From positions 1 to 47,492 of the forward strand of contig JAYVIL010000021.1 in assembly GCA_043770255.1 (NCBI GenBank): 47,492 bases of DNA. The letters run 5' to 3'. The stretch's first letter is position 1, and every line of letters starts with the position of its first letter. Source of the stretch: Candidatus Kaiserbacteria bacterium (lineage in GTDB: Bacteria > Patescibacteriota > Minisyncoccia > Phycocordibacterales > UBA918). The notes under the pieces were generated by a model. That model saw only the letters and a list, made by a program, of their open reading frames with translations, was not told the DNA's origin and ran no database searches. Position numbers and translations under genes: made by a program. Below are positions 1 through 47,492 of the stretch, one piece after another.

Positions 1-1
1 T

Positions 2-3000
2 GCTTCAACGACACCGTATTTCGAATTCCAATCGAGCGACCCTGATGGTACATCGGATATTACCTATGAGTTCGCAATTTCGACGAGCTCTGATTTTAGT
101 AGTGGCAGTACCTTTGTTTCATCTTCGAGTCCGGGATTTTTAAATACGGTCACTGCGACCGATACCTCGCCTTTTTTTGAAAATCAAAAAATTCGCTATC
201 AGCTCCAGGCTAGTAGTTCACTGTCTGACCTGACAACGTACTACTGGCGCGTGCGCGCAAAAGACGTCACTGGTTCTGGAAACTTTGGAGATTGGACGAC
301 CACCCAAAGTCTGACGGTTGATCTCGCTGCGTCTGCACCTAATTGGTACCAAACCTTTAGTGGGCAGTTTTTAAGTAATACCTTGGTGGGTGCGGTTTCA
401 AACGGTGTTGATAGTATTCAGGTAGACGCCACTCAAAGTACAGAATTACTGCTCGTCTATGGTGAAGGTGTCGTGTCAACACCGCGCTATCGTGTATGGA
501 ACGGCACTACCTGGGGTTCAGAATTAAATGCTGTTGCGGTCGGAGGAACAATTAACTGGGTTAAAACTGCCGCGGGTATTACTCGTAACGAATACGCACT
601 AGGGACACTCGATCAAGGTACAAATGCCTATGTGCAAATTTATTCCGCCTCAACGTCATCGTGGGGTAATCAAACGTTGCTCGCCAGTGGTGTCGCAGAT
701 GTAACTCGTCGTGGAATAGCGCTCGGGTATGAAAGTCTGTCCGGAGATTTGATTGCGGTTTCTTGTGCGGCGGGTGCCCAACCAGTCTATCGAGTATGGA
801 ATGGTGTGAGCTGGTCAGCCACCTCCTCGATTACCGTGAGTTCAGTCAACAACTGTAACTATCTCGATATTGCATCTGACCCCGCTTCAGACGAAATGAT
901 TTTGGTCGTACGTGATACCGGAGTACAGTATGAAGCCCTGGTATGGGATGGTAGTGCCTGGACTAACAGTAAAGTCCTGGGCTCAGCTGCCCTCGCGGCT
1001 CGAGAAGGTATTGCGATTCAATACGAGGACTCTGGTGATCAGGCGGTAGTAATTGTGTCCAACGGCGCCGGCAATAATATCCTCTATACCACCTGGGACG
1101 GTATTGGGTGGAGTGCCAATGCGACCCAGCCAATTGGTAACGACTTTGCGTTTGGTAAACTGACGAGTGATCCTAACTCAGATAAACTCACCCTATGTTA
1201 CGTTGATGCTGACTCAGATATTGGTGTGCTACGGTGGGATGGAGGAGTCTGGAGTACGTTCTTTGAACTGGAAACAGCCGCTAATTCTGCGACTGCTCGT
1301 CCTTTTGATTGTCCGTTTGAAACAGCGGCGGGTCGAAGTGGATACATTATGGTTCCGTACAGTGACACCACTGATTCACGCTACCGAGTCTACGCAACGT
1401 CAAGCTGGAACGCAGAAGCAACAATTACCGGTGTGTCTGACTCGTTCTGGATAAATAGTGAACGCTCTGATAATGGCGTAATAGTGTCGGTGAACCTTGA
1501 TGACGCGACTGATATTTTGGAATCGGCATTCTGGAATGGGACTAGTTGGTCTACAAAACAAACCATTGAGTCAAGTCCTTCATCGGTTATTGCTGCTCCG
1601 TATGAAATGTTCGATGTTACTGCCAAACGTTTCCAGTTTACTGAAGGAGTAGTGCGTACGCCCGCAATTAACTTCTCATTTGTGCCAAATCAGCCTACGT
1701 GGGGGGATGTGAGTTTCTCAACGTCTGAACCGTTTGGTACAGATGTCAAAGTTCGACTCCGCTACACGAGCACCACTACCTGTGACACGTATGTCCCAAA
1801 TGGAGCTTTGGCTGGAAACAGTGCCGGATTTGATGTGACGAGTATACCAATTAGTTTGGTTGGTCTCTCGACGACTACTTATAGTCAGATTTGTTTAGAA
1901 GCTACCTTGACCACGCTTGGATCAGCGAGTGCTAATTTAAATGATTGGACGTTATCATGGGTCCGGGAACCAAAACTAATTCAAAATAATTTCCGCTGGT
2001 ACACTAATGGCAGTTTCTTTACGCCAACTGATCCGTGGCCGGTGGGAGTGAGTGACGTGGCTGAAAATACCGCCCTGACATCCAGTGTGGCAGTAAATAA
2101 TACTGATTCAATTCGGCTCCGGATGTCATTACTCGGGTCAAACGTTATCCAACCAACGTCAACCAAAGCATTTAAACTGCAATACGCAGAAGGATTTAGT
2201 TGTAGTCCAACCTTGCCGTGGAAAGATGTGGGAGCGGTCGGGAGCACTACCGCTTTGTGGCGCGGAGTAGCTAATTCAATTGTTGGTACCGATTGGTATA
2301 GTGCGAGTTGGACTAAACGCACAAAGCTAACAGTCTTAAAAACGCTCGTGCCGGAATCACAAACAAATTTCCCCGTGTACGTAAATCTCGACGACCTGCC
2401 AGACGCATTCTTTGCAGGAGTACAATCAGACGGTGATGACATTCGTATTACTACCAGTGACGGCGTTACAGAATTACCGTTTGAATTAGTGTCGATTAAT
2501 ACCAGTAGTAAAATCGGTGAACTTCACTTTAAAGCTAGTCTATCAAGTACGACAGACAGTGAGTTTTATGTGTACTATGGTAATCCAAGTGCCTCGGGGT
2601 ACACTGCTTCTGCTACCTACGGGTCACAAAATGTGTGGACTAATAGTTATGCCGGAGTCTACCACTTGACTCAGGATCCAACTGGTTCCGCCCCACAAAT
2701 ACTAGATAGTACCAGTAACGCGAGACATGGTTCTCGAACAGGTACTGCTGGTGCCGGCCGTGTCGTGACTGCTCAGTTAGGTAACGGTCTTGATTTTGTG
2801 GGAACGGCAGGGGATTACACAATTGATTTTCCTTCATTTGGTATTAGTAGCAACGGTAGTTACACCTACAGTGCCTGGTTTAGAGCCTCGACTACAGTCA
2901 ATGGGGCAGCAGGTGATGGAGCGGGTACGTACATGACTGATCGGACCGCGGCAACTAATGAACTCGTGGGCTTAAAAGTTATCGGTGGTAATTATGCGCA

Positions 3001-6000
3001 CCAGTATCGGTATAACGACTCATCAGGTATCGGAGCTGTCTCAGGTGGAGCAGCAACAGCAGCGAGTTGGCGACACGTGACCTGGGGGCGTGCGTATAAC
3101 TCAAACCGTTTTATCACCGTTGATAACGTGCGGGCTACTACCACCGATACAGCCAGTCTGTTGACACCACCACTCATGCGTCTAGGGGGACACCAGAGCA
3201 ATACGAACTTTACCGGTGTGGCTGACGAGGTACGTATTGCGAGCGTCGCCCGAAGTAGTGGTTGGACAGCAACCGAGTACAATAATCAGTCCAACTCAAC
3301 TGGCTTTTATGCCCTATCCGCTGAGGAGTTGATTGGTGATGGTCGGACATTGCCGGCGACAGTGCTCACTGGCTCAGACTATCGGGAAACGTATGAAGAG
3401 TCTAATCCAACTAACCTAAACCGTAATGCGATTGCGACCGGAACTGATGCTGAGTGGGATTTTAGTATCCAAAACAACGGAGCTACCTCAAGCACCAACT
3501 ACTGTTTCCGCATGGTCTATGCTGATGGTTCATCTTTGAGTAGCTACGCCAACTATCCTCGTCTGATTACAAACGCTCCGCCGCTGTCACCGGTTTTGAG
3601 TGCGCCGTTTGACAACCGTCAGTTAGCGTCAACATCACCGTGGTTTGAATTTACTGCTGATGATGAACTCAGTGATGATGTGTCCTATGAAATTGAAGTT
3701 GATGATGATGTGAATTTTGGTTCCACAGTATTTAATCGTGATTCAGTCGCCAGCTTTGCACTGTTTACCAATCTCACCAATCCGTCACAACGCAGTCAGT
3801 ACACTAGTGGACAAACGATGCGTTTTATTCCCAACGTCAGTCTCAGTAGTGGTACGACCTACTGGTGGCGAGTTCGAGCGAAAGATGATTTTGGTTCTAA
3901 TACCAATAGTGAATGGTCAACCCCAAATAGTTTTACTATTGCCAGCACCAGTATTACCACTTGGTTCCAAACTACGGGTGATCAATTTGCGACGAACAAT
4001 CAATTTGATACCATCATTAGTACGTCAACGAACGATACTGGTATAGATTCTTCGTTTGTAGTAGGAACAACGACGAGTACGGTTATCGACTTCGATGATC
4101 GTGAAGTAGGAAACGCTTGGGGGGCTTTTAGTTTTAATCATAACGTCACATCTGGTTCGATTCGTTACTATATAGAGTACCGAGTCGGCGGTGAAACTTT
4201 TGCGTTGATTCCGGATACTACCTTACCTGGCAACAGTAGTGGCTTTACGGCATCGCCAGTGTCCTTGGTTAGCATCAATACAACGACCTATAATGAAATT
4301 CGTATCGTCGGTGTGTTTTCTGGAAATAGTACACTCCCTCGATTACTCGACTGGACAATCGTGTGGGGGCAAACAATTGAGATGCCTACCTTGGTCCAGC
4401 CGTTTGATAATGCAAAAGTGTCAACCACCACACCAAGCTTTACCTTTACCACCACTGATCCTGAAAGTAATGATTTGCAGTACGAGTTTCAGCTCTCGAC
4501 CGCGTATGCGTTTACGTCATCGTCCACGTTTATTTCTGGTGTAGATGCTGGTTTTGTTAACACTACTTCTAGTACCGACGCCTCGCCATTTATTTCGGGC
4601 AACACTATCAGGTATACGGCTCAGTCCGCACTCGGGGGCGGTACTACATACTGGTGGCGTGCTCGAGCTCGTGACCCGGGAGGTTCCAACTCCTGGTCGT
4701 CGTATTCAGAACCAAAAAGCTTTACTGTTGATACAGGAGCGTTGGTGTCAACCTGGCATCAGACAACCGGTGAGCAATTTGCCACCAACGATCTCGTTGA
4801 CATCGAAACGACAGCCGGCACTGCCAAAATTACTTCTGTGGTGAGTGAAGTGTTAATGGTCTACGGAGAAGGTACTGGTCAGTCACCACGCTATCGAATT
4901 TGGAATGGTTCAGCCTGGAGCGCAACTGGCACAGCCGATAGTGTCGGTGCGCAAATCAGATGGCTTGATCTCGAGGCCTCACCAACGAGGCCCGAGTATG
5001 CCCTGGGGTCACTCGGGACTGACCTTGATGTAAATATTCAAATTTTTAACACCAATACTGAAATTTGGGGTAACACCAGAGAAATTCAACAGAATATCAC
5101 TGATGGACTCCAGCGTGGTTTTGATATTGCGTATGAAAAAACGTCGGGTGATTTGATTGCGGTGTCGTGTGATGGGGTTGATGCGGTCTATAGTATCTGG
5201 AATGGTACGTCATGGAGTGCGACGACCAGTATCAATTTAGCTAACGCTAACAACTGTATTGCTGTCGATATGGCTGCGGACACAACTTCTGATGAAATTA
5301 TTGCGGTCTTTAAGCACACCAATACCGGTACGCCTGACTACGAAGCGTTAGTATGGAATGGTTCTAGTTGGGGTAATTCACTGGCGCTCGCCGACATGAA
5401 CGAAAATGCCAACCATGGTGTCGCGATTGAGTATGAAGAGTCGGGTAATCAAGCGATTGTAGCTCTCACGAACAACCTGGCCACCACGCTCTTGTATGCG
5501 ACCTGGAACGGCAGTGTCTGGGCGACGAGTTCGCAAGCGCTCGGTGACCACATTGAGTGGGCGTCACTAAAACGGGATGTTGGTACTGATAATATGGCAC
5601 TTTGTTATATTGATAACGACGCTAATATCGGCGTTCTGCAATGGAATGGCTCGGCTTGGGGCACGTTTACAGAAATCGAACAGCTTGGAAATAGCAAGGC
5701 CGGTCAAGCGGTTGATTGTGAGTTCGAGACAAAAACCGATCGTGACGGATACCTGATGGTGCCATATGCCGATACCATAATCGGAGCCTACCAATTCTAT
5801 GCCACCTCTTCATTTTCAACAGAAGCGGCCCTCGCAACGATGGGAGATTCGTGGCGCGTCCTGACGACCCGAGCGGGAGATGGTACCATCCACGCCGTTT
5901 ATTTCGAAGACGTTCTTGACCGCTATGAATTAAGTCGTTTTGATGGTTCGACCTGGACTTCAATTGAATCAATTCCGACCCCTTCCATTACCGGGACACC

Positions 6001-9000
6001 ATTTGATGGTTCGTTTGCGATTGCGTCGCAGATATATCCTAATTTTACCGCTGGCTCGATAGTATCCACACCGATTTCGTTTGCTGATGGTGCGGGACCA
6101 CGCTGGGAACAGGTGCTCTTTAATGATACTAAGCCGGGCGCTAGCACAATTAAATACCGAGTCTATTACGAAAGTAGTCCAAATGTATATACAATTATTC
6201 CCGATTCTGCACTCTCGGGTAATAGTGCGGGCTTTACTACGAGCCCTATTAACATTGCCGGTCTTGATCGAACAGTCTACGCAAAATTAAAGCTCGATGC
6301 TGAATTTATCTGTAACCTCGGTAATTGTCCAACCCTTAATGAATGGAGTGTGGAGTGGTCACAAGGGATTAGTGTGTCGGGGCGAGCCTACGAATATGAT
6401 GGTGTCAGTACCACCACGAGTGGTACGGTAGCGGTAGCCGTGAATGGTGTTTTGCAAGTAGGGAAGACGGGCACTATTGGCGCCGGTGGTACCTGGTCAA
6501 TCACTAACGTATCAGCCTTTATAGATGATGCCATTACGGTGTATGTCGATGGAGCAATTGATGCGAATGAGTCCATTGCTATCACTACCTACGATGGTAT
6601 TGGGGATGTCACTAATATGGAGCTCACGAAACGCCACGTCACGATTGGGTCGAGTGACACCGCAACCACCACCAATAGTAAATTACTGGGCTTTGACGGT
6701 AGTGACGACGAGGACTTATTTATCGATGTGACCGCAGGTAGTAATCTGGATATATGTTTTGAAGGTTGTGCTGATGCGCGTTTGAAGGTGCGGGCGGGAA
6801 CGGTGTATCAACCCCAAGGGAATATTGTTACCCACGATTTCTTTAACTTCGGTACTTTTAAACCGGCCACCAATACCATCCGTGTTCGTGGCTCTTGGAA
6901 TTCACAGGGGACCTTCGATCCCGACACATCGACTGTTATTTTCTCTGCGACTAGTAGTAGCGAGACGGTTGTTGCCACCGGAACGGCACTCGCGTTCCAT
7001 ACGGTAACTTTTGGTGAAACGAGCGGGGCTGCTACCTGGACGCTTGGGAAAGCGTTTGATATTACCGGCTCTTTGGCGGTTGATTACGGCACGCTCGCTC
7101 GCGGCACTTCAACCATTAATCTAGAGCAAAACCTCCGCATTGGTACAGCTGGATTTATGACGGGTATTGCTACTACCACTTTTGATGGGAGCGGTAGTCA
7201 TACCTGGACAGATACTTCAGCCTCGTCGACCAATGTTGGCCATGTGGTCATTGATGGTACTGCAAAAACTATTACTTTGGGTGGAAACGTAGCTGCCCAG
7301 TCGGTCACCATTGGTGCTGACGATACCCTTAATGCCTCAGGTTCTGGATTTAACATTAACGTTGTTAGTAACTGGACAAACAACAACTCATTTATCCCAC
7401 AGTCGGGAACGGTGACATTTGTCGGAACTACCACCGGTACCATTGCCCGAGGGACGTCTGCCTTTAACAATCTGACCTTTAGTGGTGTGGGTGGAGCATG
7501 GTCATTCTCGACTTCAACATTGGCTATTAATAATAACTTAACCATTGCCACTGGAACGGTGACACTACCGACAGGTACAACTACTGTTGGTGGTAACTTT
7601 ACGAACTCTGGTGGAACGTTCTTGCACAATAACGGTGAGGTGCGTATGACGAGCGCAACCGGAGGCAAGACCATAACGCAACGGGCCACGGCGTTCCTTA
7701 ATGCTTTTTACGACTTAACCTTTACGGGTGCTGGAGCCTGGAGTTATACAGAAAGTGCCGCTTCAACAACTCGTCACTATAATATTCAAAGTGGAACAGT
7801 CACAATGCCAACAGGAACTCTGACCATTGGTGGTAACTTTAACGTCACTGGTTCTGGTGCGTTTGCACACAATAACGGAGAAATAATCTTGCTCGTACAA
7901 GATGCCAACACCGTTCGCACCAATGGATCAAGTATCAATAATCTCCGGACTGTTGGAGCAACTGGTTCGTGGTATAACGCGAGCTGGAGCGCACGTAAAC
8001 CAGTGACGATTAATGCGAGCCAAGTGAATACTAACGTGACTGATTTCCCTGTGTTTGTTGATTTGGCAAATCTTGGTAGTGACTTCTTTAGTACGGTAAA
8101 AGCTGATGGCGGTGATATACGCGTGACCACGAGTGATGGTGTGACCGAAGTGCCACTTGAAGTAGTTGCTATTAACACTGGCGGTCAAACCGGAGAAGTG
8201 CACTTTAAAGCGCCAACGCTGAGTACCTCGACTAATAGCACGTTCTATATTTACTTCGGTAACAGTGCTGCCTCTGGCTACGCTTCAACGACTGCGTATG
8301 GTTCACGCAACGTCTGGACCAATAATTACTCGGGAGTTTACCACTTAAACCAAGACCCAACCGGAACAGGGGCAATTATGCTTGATAGTACCGCCAATAG
8401 TCGACATGGAACCCGGGCGGGAACGGCGGCTGCCGGACGACTTGTGTCAGCTAAAATCGGTAATGGTTTAGATATGGTTGGGGCCAGTGGTGACTATGTC
8501 ATCGAATTTCCGTCGCCGGGACTGGGAGCGACTAGTAGCTACACCCAAAGTGCATGGTTTAGGAGTGGTGCAACTACTAATGGACTGGATAACGATGCCA
8601 ACGGTACCTACATGCTCGATCGTAATCCAGCTCCTAACGATATTGCCAGTCTCAAAGTGATTGGTGGTAATTACGCACATCAGTATCGGTACACAGATAA
8701 TACAGGTCTGGGTGCAGTTAGCGGGGCCGCGGTCGCCAGTAGTTCGTGGCAGTATGTGGTATGGGGGCGTAGCTATAATGTGAATCGCTTCATCTTTACC
8801 AATGCAGTAATTGCTACTGCCACTGATGCCACGAATGCGCTCACCTTGCCCAATCCACGATTAGGGGGACATAACGGAAATACCAGTTTTGTGGGTATTG
8901 CCGACGAATTACGTATTGCTTCAGTGGCTCGAAGTAGCGGCTGGGTGACAACTGAATATAATAACCAAGCTAGTACCACGGCTTTCTATAGTGTGAGTGC

Positions 9001-12000
9001 GACCCAACTACGATTTTCTCGAACCTTCACCGACACCAACGCTACTGTTTTAGGTAACTTCATTTTAGATACTGGTGGGGAGGCTACCTTCCCAACGGGA
9101 GTGTTAGGTATTGGTGGATCGTTTGATAATAACGCAGCCTTTACCAACAGTAGTGGTACCGTGCGCTTTAATTCTACGGCTGGCGCGGAAACGATTGCCA
9201 TGGGGACGTCTTCTAATTTTGCAACACTTGAGTTTAATAGTGCGACTGGTAACTTTACGGTCATCGAAAATGCCACGGCCACTGTTGCGGTTAACCTCAC
9301 CAGTGCCTCAGCCTTTACGGTCCAGAGTGGACTGACGCTCGCTACGCTTGGTACCTTCACCAATGCCGCCAATGGCTCAAGTACCACCTGGACAGGTTCT
9401 ACGCTGAGTTTGAGTGGACCAGATGGAGCGATTAACCTCAAAACTCATGGTGGTGATGCCTACGGAACTATTTTGACCAATGGTGATACTGACATGACGA
9501 TGTGGAATAGTACCGCAACGTCATACAGTACTGCGAGCACCTCGTCGATTTATTCTGCTGATCATGCTGGAGTGGATGGTGATTTAACTATTTACGGTAA
9601 CTACGTGCGAACTACTGGTACTGAATTTTGGAGTTACGCGACTGATTTTGATGGTGTGGCCCTCACTGGTAGTACCAGTCGTCAGGTTGATGTACGGATT
9701 GCGACTAGTTCGAATGTTGGGTTTGTGAGCGCCTCACTCAACCTGGTCGGTATTGCTGGTGCGTCTACTACGATTGATGCGGTTTCTGGTACCTACGATA
9801 TAAGTGCAACGAATACCACCATTACAGCGTCGAACTTTACTGTAGCGGGCGCAAACGCCAGCGGACTACAACTCAATGCCTCAACGACACTCAGTACGTT
9901 CCAAGACGGATTCTTTACCGTCGTACCAGGACGAACGGGGATTACCATCAGTAGTTCAACCGTCACTCATAATCCCGCTGCGCAGTATCAGCGTATTAGT
10001 TTTGCTACTACCACTGCGGGTGCGGCGACGAACGTCACCCTAAGTGGTACCAGTAGTACCTTTGTCTGGTTCCGTAATGGTACTGGTAATTTGTATGGTG
10101 AAGCCTTTGATGCTGGTGATGGTAACCCAGGTTCAATTCGATGGGACGATAGTTCTAACTCGATAGTTGTGTCAGGAGTTGTCTATGCAGACGACGGGGT
10201 CACTCCACTCGGTTCGGGGGCCTGTAATGGTTCTGCACTTAGCGTACGGATTGTGGTAAACAACGGTTCTTACAGTTCTTCTACTTCCTGTGCTGCGGGT
10301 ACTGGCGCCTACTCATTCCCGGCAGTCAACTATATTGGTGATCCAACTATGATTGTCTACCTTGATACCAATACGGCTACCGGTACCAAAGGTAGTGTGG
10401 TGACGAAGACACCAACGACTAATATTACCAATATGCATCTGTATGCTGGTCGGGTGATTACGCGTCACCAAGATGTAGTGCCCCTTACGATTGCAAATAT
10501 GGTTAATTTCCAAAATAGTGACGATAGTGATATTCAATTCATAGCCACCACCACCGGCTCAACATCACTACAGGTACTGGCGCCAAACAGTTTGTTTGTG
10601 TTTGCGACTACTACATTTGCTCCGGGTGGAAACGTAACGTTGCTTGGTAACGCTAGTTCGTCAGCAGTTGAAGGAACGCTCCAGCTTGGAGTGGCAGCAA
10701 CATTCACTGCAAGCGGTACGGAAACACATACCCTGGCCGGGCGATTGGTGTTGGCTACTACGTCAACGCTCACCGCTGCTTCATCAACTTTTGTCTTTAA
10801 TGCCACCACCACGGGTAAGAGTATTACCAGTCCAAATTCCATTACCTTTAATACGCTCCAATTTACCGGGGTAGGTGGTGGTTGGAACATCACCGCACCA
10901 ATTGTTGTGAACAACAATATGGATGTAGCGACCGGAACGGTTACTGGTACCAACAATGTGACGGTTCAAAATGGGTCACTGTCAGGAAACGGTACGTTGT
11001 CATTTGGGTCTGGTACGACTACCATCGAACGTACGAATACTTTTGGTGGAACTCGTGCCTGGAACTTCTTTAATCTGGTACTCGGTAACGGGTCAGTAGT
11101 TGGTACGACGACACGTTCCGGAACTGCCACTACCACAGTGGCTGGACGACTGACTATCACTCCGGCGCATTTCCTCGTGACTGGCAGTAGTAACTGGGAC
11201 TTATCAGGAACCGGCAGTGTGTTTGTCGAAAGTGGTACCTTAAACGAAGATACGAGTACCTTTAGGTACAGTGGCGCGAGTTCAAATGTGCTGTCAACGG
11301 CCTACTACAATCTGGATATAAATGCCGGAGCTGGTACACCAACCTATACAGCGACCGGGGTGGGAATTGCGGTTACCAATAACCTCACGATTGGTGGTAC
11401 TGCCACGACTGTGTTTGATGTTAATACGAGTGACCCCGCCTTGGCTGTTAGTGGTAGTGTGTCAGTGCTCAGTAACGGTACGTTCCAAGCGAGTAACATT
11501 GCCACGACCAGTGTCGGTAGTAGCTTTACCAATCTTGGAACATTTACGAGTAACGGCGGAATCGTAGCGATGGTGGGTGCAGGCGCGAGTACTATTGCAC
11601 CGGGTACCGGAAGCTTTGGCACGCTCTTGATTAATAACGTTGCTGGATCATTTTCGGTCACGCAAACTGCCACAACCACGGTAGCTCTTAACTTACTCAA
11701 CCACGCTAACTTTACGCTTGCATCAGGCACCACCATGAACATCGGTGGCACGTTCACTAATACTTTGGGCGGGGGAGCAACAACGTTCTCAAGTAGTACC
11801 ATAAACTTCTACGGTGGTGGTACGAAAACTATTAATGCTAAAACGGTGAGCGATTTGTACCATACTATTGTGGTCGCGACGAGTACTAATGTAAAAATGT
11901 GGAATAGTAGCGCTACTACCTATAACGCGAGCGGCGGTCTCTATTCACAAGATCATGCGGGAGTTGATGGTAAATTAAATATATACGGAGCCTACACGCA

Positions 12001-15000
12001 AACTACCGGCGCTGACTATTGGAGTTACGCGACTGATTTTGATGGGGTGACGCTCGGTGGTAGTCCACGAAAAGTTGATGTGGCAATGGCGTCCGGATCA
12101 AGTGCTGTCTACTCAGGTGGCGGACTTGAAGTATTGGGAACAAGTAGTGCTTCGACTACCATTGCCAACCAAGGAGTGGGAACCTACGGACTGACGATTT
12201 CTGGCACCGCTTCTACTTCATGGGATATGGTTCTGGTACGAAACACCAACGCATCAGGTACGGTCTTTAGTGGTACACCTATCGTGAATAATTTCTCACG
12301 CACCGATCACTTGATTGGGGTTAATAATGGAACTGGTGTTACTGTTTTCGGTACCGTAATAGATGTCAACCAAGCTAAAAACTTTACGAACAACGTGTTT
12401 GCATCTTCGTCAGGCGTCACTGGGGCAACTAACGTCACCGCGACTGGAACCTCAATTAGTTCATGGCGCTTCACGAACCACACCGGCACACTCTCAGGTG
12501 AAGCCTACGATAGTGATCCGGCTGGTGATCCCGGGTATATCGTGTGGGATGATTCCGCCGCCCTCATTACGATCTCTGGAAACGTCTACAGTGATGAAGG
12601 TTCAACCGTTTCAACTGTCTGTGACGGAGTGACACAAAATATTCTTTTGCGTGTTGCCGGTCTTACGACCTACACCGCATCATGTAATGCGGGTACGGGA
12701 GCGTACAGTATTCCAAACGTTGCCTTTAGTCCGGCGGACACACTGACGGTATATATAGATGGTAACGCTCGTAAAGCGGTAACGGTCAGTGCTGACCCAG
12801 TGTCGTCAATTAGTAACCTTCACCTGTATGAAAACCGGGTGATTGTCCGACATGAAAATACCAGCCCACTGTCAATTGCTGACATGGCGGTATGGGACTC
12901 ATCAGACGATGCCGACATCTTGTTTACTGCGGTTGATGCTGGCACTGACACGTTGTCACTGGCGGCTGATCAAAAACTTCTCATCTGGAACGGTAAAACC
13001 TTTGAACCTGCTGGAAATGTGACTGTGACCGGCGGTGGAGCTGGTGGGGCTCAAGACGGAACCCTCGAAGCTCAAACCAACGCCACCTTTAGGGCGCTCG
13101 GCACAGAAACCCACGCCATTGGTGGTAGTATGATTTTTGGAACCGGAGCCACCTTTACGGCCGGACAATCAACGACGACATTCACCACTACAGGTGCGAG
13201 TCGAACCGTTGATGTGAACAGTAATCCGTTCTACAACGTCGCCTTTACTGGTTCCGGTAGTTGGAACGTAACAGATGCCACTTTCACTTCAAACCGATCA
13301 CTGACACAAAGTAACGGCGCTGTTACGTTCGGTAGTGGTACCACTACCGTCGGAGCCTCATTTAATGCTACCGCGGGATCGTTCACTATGGGAGGATCAG
13401 CCTTGGTGTTTACGAGTACAACGACCGGTAATACTGTACGGTTTGATGATTCAGTAGTACCAAGTGTGCTGTTTATGGGGACTGGGGGAGCCTGGTCAAT
13501 GACTGATACGAATGCGAGCACGACCGGTTCATTTACCGTGGCGTCTGGTACCGTGACCTTACCAACTGGTAACCTCGGTGTCGCTCGAAACTTTGAAAAT
13601 ACTGCCGGGACTATCATCAACAACACCGCTGATATCATTATGAGCGCTACCTCAAGTGCGCTTCTCCGAGCCAGTTCGTCAAATCTCTTTGCAGTTCGCT
13701 TTATTGGCGTCGGTCCGTTTATGATGGCTGATGTGAACCTCACCTTGGCTGATTCGCTCACCATGTCGACTGGTACGCTTACGTTGGCGACAGGGACACT
13801 ATCGGTCGGTGGCGACTTTGTAATTGCGAGTGGTACGGTTAATAATGCAACCGGCACCGTACTCCTTAATGCGACTACAGTTGGTAAAACAGTACAGTTC
13901 GGTGCTAATGCACTCTACAACGTGGTGTTTGGTAGTGCGACAGGTGGGTGGACATTCTCTGGTAATGCTACGACGACAAATAACTTCTCAATTACGGGTG
14001 CAAGTTCGTTTACGAAATCTCCAAATACCAATCTGAATGTTGGCGGGGTCTTTACCAATACTGTTGTTGGCAGTAACACGACTTGGGCGACTACAACGTT
14101 GCGTCTCTATGGAGTAAGTGGTTATACCCTGAACACAAAAACTACCGGTGGTGACGTCTACGGTACGCTCGAAATTGCGAGCCCGCTTGCGATTCGAGCT
14201 TGGAACAGTGCAGCTGCTACCACCACGGTGCTTGGTGGGGCCTCGTTCTACTCACAAGATCACGCTGCGGTAGATGGTGCCTTGAATATCTACGGAAACT
14301 TTACTGTTGCTACGACTACAGAATATTGGAACTATAGTAACGACTTTGACGGCACTGTGCTTGCTGGTGCAGCGCAACGACAGGTAAATGTGCGTTTAGA
14401 CACTAATGCCACTACAACCCTAACTACCGGTACACTGCAAATTATTGGTACAGCTGCAACATCAACAACTGTAGCGGCGCTAGGAAGTGGCTCGTACGGA
14501 TTTGTTGTAACTGGCGGAACGTTAAACGCCCAGTACTACAGTATGACTAACTTAGGAGCGACAGGTCTGACTTTGTCGGGGGCACCTACTATTACCAATC
14601 TAGCTAATGGTGCCTACACCCTTACAGCTTCAGGTGGAAGTTTGATCACAGTAGCTGCGTCAGTGCTTGATGCCAATGCATCTAAAATCTTTAGTAGTGT
14701 CGGTTTTGCGACGACCTCTGCGATTACCGGTAACAACGTAACCCTGACCGGCTCAACCAGTAATGCCTGGCGCTTTAGCAGTAGTTACGGCAATTTAAGC
14801 GGAGAAGCTTATGACATTGACGGTCTCACTGCCTGTGGAGCTATTCGCTTTGATAATAGTGGTTGTCTTTTGACGCAACAAACTCACTATAGATGGCGAA
14901 ATGATGACGGAGGTGAAGGTGCGCCAAACAGCGAATGGTTTAATAGTAGCTTTGATTTCAGACAACGAGTCCGGGTAGTTAATAGTGATGCCACGAGTTA

Positions 15001-17158
15001 CGCCAGTACCGCGATTAAACTAGCTGTGACCTATGACAGTAGTATGCAATCAGACTTTGATGACGTGCGGTTCACGAGTGGTGATGGTGTGACACCAATT
15101 CCGTACTGGATTGAACGCTATACCGCAAGTACCGACGCCACCGTGTGGGTGCGGGTACCAAACTTTCCGGCGAGCGAAACAGCAACCGTATTTATGTACT
15201 ACGGTAGTACGACTGCTGCTAATACTAGTTCGGGAACCACCACCTTTGATGCCTTTGACGATTTTGAAGACAATAATATTACTGAATACAGTGGGGACAC
15301 TTCACTCTTCCAAACGGACACTGCGCCAGTCTATGGCGGAACGTATGCCTTGGAAGCTGTCAACAAGAGCGGTCGAACCACTGACGGTATCTTTAGAACA
15401 GCGATGACAGTGTCGCAAGGTCAAATTATTCGGTGGATGCAGTATTTAGATGCTGTTGGTTCGGGTGACGATGCGTGTACGTTGTTTGGGGTCCAGTCAC
15501 CAGGGGTAAACAATAATAACTACGCTATATGTTTGCAGAAATTTGGTGTTGACCGCCTCGTGATAGCAAAAAATATTTACGACAATGATTCGTCAGGAAC
15601 TGTTCTAGCGTCAACAACTGCAACGTTTGCTACAGGCTGGTACGAAGTTGAGGTAGATTGGCGAACTAATAATTCAATTACCACGTATCTTCGTACTGCG
15701 GCGGGGGCACTTATTGCCACAGCTTCTACAACTGATGCTACCTACACCACTGGTGGTACGGGATTCACCTTCTGGTTCCAAAACGGATCATGGGATAGTT
15801 ACACTGCGCGCACTCGGGCTATGCTCACGCCAACAGTGTACTTTGGTGCCAAGCAAACTGACGGAGGAGCAACCTGGGAACGAGCCCAAAACGTCGCTGG
15901 TAATGGTGCATCAGGTGTTAACAAGCGATTACGTTTTGCCATTGAAAACTCCGGTCTTGATATCACTGGCCAAACCTTTCGTCTCGAGTATGCACAAAAA
16001 GGAGTCGCTCCAAGTTGTGAAGCCGTTGTCAACGCGAGTTACGTTTCAGTACCAAACCAAGCCAGTTGTGGTAGTTCACCACTGTGTATGCAAACCTCAA
16101 CGCAGGTTGCAGACAATGATCCAAGCACTGATTTGCTCGCGAGCACTACCGGCGCCTTTACCGCAGGTAAGGTAATAGAAAGTCCTTCAAACATCACCAG
16201 TTCCCTTGATATTAATCAAAATAGATACACCGAACTTGAATATGTTGTGACGCCAACTATTAACGCCAGTTCATCATACTGTTTGCGTGTCACCAACGGT
16301 GGTACTCCACTCGACTTCTACAACAAAGTAGCGGAACTAAGTCTGCAGTTTGATCCGGTATTTGGTCCGGTGAGTCTCAATGGCGGAAACCCAATTGCGC
16401 TCATCCCTGGAACAACCACAATAATTTACGCCTCAGGTACGGTGACTGACTTAAACGGTACTGGTGATATTACAGCGGGTAGTTCAACTATCTATCGTAG
16501 TGGAGCTGGACCAGCCTGTACCGCGAACACCAATAATTGTTACAAGGCAAATGTCGCGAGTTCCAGTTGTACCATTGGTAGTTGTGCCGGTAATACCTGT
16601 GTCTTAACATGTCGCGCAGATATCTTCTTTAATGCTGACGCCACTGATGCGAGTAGTACCTATCCAGGTGAGACGTGGGAAGCATACCTCGAAGTGAATG
16701 ACGTAGGTGGTGGCTATGATTTTGCATCTGCCATTTCTGTGGAACTCTATACATTACGGGCTGCCTCAGTCAACAACGCTATTAATTACGGAACATTAGC
16801 CTTGGGTGGTAACACGGGAGCTATAAACGCCAGTACCACCGTCTTAAATCTAGGAAATGCTAAATTTAACTTGGAAATGCTTGGTAGCGACCTATCTGAC
16901 GGTGGTAGTTCACGCATCCCGGCTGACCAGCAAAAATTTGCCACGACTTCATTTACGTATTCTGGCTGTGGTATTGGGGTATGTAGTTCACTTTCAAGTA
17001 CTACTCCCGTTCCGTTTGCGGTGGCGCTCGCTAAACCAACCGCACCAACTCCTCCGGTATCAACAGCGGTCTATTGGGGAATTTCGGTACCGGCGGCAGG
17101 AGTTAACAGTGCAGCTCACTCGGGTATCAACGTCTTCACCCCAGTGTATGCTCCGTAG
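2..17158 (+). CDS. Giant modular cell-surface (adhesin-like) protein; 5' end lies outside the window (>=5718 aa visible)
   Basis: Frame 2 is open from nt 2. Nt 2-250 encode ...TPYFEFQSSDPDGTSDITYEFAIS...TTYYWRVRAKD, a third copy of the FN3-like module at 3574-3940 and 4382-4732, so the GTG at 251 in the ORF track is internal. Modules read by eye: FN3-like x3; two 8-repeat W-[ND]-G-x-x-W propeller-like regions; three DUF2341+LamG-like cassettes; three prealbumin/CarboxypepD_reg-like units (VSGRAYEYDG, VSGVVYADDG, ISGNVYSDEG); long beta-helix-like repeats (TF.GVGG.W...GTVTLPTG...GG.F.N.G.F.HNNG); and a Cys-rich C-terminal domain. TAG at 17156-17158. Confidence 0.9.
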   Translation, partial: ASTTPYFEFQSSDPDGTSDITYEFAISTSSDFSSGSTFVSSSSPGFLNTVTATDTSPFFENQKIRYQLQASSSLSDLTTYYWRVRAKDVTGSGNFGDWTTTQSLTVDLAASAPNWYQTFSGQFLSNTLVGAVSNGVDSIQVDATQSTELLLVYGEGVVSTPRYRVWNGTTWGSELNAVAVGGTINWVKTAAGITRNEYALGTLDQGTNAYVQIYSASTSSWGNQTLLASGVADVTRRGIALGYESLSGDLIAVSCAAGAQPVYRVWNGVSWSATSSITVSSVNNCNYLDIASDPASDEMILVVRDTGVQYEALVWDGSAWTNSKVLGSAALAAREGIAIQYEDSGDQAVVIVSNGAGNNILYTTWDGIGWSANATQPIGNDFAFGKLTSDPNSDKLTLCYVDADSDIGVLRWDGGVWSTFFELETAANSATARPFDCPFETAAGRSGYIMVPYSDTTDSRYRVYATSSWNAEATITGVSDSFWINSERSDNGVIVSVNLDDATDILESAFWNGTSWSTKQTIESSPSSVIAAPYEMFDVTAKRFQFTEGVVRTPAINFSFVPNQPTWGDVSFSTSEPFGTDVKVRLRYTSTTTCDTYVPNGALAGNSAGFDVTSIPISLVGLSTTTYSQICLEATLTTLGSASANLNDWTLSWVREPKLIQNNFRWYTNGSFFTPTDPWPVGVSDVAENTALTSSVAVNNTDSIRLRMSLLGSNVIQPTSTKAFKLQYAEGFSCSPTLPWKDVGAVGSTTALWRGVANSIVGTDWYSASWTKRTKLTVLKTLVPESQTNFPVYVNLDDLPDAFFAGVQSDGDDIRITTSDGVTELPFELVSINTSSKIGELHFKASLSSTTDSEFYVYYGNPSASGYTASATYGSQNVWTNSYAGVYHLTQDPTGSAPQILDSTSNARHGSRTGTAGAGRVVTAQLGNGLDFVGTAGDYTIDFPSFGISSNGSYTYSAWFRASTTVNGAAGDGAGTYMTDRTAATNELVGLKVIGGNYAHQYRYNDSSGIGAVSGGAATAASWRHVTWGRAYNSNRFITVDNVRATTTDTASLLTPPLMRLGGHQSNTNFTGVADEVRIASVARSSGWTATEYNNQSNSTGFYALSAEELIGDGRTLPATVLTGSDYRETYEESNPTNLNRNAIATGTDAEWDFSIQNNGATSSTNYCFRMVYADGSSLSSYANYPRLITNAPPLSPVLSAPFDNRQLASTSPWFEFTADDELSDDVSYEIEVDDDVNFGSTVFNRDSVASFALFTNLTNPSQRSQYTSGQTMRFIPNVSLSSGTTYWWRVRAKDDFGSNTNSEWSTPNSFTIASTSITTWFQTTGDQFATNNQFDTIISTSTNDTGIDSSFVVGTTTSTVIDFDDREVGNAWGAFSFNHNVTSGSIRYYIEYRVGGETFALIPDTTLPGNSSGFTASPVSLVSINTTTYNEIRIVGVFSGNSTLPRLLDWTIVWGQTIEMPTLVQPFDNAKVSTTTPSFTFTTTDPESNDLQYEFQLSTAYAFTSSSTFISGVDAGFVNTTSSTDASPFISGNTIRYTAQSALGGGTTYWWRARARDPGGSNSWSSYSEPKSFTVDTGALVSTWHQTTGEQFATNDLVDIETTAGTAKITSVVSEVLMVYGEGTGQSPRYRIWNGSAWSATGTADSVGAQIRWLDLEASPTRPEYALGSLGTDLDVNIQIFNTNTEIWGNTREIQQNITDGLQRGFDIAYEKTSGDLIAVSCDGVDAVYSIWNGTSWSATTSINLANANNCIAVDMAADTTSDEIIAVFKHTNTGTPDYEALVWNGSSWGNSLALADMNENANHGVAIEYEESGNQAIVALTNNLATTLLYATWNGSVWATSSQALGDHIEWASLKRDVGTDNMALCYIDNDANIGVLQWNGSAWGTFTEIEQLGNSKAGQAVDCEFETKTDRDGYLMVPYADTIIGAYQFYATSSFSTEAALATMGDSWRVLTTRAGDGTIHAVYFEDVLDRYELSRFDGSTWTSIESIPTPSITGTPFDGSFAIASQIYPNFTAGSIVSTPISFADGAGPRWEQVLFNDTKPGASTIKYRVYYESSPNVYTIIPDSALSGNSAGFTTSPINIAGLDRTVYAKLKLDAEFICNLGNCPTLNEWSVEWSQGISVSGRAYEYDGVSTTTSGTVAVAVNGVLQVGKTGTIGAGGTWSITNVSAFIDDAITVYVDGAIDANESIAITTYDGIGDVTNMELTKRHVTIGSSDTATTTNSKLLGFDGSDDEDLFIDVTAGSNLDICFEGCADARLKVRAGTVYQPQGNIVTHDFFNFGTFKPATNTIRVRGSWNSQGTFDPDTSTVIFSATSSSETVVATGTALAFHTVTFGETSGAATWTLGKAFDITGSLAVDYGTLARGTSTINLEQNLRIGTAGFMTGIATTTFDGSGSHTWTDTSASSTNVGHVVIDGTAKTITLGGNVAAQSVTIGADDTLNASGSGFNINVVSNWTNNNSFIPQSGTVTFVGTTTGTIARGTSAFNNLTFSGVGGAWSFSTSTLAINNNLTIATGTVTLPTGTTTVGGNFTNSGGTFLHNNGEVRMTSATGGKTITQRATAFLNAFYDLTFTGAGAWSYTESAASTTRHYNIQSGTVTMPTGTLTIGGNFNVTGSGAFAHNNGEIILLVQDANTVRTNGSSINNLRTVGATGSWYNASWSARKPVTINASQVNTNVTDFPVFVDLANLGSDFFSTVKADGGDIRVTTSDGVTEVPLEVVAINTGGQTGEVHFKAPTLSTSTNSTFYIYFGNSAASGYASTTAYGSRNVWTNNYSGVYHLNQDPTGTGAIMLDSTANSRHGTRAGTAAAGRLVSAKIGNGLDMVGASGDYVIEFPSPGLGATSSYTQSAWFRSGATTNGLDNDANGTYMLDRNPAPNDIASLKVIGGNYAHQYRYTDNTGLGAVSGAAVASSSWQYVVWGRSYNVNRFIFTNAVIATATDATNALTLPNPRLGGHNGNTSFVGIADELRIASVARSSGWVTTEYNNQASTTAFYSVSATQLRFSRTFTDTNATVLGNFILDTGGEATFPTGVLGIGGSFDNNAAFTNSSGTVRFNSTAGAETIAMGTSSNFATLEFNSATGNFTVIENATATVAVNLTSASAFTVQSGLTLATLGTFTNAANGSSTTWTGSTLSLSGPDGAINLKTHGGDAYGTILTNGDTDMTMWNSTATSYSTASTSSIYSADHAGVDGDLTIYGNYVRTTGTEFWSYATDFDGVALTGSTSRQVDVRIATSSNVGFVSASLNLVGIAGASTTIDAVSGTYDISATNTTITASNFTVAGANASGLQLNASTTLSTFQDGFFTVVPGRTGITISSSTVTHNPAAQYQRISFATTTAGAATNVTLSGTSSTFVWFRNGTGNLYGEAFDAGDGNPGSIRWDDSSNSIVVSGVVYADDGVTPLGSGACNGSALSVRIVVNNGSYSSSTSCAAGTGAYSFPAVNYIGDPTMIVYLDTNTATGTKGSVVTKTPTTNITNMHLYAGRVITRHQDVVPLTIANMVNFQNSDDSDIQFIATTTGSTSLQVLAPNSLFVFATTTFAPGGNVTLLGNASSSAVEGTLQLGVAATFTASGTETHTLAGRLVLATTSTLTAASSTFVFNATTTGKSITSPNSITFNTLQFTGVGGGWNITAPIVVNNNMDVATGTVTGTNNVTVQNGSLSGNGTLSFGSGTTTIERTNTFGGTRAWNFFNLVLGNGSVVGTTTRSGTATTTVAGRLTITPAHFLVTGSSNWDLSGTGSVFVESGTLNEDTSTFRYSGASSNVLSTAYYNLDINAGAGTPTYTATGVGIAVTNNLTIGGTATTVFDVNTSDPALAVSGSVSVLSNGTFQASNIATTSVGSSFTNLGTFTSNGGIVAMVGAGASTIAPGTGSFGTLLINNVAGSFSVTQTATTTVALNLLNHANFTLASGTTMNIGGTFTNTLGGGATTFSSSTINFYGGGTKTINAKTVSDLYHTIVVATSTNVKMWNSSATTYNASGGLYSQDHAGVDGKLNIYGAYTQTTGADYWSYATDFDGVTLGGSPRKVDVAMASGSSAVYSGGGLEVLGTSSASTTIANQGVGTYGLTISGTASTSWDMVLVRNTNASGTVFSGTPIVNNFSRTDHLIGVNNGTGVTVFGTVIDVNQAKNFTNNVFASSSGVTGATNVTATGTSISSWRFTNHTGTLSGEAYDSDPAGDPGYIVWDDSAALITISGNVYSDEGSTVSTVCDGVTQNILLRVAGLTTYTASCNAGTGAYSIPNVAFSPADTLTVYIDGNARKAVTVSADPVSSISNLHLYENRVIVRHENTSPLSIADMAVWDSSDDADILFTAVDAGTDTLSLAADQKLLIWNGKTFEPAGNVTVTGGGAGGAQDGTLEAQTNATFRALGTETHAIGGSMIFGTGATFTAGQSTTTFTTTGASRTVDVNSNPFYNVAFTGSGSWNVTDATFTSNRSLTQSNGAVTFGSGTTTVGASFNATAGSFTMGGSALVFTSTTTGNTVRFDDSVVPSVLFMGTGGAWSMTDTNASTTGSFTVASGTVTLPTGNLGVARNFENTAGTIINNTADIIMSATSSALLRASSSNLFAVRFIGVGPFMMADVNLTLADSLTMSTGTLTLATGTLSVGGDFVIASGTVNNATGTVLLNATTVGKTVQFGANALYNVVFGSATGGWTFSGNATTTNNFSITGASSFTKSPNTNLNVGGVFTNTVVGSNTTWATTTLRLYGVSGYTLNTKTTGGDVYGTLEIASPLAIRAWNSAAATTTVLGGASFYSQDHAAVDGALNIYGNFTVATTTEYWNYSNDFDGTVLAGAAQRQVNVRLDTNATTTLTTGTLQIIGTAATSTTVAALGSGSYGFVVTGGTLNAQYYSMTNLGATGLTLSGAPTITNLANGAYTLTASGGSLITVAASVLDANASKIFSSVGFATTSAITGNNVTLTGSTSNAWRFSSSYGNLSGEAYDIDGLTACGAIRFDNSGCLLTQQTHYRWRNDDGGEGAPNSEWFNSSFDFRQRVRVVNSDATSYASTAIKLAVTYDSSMQSDFDDVRFTSGDGVTPIPYWIERYTASTDATVWVRVPNFPASETATVFMYYGSTTAANTSSGTTTFDAFDDFEDNNITEYSGDTSLFQTDTAPVYGGTYALEAVNKSGRTTDGIFRTAMTVSQGQIIRWMQYLDAVGSGDDACTLFGVQSPGVNNNNYAICLQKFGVDRLVIAKNIYDNDSSGTVLASTTATFATGWYEVEVDWRTNNSITTYLRTAAGALIATASTTDATYTTGGTGFTFWFQNGSWDSYTARTRAMLTPTVYFGAKQTDGGATWERAQNVAGNGASGVNKRLRFAIENSGLDITGQTFRLEYAQKGVAPSCEAVVNASYVSVPNQASCGSSPLCMQTSTQVADNDPSTDLLASTTGAFTAGKVIESPSNITSSLDINQNRYTELEYVVTPTINASSSYCLRVTNGGTPLDFYNKVAELSLQFDPVFGPVSLNGGNPIALIPGTTTIIYASGTVTDLNGTGDITAGSSTIYRSGAGPACTANTNNCYKANVASSSCTIGSCAGNTCVLTCRADIFFNADATDASSTYPGETWEAYLEVNDVGGGYDFASAISVELYTLRAASVNNAINYGTLALGGNTGAINASTTVLNLGNAKFNLEMLGSDLSDGGSSRIPADQQKFATTSFTYSGCGIGVCSSLSSTTPVPFAVALAKPTAPTPPVSTAVYWGISVPAAGVNSAAHSGINVFTPVYAP
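446..1585 (+). repeat. Propeller-like region copy 1: eight repeats of about 49 aa with a W-[ND]-G-x-x-W core
   Basis: YRVWNGTTWGSE, VQIYSASTSSWGNQ, YRVWNGVSWSAT, ALVWDGSAWTNS, YTTWDGIGWSAN, LRWDGGVWSTF, YRVYATSSWNAE, AFWNGTSWSTK occur at about 49-aa spacing. Collinear with copy 2. Confidence 0.7.
2294..3331 (+). repeat. DUF2341-like + LamG/ConA-like jelly-roll cassette, copy 1
   Basis: WYSASWTKRTKLTV...FPVYVNLDDLPDAFFAGVQSDGDDIRITTSDGVTELPFELV...ELHFKA...EFYVYYGN (DUF2341 pattern), then YAGVYHLTQDP...LDSTSNARHG...GNGLDFVG...ADEVRIASVARSSGWTATEYNNQ (LamG/Laminin_G_3 pattern). Family names are from memory of these motifs. Confidence 0.65.
4850..5986 (+). repeat. Propeller-like region copy 2 (paralogue of 446-1585)
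   Basis: VLMVYGEGTGQSPRYRIWNGSAWSAT...SIWNGTSWSAT...ALVWNGSSWGNS...YATWNGSVWATS...VLQWNGSAWGTF...SRFDGSTWTSI aligns block by block with copy 1, including shared strings such as SGDLIAVSC, DCxFET and GYxMVPY. Confidence 0.7.
7970..9010 (+). repeat. DUF2341-like + LamG-like cassette, copy 2
   Basis: WYNASWSARKPVTI...FPVFVDLANLGSDFFSTVKADGGDIRVTTSDGVTEVPLEVV...FYIYFGN...YSGVYHLNQDP...ADELRIASVARSSGWVTTEYNNQ is collinear with copy 1 along its whole length. Nucleotide identity is only moderate, so the duplication is old. Confidence 0.65.
9389..14867 (+). repeat. Coding super-repeat array: units of 2397 nt (9389-11785) and 2298 nt (11786-14083), plus a partial unit (14084-14867)
   Basis: Landmark strings recur in the same order: W(T/A).ST(L/I)...MWNS.AT.Y...YS(A/Q)DHAGVDG.L.IYG.Y...(F/Y)WSYATDFDGV...GEA(F/Y)D...G.I.WDDS...(V/I)SG.VY.D.G...LY..RVI.RH....PL(T/S)IA(N/D)M. 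An earlier partial copy starts near 6370. Confidence 0.7.
14933..15841 (+). repeat. DUF2341-like + jelly-roll cassette, copy 3 (divergent)
   Basis: WFNSSFDFRQRVRVVN...DFDDVRFTSGDGVTPIPYWIERY...ATVWVRVPNFPASETATVFMYYG, followed by a different beta-rich segment of about 190 aa (FDAFDDFEDNNITEYSGD...GWYEVEVDW...). Confidence 0.55.
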
Positions 17159-17179
17159 GTGCTACAATAATTACAATCT

Positions 17180-18622
17180 ATGCGTTGGTACCTTCTTATA
17201 ATTCCACTACTCGCTTGTGCGTTCCTCGGCTCAAGTGTTTCTGCGCAAACTGATGATACGAAGGCGCCAGAAATATCTAACGTAAAAATCGGCACTACTA
17301 CCAAGGAGAGTGTGACGTTGACGTGGGAGACAGATGAAAAAGCTGACTCCTCAGTCAACTATGGGTTGCAGCCAGACTACGGTATTGTCCGTGTTCCGGT
17401 AGCTGACCGCACGACGCACTCGGTAACATTAAATAATCTGGAACCTGGTCGCGTCTACTATTTCCGGGTGGTGTCAGCTGATGCGGGAGGTAACCAGGGT
17501 ATTTCAGCTGACTATAAAATCCAAACTGATGGTACTCCCGCAATTGGAGAAGGGAAGAGCGACTCTGAGCCAACCAAAGAAATTGTCGAACAGATTAAAC
17601 AAATTACCAGTATACCCAAACTGCAAGAGATTATTGATGAAACTATAAAAGTCATCAAAGGAATATCTCAAATACTAGCCATCGTCGGTCCGCCCACGGT
17701 AATTCCCGAAACAAATTCAGCTTTAATAAAGTGGGTGACAGACAGACCAGCAACTGCAGAAGTGCAGTTTTCCAAGACTCAAGGTTTTGATGGTACGTTT
17801 GATTTTTCTCAATCATCAACTGGCGAACCATCAACTGATCATGAGATTCGAATAATTGGATTAGAGCCGTTTACGGAGTACACCTTTAAAGTGGTATCAA
17901 AAGACACCTATAGTATTGTTGGAGAAAGCCGAAACTATACGTTTAGAACCAAGGCTTCGCTGCCTGATATTCGTAATCTGCGCATTGTAAAGGTGGAAGA
18001 AAATGCCGCGACTCTGGCGTGGGACACAACTGTGCCAGCAAAAGCTCTCATTGAATTTCAGGATTTAACCACCGGTATCCAAAACTCTGTTGGTCGTCCG
18101 ACTTTGGCCACTACTCATCAAATGCGCCTAGCTGACTTGACTCTCGGTACTCGTTACGTAGCTTTTGTGATTGCTGAAAATTCAGGTGGAGACCGTGTCC
18201 GTAGTCAGCCGATTCAGTTTATTACTATTCGTGATATTGCGCCTCCAATTATTACTAACGTGACCAACGAATCAACTATTTTCCCTGGTGGCGAATCACG
18301 CATTCAGACTATTGTTGAATGGAATACTGATGAGTCAGCCAGTTGTCTTATGACGTATCGCGAAGGAGTGGCCGGAGGAGTAGACCCAGTTACGATTGAA
18401 AAAGAAACGGAACAGTTTTCAACCAACCACGTTGAGGTAATTGTCGACTTTGCGCCAGCAACGGTATACCAATTCTGGCTTAACTGTACTGATGAGGCCA
18501 AAAATACTATTCAGTCGGAGAACTTTGTGTTGTTTACTCCTATTCAGGAGAAAAACATCATCGATTTGATTTTGGAAAACTTCCAGAGTACTTTTGGCTG
18601 GGTTAAGAATATAACTAATTAA
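17180..18622 (+). CDS. Secreted protein with four fibronectin type III-like domains
   Basis: Signal peptide MRWYLLIIPLLACAFLGSSVSA, with a possible lipobox LLAC. Four units of about 90 aa: ESVTLTWETDEKADSSVNYG...GRVYYFRVVSADAGGN; ALIKWVTDRPATAEVQF...FTEYTFKVVSKD; ATLAWDTTVPAKALIEF...GTRYVAFVIAEN; IVEWNTDESASCLMTY...ATVYQFWLNCTDEAKN. Starts 21 nt after the giant gene stop. Confidence 0.8.
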   Translation: MRWYLLIIPLLACAFLGSSVSAQTDDTKAPEISNVKIGTTTKESVTLTWETDEKADSSVNYGLQPDYGIVRVPVADRTTHSVTLNNLEPGRVYYFRVVSADAGGNQGISADYKIQTDGTPAIGEGKSDSEPTKEIVEQIKQITSIPKLQEIIDETIKVIKGISQILAIVGPPTVIPETNSALIKWVTDRPATAEVQFSKTQGFDGTFDFSQSSTGEPSTDHEIRIIGLEPFTEYTFKVVSKDTYSIVGESRNYTFRTKASLPDIRNLRIVKVEENAATLAWDTTVPAKALIEFQDLTTGIQNSVGRPTLATTHQMRLADLTLGTRYVAFVIAENSGGDRVRSQPIQFITIRDIAPPIITNVTNESTIFPGGESRIQTIVEWNTDESASCLMTYREGVAGGVDPVTIEKETEQFSTNHVEVIVDFAPATVYQFWLNCTDEAKNTIQSENFVLFTPIQEKNIIDLILENFQSTFGWVKNITN

Positions 18623-18691
18623 AATTAGCTATTTCTTAATCCACCAAAAGGTTTCAGGACTTTCATTAGGGATAGAAAGTCGGAACAAAGT

Positions 18692-18730
18692 AAACCACCA
18701 CCGGCCTTCAGCCGGTGGTGGTTTAGTTCA
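18692..18730 (+). terminator. Rho-independent terminator after the giant gene/FN3 unit
   Basis: Perfect 14-bp stem aaaccaccaccggc (18692-18705) / gccggtggtggttt (18711-18724) with a 5-nt loop. T residues lie at the end of the stem and after it. Confidence 0.8.
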
Positions 18731-18856
18731 TATTTTCAAAACTGGGTTATTAGTGAACTTGAAACTTGTGTGGATACAAATCACATTTGCTAATTCAATC
18801 CGTGTTTTAATGGTAGTACTGAGATTGCGTCTTTGTGTTTAACTCCAATCTGGAGA

Positions 18857-18895
18857 GTTCCAGCGATTTGTCCTAGGAAGTGACAAATCGGGAAC
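18857..18895 (+). promoter_or_regulatory. Stem-loop in the leader of the ABC ATPase gene
   Basis: gttcc(ag)cgatttgtc / gacaaatcg ggaac gives 9+5 bp with a 2-nt bulge and a 9-nt loop. It ends 41 nt before the ATG at 18937. Function unknown. Confidence 0.35.
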
Positions 18896-18936
18896 TAAAT
18901 TCGAAATAATCGCTACGCTCATTTTCTCATTTAAAA

Positions 18937-20259
18937 ATGGCAAAACCGCTCATTACGTGTCGAGATCTTTCGATTATTTATAACAAGGGGAAATCGAATG
19001 AGTTTCGGGCTCTTCAGAATGTAAACACTGACATCTATGAAGGGGAGTATATTATTCTCTTCGGTGCGTCTGGTTCAGGCAAATCAACGCTGATGTATTC
19101 GATTCAAGGGTCGCTCCCACCTGGAGACGGCACGCTCCTTATTCGTGGTGACGATATTTACTCGTACCCACCATCAGAGCGGGTGTATTTCCAGCGCTAC
19201 GTGATGGGGATTATTTTCCAGTCATTTAACCTGATTGGTTCGCTGTCTGTACTCGACAACGTAGCGCTACCGCAAATATTCTGTGATGTTGATAAAACAA
19301 CGCGTGATAGGCGGGCGCAGTCGCTCCTTGATCGTTTCGGTGTAGGACACGTATCACATAAAATTCCTTCGATGCTCTCGGGAGGGCAGCAGCAGCGTGT
19401 GTCTGTTGCTCGCTCGATGGTGAATGACCCAAAAATTCTCTTGGCTGATGAACCAACTGGTAACCTTGACTCAGTCTCAACCCAGCAGGTAATGGACAAG
19501 ATTGATGAAATTAATACGTTTGATAGACGCACCATTATTATGGTGTCCCACAATGCGGCACACCTAAGCTACGCCCACCGCGTATATTATCTCAAAGACG
19601 GCTTTGTGGTGCGTGAAGTCGTAAACCCACAGCGAAAACAAATCAAACCCGTCAGGGAGGGGGAGACGATTGTGACGGAGCTCGAACAACTCGCGCGCCT
19701 GTTCCCTTATGACTCAGTTGATACTCTGCGGGTGAAAAGTATGGTGAACTACCTGACTCAAGACTATACTTTTAATCAACTCAATAAACTCGAGCGCGCA
19801 GTGGGACATTTTATAAAAGGCAAGATTGATCACGATGCGTTTATCAAAGCGCTTATTTTACCGAGTGAACAGGGTGGGGTGGAAATGCCTGAAGCCATAG
19901 CTAAGAAAATGGCCAAGAAATCCGAACTGATGATTCATCAATCAGATGACATTAGGCGTTTTCGTGCCAAAAAAGAAAACCATGGTATCTTCTTTAGTCA
20001 ACATAAATTAGCTGAACGATTAAAGGATCACTTACTTCAGGTCTACAGGATTAATCTCTCAAAAGATCAAGCCACAAACCTCACTGAACTCATCGCCGAC
20101 CGCGTCACTGGAGTAAGCGGGGAAGAAGATTTTAACATTCGCCTCATGGCGGGCATCAGACAACGTGGCTTAGCGCTGTCTGAATCAGAAGCAGATGAGA
20201 TCACACGTTACTTTGAGAAATTGATTGCACAAGGGGTCGACGTTTCATATAAGAGTTAA
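18937..20259 (+). CDS. ABC transporter ATP-binding protein (MacB/LolD/FtsE-like) with a helical C-terminal extension of about 215 aa
   Basis: Walker [10 protein letters not shown], signature [14 protein letters not shown], Walker [14 protein letters not shown]-loop MVSHN. The NBD ends near aa 225. The rest (to aa 440) is charged and helical and contains two similar units of about 65 aa. Confidence 0.93.
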
Positions 20260-20269
20260 TCTGAGTTAC

Positions 20270-20339
20270 ATAGTTAAATAGTTTCATTGTTGCAAAGTGG
20301 TCACAACTACACCATGCAACCATGCAACTATTTAACTAT
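20270..20339 (+). repeat. Inverted repeat in the 152-nt gap between the ABC ATPase and permease genes
   Basis: Perfect 14-nt arms atagttaaatagtt (20270-20283) and aactatttaactat (20326-20339). The 42-nt spacer contains gttgca plus two copies of its complement (catgcaac catgcaac). Confidence 0.45.
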
Positions 20340-20411
20340 TCAACCAGCCCTCCTTTAAAACTGTGAGTTGCATCAAGTTAGGGGTTATATACATGTCATA
20401 ATGTATTAATA

Positions 20412-21620
20412 ATGAGAGTTCAAGATCTCGCTCAGCTTTCGACGCGTATGTTCAAAACTAACCCGCTACGTACGTGGTTAACAATTTTAGGTATGGGTGT
20501 AGGAACTGGTGCGGTAGTAATTTTGGTAGGGTTAGGATTTGGCCTACAGCAAATTATTTTGGAACAGATTGTGTTCGGGGAGACGCTCTTATCTCTCGGT
20601 GTGTCAGCCACCGGTGCCCAAAACCTTAAATTGACAGCAGAAACAGTCACTGCCTTTGAAAAGAAGCCCGAAGTACTCGATGCGGCGCCGCTGGCTAAGT
20701 TCCCAGCTTTGGTTACCTATAAAGGTCTAACTGGTAACGTGTTTATTCAAGGGGTAGAGCCACCGTACCTGCGCTATGCGGGAGTGTCGGCCACCGAGGG
20801 TACCGTTTTTACTGATGCGGACGAAGGGGACACTACTTCGGTAATGCTTTCTCCAGCGGTACTAAAATTGTTCGGAATTGAGGACCCAGAAGCTTTCATT
20901 GGACAGAAGGTTAGCTTCAGACTGCTGATCCCGGCTGAAGACGGTACTGACACTAATACAGAAGTGGTGATTGATAAAGAGTACACCGTACGTGGTATTA
21001 CAAAAGAAGAAGGGGTTTTGAATGCGATGATGATGCTACCTGAGTTGCGGAACTACGTCGGTATCGAGGAGTACGAGCGCATCCAAGTCCGCGTTGACAG
21101 TAATGAGAACTTACCGATTATTGAAAAGCAATTAATTGAAGAAGGGTACCGCGTAACAGCGCTATCAAAGACAGTAGAGCAAGCCTCGAAGATTTTCCAG
21201 GGAGTACAGGCCGTACTCGCAACATTCGGAGGAATCGCGCTTTTGGTGTCTGCGATTGGGATGTTCAACACGATGACAGTGACCTTGCTTGAACGTACCA
21301 AAGAAATTGGAATCATGCGGACCATCGGCGCTTCACCAAACGACGTAAAGTACCTGTTCGTATCTGAATCGGTGGTGGTTGGTTTTATGGGAGGGCTAAC
21401 TGGAGTAGTGATGGGGGTTAGTTTAGGGATGACGATAAACCTATTCCTTAATATTGTAGCGGGACAGTTTGGTGGGCAGGCGGTACGGCTGTTTGCGTTT
21501 CCGCTTGGTTTCCTGACCTTTATTATTCTCTTCTCGGCAGTTGTTGGGTATCTCACGGGAATTTTCCCAGCTAGACGGGCTTCGTCGCTTAATCCACTTG
21601 ACGCCATCCGCTATGAATAG
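20412..21620 (+). CDS. ABC transporter permease, FtsX/MacB type
   Basis: N-terminal TM (LTILGMGVGTGAVVILVGLGFGL), an extracytoplasmic domain of about 220 aa, then a 3-TM FtsX-type domain with LLERTKEIGIMRTIGASPNDV and the tail FPARRASSLNPLDAIRYE. Confidence 0.9.
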   Translation: MRVQDLAQLSTRMFKTNPLRTWLTILGMGVGTGAVVILVGLGFGLQQIILEQIVFGETLLSLGVSATGAQNLKLTAETVTAFEKKPEVLDAAPLAKFPALVTYKGLTGNVFIQGVEPPYLRYAGVSATEGTVFTDADEGDTTSVMLSPAVLKLFGIEDPEAFIGQKVSFRLLIPAEDGTDTNTEVVIDKEYTVRGITKEEGVLNAMMMLPELRNYVGIEEYERIQVRVDSNENLPIIEKQLIEEGYRVTALSKTVEQASKIFQGVQAVLATFGGIALLVSAIGMFNTMTVTLLERTKEIGIMRTIGASPNDVKYLFVSESVVVGFMGGLTGVVMGVSLGMTINLFLNIVAGQFGGQAVRLFAFPLGFLTFIILFSAVVGYLTGIFPARRASSLNPLDAIRYE

Positions 21621-21622
21621 TC

Positions 21623-21743
21623 GGACATTCTCAAATGGCACATTTCTTCGTTGCGCTGCGGTAAATTATTATTCACCGTACGATGGGTACGGCTCATAAT
21701 AATTTCCTTGCGCGCCTCGAACTGTACTCATTTGAAAATGTCC
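21623..21743 (+). terminator. 121-nt imperfect palindrome (long hairpin) starting 3 nt after the permease stop
   Basis: Outer stem ggacattctcaaatg/catttgaaaatgtcc (14 of 15 bp), middle stem aaattattat/ataataattt (10 bp), apical stem ccgtac/gtacgg (6 bp, loop gatgg). Followed by ttggttgctttg. It could be a terminator, a stabilising hairpin or a REP/MITE-like element. Confidence 0.5.
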
Positions 21744-21843
21744 TTGGTTGCTTTGAAAAATTTTTTAACGACGAGTGAGTAAGTGTGTGTATAACTTGGG
21801 TATAGTCGGGGGGATATCAGCTAAAATGAATAGGTAAATTATT

Positions 21844-23736
21844 ATGACGTACAACAAACAAGAACTGCCGCGGTATGTAGAAACTGCCGGAAAAATAACC
21901 ATTTTAACAGCATTAACAGGAGTATTAATCTTTGCCTTTATTTTCATTTTAAATATCGGTAAAACAGAGTTACAAAAAGCCGAAGCCCAGTCTGGTACCG
22001 CGACCACCACTTTGACCGTGCTTAACACGCCACCAGTGTGGACCGTCGGACAGGAGGGGCGAGAAGAGTTTGAATCCTCAACCTCAACCCCAACTAACTC
22101 AGGCAATACTGTATCCTGGATTGGCCGAGCAACTGATGCCAACAACGCGCCCTATTTCTTGATTTTGTGTAGTACATCAGCTACTCCAACCGCCCAGATG
22201 TCTACCTCAACACTTGGTACTGTTCCGCCAATTTGTGCCGCTGGTACCCGTTGGGCCGTTTCTACGTCTACTGTCTCAGGCCAACAAGCTCGTGCTGCTA
22301 CTACCACTACCGAAGTAGCTCCATTCTCTGAGTCAAATATTTGGTACGCTTGGGTGTGTGATGACGATCCAGTTAACCCCCGCTGTAGTACGACATCATC
22401 TCAAGGAACCGTTGCTACGAACACTTCTCCGTTTAACGTAAACCGCCGACCTGTCTTCTCAAGCTTTACCAACAACGGTCCAACAGCACCAGGCGCAACA
22501 GTACTCTTTACCTCTTCGTCTTCTGATCTTGACGTTGTGGATGCCGCCGACACAGTCTTCCTTACCGTGTGTGGTAGTGCCGGCTTTAGCACCACTACGT
22601 TAACCTGTACCGGTGTCACCGTAGCTTCTACCTCCGTGTTTGGTGTAGTCGCGAACGCCACTACTTCACGTGTACTTCCAGCAATTATTCAGGATGCTAA
22701 CAACTATGCCGCTTTCCCATACATACATGACACCCATGGTCACGTTGCTTCAGGTGGTGCCCAAGGTGTTAACGTCGCATATACAGTTAGCAATGTCGCG
22801 CCCACAGTAGCTGGCGGTACACTCAGTTTAAATGGTGGTTCCCTGATTACTCTAACCAATCCCGGCGGTCAAACCACTGGCTACACACTTTCATATGTGG
22901 TAGCTGACGCTAACAGTTGTGACGCAGTCGGTGGTGGTAATGCCGACGAAATCACTGGTTATGTAGCTTCAGTATTTCGTTCAGGTATTGGTACTTCTAC
23001 TTGTAACGGTAGCGCTGGTAGTTATAATGCCAACAACTGTTACCCGAGCGGCGTTGCTACATCAACCTGGAACCTGTCGTGTACCGCGTCATCGACCAGT
23101 TGTACAGCCGGTGGAGCTGACGATACGATCATCTACAACTGTACGTTCCCACTTTGGTTCATCGCTGATCCAACTAACGGAACAACTACTGATACTGCTT
23201 TCTCTGCACAGCATTGGGCCGCTGGAGTCGCTGGTATCGACAATAACAGTGCCACTGGAAGTATGTCTACCTCTACCACACCAGTTGAGTTACAAAGCCT
23301 TGTCGCGATTGGTCTTCTGACAAACCTAATTGCGTACACTCAACTTGAGCCAGGTACATCCATGCCAACACTCAGTGCGTCAACTACACTGCGGGTACTC
23401 GGTAACACTGGACTGAATCAATTACTTGGTGGAGACTCAATGTGTATTGGCTACTCACCAGCTGTCGGTTGTCAGGTATCAGCGACCTCTACTATTCCGC
23501 AAAGTGAACAGCGTTATGCGACGTCAGCAGTAGCTTACGGATCAGGAGTTTCTCTTTCTCCAACATCAACTCCGGGCACGCTCTTGATTCAAATTCCAAA
23601 ACCTATCAGTACGTCAACTCCATCCACTGGACAGACCTTCTGGGGTATCGCCGTACCGGGATCAGTCTCGCTTGCTGGATCGTACACAGGACAGAACACG
23701 TTTACAGGGGCGGTCTCATCTCCTCTATCCTGGTAG
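21844..23736 (+). CDS. Cys-rich surface protein (630 aa); its C-terminal ~315 aa are homologous to the C-terminus of the giant protein
   Basis: N-terminal signal anchor ITILTALTGVLIFAFIFILNIG and Thr/Ser-rich Cys-containing modules. The segment from ...LSLNGGSLITL...NNCYPSG...LWFIADPT...IPQSEQRYATSA...TFWGIAVPGSVSLAGSYTGQNTFTG to the end aligns with giant residues ...VSLNGGNPIAL...NNCYKAN...IFFNADAT...IPADQQKFATTS...VYWGISVPAAGVNSAAHSGINVFTP. Confidence 0.85.
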   Translation: MTYNKQELPRYVETAGKITILTALTGVLIFAFIFILNIGKTELQKAEAQSGTATTTLTVLNTPPVWTVGQEGREEFESSTSTPTNSGNTVSWIGRATDANNAPYFLILCSTSATPTAQMSTSTLGTVPPICAAGTRWAVSTSTVSGQQARAATTTTEVAPFSESNIWYAWVCDDDPVNPRCSTTSSQGTVATNTSPFNVNRRPVFSSFTNNGPTAPGATVLFTSSSSDLDVVDAADTVFLTVCGSAGFSTTTLTCTGVTVASTSVFGVVANATTSRVLPAIIQDANNYAAFPYIHDTHGHVASGGAQGVNVAYTVSNVAPTVAGGTLSLNGGSLITLTNPGGQTTGYTLSYVVADANSCDAVGGGNADEITGYVASVFRSGIGTSTCNGSAGSYNANNCYPSGVATSTWNLSCTASSTSCTAGGADDTIIYNCTFPLWFIADPTNGTTTDTAFSAQHWAAGVAGIDNNSATGSMSTSTTPVELQSLVAIGLLTNLIAYTQLEPGTSMPTLSASTTLRVLGNTGLNQLLGGDSMCIGYSPAVGCQVSATSTIPQSEQRYATSAVAYGSGVSLSPTSTPGTLLIQIPKPISTSTPSTGQTFWGIAVPGSVSLAGSYTGQNTFTGAVSSPLSW

Positions 23737-23785
23737 TCTAAGAACTTCCAGAACGGACACACTCTAGCGTTGTTTAACGTAAAAT

Positions 23786-23825
23786 GCGCCGCATCGTACA
23801 TAAAGTACGTCGCGGTGCTTTTTAT
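23786..23825 (+). terminator. Rho-independent terminator after the 630-aa protein gene
   Basis: Stem gcgccgcatcgtac (23786-23799) / gtacgtcgcggtgc (23805-23818): 12 of 14 positions pair (one a G-U), with a 2x2 internal mismatch. Followed by tttttat. Confidence 0.7.
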
Positions 23826-23968
23826 ATGGCCCTTCTTACAGTAGCTGTCCTCTCATTGCCTGTGTTGTTTCTCATGCTCACAACCTAGCGGAATGAGTCC
23901 TGTGGAATCTCTAGGCTTCCTTACTTGAATTGCATTTTTTCTCAAAAGTCCTGTTAGATAAAAAGAGT

Positions 23969-24006
23969 CAACTACCACCGTTACCCCCCGGTGGTTGTTG
24001 CTTTTT
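23969..24006 (+). terminator. Second hairpin plus T-tract, 33 nt upstream of the 24039 start
   Basis: caactaccaccg / cggtggttgttg pairs at 11 of 12 positions with an 8-nt loop, followed by cttttt. Confidence 0.55.
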
Positions 24007-24038
24007 GTTGAAAAATTTTTGATAATGGTAAGACTTGC

Positions 24039-25004
24039 ATGGAGATACTTTTTCGCAACACACTATTCAGGTTAAGTGCCTTGGTCGTCTTACTCTATTT
24101 TGCGTTTGGCACTTTGGTTGCGAGCGCTAGTTTCGGTATTACACCACCGTACGTTCGTAATACGAGCTTGACCCGAAACTCAACCTACGAGCAGCAAATC
24201 CTTCTCGTACGCGGTGATCCTAACATGCCGCTTAATGCGCAAATTGTAATTGATGCCCCTGAGATCCAAGACTGGATTGAGATTGTAGAAGGTAACACCA
24301 TTTTACTGCCGCGCGGTGAACAAAAGGTAGCTATGACTGTTCGCATCAAAGTTCCGAGCGATGCCAAGTACCAAGAGTACGAAGGTAAAATTCGTATCAG
24401 AACGCAACCAACTAATGATCAGGTGGCCGAAGGCGTAGTCAGTATTTCACTCGGAGCGCAGGTCGACATTAACCTTAACGTTATCGACAGAGTGATCGAG
24501 GATTTTAGGGTGCGTAAAATTGACGTATCTGATCTTGATGCTGGTCACAAGCTTGCCTGGTTGTTTTTCCCAGGAAAAATTAATTTTACAATGTCGCTTG
24601 AAAACACCGGTAATGTAAATATTGCTCCATCAAAAGTGCAATTCAAAATATATGACCGTACCGGTGCAGTATTGCTCGAAGAGACACATCATACAGGTAA
24701 GCTTAAAAAAATCGCTCCTTACGCGACTGAAGACGTTACGGCTCATTTACCGACACGACTACCGGCTGGTAGCTATATGGCGCGCTACACCATTTTTAAT
24801 GGAGAAGAAATAAAACAAGAAGGTGAGCTAAACCTGAGTGTATTGCCTTACGGTACACTGCAGACAGCAGGTTATGGTTTTACTGGTCTCTCGATTCCGC
24901 ATAAGATCTCAATACTGCTCCCGATTTTTGCCATTTTGATCTCTGTTCTCTATATCATCTACTACCGCCGGAAAAGCCGTAAAGACGACACTCTTATAAA
25001 CTAG
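24039..25004 (+). CDS. Membrane-anchored protein with two Ig-like domains (DUF916/DUF3324-like architecture)
   Basis: Signal peptide (LSALVVLLYFAFGTLVASA). Domain 1: FGITPPYVRN...WIEIVEGNTILLPRGEQKVAMTVRIKVPSDAKYQEYEGKIRI. Domain 2: ...FTMSLENTGNVNIAPSKVQFKIYDRTG...LPAGSYMARYTIFNG. C-terminal TM ISILLPIFAILISVLYIIYY plus RRKSRK. The family assignment is an inference. Confidence 0.75.
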   Translation: MEILFRNTLFRLSALVVLLYFAFGTLVASASFGITPPYVRNTSLTRNSTYEQQILLVRGDPNMPLNAQIVIDAPEIQDWIEIVEGNTILLPRGEQKVAMTVRIKVPSDAKYQEYEGKIRIRTQPTNDQVAEGVVSISLGAQVDINLNVIDRVIEDFRVRKIDVSDLDAGHKLAWLFFPGKINFTMSLENTGNVNIAPSKVQFKIYDRTGAVLLEETHHTGKLKKIAPYATEDVTAHLPTRLPAGSYMARYTIFNGEEIKQEGELNLSVLPYGTLQTAGYGFTGLSIPHKISILLPIFAILISVLYIIYYRRKSRKDDTLIN

Positions 25005-25005
25005 T

Positions 25006-26124
25006 ATGCGAGTGCACTTCCTCTTCATTCCGCTACTGCTTGTAGTAATGGCCTTTACAGTTCCGTCGCCACGAGTTGGTGCTGATACCGTTGGTATCGC
25101 CACTACGACAATTACACTCAGTATCTGTGGCAATGGGTTAGTAGACGCCTCTGAATCGTGTGATGTGCCGGGGGAGACCGGCGTGTACAGTACGACCATT
25201 ATTGGTCGTCAGTGTACGCCTGCGTGTAGCTTTGGACCTTACTGCGGCGATGGTATTTTGCAAACACAGTTTACCGAAGAATGCGATGACGGTAATAATA
25301 CGAGCTTAGACTTTTGTTCGGCACTCTGTAAAATCGAACCAGCGGGCTCAGGTGGAGGGGGAAGTAGTGGTGGAGGTGGAAGTAGTGGTGGTGGTACTAA
25401 AGAGCTCGGAGATACACAAATAAGTGTCACAGGGCTCGGATATCCAGGTCAGACGATAAACTTTTTGCTTGATACAAAATCAGTTGGGTCAGTGCGCGCA
25501 AACAGTAGTGGGCGCTTTGAGTTCGCAGCGAACGCTTCGCCAGGCACTGCTACACTGGGTGTGTGGGCACTCGATAGTGCTGGCAAACGCTCGATTACCT
25601 TAAACAACACCTTTGACGTTACCCAAGGTGCTGTTACCAACGTTAGCGGGCTGATACTGCCACCAACAGTAAACGTCGCTAATGCCAATATTATCCCCGG
25701 GAGCATTATTGCTATTACCGGACAGAGTGTACCGTCAGTGAAAATTGACGTTCATTTTAATAACAGCGAAATAGTCGAATCAGTTCAAAGCGGACCTGAT
25801 GGTAAGTTTGCCCTTAACTTTAATTCATCAAGACTGAGAAATGCTGAATACACGATTAAAGCACGCTCAGTATCCGGTACACCACCCTTGCTTATCCAAA
25901 GTGGGTTCAGTACCTCTATCCAATTATTTGTCGGTGTCGACGGTAAATCAACCTCACCGTCTGACCTTAGTCGCGACGGCAAAGTAAACCTCGTCGACTT
26001 TTCTATCTTAATCTTTTGGTGGCAGTCCGCCGGCGGCGACTCGAATCCACCAGCTGACATAAATGCCAACGGCCGAGTGAGTTTGGAGGACTTCTCAATC
26101 CTCCTCTTTAACTGGACTGGATAG
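25006..26124 (+). CDS. Secreted protein: Cys-rich CGDG/CDDGN repeats, Gly/Ser linker, Ig-like domains, C-terminal dockerin-like repeat pair
   Basis: Signal peptide. ICGNGLVDASESCDV...YCGDGILQTQFTEECDDGNNTSLDFCSALC matches the Myxococcus-type Cys-rich repeat pattern (TIGR02232/DUF4215 type, from memory). Linker GSGGGGSSGGGGSSGGG. C-terminus DLSRDGKVNLVDFSILIFWW...DINANGRVSLEDFSILLFNW (two dockerin-like D-x-[SN]-x-[DN]-G-[KR]-V-x-L-x-D-F-S-I-L segments). The ATG lies 1 nt after the previous stop. Confidence 0.8.
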   Translation: MRVHFLFIPLLLVVMAFTVPSPRVGADTVGIATTTITLSICGNGLVDASESCDVPGETGVYSTTIIGRQCTPACSFGPYCGDGILQTQFTEECDDGNNTSLDFCSALCKIEPAGSGGGGSSGGGGSSGGGTKELGDTQISVTGLGYPGQTINFLLDTKSVGSVRANSSGRFEFAANASPGTATLGVWALDSAGKRSITLNNTFDVTQGAVTNVSGLILPPTVNVANANIIPGSIIAITGQSVPSVKIDVHFNNSEIVESVQSGPDGKFALNFNSSRLRNAEYTIKARSVSGTPPLLIQSGFSTSIQLFVGVDGKSTSPSDLSRDGKVNLVDFSILIFWWQSAGGDSNPPADINANGRVSLEDFSILLFNWTG

Positions 26125-26156
26125 TTATTAAATTTAAGATTGGATGTAGTTTTTTC

Positions 26157-26185
26157 TCGACTTTTGCAAATATTTAGCATATATT
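26157..26185 (+). promoter_or_regulatory. Candidate sigma70-type promoter for the 26211 gene
   Basis: TCGACT (26157-26162), 17-nt spacer, TATATT (26180-26185). AGGGAG Shine-Dalgarno motif at 26201-26206. Confidence 0.3.
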
Positions 26186-26210
26186 TTCTACTAGATCTGT
26201 AGGGAGATGT

Positions 26211-26897
26211 ATGATGCTGAGTAAGCTGCCTAAACGTATTATCTACACTCGACATCCACAGTGTTTGCATAACGTTGACCACGAGGGTGCTTTGCGACAG
26301 GGAATTGAAAATCGTAACTCTCCACTCACCGATGTTGGCGAGATGCAGTCCAGTATTACAGCAGAATACCTTCGAAAAGAGTTCCCTGATATTTCTAAGG
26401 TATTTTGTTCAACCTATTCTCGTACAAAAACCATTCCGATATCAGCAGGATATGAAAAACTCTTGTCCGAGAGCCCTCTCCTTGATGAAAGAAGTATGGG
26501 TGTTTGGCATAGATATTTGCGAGAAGAAGTTTTAAAACGGTATCCCGATGAAGATGTTCGCATTAAAACATTAGGATACTATGCCTATGAAGCGCCTGAG
26601 GGTGAGTCATGTACAGGGGTAGAGGAACGACTGAATAAATTTCTCCTCCTCAATACATTAGGAGAATTAAGCGACACTATCTATATTTCGGGGCATGGGA
26701 TTTCAGGACTTTGTCTAAGACGCTTACTTACAGGAGCAAGTGTCGAAGACTGGCACTCGTGGGATCGTTTGAAGAATGCCTCGGTGTCTATCTACGAACG
26801 TCATGGTAGTGGATATATTTGCTCGAGTTACAATTTGGTTCCTTGGGAAGGTGTCATTGATCCAGCACTGCTAATTAAAAAAAGCACTGAAGCATGA
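26211..26897 (+). CDS. Histidine phosphatase superfamily (phosphoglycerate mutase-like) protein
   Basis: IYTRHPQCLHN (RH catalytic core; RHP instead of RHG), STYSRTKTI, LDERSMGVWH and ISGHGISGLCL occur in the order typical of branch-1 histidine phosphatases. SD AGGGAG upstream; TGA stop followed by a terminator. Confidence 0.72.
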   Translation: MMLSKLPKRIIYTRHPQCLHNVDHEGALRQGIENRNSPLTDVGEMQSSITAEYLRKEFPDISKVFCSTYSRTKTIPISAGYEKLLSESPLLDERSMGVWHRYLREEVLKRYPDEDVRIKTLGYYAYEAPEGESCTGVEERLNKFLLLNTLGELSDTIYISGHGISGLCLRRLLTGASVEDWHSWDRLKNASVSIYERHGSGYICSSYNLVPWEGVIDPALLIKKSTEA

Positions 26898-26901
26898 AGC
26901 A

Positions 26902-26932
26902 AAAGTCGCTCATTGTGAGCGGCTTTTTTTTC
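26902..26932 (+). terminator. Rho-independent terminator
   Basis: aaagtcgctca / tgagcggcttt with a 3-nt loop, running into an eight-T tract (26924-26931). Confidence 0.8.
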
Positions 26933-26977
26933 TTTACATATAGGCTGTCCATGTCTCACTATACGGCCATAAAATGT

Positions 26978-27003
26978 TTAGCCCTGCAATGATGCAGGGC
27001 TAA
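26978..27003. terminator. 11-bp perfect hairpin, probable terminator of the minus-strand small ORF
   Basis: ttagccctgca (26978-26988) atga tgcagggctaa (26993-27003). It lies 33 nt beyond the small ORF stop on the minus strand. The U-tract is only partial on either strand. Confidence 0.5.
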
Positions 27004-27035
27004 TTTCAAATGTTAGATGCTGTAGACTGAACCAT

Positions 27036-27200
27036 CTAAGCTTCAGTAACATCAAAGACGGCATTGATGTGAATCCAAGAGGCTGCTTCTTCCTCTGCCT
27101 CATCGTCAGGGATTCCTCTGGTGATCAGTCGTGCCTTGAACCGTAGGAATCGGTCATGTTGGAGTAAAATAGCAAGCGTCAGTTTAGTGTACATGTCCAT
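27036..27200 (-). CDS. Small hypothetical protein (54 aa), the only minus-strand gene candidate
   Basis: Below the ORF-track length cutoff. MDMYTKLTLAILLQHDRFLRFKARLITRGIPDDEAEEEAASWIHINAVFDVTEA*. Strong SD AAGGAG (27209-27214, minus strand) 8 nt before the ATG, and a hairpin downstream. No family recognised. Confidence 0.45.
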   Translation of the reverse strand: MDMYTKLTLAILLQHDRFLRFKARLITRGIPDDEAEEEAASWIHINAVFDVTEA

Positions 27201-27282
27201 CACGTTTTCTCCTTGTGTGACAGTAAATATAACTTGTAAGTAAGAATAAAAGTTATGAGATTGTCACAAGCAAGTACGTATT

Positions 27283-27320
27283 AAAATCCAACCATACGAT
27301 TAATCGTATGGTTGAATTTT
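27283..27320. repeat. 38-nt near-perfect palindrome (candidate operator) in a divergent intergenic region
   Basis: aaaatccaaccatacgatt|aatcgtatggttgaatttt; 18 of 19 positions are symmetric. Confidence 0.5.
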
Positions 27321-27448
27321 ATAAAGTTTTTATCGAATATTTTTTTGAAATGTGTCTGATAAATATTAAATTTGTGTATAAGTTTTCTAAAAATAAATTT
27401 GTGCAGTATACAATGAACTAGTACTTGTTTTGGGGGTATCAATTATGA

Positions 27449-27457
27449 TGCTATAGT
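27449..27457 (+). promoter_or_regulatory. Candidate extended -10 promoter element TGCTATAGT
   Basis: TG-n-TATAGT. The same motif form (TGGTATAGT) occurs at 44869-44877. The -35 is weak (TTTGGG). Confidence 0.3.
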
Positions 27458-27485
27458 TGCGTTTTTACGTAGCTAAATTTCCTTC

Positions 27486-27568
27486 AGCCGGGAGTTCCGG
27501 GACAGGTATGCTTATTTTTCCATATATGTAATCGGTGTGGAGACTGATTACGGTTCCCGGCTTTTTTA
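27486..27568 (+). promoter_or_regulatory. Long stem-loop closed by a GC-rich stem plus a T6 tract (leader attenuator or sRNA terminator candidate)
   Basis: agccggga (27486-27493) pairs with tcccggct (27555-27562) and is followed by ttttt. There is an inner hairpin gtaatc.../...gattac (27528-27551). A second copy of ccggga (27497-27502) could pair with the same 3' arm instead. Confidence 0.4.
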
Positions 27569-27643
27569 AAGCGAGGAAGCTGTCGTATGCGTCTTTGTAC
27601 ACACATATCTCGGCACTAGTAGGCTAATACAACGTAGAGAAAT

Positions 27644-28795
27644 ATGAGTAGAACGAATACCACGTTCGGACTACTCCAAGCTATTGCAGCGACAGCTATC
27701 CTCGCCACACTTCTGTGGTCAGTCGGACTGCCGTCATTCCGTTTTGCGGAAGCTGCAAGTGTCACGTCGCTTAGCGACACCCTCTCTGATTCAGCACCTA
27801 GTGTGGGATCAAATCATACCCTGACCTTTGTAACACCAACTGGTATTGCAAATGGTTCAACTATTACAATTAGTTTAGCTAATGGACCGTTTCTACTCGG
27901 AAGTACCACTTTTGCTGAAGTTGACGTAGTTGACGGAAACACTAATCTTAGTGTTGCTGCCAGTTGCGCAGCGACTGACGAAATTGGATTTTCAACCAGT
28001 ACTAACCTCATTACGCTCACTTTTTGTAGTGGTGACGGAGCATCAATCGACCCAGCGGGCACGACTACCATCAGAATTGGTACCCATGCCACGTTTGGAA
28101 CAACCGGTACAAAACAATTAAGAAATCCAGGAGTAGGGTCATATGAAATTGACATTACTGCCGGAGCTTCTGACACTGGTTCTACCCGAGTTGCGATTAT
28201 CGCACCAGTTGTCGTGACGGCTGCTGTTGATACCAGTTTTACTTTTACAGTAGCTGGTCTCGCAGGAGGAACTGACGTTAATGGTCTTGTAACAACTGGT
28301 TCGTCCACCGCTACAGCTATTGCCTTTGGTGCTCTTACTGCGAATAACGCGTCTTCAGCTGCACAAAGGCTGAGCGTATCAACAAATGCCAGTTATGGTT
28401 TTGCCGTGACTGTGCAAACTGATCAACAGTTGACTTCGTCCTCAGGGGCAGATATTGATGGTTTCCTTAATGGAAGCTACAGCAGTACGCCACTGTCATG
28501 GAGTCCGCCGACAGCATCTATCGCAAACGAAAACACCTGGGGTCATTGGGGTCTTACCTCAAATGATGCGACCTTTGGGGTAACAGATCCGTTTGATGTA
28601 GGAGGAGCTGGTGAATTGTTTGTATCAGCATCGACGACACCAGTTCAAGTATTTCGCCATGGTGGACCATCTGATGGCACAACCCAAAATATTGGGCGAG
28701 CTGACGTGGCTTACCAAGTACAAATATCTGCTTTGCAAGAAGCGGGAAATGATTACACGGCTACGCTGACATACGTAGCAACTCCAGTATTCTAA
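27644..28795 (+). CDS. Secreted 383-aa surface protein with a WxL-like C-terminal domain (candidate major subunit)
   Basis: Signal peptide/anchor FGLLQAIAATAILATLLWSVGLPSFRFAEA. N-terminal beta-rich domain (LSDTLSDSAPSVGSNHTLTFVTPTG...). The last ~187 aa (28232-28792) align with the last ~172 aa of the 2052-aa protein and end in YTATLTYVATPVF*. Has its own leader and terminator. Confidence 0.85.
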   Translation: MSRTNTTFGLLQAIAATAILATLLWSVGLPSFRFAEAASVTSLSDTLSDSAPSVGSNHTLTFVTPTGIANGSTITISLANGPFLLGSTTFAEVDVVDGNTNLSVAASCAATDEIGFSTSTNLITLTFCSGDGASIDPAGTTTIRIGTHATFGTTGTKQLRNPGVGSYEIDITAGASDTGSTRVAIIAPVVVTAAVDTSFTFTVAGLAGGTDVNGLVTTGSSTATAIAFGALTANNASSAAQRLSVSTNASYGFAVTVQTDQQLTSSSGADIDGFLNGSYSSTPLSWSPPTASIANENTWGHWGLTSNDATFGVTDPFDVGGAGELFVSASTTPVQVFRHGGPSDGTTQNIGRADVAYQVQISALQEAGNDYTATLTYVATPVF

Positions 28796-28840
28796 TTCGT
28801 TAAGAATAGAATAGTGGATCCAAGCTTGGAGTACAATGCA

Positions 28841-28880
28841 AAAAACCCTATCTCCCACCACGAGTAGGGTTTTTGCTTTG
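28841..28880 (+). terminator. Rho-independent terminator
   Basis: aaaaacccta (28841-28850) / tagggttttt (28865-28874), 14-nt loop, followed by gctttg. Confidence 0.7.
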
Positions 28881-28914
28881 TGTACAAAGCCCGTGAGTAT
28901 TTTATTTGGTGAGC

Positions 28915-28920
28915 TATAAT
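28915..28920 (+). promoter_or_regulatory. Consensus -10 box TATAAT 11 nt upstream of the ATG at 28932
   Basis: Perfect TATAAT with no SD motif between it and the start. This implies a leader of 4-5 nt or less if it is used. Confidence 0.35.
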
Positions 28921-28931
28921 GTTTATATATT

Positions 28932-29936
28932 ATGAGGTATCTTTTCTTAGCCCTGCTTTTGTCGTTATACGCTACCCCTGCTTTCGCTGCGACGCTGTAC
29001 ATGGATCCCAACACAGTCAGTCTCAATCGTGGTGATGCGGCTAAGGTATCAATCAGACTCGATACCGACGAAGCCTTGGGTGAGTGTATCAATGCGGTTG
29101 ACGCAGTTATCTCCTACAGTGAGAGTATTGTCCCGGTTGATATTACAATAGGGAAATCCATTTTCCCGATGTGGGTAGAGGCTCCGGTAATTAACAAAGC
29201 AGAGCGCACAATTTCTTTTGCCGGAGGCATTCCAAATGGCTACTGTGGTCGGGTACAGGGCGACCCTAATCTCACTAACACTTTGGTTGAAATTTTCTTT
29301 AGAGCGCCAGGTATGCAGGTTGGCGGCGGCGAAGCACGTTCGGCTGCTACGGTGCAGTTTAGCGATGAAACCACAGCCTATCTAAATGACGGCTTGGGCA
29401 CTAAGGCTCCCTTACAAAAAATTGGCGCGAACTTTGCTTTGGCTGATACTGTTGGGAGTTCCATTATCGATCCCTGGAGTGGAGATGTGCAAGCTGACGA
29501 TATTCCACCCGAAGAGTTTGGTGCGACTATCGAATCAATTGATGGTAAATGGTTTGTTGTTTTTAATACCACTGATAAACAGACGGGGATTAGTCATTAC
29601 GAAGTTATCGAAGAGGCCTACGCTAAATCAATATTATTTGATTTCGGTGCCGCTAATGCACCGTGGATTGAAACCCGTAGTCCGCATGTGCTCAAAGATC
29701 AGAGTCGCAATAGTGTCGTCAGAGTAAAAGCAATTGATAAAGCAGGGAATGAATACATCGTAACGTTACCAGTAGACGCCGCTCTACAAAGCTTCAGACT
29801 TACACCGGAGATGATGGTACTGGCGGGTGCTGGTTTAGTGGCGTTGCTTTTGCTGGCCGGTCTAATAATCTGGCTCACCCGTAAACGCAGAGCAAAGCTG
29901 GCGGCAATAGTCGAAGATCAAGCGCATCTAGAATAA
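28932..29936 (+). CDS. Cohesin-like domain protein, C-terminally membrane-anchored
   Basis: Signal peptide MRYLFLALLLSLYATPAFA. Domain LYMDPNTVSLNRGDAAKVSIRL...INAVDAVISYSESIVPVDITIGKSIFPMWVEAPVINKAERTISFAGGIPNGYCG...VEIFFRA is paralogous to the domains in the 29942 and 32369 proteins. C-terminal TM MMVLAGAGLVALLLLAGLIIWL plus TRKRRAK. Confidence 0.72.
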   Translation: MRYLFLALLLSLYATPAFAATLYMDPNTVSLNRGDAAKVSIRLDTDEALGECINAVDAVISYSESIVPVDITIGKSIFPMWVEAPVINKAERTISFAGGIPNGYCGRVQGDPNLTNTLVEIFFRAPGMQVGGGEARSAATVQFSDETTAYLNDGLGTKAPLQKIGANFALADTVGSSIIDPWSGDVQADDIPPEEFGATIESIDGKWFVVFNTTDKQTGISHYEVIEEAYAKSILFDFGAANAPWIETRSPHVLKDQSRNSVVRVKAIDKAGNEYIVTLPVDAALQSFRLTPEMMVLAGAGLVALLLLAGLIIWLTRKRRAKLAAIVEDQAHLE

Positions 29937-29941
29937 ACTGT

Positions 29942-31687
29942 ATGACACAAACATTTACAGTCAAAAAAATACTGAGAGGCGTTTTTGCCGTAGCGGGGTT
30001 TTTTCTCCTCACTCCGCTTTTTAGTCAGGCTGCTTCATTGTCTGTTTCGCCGGGAACTGGTGTCTATAAAACTGGGTCTACGTTTACGGTCACAGTGGCT
30101 GTGAATACGTCAGGTGTACCCGTTAATGCCTGTGATGGGACGCTGTCTTTTAACCCGAGGGAGCTATCGGTGGTAGCTGTTTCGCGTGGGGCCTCAATTT
30201 TCAATCTGTGGACGACTGAGCCAGCATTCTCAAACACCGCTGGTACGGTAACGTTTTCAGGTGGAGTACCAACTGGTTTTACGGGGACTTTTGGTAACGT
30301 GATGACGGTTACCTTTAGAGCGCTCACTTCAGGGAGTGCTCGAGTATCCCTTACCGGAGCTTCAGTTTTAGCAGCAGATGGTAGGGGTACCAATGTGTTG
30401 ACTACCATGAACGGCGGAACCTACACACTGTCAGCCGTGGAGTCACAGCCAGCTCCCGAAGTGATTGTAGAGTTTGTGGCGCCTGCTAATACTCCAAGCG
30501 CGCCGGTAGTAACCTCTACTTCACATCCCGATCAAAATGGCTGGTCAAAAGAGAAGAACGCCACTCTCAATTGGTCAGTCCCCGCTGGTGTGATCGCTGT
30601 TAGAACTGGACTTGATAACAGTCCAGTCGCTATTCCTACAAAAGTGTACGATAGCCCTATCAAAACTCTCACCCTAAATGACGTTGATGAAGGAGTCTCT
30701 TATTTACATATTCAATTCAAAAATGCCGACGGCTGGGGGAAGGTCGCCCACTATAAATTCTCGGTCGACTCACAAAAACCAGAATCCTTTGAGATCTCGC
30801 TTCCAGAAAGTGCCGATGCTTCAAATCCTAACCAAACACTTAAACTTAATATCGTTGATAAAACCTCACCAGTTAAAAAATTCAAAGTGCAGTTAGACGG
30901 CGGTGAACCCTACGAACATACCGCTTCAGGCACTGATGCTACCCTCACACTTACCGGCCTTACTCCGGGCTATCATACGGTAGTGATCGAAGGTTTTGAT
31001 GCGGCGGGTAACTCCCTCATTGCGAGTTTCTCATTTACGATTACCTCTTTTGAAAAACCGGTTATTACTGATTACCCCAGCACGCTAAACTCAGGAGTGA
31101 TACCAGTTATTCGCGGGACAACCAAAGCTTTGGCGACAGTAAAAGGGATTCTGATCGACGCTAAGGGCGGAGAGATAATTGTCGAAGGTGTAGCTGACGC
31201 CAGTGGTAATTTTAGTTTGATTCCGAGTGAAGCTCTTTCAACTGGCCGCTATACACTGACTGCCCGCGCGATTGATACAGCTGGGGCACAAAGTGAGCCG
31301 TCTGACGTGATAACGATTATGGTTTCAAAGCCAGGTTACCTTGCAGTCGGATCATTCCTGATTAGTTTCTTCTCGGTCTTGATTCCACTGATTGCGCTGT
31401 GTGTTTTGACCTGGATGACACTCATTTACTCACTACGTAAAATGGGCAGACAGCGCAAGCAAGTCATTGTTGAGTCTGAAGAGGCCGCCATGATGTTGGC
31501 GACAGAATTTAGACACCTCGAACAGGTGCTTATGGCTGAAGAAGCGACCTTGCTCCAGTCGCATAAAACTGGCAAACTAACGAAGGCAGAAGTAGCAATG
31601 TTTGTGGAATTAAAATCGGCTTTGGCAGAGGCCAAGAGACGTGTTGGAAAAGAAGTGGACGATGTTACTCATGTATTCAAAAAATAA
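29942..31687 (+). CDS. Cohesin-like domain + Ig-like domains, TM anchor and cytoplasmic coiled tail
   Basis: Signal peptide. LSVSPGTGVYKTGSTFTVTVAVNTSGVPVNACDGTLSFNPRELSVVAVSRGASIFNLWTTEPAFSNTAGTVTFSGGVPTGFTGTFGNVMTVTFRA...VLAADGRGTNVL. Ig-like units (e.g. VIRGTTKALATV...GNFSLIPSEALSTGRYTLTARAIDTAGAQS). TM FLISFFSVLIPLIALCVLTWMTLIY, then a charged helical tail of about 90 aa. Confidence 0.75.
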   Translation: MTQTFTVKKILRGVFAVAGFFLLTPLFSQAASLSVSPGTGVYKTGSTFTVTVAVNTSGVPVNACDGTLSFNPRELSVVAVSRGASIFNLWTTEPAFSNTAGTVTFSGGVPTGFTGTFGNVMTVTFRALTSGSARVSLTGASVLAADGRGTNVLTTMNGGTYTLSAVESQPAPEVIVEFVAPANTPSAPVVTSTSHPDQNGWSKEKNATLNWSVPAGVIAVRTGLDNSPVAIPTKVYDSPIKTLTLNDVDEGVSYLHIQFKNADGWGKVAHYKFSVDSQKPESFEISLPESADASNPNQTLKLNIVDKTSPVKKFKVQLDGGEPYEHTASGTDATLTLTGLTPGYHTVVIEGFDAAGNSLIASFSFTITSFEKPVITDYPSTLNSGVIPVIRGTTKALATVKGILIDAKGGEIIVEGVADASGNFSLIPSEALSTGRYTLTARAIDTAGAQSEPSDVITIMVSKPGYLAVGSFLISFFSVLIPLIALCVLTWMTLIYSLRKMGRQRKQVIVESEEAAMMLATEFRHLEQVLMAEEATLLQSHKTGKLTKAEVAMFVELKSALAEAKRRVGKEVDDVTHVFKK

Positions 31688-31694
31688 TCCCGTT

Positions 31695-32372
31695 ATGAAA
31701 TCAAATTCCCGCCCGGTGACGCTCGCTATTTTATTGGTAGTGGCCGTCGTAATTGCACTCTACTTTATCATTCGCTCAACGGTAAATACACAAAACCGTG
31801 AGACACTGCTGCAACTTAACAACACAATTGATGCCCAAGAAAAAGTCCTGATCTCACTCGCAGAAGCCACTCGTCGAAATGGTGCCGATACAGTCACGGC
31901 TCGCATTGTGGTTGATTGCAATTCGGCTGACAGACAACGTTTTGATAGTTTGCTTGATTTGCTCTCCAGCACTATCTCACCCGCAGAGCTTAGTGAATTG
32001 AGCACCCTGTTTTTTAAATGTGGTAGTTTTTTTGCTGATACCAAATCTGTAATGGCGATCAAACTGCAGCGCGAAGTAGAAATATTAGCCGAGTACGCAG
32101 AACTGCGAGAAAAAATAAACAACCAAAACCTGTCTGTAGACACGAAAATAGCCGCCTGGAAGAACTTAAGTGAAGCGGAGCTCAAGACAGCTGAATATTT
32201 TAATCAACTCGTGGTGCTGCAAGGTACGATTATTGCTGAACTGCAAAGTGGTAAAAAGCCCACAGCACCGACTATCGTCGATGCCCTGAGTAAGGTCGCC
32301 TCAGTGCGTGGTCAAATGCAAGTTCTGAGCCAGCAAATTGAAATCTACAAAACCGAAGCTCTAACCCTATGA
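31695..32372 (+). CDS. Membrane-anchored helical protein of unknown function (225 aa)
   Basis: I prefer the ATG at 31695 (MKSNSRPVTLAILLVVAVVIALYFII...), 8 nt after the upstream stop, over the track's 31641 start inside the previous gene. The rest is predicted helical. TGA overlaps the next ATG (ATGA at 32369-32372). Confidence 0.7.
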   Translation: MKSNSRPVTLAILLVVAVVIALYFIIRSTVNTQNRETLLQLNNTIDAQEKVLISLAEATRRNGADTVTARIVVDCNSADRQRFDSLLDLLSSTISPAELSELSTLFFKCGSFFADTKSVMAIKLQREVEILAEYAELREKINNQNLSVDTKIAAWKNLSEAELKTAEYFNQLVVLQGTIIAELQSGKKPTAPTIVDALSKVASVRGQMQVLSQQIEIYKTEALTL

Positions 32373-33124
32373 AATTATTCCGGAAATTTTTAAATAAAAT
32401 ATTTCCGACGTTTGGACTTAAAAACTCCCCAACTGTCAGGTACGCGTTCTCGTTCTTGTTTGTGTTTGCAGCAATTGCGAGTATTGCAGCTGTATCCGGC
32501 AGTAAGGGTTCGTACATAAAAGTTGTTTCCAGTAGTAATGCGGTCGAGGTGGGAGGGAATTTCACGCTGGAGGTCTACGTATTTGCTGATAAGCCTATTA
32601 ATGCAGTTGATATCAGCGTGCTCTATCCTGAAACGCAAGTTGAGGTGCTAGGGATTGATAAGGGAGAGTCAGTGCTCACGCTGTGGACAGAAGAGCCTTC
32701 TGTGCGCAACGGGGCTGTTATTTTACGCGGCGGTACTTTTAAACGTGGTTTTGTTGGTGAACACAAGATTGCGACGATTAATGTCAAAGCAAAAACCGCC
32801 GGCAGTGCACAATTTTTAGCGGGGGAAGTGAAGCTGCTCGCAGGTGACGGCAAGGGGACAAATATCATCGCCGATACTACCCGAGCCAAGATTTTAACCA
32901 GTATATTTAAAGCGGGCGAGAAACCACCTACCACTACATTCGCCGGGTCAGTTAGTTTTGTCGTAGTGACAGATATTGATGGCGACGGATCGGTCTCATT
33001 GACAGATATCAGCTCTTTTATGGCAAACTGGGCTTCAAAAGAACGACAGTTTGATTTTAATAATGATGGACAGATGACGTTTAGAGATTTTTCAATTATT
33101 CTCTCAGATTATTTTACGAAGTAG
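32369..33124 (+). CDS. Protein carrying both a cohesin-like domain and a dockerin-like repeat pair
   Basis: N-terminal TM (YAFSFLFVFAAIASIAAV). GGNFTLEVYVFADKPINAVDISVLYPETQVEVLGIDKGESVLTLWTEEPSVRNGAVILRGGTFKRGFVGEHKIATINVKA...LLAGDGKGTNI. C-terminus TDIDGDGSVSLTDISSFMANW...FDFNNDGQMTFRDFSIILSDY. Confidence 0.75.
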   Translation: MKLFRKFLNKIFPTFGLKNSPTVRYAFSFLFVFAAIASIAAVSGSKGSYIKVVSSSNAVEVGGNFTLEVYVFADKPINAVDISVLYPETQVEVLGIDKGESVLTLWTEEPSVRNGAVILRGGTFKRGFVGEHKIATINVKAKTAGSAQFLAGEVKLLAGDGKGTNIIADTTRAKILTSIFKAGEKPPTTTFAGSVSFVVVTDIDGDGSVSLTDISSFMANWASKERQFDFNNDGQMTFRDFSIILSDYFTK

Positions 33125-33235
33125 TAAAAAGTGTTGATAAAACAGAGTTTTAGTTGCGAAATAACTGGTAGTATGTACTAGATGGGAAATTTATAGCGGA
33201 CCGTGAATCCGTTGTAAACAATTGGCTGTATAAAA

Positions 33236-34837
33236 GTGATCAAAGCCAACCAAATTCAAAAGAATATACAACCACGTCAGGTAACACTTTACCGTAACGT
33301 GTTTTATTCCCGTGTATCTACTACGGTAGTTTTGTTGCTGTGCATATCTTTCCTGTTACAGCCAATTGAGCGAGCCTATGCCTCCGAAGTTGCTCAAACC
33401 GAAGCGACCTCAAACGAAATTATTAATCTAGCAGTTGATGCTGGTTTGTCTAAAGAGACACCTACGATTGAAGATGTGGGGGGCGATGTGAACGCAGCAG
33501 TTGATACTGAAACAAAGACATTGCCGGCAGAAGTTCCAGACGCAACTGAAGCCACCACAACAACTGCTACAACCACCACTGATGTTGCTTCTACAGCGAC
33601 CACTTCAGATGAGGTGGTTGCAGAAGATGAAGGGGCTATTTCTACTACGACGGAATTTACTGATGAAGAAATTGCGGCTCTCATTAATCCAGAAGATGAG
33701 TTGCCAGAAACTGATCTAGGTACAACAACTGCCACCACGACCGAAATCTCCGTACCAGTAACTACGGTTCATAGTGATGCGGTTATGCAATTTAATCGCA
33801 ATGATTGTGTAACTGTTGAAGACGGATCATTCTATTGTCAAACTAAAAAAGAAGAAGTAGAGCAAGGAACAGATGGTATGTACGCCCTCCAAGATAAAGA
33901 CGGCGATTTAGAGATTTTCCTTCAGAAAAATGGTGAGCTCACACAGCTTACTTTTAACCAGATTGATGATGCCGGCCCTAACTTTGACTCAAAATCTAAT
34001 TCAATTGTCTGGCATCGGTTAGTAAATGAACGGTACCAAATTATTGCTTATGATCTTTCTACAAAAGAAGAAGTGCAGCTGACGGCAGATAGTGTCAACA
34101 ACATGGAACCAAGTCGTTCAGGTCAGTATACGGTCTGGCAAAGATGGAATGGTGATAACTGGGACGTTGTTCTGTACGATGGTCGCGAGACAAAATTTAT
34201 TACGGATAGTCCACTACACGATATAGCGCCCAACGTGAAAGGTGATTTAGTGATGTGGAATAGACTCAATACTGATAATACGCAGACAATTGAGCTGTAC
34301 GATATTGTAACTTCGGAATATACGACTATCACAGATGATGAAGGCGGCGCCTTGTCTAATCCCCGCATGGTATTGGTTTACGAAACAGAATTCGCTAACG
34401 GCGACGTAGTGACTAAAGGTTACGATGTCGAAACCGGTGAAATTACACCTTTGGCAAATGACCCAGCCGAACTACCCGACGAACTGCCAGAACCTGATGC
34501 TACGGGTGAGACGAGGGCTTTATTGCAACCGAAAAATCCTACCAAAGAAGACACTGAGATAACTGATGGTTTGTTTCCAGGAATAGACGGTGATGGTTTG
34601 GGTAGCGCCACTAGTACCGCCACCAGTACCCCACAAGTGGCTACCGGAGATTTAAACCTGTCGTCATCAACCCTCGCGATAGCGGGCAGTACACCAAACG
34701 CTTCTACCAGTCAGAGCGTTCTTGAAATGACACTCGATTTGACACCTGAGGTGGCGCTTAATCCTGATACCTCTCTCGACCTAGTTATTACGCCGTTTGT
34801 TCCAACGATGGAGAGTAGTTTAGAAGTCGTAGAGTAG
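33236..34837 (+). CDS. Secreted/anchored protein: acidic Thr-rich region + propeller-like repeats + acidic tail
   Basis: GTG start, which is uncertain (an internal GTG giving MFYSRVSTTVVLLLCISFLLQP... is possible). Repeats of about 45 aa: IVWHRLVNERYQIIAYDLSTKEEVQLT / YTVWQRWNGDNWDVVLYDGRETKFIT / LVMWNRLNTDNTQTIELYDIVTSEYTTIT / MVLVYETEFANGDVVTKGYDVETGEITPL. Confidence 0.7.
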   Translation: MIKANQIQKNIQPRQVTLYRNVFYSRVSTTVVLLLCISFLLQPIERAYASEVAQTEATSNEIINLAVDAGLSKETPTIEDVGGDVNAAVDTETKTLPAEVPDATEATTTTATTTTDVASTATTSDEVVAEDEGAISTTTEFTDEEIAALINPEDELPETDLGTTTATTTEISVPVTTVHSDAVMQFNRNDCVTVEDGSFYCQTKKEEVEQGTDGMYALQDKDGDLEIFLQKNGELTQLTFNQIDDAGPNFDSKSNSIVWHRLVNERYQIIAYDLSTKEEVQLTADSVNNMEPSRSGQYTVWQRWNGDNWDVVLYDGRETKFITDSPLHDIAPNVKGDLVMWNRLNTDNTQTIELYDIVTSEYTTITDDEGGALSNPRMVLVYETEFANGDVVTKGYDVETGEITPLANDPAELPDELPEPDATGETRALLQPKNPTKEDTEITDGLFPGIDGDGLGSATSTATSTPQVATGDLNLSSSTLAIAGSTPNASTSQSVLEMTLDLTPEVALNPDTSLDLVITPFVPTMESSLEVVE

Positions 34838-34905
34838 TGTGGTGTAATAATCACTCTCTACAGGTACTTGTTTGAGTCAAGCTAAAAGCATGAGAAAATA
34901 AACCC

Positions 34906-37900
34906 ATGGGGAGGTATCCTTCGATCTTTAATTGTGTACGGTCGCACCGCTTAGTCACGGTACTTTTACTGATGATCACTATCTGTGCCCAGTTTACTTT
35001 TTTAGAATTTATTGCGCCTAAGATCGCACAAGCAGTATTGCGAACGATAGACGGTGATGTTAGTCAAACAGTTAGTCGCCATATCTTTGCGGGTTCCCAA
35101 ACGGTATTCATCAGTGATTTAGTCGGCTATAAATTCTATGTTGATGTATCTGGTATATGTGTTTATAGTAAAAGTACGACCGGAGGTGATAGTTGGGGCG
35201 CAGCGGTTACGGTTGATAGTAAAACAGACTGTAACGGAATAGCGGTTTGGTATGACGGCTGGACACCAGGGGATACCGGCACAAATATTCATATTGCCAC
35301 TATGAACGTAGCAAACGCCACGGACGTGATTTGGTATAACCGACTTGATACGAGTACCGATACACGCTTGTCAGGCACTACCCCAATTAATACGGTCAGT
35401 AACTCCGCGCAGGTACCAACGTATGTAGCGGGTACGAACAGTCACACCATCAGTAAAGGAACTGATGGCACGATATATATTGCTGCTTCAGATGCCTCTG
35501 ATTCATTTGTGATTGAGTGTAGTACGAGCTGTAATACGACCACCAATTGGACTCAGACCGGAGCCAACTTTATGGATCTTGATAACGATTACAATCTTCT
35601 CATGCCGCTACTGGGTGGTAACATGTTGCTCATTAATCGTGATATTTCCCTCGACGATATTCGCACGCGCTTGTGGGATAACAGTAATTGGTCGGGAAGT
35701 TGGACTGCAGTAGACTCAAATACTCCTGAGAGTGCTACCTATGATATTGGTATGGCCGCCACGCAAGATCACACGAGTGGTGATATTTACCTAGCGTACG
35801 CCTCGGACAATGATAACTATACGGTACTTGACCATGATGTTCGCACCGCAAAATACGTCAGCGGGTCTTGGACGGGCACCACTGCGCTTTTTACTAATAC
35901 CACACGTGGACTCACGTCGGTGGCTATTTCACTCGATACCAACTTGGGGGTAATATATGTTGTCTACGGTCTGCGGACAACACCAGCTACAGCTACGACA
36001 GGGAATATATATTTCGCCACTTCAACAAGCGCTATGTCGAGCTGGAGTCCAGAACGAGGACCGGTCAATTCGGGAGCAGCGGATTATTATGCGATCGATG
36101 CCAACCTGATGAGTGATGAGCGTATCTACGCTACCTGGATGGATCCCGGAACGAACCCAGACGAAGTATTTGGGGATACGTTGGCTGACATAGCGCCGGT
36201 AACAAAAGCCTCAACTCTTGGAAATGCCACGTCGAGCATATCCGCGAGCACCACAAACGTATACACCGGGGGGACTTTTGTTATTAAAGAGAGTCAGGTG
36301 AGTCGTAATGTGACTGACATCACTATTTCAGAAAATGGGACCGTCGATGGGAGTAGTGCCATCAAAAACATTGTCATGCGTTATGATTTGGATACAACGG
36401 CACCGTACGATTGTGCGAGTGAGTCTTATTCTGGCTCGGAAACCCAATTTGGTAGTACTGATGCAAACGGTTTTACCGGTAGTGACGGAGTGGCGTCATT
36501 TAACGGACTGGTTAACATTACCCCGACGCAGGCGATGTGTGTATACACGATTGTCGATGTCCTCGATAGTGCTCTGAGTGCATCGACCCTCAGGATTTAT
36601 GTAAATAATCCTTCAACCGATATTTTGGTTTCAGGTGGCGGTGTTGTGACGCCAAATACCACTATTAATTTTGCGAGCAGTACACTCATTAATAACGATA
36701 CCTTAACGCAAACGCACTACCATTGGCGTAATGACAATGGAAGCGAGACCGGGGCCACTTCTGCGACCGGTGGTACTGCTGATACACCGATACCAGCATT
36801 ACTGCAAAACACCCCCCGCCGCTTGCGCGTTCAAGTATCAAACGAGGGTAACCTCACCTCGCCCGCGACGCAATTTAGATTGGAATATGCCGAAGCAGCA
36901 CCAACGTGTGCGTTAGCCAGTGGATGGACAGATGTGAATGCTGCAAATGACGCTTGGAATATGTTTGATTCATCGTTTGTTACTAACAGTACGAGTACCA
37001 CTGATATTCTGGTAGCAAATGGGGGAATGATAAATGAAAATACAACGTTCTTAACGCCAAATGGAGGGTTGCTTGATACTACCTCACAAACGGGAAATCT
37101 TACATTACTCACAACAAATTTTGTCGAATTGGAGTACTCACTGGTTGCCTCAAGTAGTGCTATACAAGGTACCACGTACTGTTTTCGAGTGACAAGTGCC
37201 GGTAATGAATTGCCAGTGTATTCACAATATCCAGCAGTTACTGTCTCTGCCGACGTGACCATGAGTGCAACGGGAACACAAGCCACCTCGGTTATTATTC
37301 CCACTACAAATTTTCAAGTAGGTGGTACCTTTGTCTTTACCGAAAACGTGAGCTCACGCAATTTGACTGCGATAACCATTACTGAGAACGGAACGGTTGA
37401 TGGCACAACCGGTTTAGATAATATCCGATTGCGGTACGATCTTGATACCACCGCACCATACAACTGTGCCAGTGAATCTTATGCGGGGAGTGAGTTGCAG
37501 TTTGGTGCGACCGATACTGATGGATTTTCTGGACCTAATGGTAGCTCGACTTTTTCTGGTTCGGTATCGCTTACTTCCACCCAGGCAATTTGTGTGTATA
37601 CGGTGTTTGATGTGACCAGTAGCGCCAGCAATAATGAAACCGTTCAAATTGAAATTACTAACGGCGGCAATGATGTAGTTATTTCTGCTGGTACCGTAGG
37701 GCCGACTACTCCGATTATGCTTGCGGGCACGACCACACTTTCCGGAGCCATTTTAGCCCAAACGGGATTTCATTGGCGCACTGACTCCGGTACTGAAGCG
37801 ACTGCAGTTTCAGCGACAGCTGGACAAGAAAACACACTCCTGACTGAACATCCGGCAGGCACCAGTATTCGCCTTCGTCTGGGAGTGAGTAATGAAGGAG

Positions 37901-40900
37901 CGGCCACGTCAACCAATGCCCAATATCAACTGGAGTACGGACCAAAAATAACAACCTGTAGCGCGGTAAGTGTTTGGACAAACGTAGATACTGCCAATGA
38001 CGACTGGAATATGTCTAATTCGGGTAACTTGACTGACGGTGCTGACACTACAAACATCGCTACCTCAACTGGTGGCGTAAGCGACGGTAATCCAACATTT
38101 TTAACCCCAAATGGTGGAGTGAAAGACACATCCGCGGTTACTGGTAACATCACCCTTAATTCAACGCAATTTACTGAGCTAGAATACAGCATCACCTCAA
38201 CCGGCATTACGGGCAGTAATGTGACCTACTGTTTAAGGGTGACCAATCTTGGTACTGAATTAAATCAGTATCTTAACTACGCAGAAATTAGAACTGCACC
38301 ACGAAGAGATTTTAAAATTCAACGCGGAGTTACCAATATTACGGGTACCAGTAGTACGCTCACAGCGGGGGTAAACTATAATGCACCATCAGCGACGTCT
38401 GCAGCCTTTGTACGAATAACTAACACCCAAATGACTGGTGCCGGCCGAAATACCTTGGGTGGTGCCCAAAATGCTCGTGATGTAACAGCCTTTATTAGTA
38501 ACCCGAGTAACCTTCTTACCAACTTCACTCTCGCACGGGCTGGTAACGTTAACAATACGCAGGTGTACTGGGAAATTATTGAATTTATTGGGGCTACCAG
38601 TACCGATAATGAAATGAAAGTATTACAAACGGGAACTTTGAATTTACCGAGTGCTTCGACGACGGCTACTGGTACCGCAGTTACTGGGGTGGCTGATGAT
38701 GCAGATGTTGTCGTCTTTATTACCGGTATTCAAAATGCCGATGTTGGTCGTAACTTCTACTATGCAGGAGCGGTGACCTCGCAATGGGATGCTGCGGGTA
38801 ATCGAGCGGTACTGCGACGTGGAGCTGGTGGTGCTATTGTGGACGTGAGTTATGCGGTCGTGGAGTTTACGGGTATTAACTGGAACATTCAACGGGTCGA
38901 ACACACCTATGCCTCAAGTACCATTACTGAAACCGAACCTATTACTCCCGTAAACAGTTTGGCACGAACGTTTGTTCATGCGCAAAAACGTATTAATGCA
39001 CTCGGAAACGTAAATAACTATGGTCATGAAGTGTGGCTTTCCAGTATCGGTGCTGTTTCGTTTAAACTCGAAGATGCGGCGACGACACCAGCGTCACATA
39101 CAGCAGTCGTGTGGGTTATCGAAAATCAACAGACAAGTGCCGGAGCGATGAAAGTACAGCGTAGTAACGGTAACACTACCGACGGCACAGAGCCTGTGGC
39201 ACTGGCCGTTCCGATTTTTACACCACTGGAAACTACTGCCAATGCCTCGATTTGGGGTACCTCTCGAGCGGTGGGGGCGAACTCCAACTTCCCAATTCCA
39301 ATGGCTGGCCTCACCATTACGTCAACGTCATCGTATACGCTCTGGCGGAGTGAGGCGTCTACTGCGCTTTTGACATATCGTACCGAAGTAGTTGAGTGGC
39401 CAATTAATGGTTTGGCAGTACGGCAAAATTATTACCGATTATATGTAGATAATAACGCCATTTTACCAACTGACCCGTGGCCGCCAGGACCAAGCGATCT
39501 CGGAGAAAATACCCCAGTCTCCATTTCTGACCAACCTTTAGGTGAAGCTGATAGAGTTCGGTTACGCATGTCACTACGGGTGAGTAATGCCAACTTACCG
39601 GCTGGATTATATGATTTTAAATTACAATATGGATTACGCTTAACCTCGTGTTCGGCTGTTGGTACCTGGACCGATGTAGGGGCGGCAGGTAGTGCCGCTG
39701 TGTGGCGAGGATACAATGCCACCGGAACCACAAACGGCGTCAATCTCTCAATTGATCCGCCAACATTTGGTGATCTTGTCTTATCAGTATCCAACATTGC
39801 GGGAAGTTATGTCGAAGAAAATCCCACTCCGGCCAACCCGTTCGGTGCTGACCCAAATCGTAATGTGGAATATGATTTCCAGCTTGAGCACAATGGTGCC
39901 ATTGAGCGCAGCGTGTATTGCTTCCGCATGGTCAGAAGTGACGGTACAACGCTCGACGGTTACTTAAACTATCCACAAATTCGGACAGCGGGCTTTACAC
40001 CGCAAACTCAAAATTGGCGTTGGTATGATGATTCCAATAATGAAACACCAATTTCTCCACTTTCTGCGGAAACTGTTGCTCCGATTGAAATTCAAAATGA
40101 TAATGCCCTGGCGTTGCGCGTTACTGTTGGTGAAGCTAAAAACGTCCGGGGACAAAACGTAAAATTTAAATTGCAGTACGACGAAAATCCGAACTTTACT
40201 AACCCCCGCGACGTCACTGCAACGTCAACCTGTTTAGCTACTTCTACCTGGTGTTATGCCGCAGGTGGTGCGCTCGACAATGCTACCATTACCACAAAAG
40301 TCTTAACCGATGCTAACGTGTGTGCGAGTGCTACTGGCACCGGGTGCGGCACTCACAATACGTCGGGTGTGTTTGTGCTTGGTGATACTCACCAACCTAG
40401 TGCGAATCGTGAATACGCTTTTTATGTCCGCCAAGTCCTGGCTCGGACAGGAGTAGTGTATTACTTCAGATTATACGATACGCTCAATGAGGTGCCGGTT
40501 ATTCTTAAATCTGGCAGTGCCTATCCTAGTACTGTCGCCGAAACAGCTAAGCTCTCGCTTACTATAGCTGGTTTACCCGCTGGTACAACAACTGCTGGGG
40601 TGACACTCACCGCGACTTCGACACCGACCACGGTTAACTTTGGCACCATCCCCATTAATACCCCTTGGTATTCAGCTCACAGGATAAGTGTCACTACCAA
40701 TGCCCTCGAAGGATACCGGGTTCTAAGCTACGCCAGGCAGCAACTTTTGAATAGCTACGGTACGGCCATTAACTCAATTACAGGTACTAATGCCGCTCCC
40801 ACGAGTTGGGCTGTAGGGTGTAGTGTGAGCGCTCCAGGCTGTATTGGATACCACACCACTGACGCTACGTTAGCTTCAGGTTCAACCAGATTCTCACCAC

Positions 40901-41064
40901 TTGATAGTTTTGCTGGCTTGCAAACTACGCCACAAGAAGTGATGTACAGCTCTCTTCCAGCCAGCGATGTTCATGATATTCTATACAAAGTGCAGGTTGG
41001 GTCACTCCAGCCCGCTGGTACCTACGAAACTGAAATTGTCTATCTCGCAGTTCCAACGTACTAA
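34906..41064 (+). CDS. 2052-aa modular surface protein with a WxL-like C-terminal domain
   Basis: Signal peptide (LVTVLLLMITICAQFTFLEFIAPKIAQA). N-terminal propeller-like region with Asp-box-like strings (STTGGDSW, TSAMSSWS; about 35068-36180). Tandem (A-B)x2 modules (36211-38300). A 4-fold repeat region (38299-39405). Two more W-R/Y-x-D sandwich modules (39421-40540). The C-terminal 172 aa (40546-41061) are homologous to the 383-aa protein C-terminus and end in YETEIVYLAVPTY*. Confidence 0.88.
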   Translation: MGRYPSIFNCVRSHRLVTVLLLMITICAQFTFLEFIAPKIAQAVLRTIDGDVSQTVSRHIFAGSQTVFISDLVGYKFYVDVSGICVYSKSTTGGDSWGAAVTVDSKTDCNGIAVWYDGWTPGDTGTNIHIATMNVANATDVIWYNRLDTSTDTRLSGTTPINTVSNSAQVPTYVAGTNSHTISKGTDGTIYIAASDASDSFVIECSTSCNTTTNWTQTGANFMDLDNDYNLLMPLLGGNMLLINRDISLDDIRTRLWDNSNWSGSWTAVDSNTPESATYDIGMAATQDHTSGDIYLAYASDNDNYTVLDHDVRTAKYVSGSWTGTTALFTNTTRGLTSVAISLDTNLGVIYVVYGLRTTPATATTGNIYFATSTSAMSSWSPERGPVNSGAADYYAIDANLMSDERIYATWMDPGTNPDEVFGDTLADIAPVTKASTLGNATSSISASTTNVYTGGTFVIKESQVSRNVTDITISENGTVDGSSAIKNIVMRYDLDTTAPYDCASESYSGSETQFGSTDANGFTGSDGVASFNGLVNITPTQAMCVYTIVDVLDSALSASTLRIYVNNPSTDILVSGGGVVTPNTTINFASSTLINNDTLTQTHYHWRNDNGSETGATSATGGTADTPIPALLQNTPRRLRVQVSNEGNLTSPATQFRLEYAEAAPTCALASGWTDVNAANDAWNMFDSSFVTNSTSTTDILVANGGMINENTTFLTPNGGLLDTTSQTGNLTLLTTNFVELEYSLVASSSAIQGTTYCFRVTSAGNELPVYSQYPAVTVSADVTMSATGTQATSVIIPTTNFQVGGTFVFTENVSSRNLTAITITENGTVDGTTGLDNIRLRYDLDTTAPYNCASESYAGSELQFGATDTDGFSGPNGSSTFSGSVSLTSTQAICVYTVFDVTSSASNNETVQIEITNGGNDVVISAGTVGPTTPIMLAGTTTLSGAILAQTGFHWRTDSGTEATAVSATAGQENTLLTEHPAGTSIRLRLGVSNEGAATSTNAQYQLEYGPKITTCSAVSVWTNVDTANDDWNMSNSGNLTDGADTTNIATSTGGVSDGNPTFLTPNGGVKDTSAVTGNITLNSTQFTELEYSITSTGITGSNVTYCLRVTNLGTELNQYLNYAEIRTAPRRDFKIQRGVTNITGTSSTLTAGVNYNAPSATSAAFVRITNTQMTGAGRNTLGGAQNARDVTAFISNPSNLLTNFTLARAGNVNNTQVYWEIIEFIGATSTDNEMKVLQTGTLNLPSASTTATGTAVTGVADDADVVVFITGIQNADVGRNFYYAGAVTSQWDAAGNRAVLRRGAGGAIVDVSYAVVEFTGINWNIQRVEHTYASSTITETEPITPVNSLARTFVHAQKRINALGNVNNYGHEVWLSSIGAVSFKLEDAATTPASHTAVVWVIENQQTSAGAMKVQRSNGNTTDGTEPVALAVPIFTPLETTANASIWGTSRAVGANSNFPIPMAGLTITSTSSYTLWRSEASTALLTYRTEVVEWPINGLAVRQNYYRLYVDNNAILPTDPWPPGPSDLGENTPVSISDQPLGEADRVRLRMSLRVSNANLPAGLYDFKLQYGLRLTSCSAVGTWTDVGAAGSAAVWRGYNATGTTNGVNLSIDPPTFGDLVLSVSNIAGSYVEENPTPANPFGADPNRNVEYDFQLEHNGAIERSVYCFRMVRSDGTTLDGYLNYPQIRTAGFTPQTQNWRWYDDSNNETPISPLSAETVAPIEIQNDNALALRVTVGEAKNVRGQNVKFKLQYDENPNFTNPRDVTATSTCLATSTWCYAAGGALDNATITTKVLTDANVCASATGTGCGTHNTSGVFVLGDTHQPSANREYAFYVRQVLARTGVVYYFRLYDTLNEVPVILKSGSAYPSTVAETAKLSLTIAGLPAGTTTAGVTLTATSTPTTVNFGTIPINTPWYSAHRISVTTNALEGYRVLSYARQQLLNSYGTAINSITGTNAAPTSWAVGCSVSAPGCIGYHTTDATLASGSTRFSPLDSFAGLQTTPQEVMYSSLPASDVHDILYKVQVGSLQPAGTYETEIVYLAVPTY
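36211..38300 (+). repeat. Tandem duplication of a two-module (A-B) unit of about 1.05 kb inside the 2052-aa gene
   Basis: A modules: ...GGTFVIKESQVSRNVTDITISENGTVDGSSAIKNIVMRYDLDTTAPYDCASESYSGSETQFG... versus ...GGTFVFTENVSSRNLTAITITENGTVDGTTGLDNIRLRYDLDTTAPYNCASESYAGSELQFG.... B modules: THYHWRNDNGSE...FVELEYSL...TYCFRVTS... versus TGFHWRTDSGTE...FTELEYSI...TYCLRVTN.... Confidence 0.8.
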
Positions 41065-41069
41065 ATTAT

Positions 41070-42047
41070 ATGAAATATCTCTTACTCTTTTTTGCCCTTG
41101 TCTGTCTCACGTCGCTTACGTCTGCCTCTGAATATGCTGTCACACCGCTCTTGATTGAAAACAGCATTGAGCCCCGCGATATGTTTGAGGAGTCAGTGAA
41201 AATTACCAATACGACCAATCACAAACTCCGTATTTTTCCAACAGTCAACGAAATTACCGTTGGTGACGAGGGGGAAGTGAAGTCCTTCATCCCGGCTTCG
41301 ATGAGCGATAATACTACCAGTATTACGAGCTGGATTTCAGTTACTCGGGGACGGGTAGAAATAAATCCTGGTGAAACCATAAAAATTCCAGTCTCCTTTA
41401 CCATCAACCCAAACGCTCTGCCGGGTGAATATCATGCCTTTATTGGTTTTGCTGAAGGTTCAAAGAGGGACGAGGCCGAAGCTCTGGTAACTTCTGGCCG
41501 TGCTCCAGGAGTGGTAGTTCGCTTATCACTCACTGAAAAAAGGTCTGAATATTTGCGACTCAATCGCTTTGTGGTAGATCGGTTTGTGACCGAAGTAAAA
41601 CCTGGTGCACTGACCTATGAAATTGAAAATGTAGGTGGTTTGCCTATTATTCCAGGGGGAGAAATTGTTTTCTATAACAGTCGCGGTGTTGAATTAGATT
41701 CACTTGCTGTGAACCCAGATAAACTAACCATCGCTGCAAATGCCAAAGAAACTTTTACGCAAACAGTGCCTGATTTAGGAATTGTCGGTCGGCACAAAGC
41801 ATTGTTAAACATCGAGTATGGAACAGGCATGCGCGCTAATTTGTATGACACTACCTACTTTAACGTGATACCGGTTTTGTATTTAACGTTACTTTTTGGT
41901 TTTTTGCTTAGTTTAGCTCTGATACTAGCGTTTTGGTACCATCGAAGTAGGACAGGGTACGTGGAGCAGGACGATGAAGTCTCAATGTATGTTCGCACTG
42001 GCGTAGTGGGTCAAGAAAAAGATCATGATATCAACCTTAAAAAATAA
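41070..42047 (+). CDS. Membrane-anchored protein with two Ig-like domains (DUF916/DUF3324-like architecture)
   Basis: Signal peptide MKYLLLFFALVCLTSLTSA. YAVTPLLIENSIEPRDMFEESVKITNTTNHKLRIFP...SWISVTRGRVEINPGETIKIPVSFTINPNALPGEYHAFIGF. Second domain ...LTYEIENVGGLPIIPGGEIVFYNSRG...GRHKALLNIEYG. C-terminal TM VLYLTLLFGFLLSLALILAFWY. Confidence 0.78.
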   Translation: MKYLLLFFALVCLTSLTSASEYAVTPLLIENSIEPRDMFEESVKITNTTNHKLRIFPTVNEITVGDEGEVKSFIPASMSDNTTSITSWISVTRGRVEINPGETIKIPVSFTINPNALPGEYHAFIGFAEGSKRDEAEALVTSGRAPGVVVRLSLTEKRSEYLRLNRFVVDRFVTEVKPGALTYEIENVGGLPIIPGGEIVFYNSRGVELDSLAVNPDKLTIAANAKETFTQTVPDLGIVGRHKALLNIEYGTGMRANLYDTTYFNVIPVLYLTLLFGFLLSLALILAFWYHRSRTGYVEQDDEVSMYVRTGVVGQEKDHDINLKK

Positions 42048-43683
42048 TTCACTTTTACTGTGCGTACTTTTGGTGGGTAGTTTTTTACCCTTCTTACTAC
42101 AAGCGCAAGTTGAACGTACCCAAACACTCAGTGTTTCACCAACGCTATTTCAGATGACCGCCAATCCTAGTCAATCTTGGGAGAGTGAAATTAGAGTGGT
42201 AAATGTTAACGACTTTGAAATTACAGTGTATCCGCAGGTAGTTAATTTTGCTCCCTCGGGCGAGAGTGGAACGGGTGCACTTATCCCTATTTTTGCTGAA
42301 GAAACAAAAGGGACAACTTTGGCAGAGTGGGTGACGCTAACGCAACGTGAAGTAGTGATTGCTCCAGGACAAACTGCCACGATTCCATTCTCAGTTAAAG
42401 TCACCCCTGATGCTGCTCCGGGTGGACACTACGCTGCTATACTCGTTGGCACAAAACCGCCCCAGAAAACTACTGCTGCCTCACAGGTGCAGACAGCTCA
42501 ATTTGTTACCTCGCTTTTGTTTGTGCGGGTGTCTGGAGACGTGATTGAAAGTGGAAATATTCGTGAGTTTACAACCGAAAAAACTATCAATAATGATCCT
42601 GATATTCAGTTTAACATTCGCTTTGAAAATACTGGCAATGTACATTTACAGCCACAAGGAGATATCACAATTACCAATATGTGGAGTATGGAGCGTGGTG
42701 TGATACCAATTAACTACCAGACTCATTTTGGAAATGTTCTACCCGCCAGCATTCGCAAGTTTAGTTTTAGCTGGATGGGAGCTAAATCGTCTTATGACAT
42801 TGGTCGCTTCAAAGCGATTGCCACGTTGGGCTATGGCGAAGACACAAAGAATTTCTCAACCAGTACGACATATTTTTGGGTGATACCCCTAAAAGAAATC
42901 TTCATTATATTCACCTGTCTCGCAGTCATGTTTTGGTTCTTTAGTTTTGTCGTAAAATTATATATCAAGCGCATGCTGGTACTGGCTGGACTGGAACCGG
43001 GGAGTGGCCGTCAAACTGGTGTTAATAAAAATTACCCAGAATATAGTAGCCACGCAGAGATGCCAGCTAAAACAGTTATTATCAAGCGTTACCAAACAGT
43101 AACGGCACCAGTGCGATATAGTGTCAGAGAATTCCTGGAGAACATTAAAGCTGCTCATGCCGTACGTGATATTTTAAAAGTTTGTTTTCAGTTTATCTTC
43201 AGGAACAAAATTTCTATTTTATTCATTAGTATGTTGATTGGTGTTTTTGCGCTGACGTTTTGGTTCTTTAGTGAGAGTAATACAAAATCTCGACCCTATG
43301 ATGTCGGCATTATTAATCCAGATTCCACAGTAGTTATTTCTTCAGATGAAATACTGTATAAAAATTTACCAGAATATGAATTGCCGCCAGGTGCACAAAA
43401 GGTAGGTGTACAGGCATTTACAATTGAGTTAGTAAACGCCGGTGGCGAGCCAGGACTAGCCGCAAAAGTGCGGAGAAAGCTCGAAGCCTACGGTTATACG
43501 GTAGACAGCATTGAAAATGAACTGGGCCGCTCTGATACTAAGTCAGTCATAATATTTCATCCAGACAACAAAGAGTCAGCTTTAGAATTAAGTAAAACGT
43601 TGCAACAAGCGCTCTTGTCAACAGATCAAGATATTTCAAAAAATTCAGTTCGCATCTATATCGGTACAGATAATCGCCAGTAG
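42025..43683 (+). CDS. DUF916/DUF3324-like ectodomain fused through two TM helices to a LytR_C-like domain
   Basis: Signal peptide LLLCVLLVGSFLPFLLQA. LSVSPTLFQMTANPSQSWESEIRVVNVNDFEITVYP...EWVTLTQREVVIAPGQTATIPFSVKVTPDAAPGGHYAAILV, then ...IRFENTGNVHLQPQGDITITN.... TM1 IFIIFTCLAVMFWFFSFVVKLYI, a loop of about 80 aa, TM2 ISILFISMLIGVFALTFWFF. C-terminus FTIELVNAGGEPGLAAKVRRKLEAYGYTVDSIENELGRSDTKSVIIFHPDN...VRIYIGTD (LytR_C pattern). Overlaps the previous gene by 23 nt. Confidence 0.75.
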   Translation: MISTLKNNSLLLCVLLVGSFLPFLLQAQVERTQTLSVSPTLFQMTANPSQSWESEIRVVNVNDFEITVYPQVVNFAPSGESGTGALIPIFAEETKGTTLAEWVTLTQREVVIAPGQTATIPFSVKVTPDAAPGGHYAAILVGTKPPQKTTAASQVQTAQFVTSLLFVRVSGDVIESGNIREFTTEKTINNDPDIQFNIRFENTGNVHLQPQGDITITNMWSMERGVIPINYQTHFGNVLPASIRKFSFSWMGAKSSYDIGRFKAIATLGYGEDTKNFSTSTTYFWVIPLKEIFIIFTCLAVMFWFFSFVVKLYIKRMLVLAGLEPGSGRQTGVNKNYPEYSSHAEMPAKTVIIKRYQTVTAPVRYSVREFLENIKAAHAVRDILKVCFQFIFRNKISILFISMLIGVFALTFWFFSESNTKSRPYDVGIINPDSTVVISSDEILYKNLPEYELPPGAQKVGVQAFTIELVNAGGEPGLAAKVRRKLEAYGYTVDSIENELGRSDTKSVIIFHPDNKESALELSKTLQQALLSTDQDISKNSVRIYIGTDNRQ

Positions 43684-43736
43684 AGATGGTATACTTAGTA
43701 CTGAACCTGATGTTACTTAACTAAGTACTATTATGT

Positions 43737-44210
43737 ATGTCAAATAAAACAATTACGCTTACCACACTGTTATTTGCCTTGATTGTAGCGGGCATGTTTT
43801 TGTTTACCTATCTCTCTAAAACCACTACACCAGAGCCTGTTGTGCCCCTACCACCTGCGACCACTACCGCTGCCTTTGGAATTACTCGCATTGAGGGAAA
43901 ACATTTCTTTATCGATGGAGTACATACAATTGTGGGCGAGGTACTGATGCCGACGCCTTGTGACTTACTTACTACCGAGTCCGTTGTGGCTGAATCGTAT
44001 CCCGAGCAAGTGACTTTTGCCTTTTCTGTTGTGAATACAACAGATTCTTGTGCACAAGTTGTGACCAGTCAACGCTTCAAAGTAGAGGCCACAGCGAGCA
44101 AGCTCGCTAATCTCAAAGCTACTTTTATGGGGCAATCAGTAGAGCTGAATCTAACGGAAGCAACTCTTGGTGAGACACCAGAATCTTTTGAACTCTTTAT
44201 TAAAGGGTAA
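43737..44210 (+). CDS. Small N-terminally anchored protein of unknown function (157 aa)
   Basis: TM LTTLLFALIVAGMFLFTYL, a Pro/Thr linker, then a beta-rich domain of about 110 aa with two Cys. Confidence 0.65.
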   Translation: MSNKTITLTTLLFALIVAGMFLFTYLSKTTTPEPVVPLPPATTTAAFGITRIEGKHFFIDGVHTIVGEVLMPTPCDLLTTESVVAESYPEQVTFAFSVVNTTDSCAQVVTSQRFKVEATASKLANLKATFMGQSVELNLTEATLGETPESFELFIKG

Positions 44211-44252
44211 GTTGTTATAGGGTGCGCAGGTGTGTATGCTAAACTGTAACAA

Positions 44253-44804
44253 ATGAACAAGAAAAATTTTGTTATACTCTTGATACTAGTAGTGATAATT
44301 TTGCTCGTAGCCGGACTTACATACTTTATTCGCTCTGAATCAATCAAAGAAGCTCAAAATGAAGCAAAAAAAACCCTATTCAGTACTGATGTTGAGGCTC
44401 AATTTTTAGATGCCGGTAACAACCCGCTGTCGCTTTCAGTCTATCAAGATAAGATTTTGGTCGTTAATGTCTGGGCGAGCTGGAGCCCGTATACCGCCGT
44501 TGAATTTCCAATACTGAATGAAGTAGCAAGCTCATACAAAGATAAAGGAGTTCACTTTTTAGTGATGAATCGTAAAGAAAATCAGTCTCAAATTGAACGT
44601 TATTTAGCAACAATTCCTCGATACGATAATTTAGAACAGATTACTGATGTTAATGATTTTTTTTATGCCGGAGTTGATGGATATGCTATGCCAGAAACAG
44701 TTATTTACAATAGTGATGGTAAAATTATTAAACATATTAGGGGGGTCGTTGTGCAGGCTGAACTAGAAGCGATACTCAATGAGATTTTAGCGGAGCAAAA
44801 TTGA
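44253..44804 (+). CDS. TlpA/ResA-like thioredoxin-fold protein lacking the CXXC active site
   Basis: N-terminal TM. ILVVNVWASWSPYTAVEFPILNE aligns with the canonical ..vNFWA.WC.PC..E.P.l motif, with C to S and C to Y changes. ...GYAMPETVIYNSDGKI matches the cis-Pro region. The whole protein contains no Cys. Confidence 0.7.
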   Translation: MNKKNFVILLILVVIILLVAGLTYFIRSESIKEAQNEAKKTLFSTDVEAQFLDAGNNPLSLSVYQDKILVVNVWASWSPYTAVEFPILNEVASSYKDKGVHFLVMNRKENQSQIERYLATIPRYDNLEQITDVNDFFYAGVDGYAMPETVIYNSDGKIIKHIRGVVVQAELEAILNEILAEQN

Positions 44805-44868
44805 TCATCTCACCCTGCGGTAATACCCGTTTTTTAATGGAATATAGCTAGCCTGGTCAGATAATGGT

Positions 44869-44877
44869 TGGTATAGT
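44869..44877 (+). promoter_or_regulatory. Extended -10 element TGGTATAGT ending 6 nt before the ATG at 44884
   Basis: TG-n-TATAGT. The usual distance from the -10 to the transcription start would place the start on or next to the A of the ATG, giving a leaderless mRNA. No SD. Confidence 0.4.
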
Positions 44878-44883
44878 GTAAGT

Positions 44884-45936
44884 ATGCATCATACGAGAGC
44901 TATTGAGTTTGCTTTTTTCTTTGGGGCGTTAGGTATCGTTGGTTATATGGTGTGGCAAATTTTTGCTCCGTTTATTACTGCGCTTGCTTTAGCTGCGATC
45001 ATTGTTGTGATTTGTTATCCATTGTTTGAATTAATTTTAAAGTACGTATCACGAAAAAATAGGTCAATCGCGGCTTTTCTATCGACCATCTTTGTTTTTG
45101 TCTGTGTTGTTGTGCCACTATTCTTTATTTCAACCCTTTTGGTTAATGAGTTTTTGGCTTTTTACCGTACTATCGATGTTACTACCCAAACCCCAATCGA
45201 TAATGCTTTAAATAATGTAGAAGCCACCATACAGACATATATCCCCGGCTTCGATCTCAATGTCTCTGAACAAATAAAAACAAGTGTCGGCTGGTTCACA
45301 AAAAATATTGGAGCAATTTTCGCCGGCACTATTTCAGTAATATTTGCTTTTCTAATTGCAATGCTTGGCTCGTTTTATTTATTTAGAGATGGCTCAAATT
45401 TAATTGACTGGCTTATTAACATTAGCCCTCTTAAAAATTCTGAAGATATCGCAATCTTTAAAAGAGTAGCTGATTCTATTCGCTCTGTTGTAACCGGTAC
45501 TGTTCTTGTCGCTATTATTCAGGGTGTCCTTGCTGCCATAGGCTTTAGTATTTTTGGTATTGAACAAGCGATACTGTGGGGTTCTATTGGTGCTTTCGGC
45601 GCACTCCTACCTGGAATAGGTACTGCTGGTATTATGGTGCCGGCAGTGGCGTATCTCTTTATGTTCGGCTCATTTGGTGGAGCCGTGGGGCTACTCGTTT
45701 GGGCTATCGCTACTATAGTGATTGTTGACAACTTTATCGGGCCACAACTCATGAGTCGCGGAAGTAAATTGCATCCATTTATTGTGCTTGTCTCAGTGCT
45801 TGGTGGTGTCTCGTTATTCGGTCCACTTGGTTTTATTTTAGGACCAGTGTGTGTATCTTTGTTTATGGTACTCCTTGAAATATATGGTGTGTATATGGAT
45901 TCTGATCCCGAGCCAGTTAAGAAAAAAAGAAAATAA
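44884..45936 (+). CDS. AI-2E family transporter (PerM/UPF0118-type permease)
   Basis: Multi-TM protein with family-typical C-terminal blocks: GTVLVAIIQGVLAAIGF..., GALLPGIGTAGIMVP..., IVDNFIGPQLMSRGSKLHPFIVLVSVLGGVSLFGPLGFILGPV. Confidence 0.88.
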   Translation: MHHTRAIEFAFFFGALGIVGYMVWQIFAPFITALALAAIIVVICYPLFELILKYVSRKNRSIAAFLSTIFVFVCVVVPLFFISTLLVNEFLAFYRTIDVTTQTPIDNALNNVEATIQTYIPGFDLNVSEQIKTSVGWFTKNIGAIFAGTISVIFAFLIAMLGSFYLFRDGSNLIDWLINISPLKNSEDIAIFKRVADSIRSVVTGTVLVAIIQGVLAAIGFSIFGIEQAILWGSIGAFGALLPGIGTAGIMVPAVAYLFMFGSFGGAVGLLVWAIATIVIVDNFIGPQLMSRGSKLHPFIVLVSVLGGVSLFGPLGFILGPVCVSLFMVLLEIYGVYMDSDPEPVKKKRK

Positions 45937-45941
45937 TTTAT

Positions 45942-46370
45942 ATGATTGAAAAACGAAGTGTCGAAGCTTTTCTCAAGGTAAATGGTATCCCAGCTACCGC
46001 CAAAGACGAAGAAATTAGGTCGGTACTACTGAGTGCCCGCTGGAATAATAATGAAGTTGACACCGCACTGATGGTGCTCAAAGAAAACGTCTTGAGTAAT
46101 GAGACCCATGTTGACTCACTGCATAAAGTATTTAACTCAGACGACAGGCTGTCTTCGGCCGAGATTACCAATCTATTAGGAATAGATGTAAATTTATCTG
46201 ACTTTGAAGCTACACCTGTAGGTAAAAAAAGACAACACATCGAGAATAGCAGTACAATGATTGTTTTTTTCCTGTCGCTAATTATCGCTGCCTCAAGTAT
46301 TGGCTACTTAATGTACAAAGAGCGCGCCGGTGTTTTCCACGACAGTAGGGAACCCGCGCATGTCAAATAA
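45942..46370 (+). CDS. Hypothetical protein with a C-terminal TM segment (142 aa)
   Basis: Soluble helical N-terminal part, then TM MIVFFLSLIIAASSIGYLMY. No family recognised. Confidence 0.6.
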   Translation: MIEKRSVEAFLKVNGIPATAKDEEIRSVLLSARWNNNEVDTALMVLKENVLSNETHVDSLHKVFNSDDRLSSAEITNLLGIDVNLSDFEATPVGKKRQHIENSSTMIVFFLSLIIAASSIGYLMYKERAGVFHDSREPAHVK

Positions 46371-47475
46371 GTACCTTCTCCTGCCGGTCTTTGGGGTATT
46401 AGTGCCGATAGCGCTTTATTTTTTTTGGTCAGGAGTTTTCAGTGCCTCTGAAATATTTATTCCACCAATTGGTGAAGTTCAGAATGATGAGGTGATATTA
46501 CCCACCGCTGAATTAGTTACAGTAGCACCAAAACCAAAACCAATTTTTTTTGTTGGTGATGTCCTTTTGGCTCGAAATGTTGAGTTTTTAATTACGAAAC
46601 ATGGTCTTTCGTACCCATTTTTAAATACCGCTGGTATATTTGCAGGGGCGCCATTTGTTGTAGGCAACTTTGAATCAGCTGTTTTGAAAAAACATGTTAA
46701 AACACCATCTTTTGTTACTACTTTCTCGGTGAATAGTAAATTCCTATCCCTGTTACCTGAGGCTGGCTTTACTCATGTTTCTCTAGCAAATAATCATTCT
46801 CTAGATTACGGTACCGAAACTTTTTCACATACACTCGAAAAAATTACTGATGCCAAAGTAGTACCGTTTGGTCACCCACAAAAAATCGATAGTTTTTCAG
46901 TCACCATAATTGAAACAGGCAGTAAAAAAATTGGCTTACTGGCACTCAATACAATATTTGCAAACCCAACTTTTGAAGACATAGAAAGAGTTATCTCAGA
47001 CGTCCGTTCATCCTCTGACTATCTGATTGCTTATGTACATTGGGGCGAGGAATATATTCTCAAACATTCAGCTGCGCAAGAAGCATTTGCGATAAAGCTA
47101 CTTGATGCTGGTGTTGATGCAATTATCGGACATCATCCTCATGTCACACAAGACATTCAAATCTATAATAACAAACCAATATTCTATTCACTCGGAAATT
47201 TTCTTTTTGATCAATATTTTTCAGTCGATGTGGCACAAGGTTTGGCAGTCCAATTTGAAATAAAAGACGATGCAGCAGAATTCACGCTCATTCCCGTGAG
47301 CAGTGAAGGTACGCCGTCCCAGCCGCATAAAATGGAGCCAGACCAAGCTGCGCTTTTTTTGCAAAATTTAGCTAGGCGGAGTGATAAAAGCTTTACTCAG
47401 AATATAGCCCAAGGTAAGCTTATTTTACCATTATCTCTTGCAACTTCTACTCAAAACGGTATGATTGCACAGTAA
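46360..47475 (+). CDS. CapA-family (PGA_cap, poly-gamma-glutamate capsule synthesis-like) metallophosphatase-fold protein
   Basis: I prefer the ATG at 46360 (MSNKYLLLPVFGVLVPIALYFFW...) over the track's 46330 start. Motifs FFVGDVLLAR, GNFESAV, SLANNHSLDYG, VHWGEEY, GHHPHVTQ and YSLGNFLFDQ occur in the order typical of CapA proteins. Confidence 0.85.
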   Translation: MSNKYLLLPVFGVLVPIALYFFWSGVFSASEIFIPPIGEVQNDEVILPTAELVTVAPKPKPIFFVGDVLLARNVEFLITKHGLSYPFLNTAGIFAGAPFVVGNFESAVLKKHVKTPSFVTTFSVNSKFLSLLPEAGFTHVSLANNHSLDYGTETFSHTLEKITDAKVVPFGHPQKIDSFSVTIIETGSKKIGLLALNTIFANPTFEDIERVISDVRSSSDYLIAYVHWGEEYILKHSAAQEAFAIKLLDAGVDAIIGHHPHVTQDIQIYNNKPIFYSLGNFLFDQYFSVDVAQGLAVQFEIKDDAAEFTLIPVSSEGTPSQPHKMEPDQAALFLQNLARRSDKSFTQNIAQGKLILPLSLATSTQNGMIAQ

Positions 47476-47492
47476 CTAACAACGTATGTTTA

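Follow-up and report, generated by a model that had tools for sequence, protein, structure and literature searches.

The cluster described here lies in a 47,492-nt window, a contig stretch from an ultra-small CPR/Paceibacteria-type bacterium, and raises the question of whether a surface-docking system of the WxL type operates in such a host. The original prediction was that it does, and every gene that it had noted was found in its place on the plus strand. The cluster pairs membrane-anchored helper proteins, kin to the WxL-interacting proteins (WxLIPs) of Gram-positive bacteria, with surface proteins, and comprises the following features.

2..17158, +: giant secreted surface protein with DUF2341 and Ig-like modules and a B-type C-terminal domain
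17180..21620, +: secreted 480-aa protein (fibronectin-type-III-like domains) and a MacB/LolCDE-type ABC ATPase and permease pair
21844..23736, +: 630-aa protein, the "small" B-type carrier, with a long N-terminal signal/anchor segment (B-type HMM, E 2.9e-73)
24039..25004, +: 321-aa WxLIP-like partner no. 1; signal peptide, two beta-sandwiches, C-terminal TM helix, basic tail
25006..26124, +: 372-aa secreted protein; Cys-rich repeat, Big_6, dockerin
27644..28795, +: 383-aa pilin-like major subunit (AF2 model, homologues, NCBIfam CPR_Pam_pilin_C)
28932..34837, +: five conserved genes that separate the pilin-like and 2052-aa genes, encoding a 334-aa cohesin-like protein with TM, a 581-aa Cohesin and Big_13 protein with TM, a 243-aa membrane/coiled-coil protein, a 251-aa cohesin-like protein with dockerin and a 533-aa TolB-like beta-propeller
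34906..41064, +: 2052-aa secreted protein, the "large" A-type carrier (A-type HMM, E 4.4e-65)
41070..42047, +: 325-aa WxLIP-like partner no. 2; signal peptide, two beta-sandwiches, TM helix
42025..43683, +: 552-aa WxLIP-like partner no. 3; WxLIP-like ectodomain, TM, cytoplasmic loop, second TM, LytR_C

A docking domain closes every surface protein of the cluster, from 383 to about 7,000 residues; when every ORF of the window was scanned by HMM, no further copies of the docking or WxLIP-like domains emerged. From nt 2, at the 5′ end of the window, the giant ORF stays open for 5,718 codons within it; as called on the source contig the gene encodes 6,991 aa, which corrects an earlier figure of 5,635 aa. 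Its Pfam matches are DUF2341 (E 5.5e-23) and Ig_Rha78A_N, and its B-type domain occupies the last ~260 aa (about nt 16364-17158; B-type HMM at residues 5557-5717 of the ORF, E 2.6e-34). The corresponding domain of the 630-aa protein spans about nt 22816-23706, with the end ...TFWGIAVPGSVSLAGSYTGQNTF... In the 383-aa protein, a signal peptide and a beta-sandwich (about aa 40-180 in the AF2 model) precede a conserved linker strand at aa 181-203 (nt 28184-28252); the A-type C-terminal beta-sandwich follows at aa 204-383 (nt 28253-28795) and ends ...LQEAGNDYTATLTYVATPVF. The A-type domain of the 2052-aa protein (about nt 40516-41064) is preceded by YPSTVAETA, the pilin-type linker being missing there, and the N-terminal part of this protein holds no Pfam-recognisable modules.

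The four C-termini had been described as mutually related, which proved correct within pairs but not between them. The 383-aa protein aligns with the 2052-aa C-terminus (BLASTP E 6e-15, 29% identity, 300 columns), and the giant C-terminus aligns with the 630-aa protein (E 6e-22, 32% identity, 303 columns); the latter likeness had been recognized, but it is longer than claimed and takes in the Cys-rich part. Between A-type and B-type domains, BLASTP gave no significant similarity (E about 1), and the hhalign probability of 1-6% between family profiles was not above block-shuffled controls. Since these cross-pair comparisons fail and only a ~27-column terminal motif, "[YW]xIxV..AGxYTxxxT[YF]", is common to both, the sequences indicate two clearly homologous pairs, with no demonstrable kinship from pair to pair, rather than four demonstrably related domains.

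WxL kinship is supported on the side of the membrane partners. These are related to one another by BLASTP (325 vs 552 aa, E 1e-20; 321 vs 552 aa, E 6e-5; 321 vs 325 aa, E 2e-3) and by hhalign of family profiles (321 vs 325, 97.8%, E 1e-12; 321 vs 552, 95.5%; 325 vs 552, 99.8%). A reference profile built from 11 genuine Firmicute WxLIPs matched the 325 family (95.5%, E 1.6e-8), the 552 family (94.0%, E 1.5e-7, 243 columns) and the 321 family (71.3%, E 3.6e-5) with probabilities far exceeding shuffled controls, and the WxLIP HMM matched the 321-aa protein directly (E 2.9e-5). Pfam PF06030 matches of 23.8 and 17.7 bits fall slightly below the 27.3-bit cutoff; the match to the 552-aa protein is near full-length (E 4.7e-5) and that to the 325-aa protein is sub-threshold. 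In its AF2 model (pLDDT 82), the 325-aa protein has a signal peptide followed by a pair of beta-sandwiches and a TM helix at the C-terminus; the best PDB matches of the model in Foldseek are E. faecium WxLIP crystal structures (9i25_C, E 2.7e-11; 9i1y, E 1.3e-10), ranked ahead of RbmA and of two pilus chaperones, CfaA and CsuC. These results bear out the prediction of three DUF916/DUF3324-like partners and support the 321-, 325- and 552-aa proteins as remote homologues of WxLIP (DUF916/DUF3324 plus TM). The 325-aa protein has a conserved cytoplasmic tail ending KDHDINLKK. For the 552-aa protein, the earlier description is corrected: its translation reads as containing a second TM segment, and it has a C-terminal LytR_C domain (Pfam E 5.6e-13).

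The gene arrangement also agrees with WxL clusters, in which a small and a large protein with a common C-terminal domain accompany an anchored partner. This predicted logic is conserved across genomes. In about 70 related loci, a docking-domain gene has a WxLIP-like gene immediately after it. The 325-aa gene starts 6 nt downstream of the 2052-aa gene and overlaps the 552-aa gene by 23 nt; a 321-like gene lies at most 280 nt 3′ of the 630-type gene in 39 related loci, and the 321-aa protein presumably partners the B-type domain. Orthologs of the 2052-aa protein (1,840-2,053 aa) hold the same position in related loci L001, L003, L056 and L060. The accompanying genes are conserved as well: those of 17180..21620 keep an identical order in L001, L002 and L095, and the five of 28932..34837 are kept in 67-70 of 83 related loci, with identical order in L001 and L003. 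The 372-aa protein, a conserved neighbor, belongs to a cohesin-dockerin set.

We weighed whether the docking domains are themselves WxL domains, as originally proposed, or belong with Pam pilins. Pfam WxL (PF13731) matched none of the window proteins, 0/130 diverse relatives of the 383-type domain and 0/55 relatives of the 630-type domain, so that assignment as Pfam WxL domains was rejected (0/185 family members). The 50 best structural matches to the 383-aa model do not include the WxL chain of 9i25, and the 630-type domain has no match to a genuine-WxL profile. The 383-type profile reaches only 12% probability against that profile (P 0.0024), with a co-linear alignment scoring above every shuffle, suggesting a weak but co-linear likeness. 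By HMMER, the 383-type family is significantly similar to the NCBIfam "CPR Pam pilus pilin C-terminal" model, which matches 70/130 diverse members (best E 5e-13) and 34/37 close relatives; the 383-aa protein itself scores 22 bits. The domain family is very large (CPR, 1,327 clusters), and the 383-aa protein has more than 1,700 homologs at 60-90% identity. A 2026 preprint describes Pam pili, which assemble by donor-strand exchange; it mentions neither WxL, Paceibacteria nor adhesins, and it has overtaken the earlier statement that no such system was known outside Firmicutes.

The best reading of the cluster is a Paceibacteria variant of a Pam/WxL-type strand-complementation system. The 383-aa subunit would be polymerized by strand complementation, and the giant adhesins would be mounted on the resulting polymer. 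The locus most likely encodes a Pam-type pilus with giant adhesins at its tip. This reading suggests kinship between Pam pili and WxL clusters.

The ORFs delimited in the original prediction are real, with the boundaries it assigned to them, and they form part of a tightly packed array of genes on a single strand. Already open at nt 2 of the window, the giant ORF belongs to a gene that is called with 6,991 aa on the source contig, an 88.6-kb metagenome scaffold. Scanning all window ORFs with HMMs recovered exactly two A-type domains (at the C-termini of the 383-aa and 2052-aa proteins), two B-type domains (at the C-termini of the giant and 630-aa proteins), and three membrane proteins resembling the Firmicute WxL-interacting protein (WxLIP; DUF916/DUF3324 and a TM segment), which we hereafter refer to as partners. 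The genes of the locus are as follows.

2-17158, + strand: giant ORF, running off the 5′ end of the window; DUF2341 and Ig_Rha78A_N modules; B-type C-terminal domain
18937-20259, + strand: MacB/LolCDE-type ABC ATPase with a C-terminal extension of ~200 aa
20412-21620, + strand: permease of the MacB/LolCDE-type ABC ATPase
21844-23736, + strand: 630-aa protein; B-type C-terminal domain
24039-25004, + strand: 321-aa partner
25006-26124, + strand: 372-aa protein; Cys-rich repeat, Big_6, and dockerin
26211-26897, + strand: histidine-phosphatase gene (cytoplasmic type) in a region of lower GC, interrupting the surface-protein array
27644-28795, + strand: 383-aa protein; A-type C-terminal domain
28932-29936, + strand: 334-aa cohesin-like protein with a TM segment
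29942-31687, + strand: 581-aa protein; Cohesin (PF00963), Big_13, and a TM segment
32369-33124, + strand: 251-aa cohesin-like protein with a dockerin
33236-34837, + strand: 533-aa protein; weak TolB/beta-propeller repeat match, below cutoff; long, acidic, Thr-rich N-terminal region
34906-41064, + strand: 2052-aa protein; A-type C-terminal domain
41070-42047, + strand: 325-aa partner
42025-43683, + strand: 552-aa partner; second TM segment and C-terminal LytR_C (PF13399, E = 5.6e-13); 23-nt overlap with the 325-aa gene

The ABC ATPase and permease genes lie between the giant and FN3 genes and the 630-aa gene, a position kept in related genomes. MacB/LolCDE-type transporters perform mechanical work outside the membrane, and this pair could therefore take part in assembly. 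The cohesin-dockerin set, interleaved with the locus, recurs in 67-70 of 83 related loci and suggests that proteins are also tethered to the membrane by another, independent route. The histidine-phosphatase gene is probably a lineage-specific insertion, and at its position the related Paceibacteria locus L001 has only a 61-aa ORF. L001 and a second related locus, L003, have genes sized like the 533-aa gene (516 and 534 aa) just upstream of the ~2,000-aa gene, a likeness of size and position.

The three partners are homologous to one another (BLASTP E = 1e-20, 6e-5, and 2e-3; hhalign probabilities of 99.8%, 97.8%, and 95.5%). Against PF06030 (DUF916, now named WxLIP_PGBD), the 552-aa protein scored 23.8 bits in a nearly full-length match and the 325-aa protein 17.7 bits, both below the cutoff of 27.3, and the 321-aa protein gave no match. 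Sub-threshold PF06030 matches were found in 13 of the 42 members of the 325-aa family, and one homologue, P0230, carries a precomputed PF06030 match. PF11797 (DUF3324) was never matched.

A profile of genuine WxLIPs aligned by hhalign with the 325-aa family at a probability of 95.5% (E = 1.6e-8, score 67.7), with the 552-aa family at 94.0% (E = 1.5e-7, score 59.6, 243 columns covering both domains), and with the 321-aa family at 71.3% (E = 3.6e-5, score 44.6). Block-shuffled controls, in which composition and local beta patterns are preserved, scored 19-24 (sd 3-5), placing the real scores 7-10 sd above them. In the AlphaFold2 model of the 325-aa protein (pLDDT 82), residues 2-12 are helical, residues 22-154 and 162-266 form two strand-rich domains, and residues 269-294 form a further helix; we read these as the signal helix, a pair of beta-sandwiches, and the TM helix. 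The same signal/two-domain/TM layout can be read from the sequences of the 321-aa and 552-aa proteins. When this model was searched with Foldseek, ranks 1-3 were taken by 9i25_C (annotated as WxLIP bound to long WxL, Enterococcus faecium, E = 2.7e-11) and the free WxLIP 9i1y, so that WxLIP structures come first among 1,888 PDB matches at E ≤ 10. They are followed by RbmA, the pilus chaperones CfaA (E = 1.5e-9) and CsuC (E = 4e-8), and PapD-like ASH/SPD-2 domains.

The original prediction had described the partners as DUF916/DUF3324-like. This description is right at the level of remote homology, since the WxLIP profile matches far exceed the shuffled controls, but Pfam thresholds are not reached and the WxLIP N-terminal motif NQIDKxxxYFDLK is absent from all three proteins, facing a gap in the 325-aa family profile in the hhalign alignment. 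Judged by these profiles, the partners are WxLIP homologues, and the predicted fold of the 325-aa protein matches 9i25_C and 9i1y. RbmA, whose fold resembles that of the anchor PamR from the CPR donor-strand-exchange pilus Pam, matches the 325-aa model about as well as the pilus chaperones do, and therefore some partners may be anchors rather than chaperones. No Pam-related NCBIfam family matched the partners. In the 325-aa partner family, the C-terminal 30 codons (gene at 41070-42047) encode a conserved cytoplasmic tail, ...KDHDINLKK, in which D320 and L323 are invariant; the conservation hints at contact with a cytoplasmic factor.

The four C-termini had been thought related as a group. They fall into two homologous pairs: the 383-aa protein aligns with the end of the 2052-aa protein (BLASTP E = 6e-15, 29% identity, 300 columns), which defines the A-type, and the end of the giant aligns with the 630-aa protein (BLASTP E = 6e-22, 32% identity, 303 columns, including a Cys-rich segment), which defines the B-type. 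Between the types, BLASTP gave E ~1, and two rounds of hhalign with family profiles gave probabilities of 1-6%, with block-shuffled controls equal. Only a short terminal motif, the similar layout pointed out originally, is common to both; past this motif there is no A-to-B signal and shuffles score as high, and we rejected the four-way homology on these grounds. The A-type family comprises 1,327 clusters at 50% identity. Its larger members carry adhesin-type modules (LVIVD, Laminin_G_3, and Flg_new), and those in the class of 1,850-2,050 aa have a distinct conserved junction, YPSLVTEGA, in place of the pilin linker. The B-type family comprises 73 proteins, and no relative outside it was found among WxL, Pam, Pfam, NCBIfam, or PDB entries.

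The locus had originally been read as a distant WxL-type system, but neither domain type belongs to the Pfam WxL family. PF13731 (WxL) went unmatched throughout: the 383-aa and 630-aa proteins were searched to E ≤ 1, the giant and 2052-aa proteins to E ≤ 0.1, a set of 11 A-type C-terminal domains to E ≤ 10, and 130 diverse A-type and 55 B-type family members to E ≤ 0.01. Pfam WxL membership of either type was rejected on these absent matches. Both Trp-x-Leu motifs (the mid-domain GW-x-L and the C-terminal LTW-x-L-x-x-x-P) are missing, the A-type having YGFAVTV and TLTYVATP and the B-type YWGIxVP and GxNTF.

We took genuine WxL clusters from Firmicute plasmids by means of the published WxLIP motif and built profiles from them, the expanded WxL profile containing 23 domains. 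Both GW-x-L and TW-x-L occur in these comparison sequences, apart from one natural replacement of W by Y. Compared with the A-type profile, the WxL profile reached an hhalign probability of only 12% (P = 0.0024), with an alignment co-linear over ~175 columns and a score of 27.5, against 17.9 ± 1.4 for block-shuffles (0 of 25 as high). In this alignment the FG motifs coincide, the first GW-x-L strand faces GF-x-V, and the terminal TLTW-x-L faces TLTY-V-A. HMM-versus-sequence scores barely exceed those of reversed decoys, and the WxL chain of 9i25 is absent from the top 50 Foldseek matches of the 383-aa model. Any link of the A-type domain to WxL is thus weak; the B-type profile gave no signal against genuine WxL.

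One genuine WxL protein of Bacillus thuringiensis ends in ...LTYSVVTGP, showing that Trp-to-Tyr replacement occurs within the WxL family. On the B. thuringiensis plasmid NZ_CP097258.1 (comparison locus L093), WxL-annotated proteins encoded at L093:4158-4763 and L093:5979-7901 end in ...YESVLTYSVVTGP and ...YESIITWSIVAGP. From the termini with Tyr, the second Trp of the WxL motif is therefore replaceable by Tyr in a genuine Firmicute cluster.

The A-type domain also resembles the pilins of Pam pili. These pili, described in Ca. Mycosynbacter amalyticus (Saccharimonadia), use donor-strand exchange and the PapD/FimC-like membrane-anchored chaperones PamC/D (WP_260763277.1 and WP_260763284.1); PamT is a tip protein consisting of the C-terminal domain only, and PamR is an RbmA-like anchor (bioRxiv 10.64898/2026.03.03.709456). 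The 383-aa protein matched NCBIfam NF058581 (CPR_Pam_pilin_C) over the first third of the model at 22.1 bits (E = 1.3e-4), below the cutoff of 55. The same model was matched by 34 of 37 close relatives of the 383-aa protein (best E = 6.4e-7) and by 70 of 130 diverse A-type relatives (best E = 5.1e-13), both counts being of significant matches and not of scores against the 55-bit cutoff; one diverse A-type relative matched the PamT model. The 2052-aa protein and the B-type proteins did not match CPR_Pam_pilin_C, and genuine WxL proteins did not match the Pam NCBIfam models. On the family-level matches, the A-type domain is a distant Pam-pilin domain.

The AlphaFold2 model of the 383-aa protein follows the Pam architecture. 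Its N-terminal sandwich is confident, aa 189-195 form a disordered linker modelled with low confidence, and the C-terminal sandwich is of lower confidence. Among 104 diverse relatives, conservation peaks in the linker (2.76 bits per site, compared to 2.41 in the C-terminal and 1.59 in the N-terminal domain) and alternates along it (V189 92%, V191 76%, A193 97%, V195 92%, F201 99%). The same pattern was described by the Pam authors for the donor linker of Pam pilins (bioRxiv 10.64898/2026.03.03.709456).

In Foldseek, the structures that matched the 383-aa model were all generic two-Ig adhesins and pilins. By sequence, neither the single protein nor the profiles of the pilin-like, B-type, and partner families brought up anything useful in the PDB, the one relevant line, EfmWxLIP1 (E = 0.96), being at chance level. 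Several other fiber types were considered and rejected: TasA/camelysin; sortase-type pilins, with no LPXTG or pilin-motif match above noise; and type IV pilins, the prepilin motif being absent. We treated a Tad match in the signal region of the 630-aa protein (E = 0.018) as noise. No scanned protein of the locus matched an outer-membrane usher family.

The nearest genomic relative of the 383-aa gene is in a Candidatus Kaiserbacteria MAG (87% identity), and others are labelled Paceibacteria, Parcubacteria, and Nomurabacteria. Many TPA_asm MAGs titled 'uncultured Candidatus Saccharibacteria' (loci L008, L010, L012, L030, and others) carry this Paceibacteria-type locus at 50-70% identity. We note that this label is probably generic and not a true assignment to Saccharimonadia.

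A survey of related genomes for co-occurrence, suggested as a check in the original prediction, found the arrangement conserved. L001 (Paceibacteria) keeps the whole array gene for gene: an FN3 protein, the MacB-type ABC pair, a 630-like protein, a 321-like partner, a dockerin protein, a 383-like protein, and two cohesin-like membrane proteins, then three small genes, a ~2,000-aa protein, and 325-like and 552-like partners. L003, whose partner is only 43% identical, keeps the downstream half, which starts at the cohesin protein and extends past the 552-like gene. The C-terminal domain of each type is placed in one small and one large protein beside a WxLIP-like partner (383 and 2,052 aa with the 325-aa and 552-aa partners; 630 and 6,991 aa with the 321-aa partner), an arrangement kept in related loci. 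Of 80 loci taken from species-representative genomes, 39 have a 321-like gene within 280 nt after the ~630-aa B-type gene. A ~380-aa A-type gene is followed by a WxLIP-like gene within 233 nt in 27 paralogous loci elsewhere in these genomes, and two large A-type genes (1,893 and 1,895 aa, in L056 and L060) likewise precede a WxLIP-like gene. L056 and L060 (3-12350) each encode the large A-type protein, two partners, two tandem pilin-like proteins of ~390 aa, and a third partner. In L043 (4999-6710), a 168-aa ORF that consists of the acceptor domain alone, as in PamT, adjoins a partner gene. That a domain gene is paired with a partner gene in different contexts, whichever the domain type, speaks for a functional couple.

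The homologies, architectures, and conserved gene pairing are observations, and we consider it highly probable that a partner/acceptor-domain system exists at all. With moderate confidence, we propose that the locus encodes a conserved surface assembly working by beta-strand complementation, namely a pilus of the 383-aa subunit with giant adhesins. The secreted subunits would each end in a C-terminal beta-sandwich 'acceptor' domain of ~180-300 aa, of the A-type or the B-type, and, judging from their N-terminal signal-like segments, would exit via Sec. An anchored partner would then donate a strand to cap the acceptor domain, by analogy with WxLIP-WxL and with PamC/D; in the 325-aa protein, the conserved hairpin around residues 64-98 is a candidate for this strand. 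For WxLIP-WxL, AlphaFold2 predicts that a hairpin strand of WxLIP completes the WxL sandwich (PMC10599100), and such capping has been crystallized (9i25); for PamC/D with Pam pilins it has been modelled (bioRxiv 10.64898/2026.03.03.709456). The 383-aa subunit would polymerize head to tail into a thin, Pam-like pilus, the linker strand V189-x-V191-x-A193-x-V195...F199-x-F201 inserting into the C-terminal domain of the neighboring (preceding) subunit. The multi-thousand-residue proteins, having the acceptor domain without the pilin linker, would sit distally as tip-like adhesins, following the logic of FimH/PapG. The B-type pair and the 321-aa partner would form a parallel second set, and the 552-aa paralogue with LytR_C may serve as a wall or membrane tether. 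The identity of 60-90% that the 383-aa protein shows across many genomes, unusual for a pilin, speaks against the pilus reading. Also weighing against it are the low CPR_Pam_pilin_C score of the 383-aa protein and the absence of such a match in the 2052-aa protein, the sequence and Foldseek searches that brought up no specific structure for the 383-aa protein, the low confidence of the C-terminal half of its model, the equal match of RbmA and lack of a Pam-related NCBIfam match on the partner side, and the isolation of the B-type domain.

The main rival explanation, less likely in our estimate, is that the locus performs static WxL-type docking without polymerization, each partner permanently holding one secreted protein at the cell surface by strand insertion; its function would then be non-covalent anchoring, as is currently proposed for the WxL/Csc clusters of Firmicutes, and not a pilus. 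The strongest homology that we found, that of the partners to WxLIP, agrees with this explanation. The published WxL model is a 1:1 complex anchored via the TM helix of WxLIP (PMC10599100), and PDB 9i25 is such a complex. There is also about one partner gene per pair of domain-bearing genes, and the co-linear alignment of genuine WxL with the A-type over ~175 columns (27.5 versus 17.9 ± 1.4) points the same way. However, a docked monomer gives no reason for the Pam-pilin architecture of the 383-aa protein or for a linker that is its most conserved part and alternates. Moreover, the family matches the Pam-pilin model (to E = 5e-13) and never Pfam WxL, and L056 and L060 have tandem pilin-like genes with partners, as is the case for PamA/PamB.

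Two further explanations dispense with the partner/acceptor couple. If the 383-aa protein were an S-layer or envelope lattice protein whose neighbors act independently in a shared 'surface island', the Pam and WxLIP likenesses would reflect a generic Ig-fold. The protein is indeed very highly conserved and widespread in the clade, the Foldseek matches of its model are generic, and the partner family also weakly matches many unrelated Ig-like Pfam families. We nevertheless regard this as improbable, given partner-WxLIP scores 7-10 sd above controls, WxLIP structures ranking first, and a domain gene followed directly by a partner gene in different contexts and for both domain types. That the similarities arose by chance between Thr/Ser/Gly-rich beta-strand sequences, with no system at all, is very nearly negligible as an account of the locus. 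Composition is strongly biased to T, S, G, and A, and the A-to-B similarity is no better than block-shuffles, so that chance stands as the explanation of the A-to-B link only. For the pairs and the partners it is refuted: the within-pair matches (E = 6e-15 and 6e-22) were obtained with compositional adjustment, both families have many homologues (1,327 A-type clusters and 73 B-type proteins), and synteny is conserved.

The proposed pilus assembly shares with Pam pili a CPR host, a family-level HMMER similarity of the A-type to CPR_Pam_pilin_C, same-operon partners that combine two Ig-like domains with a C-terminal TM helix, the lack of an usher or other trans-envelope machine, and, in loci related to the window, tandem paralogous pilins like PamA and PamB. 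With respect to the Pam chaperones, the architecture of the partners matches and CfaA/CsuC are found at E = 1e-9 to 4e-8 with RbmA equal, PamC/D being compared by description only. The host here is Paceibacteria/Kaiserbacteria, whereas Pam is reported mainly in Saccharimonadia and Microgenomatia (bioRxiv 10.64898/2026.03.03.709456). The 383-aa protein of the window is far below the pilin-model cutoff, the 2,052-aa and 6,991-aa proteins carry acceptor-type C-terminal domains, a second domain, the B-type, looks unrelated and comes with a partner to itself, and no equivalents of PamT or PamR were recognized in the window. Furthermore, the window contains the MacB-type ABC transporter and cohesin-dockerin genes, whereas pam adjoins an ATP-synthase neighborhood (bioRxiv 10.64898/2026.03.03.709456).

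With the WxL/Csc clusters of Enterococcus, Lactobacillus, Listeria, and Bacillus, the locus has in common partners that, by profile, are true remote WxLIP homologues, small and large proteins with one common C-terminal domain of ~200 aa beside an anchored partner, and a terminal strand, Y-T-A-T-L-T-Y-V-A-T-P, comparable to the WxL strand Y-x-T-T-L-T-W-x-L-x-D-x-P. It differs in the missing PF13731 match, Trp-x-Leu motifs (both), and NQIDKxxxYFDLK, in the extra N-terminal domain and linker of the small subunit, in large proteins 3-10 times larger, and in the CPR host. Gene order differs as well: here the large protein precedes the partner, whereas the order in the plasmid loci with an identifiable large WxL (L086, L092, and L093) is small WxL, WxLIP, large WxL.

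The resemblance to chaperone-usher pili (Pap/Fim, CFA/I, and archaic Csu) lies in the two-Ig partner, structurally similar to CfaA and CsuC, and in the proposed tip-adhesin logic, in which an adhesive N-terminal region is joined to a pilin domain at the C-terminus. The C-terminal final strand here, of the form AGxY-x-x-x-hydrophobic-alternating, is also of a kind typical of chaperone-usher pilins. Unlike those pili, the system has a membrane-anchored partner and neither usher nor outer membrane; the presumed donor is an internal linker and not an N-terminal extension, and no sequence similarity is detectable. TasA and archaeal bundling pili likewise have extracellular beta-sandwich subunits and strand complementation without an usher, and TasA homologues have been reported in Patescibacteria (PMC9245690). 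However, PF12389 (TasA/camelysin) is unmatched by the locus proteins, and a dedicated two-Ig membrane partner is not used by those fibers.

WxL/WxLIP clusters have been known since 2006, and Pam pili were described in 2026. New here are the Paceibacteria/Kaiserbacteria version, the apparent attachment of 2,052-aa and 6,991-aa proteins via such domains, an additional domain type paired with a partner of its own, and the homology of CPR partners to WxLIP, made explicit at the level of sequence profiles. The last is, to our knowledge, the first sequence- and structure-based bridge between CPR pilus partners and the WxLIPs of Gram-positive pathogens and probiotics. The Pam preprint does not mention WxL or adhesins (bioRxiv 10.64898/2026.03.03.709456), and in a literature search no paper except one general review linked WxL with donor-strand mechanisms. 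The bridge predicts that WxL-WxLIP works by donor-strand complementation and, as a system, is related to pilus chaperones; Enterococcus, Listeria, and Lactiplantibacillus are tractable organisms in this respect.

We tentatively entertain the broader hypothesis that WxL/Csc clusters and Pam pili are one ancient usher-less system of monoderm-type envelopes, with the Paceibacteria locus as the missing link. If this were true, an anchored two-Ig protein (WxLIP, equivalent to PamC/D) would cap a strand-deficient C-terminal sandwich and then hand it over, WxL proteins would be docked or polymerized by donor-strand complementation, and adhesins 2,000-7,000 residues long would here be attached to a pilus by the same device.

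A life attached to host cells is assumed for CPR/Patescibacteria, whose means of attachment are largely unknown. The locus would extend Pam-like assembly to the large Paceibacteria/Kaiserbacteria clade, as a core syntenic feature there, and it points to a way in which the cell surface may come to carry proteins as long as ~7,000 residues.

Follow-up and report, generated by a model that had tools for sequence, protein, structure and literature searches.

What could cohesins and dockerins hold together at a locus that encodes no recognisable carbohydrate-active enzyme? These modules are known above all for holding cellulosomes together, and their many non-cellulosomal occurrences are mostly without an assigned role. 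The question is raised by a contig of a Candidatus Kaiserbacteria bacterium, analysed here over its whole stretch of 47,492 nucleotides (the 47-kb window). A preliminary description of this DNA had proposed a cohesin-dockerin network that organizes surface and adhesion components rather than glycoside hydrolases. The evidence favours, with a probability of about 0.6, a genuine non-cellulosomal cohesin-dockerin set, anchored in the membrane, through which non-enzymatic surface proteins are attached in CPR/Patescibacteria. A search of the literature on cohesins and dockerins in CPR, Patescibacteria, and Parcubacteria revealed no description of such a system, and only a remark from 2013 on a "cellulosome-related cluster".

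Gene content of the window

The features are listed in Table 1. Several genes are tightly packed: 1 nt separates g24039 from g25006 and 5 nt separate g28932 from g29942, while the stop codon of g31641 overlaps the start codon of g32369 (ATGA). Scans of the window for tRNAs and Rfam families found nothing, and a promoter/terminator scan gave counts at chance level.

Table 1. Features of the cohesin-dockerin region and its surroundings
Feature	Position (nt)	Strand	Description
g251	251..17158	+	5635-aa giant surface protein with DUF2341 domains; C-terminal ~300 aa homologous to g21844
Upstream core	17180..23736	+	fn3 protein g17180, ABC ATPase g18937, MacB-type permease g20412, g21844 (Pfam)
g24039	24039..25004	+	321 aa; signal peptide, Ig-like domains, C-terminal TM helix; paralogous to g41070 and g42025
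g25006	25006..26124	+	372 aa; signal peptide, Cys-rich DUF4215/TIGR02232 head, G/S linker, two Ig-like domains (Big_6, CarboxypepD_reg-like), C-terminal dockerin
g25006 dockerin	~25960-26121	+	aa 319-372; Pfam Dockerin_1
g27644	27644..28795	+	383 aa; pilin-like subunit, abundant, highly conserved; N-terminal beta-sandwich and C-terminal domain
g28932 (CohA)	28932..29936	+	334 aa; signal peptide, cohesin-like domain aa ~20-165, Ig-like domain, C-terminal TM aa 295-313
g29942 (CohB)	29942..31687	+	581 aa; signal peptide, cohesin aa ~30-160, Ig-like stalk (Big_13 and others), TM aa 472-490
g31641	31695..32372	+	225 aa from likely start 31695; N-terminal TM and helical/coiled-coil region
g32369 (CohC-DocY)	32369..33124	+	251 aa; N-terminal membrane segment aa 26-44, cohesin aa ~46-182, short linker, dockerin aa 199-251
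Downstream conserved genes	33236..43683	+	g33236, g34906, g41070, g42025 (synteny, Pfam, NCBIfam)

The surroundings of the cohesin and dockerin genes, which the preliminary description had passed over, form a conserved surface cluster that encodes giant proteins and pilin-like subunits together with an ABC transporter of the MacB type. g21844 is a Cys-rich protein of 630 aa with an N-terminal TM, and its C-terminus is homologous to that of the giant g251 (BLASTP E=2e-18). A second giant, g34906 (2052 aa), shares its last ~280 aa with g27644 (hhalign 99.7%). g33236 combines a TM with a beta-propeller-like part. g41070 and g42025 are paralogues of g24039 (hhalign 98.1% between g24039 and g41070), and g42025 also has a LytR_C domain. 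No family could be assigned to g31641 with Pfam or NCBIfam; the public gene call for it has 225 aa.

The cohesin modules

A domain of about 130 aa is common to g28932, g29942, and g32369, and family HMMs run over the window proteins confined it to these three. The resemblance goes well beyond chance. BLASTP linked g29942 to g32369 at E=9e-14 and to g28932 at E=1.5e-10, and g28932 to g32369 at E=3e-3; comparisons of family with family by hhalign gave these pairs probabilities of 99.0%, 99.8% (E=2e-27), and 97.7%, respectively. In Pfam, g29942 scores 32.1 bits against PF00963 (cutoff 24.1), and 56 of its 66 orthologues match Cohesin as well, the best at E=1.5e-11. No Cohesin match was obtained in Pfam for g32369 itself; 11 of 25 relatives have one (best E=8.6e-9). 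g28932 gave no direct match either, and only 4 of 64 orthologues did, which counts against a cohesin there. Sequence profiles therefore place g29942 in the family directly, and g28932 and g32369 through their relatives and the profile-profile links of 97.7-99.8%.

Searches of the PDB with the single sequences of g29942, g28932, and g32369 returned nothing or EF-hand proteins only, and family profiles of g32369, g28932, g27644, and g24039 gave weak matches there or none. The identification as cohesins is therefore based on Pfam, on the profile-profile links, and on the fold. The AF2 model of g32369 shows aa 48-180 folded entirely into beta structure, with a pLDDT of ~90. Cohesins make up 49 of the 50 matches listed by Foldseek against the PDB; among these, 2xdh is the closest (E=1.3e-8) and 2vo8 has the highest TM-score (0.82, in a range of 0.67-0.82 for cohesins, normalised to the target). 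For g32369, the model thus points to the nine-stranded beta-sandwich (jelly-roll) of cohesins. The cohesin-like domain of g28932 holds an invariant pair, Cys52/Cys105. All three paralogues have the motifs S-I-F-x-L-W-T-x-E-P, G-G-x-P-x-G, and D-G-x-G-T, which are not known to be typical of cellulosomal cohesins.

The dockerin modules

The tails of g25006 and g32369 match each other (BLASTP E=4e-4; hhalign 97.3%), and family HMMs found the dockerin in no other window protein. A regular expression for the 12-residue loop, applied to the 22 proteins called in the window, hit exactly four loops, at aa 320 and 351 of g25006 and at aa 202 and 229 of g32369. Both proteins exceed the cutoff of PF00404 (Dockerin_1, 22.9 bits) with 24.1 and 24.4 bits, respectively, and scores of 33-36 bits are reached in distant relatives. 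The domain was detected in 48 of 49 orthologues of g25006 and in 22 of 25 members of the g32369 family. Both tails carry the duplicated calcium-loop/helix segment of ~22 residues with ligands at positions 1, 3, 5, and 12: D or N stands at positions 1, 5, and 12 in 96-100%, and D, N, or S at position 3; at position 12, every sequence has Asp. An Asp at this position is the dockerin pattern, whereas canonical EF-hands carry Glu there. In the model of g32369, helices at 211-223 and 238-250 follow the loops (pLDDT 82-90). The loops are 31 aa apart in g25006 and 27 aa apart in g32369, the latter being shorter than in classical dockerins.

Of the domains measured, the g25006 dockerin varies least (p-distance 0.17), and far less than the remainder of the protein, as is expected of an interface. 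Against this assignment stands the fact that EF-hand models also match the tails, EF-hand_1 being present in 25 of 25 members of the g32369 family, and that, in the PDB, the profile of this family matches EF-hand proteins best by sequence (E=1e-4), with a dockerin coming after them (E=5.5e-3).

Much of what the preliminary description had read from the letters has held. Its four open reading frames lie on the + strand where it had placed them, with every quoted peptide present; the paralogy of the three domains and the duplicated calcium loops at the ends of g25006 and g32369 were both recovered, and the secreted g25006 is indeed a Cys-rich protein with a dockerin at its end, its DUF4215 and Big_6 domains scoring above the Pfam cutoffs. 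The proposed identities are also correct: the modules are cohesins and dockerins, on the basis of Pfam matches above threshold, the AF2 model with its PDB matches, profile-profile probabilities of 97-99.8%, and near-invariant calcium-ligand positions. The proposed profile checks came out well for both dockerins and, among the cohesins, for g29942 but not directly for g28932 or g32369.

Membrane anchors and a fixed set

Hydropathy predicts a C-terminal TM helix in g28932 and in g29942; in g29942 it is followed by a cytoplasmic helical tail of ~90 aa with conserved residues. These two proteins had been proposed as anchoring scaffoldins. The anchor stands, but each has one cohesin, and they are therefore anchors and not scaffoldins. 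g32369, for which 770 full-length homologues were found, does combine a cohesin with a dockerin, as had been noted. An adaptor role had been suggested for it, but it is probably not a free adaptor, because a membrane segment of its own, with invariant residues, lies at its N-terminus. This segment had been overlooked in the preliminary description.

The gene block is collinear at 70 Patescibacteria loci, with g31641 found at 67 and relatives of g251 at 64 of them. At the 36 loci with full flanks, to which the count is limited, there are without exception (36/36) three cohesin ORFs and two dockerin ORFs, one ORF carrying both modules. What had first been called a network is therefore not open and variable but a fixed set of three cohesins and two dockerins in a conserved CPR surface-apparatus locus. 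Dockerin and cohesin genes have remained neighbours in four rearranged variants (L069, L074, L078, and L082). The part that recurs in rearranged lineages consists of the fn3 protein, the MacB-type ABC transporter, g21844, g24039, the dockerin protein, CohA, and CohB; the upstream core genes (fn3, ABC ATPase, MacB-type permease, and g21844) adjoin the dockerin and cohesin genes in L069, L074, and L078, and g24039 belongs to this invariant core, being present in the minimal modules of the same three. A mirror-tree partial-correlation test of cohesin-dockerin co-evolution over 42 species gave no pairing, with inter-protein r <=0.4, which counts against the attachment reading.

Exchangeable heads on a common stalk

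The Ig-Ig-dockerin stalk of g25006 bears different non-enzymatic heads in other lineages. Among the best 150 representative clusters with this dockerin subtype, 75 have the same non-enzymatic stalk; the Cys-rich head was found in 7, the g27644 N-domain in 22, and other heads in 18, all three types on this stalk. The N-domain of g27644 is fused to Ig-Ig-dockerin in other lineages. A Pfam scan of ten sampled carriers of the subtype showed only Ig-like domains and Dockerin_1 in all ten. The claimed lack of carbohydrate-active modules is borne out by these carriers and by the window itself, whose proteins gave no match to a GH or CBM family. As a whole, the first interpretation of the modules is partly supported.

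The cohesins of g28932, g29942, and g32369 may be sockets that stand above the membrane at various heights, into which the dockerins, with their paired calcium-binding F-hand loops and helices, would plug. Proteins that carry exchangeable heads on Ig stalks would in this way be fastened to the cell surface. Binding is predicted to depend on calcium, and pairs would be chosen among three cohesins and two dockerins; one socket would be left over, which counts against this reading. The set may be part of a larger apparatus encoded at the same locus, comprising the MacB-type ABC transporter, g21844, g24039-type proteins, g27644, and the giants; its probable role is in adhesion or in cell-to-cell contact. 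More tentatively, Paceibacteria-type CPR may possess an undescribed MacB-coupled surface machine, a non-enzymatic "adhesosome", in which transmembrane cohesin sockets receive dockerin-tipped Ig stalks with interchangeable adhesive heads, and the g27644 N-domain is mounted by a pilin-type C-domain or by a dockerin, depending on the lineage.

The pilin-like subunit and the Pam pilus

The Pam pilus, described from Saccharimonadia and Microgenomatia, is built of pilins in which an N-terminal beta-sandwich is joined to a C-terminal domain, and has helper proteins with a C-terminal TM (Troman et al. 2026, bioRxiv 10.64898/2026.03.03.709456). Its hallmarks are an Ig-like C-domain that is truncated and that a donor strand completes, and membrane-anchored chaperones of the PapD/FimC type; C-terminal TM anchors have been described for PamR (Troman et al. 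2026). The window may likewise contain a CPR-specific surface-filament locus. g27644, with more than 1,700 homologues, scores 22.1 bits against the Pam pilin C-domain model NF058581 (NCBIfam), far below the cutoff of 55 and over positions 3-44 of 148, and 34 of 46 orthologues match at E<0.01 (best 1e-7). The sequences suggest a distant resemblance below threshold, and g27644 was not assigned to the family. Its AF2 model is confident in the N-terminal domain and poor in the C-terminal domain as a monomer (pLDDT 27-65), and Foldseek returned generic Ig-like or pilin-like matches only (SpaD at E=8.8e-4, BslA), which leaves the Pam link without support from the fold. The layout of PamC and PamD, which runs from a signal peptide to a TM, recurs in g24039, g41070, and g42025. 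No sequence link of the g24039 family to PapD-like chaperones was found. A WxL/Csc-type surface complex was also considered for this family and rejected, as WxLIP_PGBD matched below threshold and in only 4 of 56 members.

Alternative explanations

It is unlikely, though less so than the other alternatives, that the modules do not interact at all, the tails being calcium-binding EF-hand pairs that stabilize the proteins or bind envelope polymers and the cohesin-like domains ordinary beta-sandwich stalks. The EF-hand matches of the g32369 family, the motifs atypical of cellulosomal cohesins, and the lack of a one-to-one match between cohesins and dockerins would all fit. Such independence is difficult to reconcile with modules kept in fixed numbers, even in one polypeptide, across 70 genomes and their rearrangements, with Dockerin_1 scores above the curated cutoff and Asp at position 12 of every loop, or with the interface-like conservation of the g25006 dockerin. 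Slightly less probable is a pilus base, in which the cohesin proteins, comparable to PamR with its TM anchors, would serve a Pam-like pilus of the donor-strand type as its basal anchors or terminators, and g32369 would self-associate, head-to-tail or intramolecularly, in building or gating the base; the locus would then serve to anchor a pilus rather than to display cargo. The sub-threshold similarity of g27644 and its orthologues to the Pam pilin C-domain speaks for it, as do the PamC- and PamD-like proteins and a C-terminal domain common to g27644 and the giant g34906, as would be found in a major subunit and a tip adhesin. However, the minimal modules of L069 and L078 keep the dockerin protein, CohA, and CohB with no adjacent pilin-like gene, the Pam paper mentions neither cohesin nor dockerin, nor a MacB transporter or giant proteins, and neither the g27644 model nor the sequences of the g24039 family tie the locus to pilins or chaperones of that kind.

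The least probable alternative, and a quite doubtful one, is a true organizer of enzymes resembling a cellulosome, on whose cohesins dockerin-bearing glycoside hydrolases encoded elsewhere in the genome would assemble. Kantor et al. can be cited in its support, and in L078 the module is followed, after a few genes, by a GH130 gene. A cellulosome has a multi-cohesin scaffoldin together with dockerin-bearing CAZymes and a CBM, and none of these was found in the 47-kb window, where each cohesin protein has a single cohesin; the Ig-only carriers of the dockerin subtype and the fixed ratio of three to two argue in the same direction. The attachment system for non-enzymatic surface proteins remains the preferred explanation.

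Comparison with known systems

Single-cohesin surface anchors of the cellulosome, such as OlpA and OlpC of C. thermocellum, are among the closest parallels. They share with the present anchors one cohesin per protein, retention at the surface, a presumed capture of dockerins, and the predicted fold: the Foldseek matches of g32369 include structures of such anchors (PDB 3ul4 and 4dh2). Anchors of the OlpA/OlpC type use SLH domains, whereas a transmembrane helix is predicted here; the presumed partners are non-enzymatic Ig-stalk proteins, the window is without CBM or GH, the ratio is fixed at three to two, and the host is a CPR bacterium.

The cohesin of Archaeoglobus fulgidus (2xdh), the closest structural match among those listed, has a sequence identity of only ~14% and comes from an organism without a cellulosome. 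There, too, a single protein unites the two modules. No cluster with MacB, pilin-like, or giant proteins is known in A. fulgidus, and binding of its pair was shown by experiment, whereas here it is predicted. According to PMC9705933 (citing Voronov-Goldman 2011), a non-cellulosomal archaeal pair binds and has been used for surface attachment. The Clostridium perfringens cohesins (2vo8, 2jh2, and 2w1n), which include the match of highest TM-score, are another non-cellulosomal use of the fold; they belong to secreted glycoside hydrolases, unlike the membrane anchors without enzyme described here. The amylosome of Ruminococcus bromii includes proteins carrying both a cohesin and a dockerin. It is a cohesin-dockerin assembly outside cellulose degradation (PMC4611034). 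It organizes amylases and starch-binding proteins, whereas no enzyme is evident here.

Biological significance

An enzyme-free set of three cohesins and two dockerins is thus present across a large uncultured CPR group, in a locus of giant surface proteins and pilin-like subunits. This corrects an earlier genome-based reading, in which similarly annotated clusters were taken as evidence of polysaccharide degradation, and provides a testable hypothesis for surface assembly in Paceibacteria, presumably for host attachment. Provided that the predicted binding occurs, the pairs would amount to small docking modules with mutual specificity and a possible use in protein engineering. If the tentative "adhesosome" reading is true, cohesin-dockerin docking would be a core element of the surface with which these ultrasmall bacteria contact their hosts.

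Cohesin and dockerin modules

The four open reading frames (ORFs, named by their start coordinates) in which a preliminary description had placed a cohesin-dockerin network are all present on the + strand, namely g25006 (372 aa), g28932 (334 aa), g29942 (581 aa) and g32369 (251 aa), and every peptide quoted from them was located. The domains of about 130 aa in g28932, g29942 and g32369 are paralogues, as had been proposed, with a similarity well beyond chance in BLASTP (E=9e-14, 1.5e-10 and 3e-3 for the three pairs) and in profile-profile comparison, where the domain-family profiles, with 64-70 orthologues each, align pairwise at 99.0%, 99.8% and 97.7% probability. The duplicated calcium-loop segments also proved real. 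Across the 22 proteins called in the window, a regular expression for 12-residue loops returned exactly four, of which g25006 and g32369 have two each; the C-terminal tails of these proteins resemble each other (BLASTP E=4e-4; profile-profile 97.3%). Family HMMs detected no further cohesin-like or dockerin-like domains among the 22 proteins, giants included.

The domain call of both kinds of module is solid. Among the three putative cohesins, g29942 exceeds the curated PF00963 (Cohesin) cutoff directly (32.1 bits against 24.1), with a match in 56 of 66 orthologues, while the preliminary assignment of g32369 and g28932 found no direct match in this search. Relatives of g32369 do match PF00963 (11 of 25, best E=8.6e-9). 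Its residues 48-180 were modelled confidently by AlphaFold2 from a 25-sequence alignment (pLDDT ~90), and cohesins make up 49 of the 50 PDB matches listed by Foldseek for this model, the top ones including the non-cellulosomal cohesin of A. fulgidus (2xdh, E=1.3e-8) and a C. perfringens cohesin (2vo8, TM 0.82). The weakest case of the three is g28932, with PF00963 matches in only 4 of 64 relatives; its family profile aligns with that of g29942 at E=2e-27. The motifs S-[IV]-[FL]-x-[LM]-W-[TV]-x-[EA]-P, G-G-x-[PF]-x-G-[FY]-x-G and D-G-x-G-T are common to all three paralogues and are not known as typical features of cellulosomal cohesins. In g28932, the cysteines C52 and C105 are an invariant pair.

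Both dockerin candidates exceed the PF00404 (Dockerin_1) cutoff of 22.9 (g25006, 24.1 bits; g32369, 24.4 bits), and the model matches 48 of 49 and 22 of 25 of their respective relatives. The tails also match EF-hand models, and among the PDB sequence matches of the family profile a dockerin (E=5.5e-3) ranks behind EF-hand proteins (E=1e-4). Such matches are expected because the dockerin fold derives from the EF-hand, and by sequence alone the two are not cleanly separable. Alignments of 49 and 70 orthologues show D, N or S with almost no exception at loop positions 1, 3, 5 and 12, and position 12 is Asp in every sequence. An Asp here follows the F-hand pattern of dockerins; canonical EF-hands carry Glu instead. 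The AlphaFold2 model predicts a helix after each loop. The g25006 dockerin is the most conserved domain measured, with a mean p-distance of 0.17, compared with 0.40 elsewhere in the protein, as expected of an interface.

Membrane topology

Both g28932 and g29942 carry a signal peptide and a C-terminal transmembrane (TM) helix, so that their proposed role as membrane-anchored scaffoldins stands as regards anchoring; a multi-cohesin scaffoldin is absent. The presence of both a cohesin and a dockerin in g32369 was upheld, but the protein is probably membrane-anchored itself rather than a free adaptor, since it has an N-terminal hydrophobic segment (aa 26-44), which is preceded by invariant T22 and F27. 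The ~90-aa predicted cytoplasmic tail of g29942 (aa 491-581) contains invariant E511, E550 and E571 and a K-x-x-K-L-T motif. These conserved cytoplasmic parts of g29942 and g32369 hint at an intracellular partner or trans-membrane signalling. The Cys-rich protein g25006 bears a dockerin, as described, behind a DUF4215/TIGR02232 repeat head and two Ig-like domains, and as regards membrane targeting has a signal peptide only.

Coordinates of features of the cohesin-dockerin locus
Feature	Position	Strand	Description
g251	251-17158		5635-aa giant ORF with DUF2341 domains and an Ig_Rha78A_N-like domain
g251 C-terminus	~16200-17158		last ~300 aa
MacB-type ABC transporter	18937-21620		ATPase and MacB_PCD/FtsX permease
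g21844	21844-23736		630 aa, TM/Cys-rich
g24039	24039-25004		Ig-like, C-terminal TM
g26211	26211-26897		histidine phosphatase (His_Phos_1, 68 bits)
Hairpin	26901-26927	+	terminator-like, after g26211
g27644	27644-28795		383 aa, pilin-like
g28932 cohesin	28989-29426	+	
g29942 cohesin	30029-30421	+	
g29942 tail	31410-31687		predicted cytoplasmic
g32369 N-terminus	32369-32500		aa 1-45
g32369 cohesin	32504-32914	+	
g33236	33236-34837		N-terminal TM, acidic Thr-rich linker, weak TolB-like beta-propeller repeats
g34906 C-terminus	40219-41064		last ~280 aa of a 2052-aa giant
g41070	41070-42047		paralogue of g24039
g42025	42025-43683		paralogue of g24039, with LytR_C domain

Conservation of the locus

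The g32369 family comprises 770 full-length homologues, and screening of a single genome for each species yielded 70 loci, almost all labelled Patescibacteria/CPR (Kaiserbacteria, Paceibacteria, Nomurabacteria, Parcubacteria and some 'Saccharibacteria'), with one labelled Acidimicrobiales. A complete genome, CP060229.1, carries the locus as L029. The nearest belong to a Patescibacteria group genome (81% identity) and a Kaiserbacteria genome (78%). The order g21844-g24039-g25006-g27644-g28932-g29942-g31641-g32369-g33236-g34906-g41070-g42025, where g31641 is a TM/coiled-coil ORF, is collinear in nearly all 70 loci at 40-88% identity. All 36 loci with full flanks encode exactly three cohesin-like and two dockerin ORFs, one ORF having both; in the lineage of the window, one cohesin is without a dockerin encoded nearby. 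Genes are tightly spaced, with gaps of 1 nt (g24039/g25006) and 5 nt (g28932/g29942) and an ATGA overlap (g31641/g32369). The phosphatase gene g26211, between g25006 and g27644, is a lineage-specific local insertion, as none of the 70 related loci has it; the hairpin behind it is the strongest terminator-like one on the + strand of the scanned region. The gene g33236 directly follows the cohesin-dockerin gene in 63 of 70 loci.

Dockerin carriers and rearranged loci

With the g25006 dockerin as query, an exhaustive search gave 2,074 representative clusters at E<=1e-3, and heads were examined in the best 150. Among these, the Ig-Ig-dockerin stalk of g25006 is joined to differing N-terminal heads: a Cys-rich one as in g25006 (7 clusters), one homologous to the N-domain of g27644 (22 clusters, E down to 6e-16), or another or unknown one (18 clusters), several of the 'other' heads aligning over their full length with the dockerin-bearing fusion protein P0273. 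A Pfam scan of ten carriers found Ig-like domains and Dockerin_1 above cutoff and nothing else.

Related loci with rearranged gene order occur in other lineages. In L074, on JGI contig Ga0172379_10000902, a fusion of a g27644 head with a dockerin immediately precedes fn3, ABC ATPase, MacB permease, g21844-like and g24039-like genes and those for the g25006-, g28932- and g29942-type proteins; within the stretch examined, a separate g27644 gene was not found. L078 holds only this module (fn3, MacB transporter, g21844-like, g24039-like, dockerin and two cohesin genes), followed by unrelated genes. L069 has the same module, in which fn3 was not seen, and a divergently oriented cohesin-dockerin gene, and again unrelated genes follow the module. 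In L082, a cohesin gene of the g29942 type lies two genes downstream of the fusion, which adjoins genes for pilin-like, g41070-like and giant proteins; insertions around the fusion and cohesin genes comprise an FGE-sulfatase-family gene and an HSP20 gene (9153-9995 and 11864-12352 of that locus). Dockerin and cohesin genes thus remain neighbours through at least four rearrangements. The head of g27644, the major pilin-like subunit, can be carried by either a pilin-type C-domain or a dockerin. The MacB-type ABC transporter is always upstream of the g25006, g28932 and g29942 genes, including in L069, L074 and L078.

Relation to known systems

The absence of glycoside hydrolase and carbohydrate-binding module families was confirmed for the whole 47-kb window, and the data argue against an enzymatic reading of this locus. 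The locus is not a cellulosome, a multi-cohesin scaffoldin, CAZymes and CBMs all being absent from the window. The proposed working principle is known from the single-cohesin anchoring proteins of cellulosomes and from the non-cellulosomal cohesin-dockerin pairs of A. fulgidus and C. perfringens.

The surroundings also resemble the Pam pilus, a donor-strand pilus specific to CPR bacteria that was described from Ca. Mycosynbacter amalyticus in 2026 and includes membrane-anchored chaperones and a membrane-anchored terminator; cohesin, dockerin and Paceibacteria are not mentioned in that study (bioRxiv 10.64898/2026.03.03.709456). The pilin-like g27644 is very abundant (> 1,700 matches), highly conserved and without annotation. 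It matches NCBIfam NF058581, 'Pam pilus system pilin subunit', at 22 bits, below the cutoff of 55; 34 of 46 orthologues also match this model (best E=1e-7). The paralogues g24039, g41070 and g42025, with a signal peptide, Ig-like domains, a C-terminal TM helix and weak WxLIP_PGBD matches, have the same architecture as the Pam chaperones PamC and PamD. No sequence evidence for a chaperone role was found in these three, and searches with the g24039 family gave no informative match. The model of g27644 is confident in the N-domain only. Membership in the Pam system was not adopted, the likeness being a resemblance only, with a match below cutoff, generic fold matches and an uninformative g24039 family.

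The C-terminal ~280 aa of g27644 correspond to those of the giant g34906 (profile-profile 99.7%), and the C-terminus of g21844 matches that of g251. Such pairs of a small and a giant protein with a common C-terminus recall the division between major subunit and tip adhesin, and may belong to two different fibres. Parts of g34906 are homologous to internal segments of g251, the size of which varies strongly between lineages, since the relatives recovered from the other loci are far shorter, with a median recovered length of ~1,800 aa.

Proposed attachment mechanism

We infer that the cohesins and dockerins bind each other and that the set serves in attachment. The TM-anchored cohesins would form sockets at differing heights above the membrane, on stalks of ~130 aa in g28932 and ~310 aa in g29942 and close to the membrane in g32369. 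Binding of the g25006 and g32369 dockerins to these sockets would depend on calcium and would hold proteins with Ig stalks and non-enzymatic heads on the apparatus encoded by the rest of the locus.

No published description of this cohesin-dockerin system was found in the literature; a remark of 2013 on a 'cellulosome-related cluster' may concern a different locus. What is new is the transmembrane anchoring, the fixed 3:2 stoichiometry, the non-enzymatic cargo with swappable heads and the coupling to a conserved CPR surface-apparatus locus, a genomic context for cohesins and dockerins that is both new and testable.
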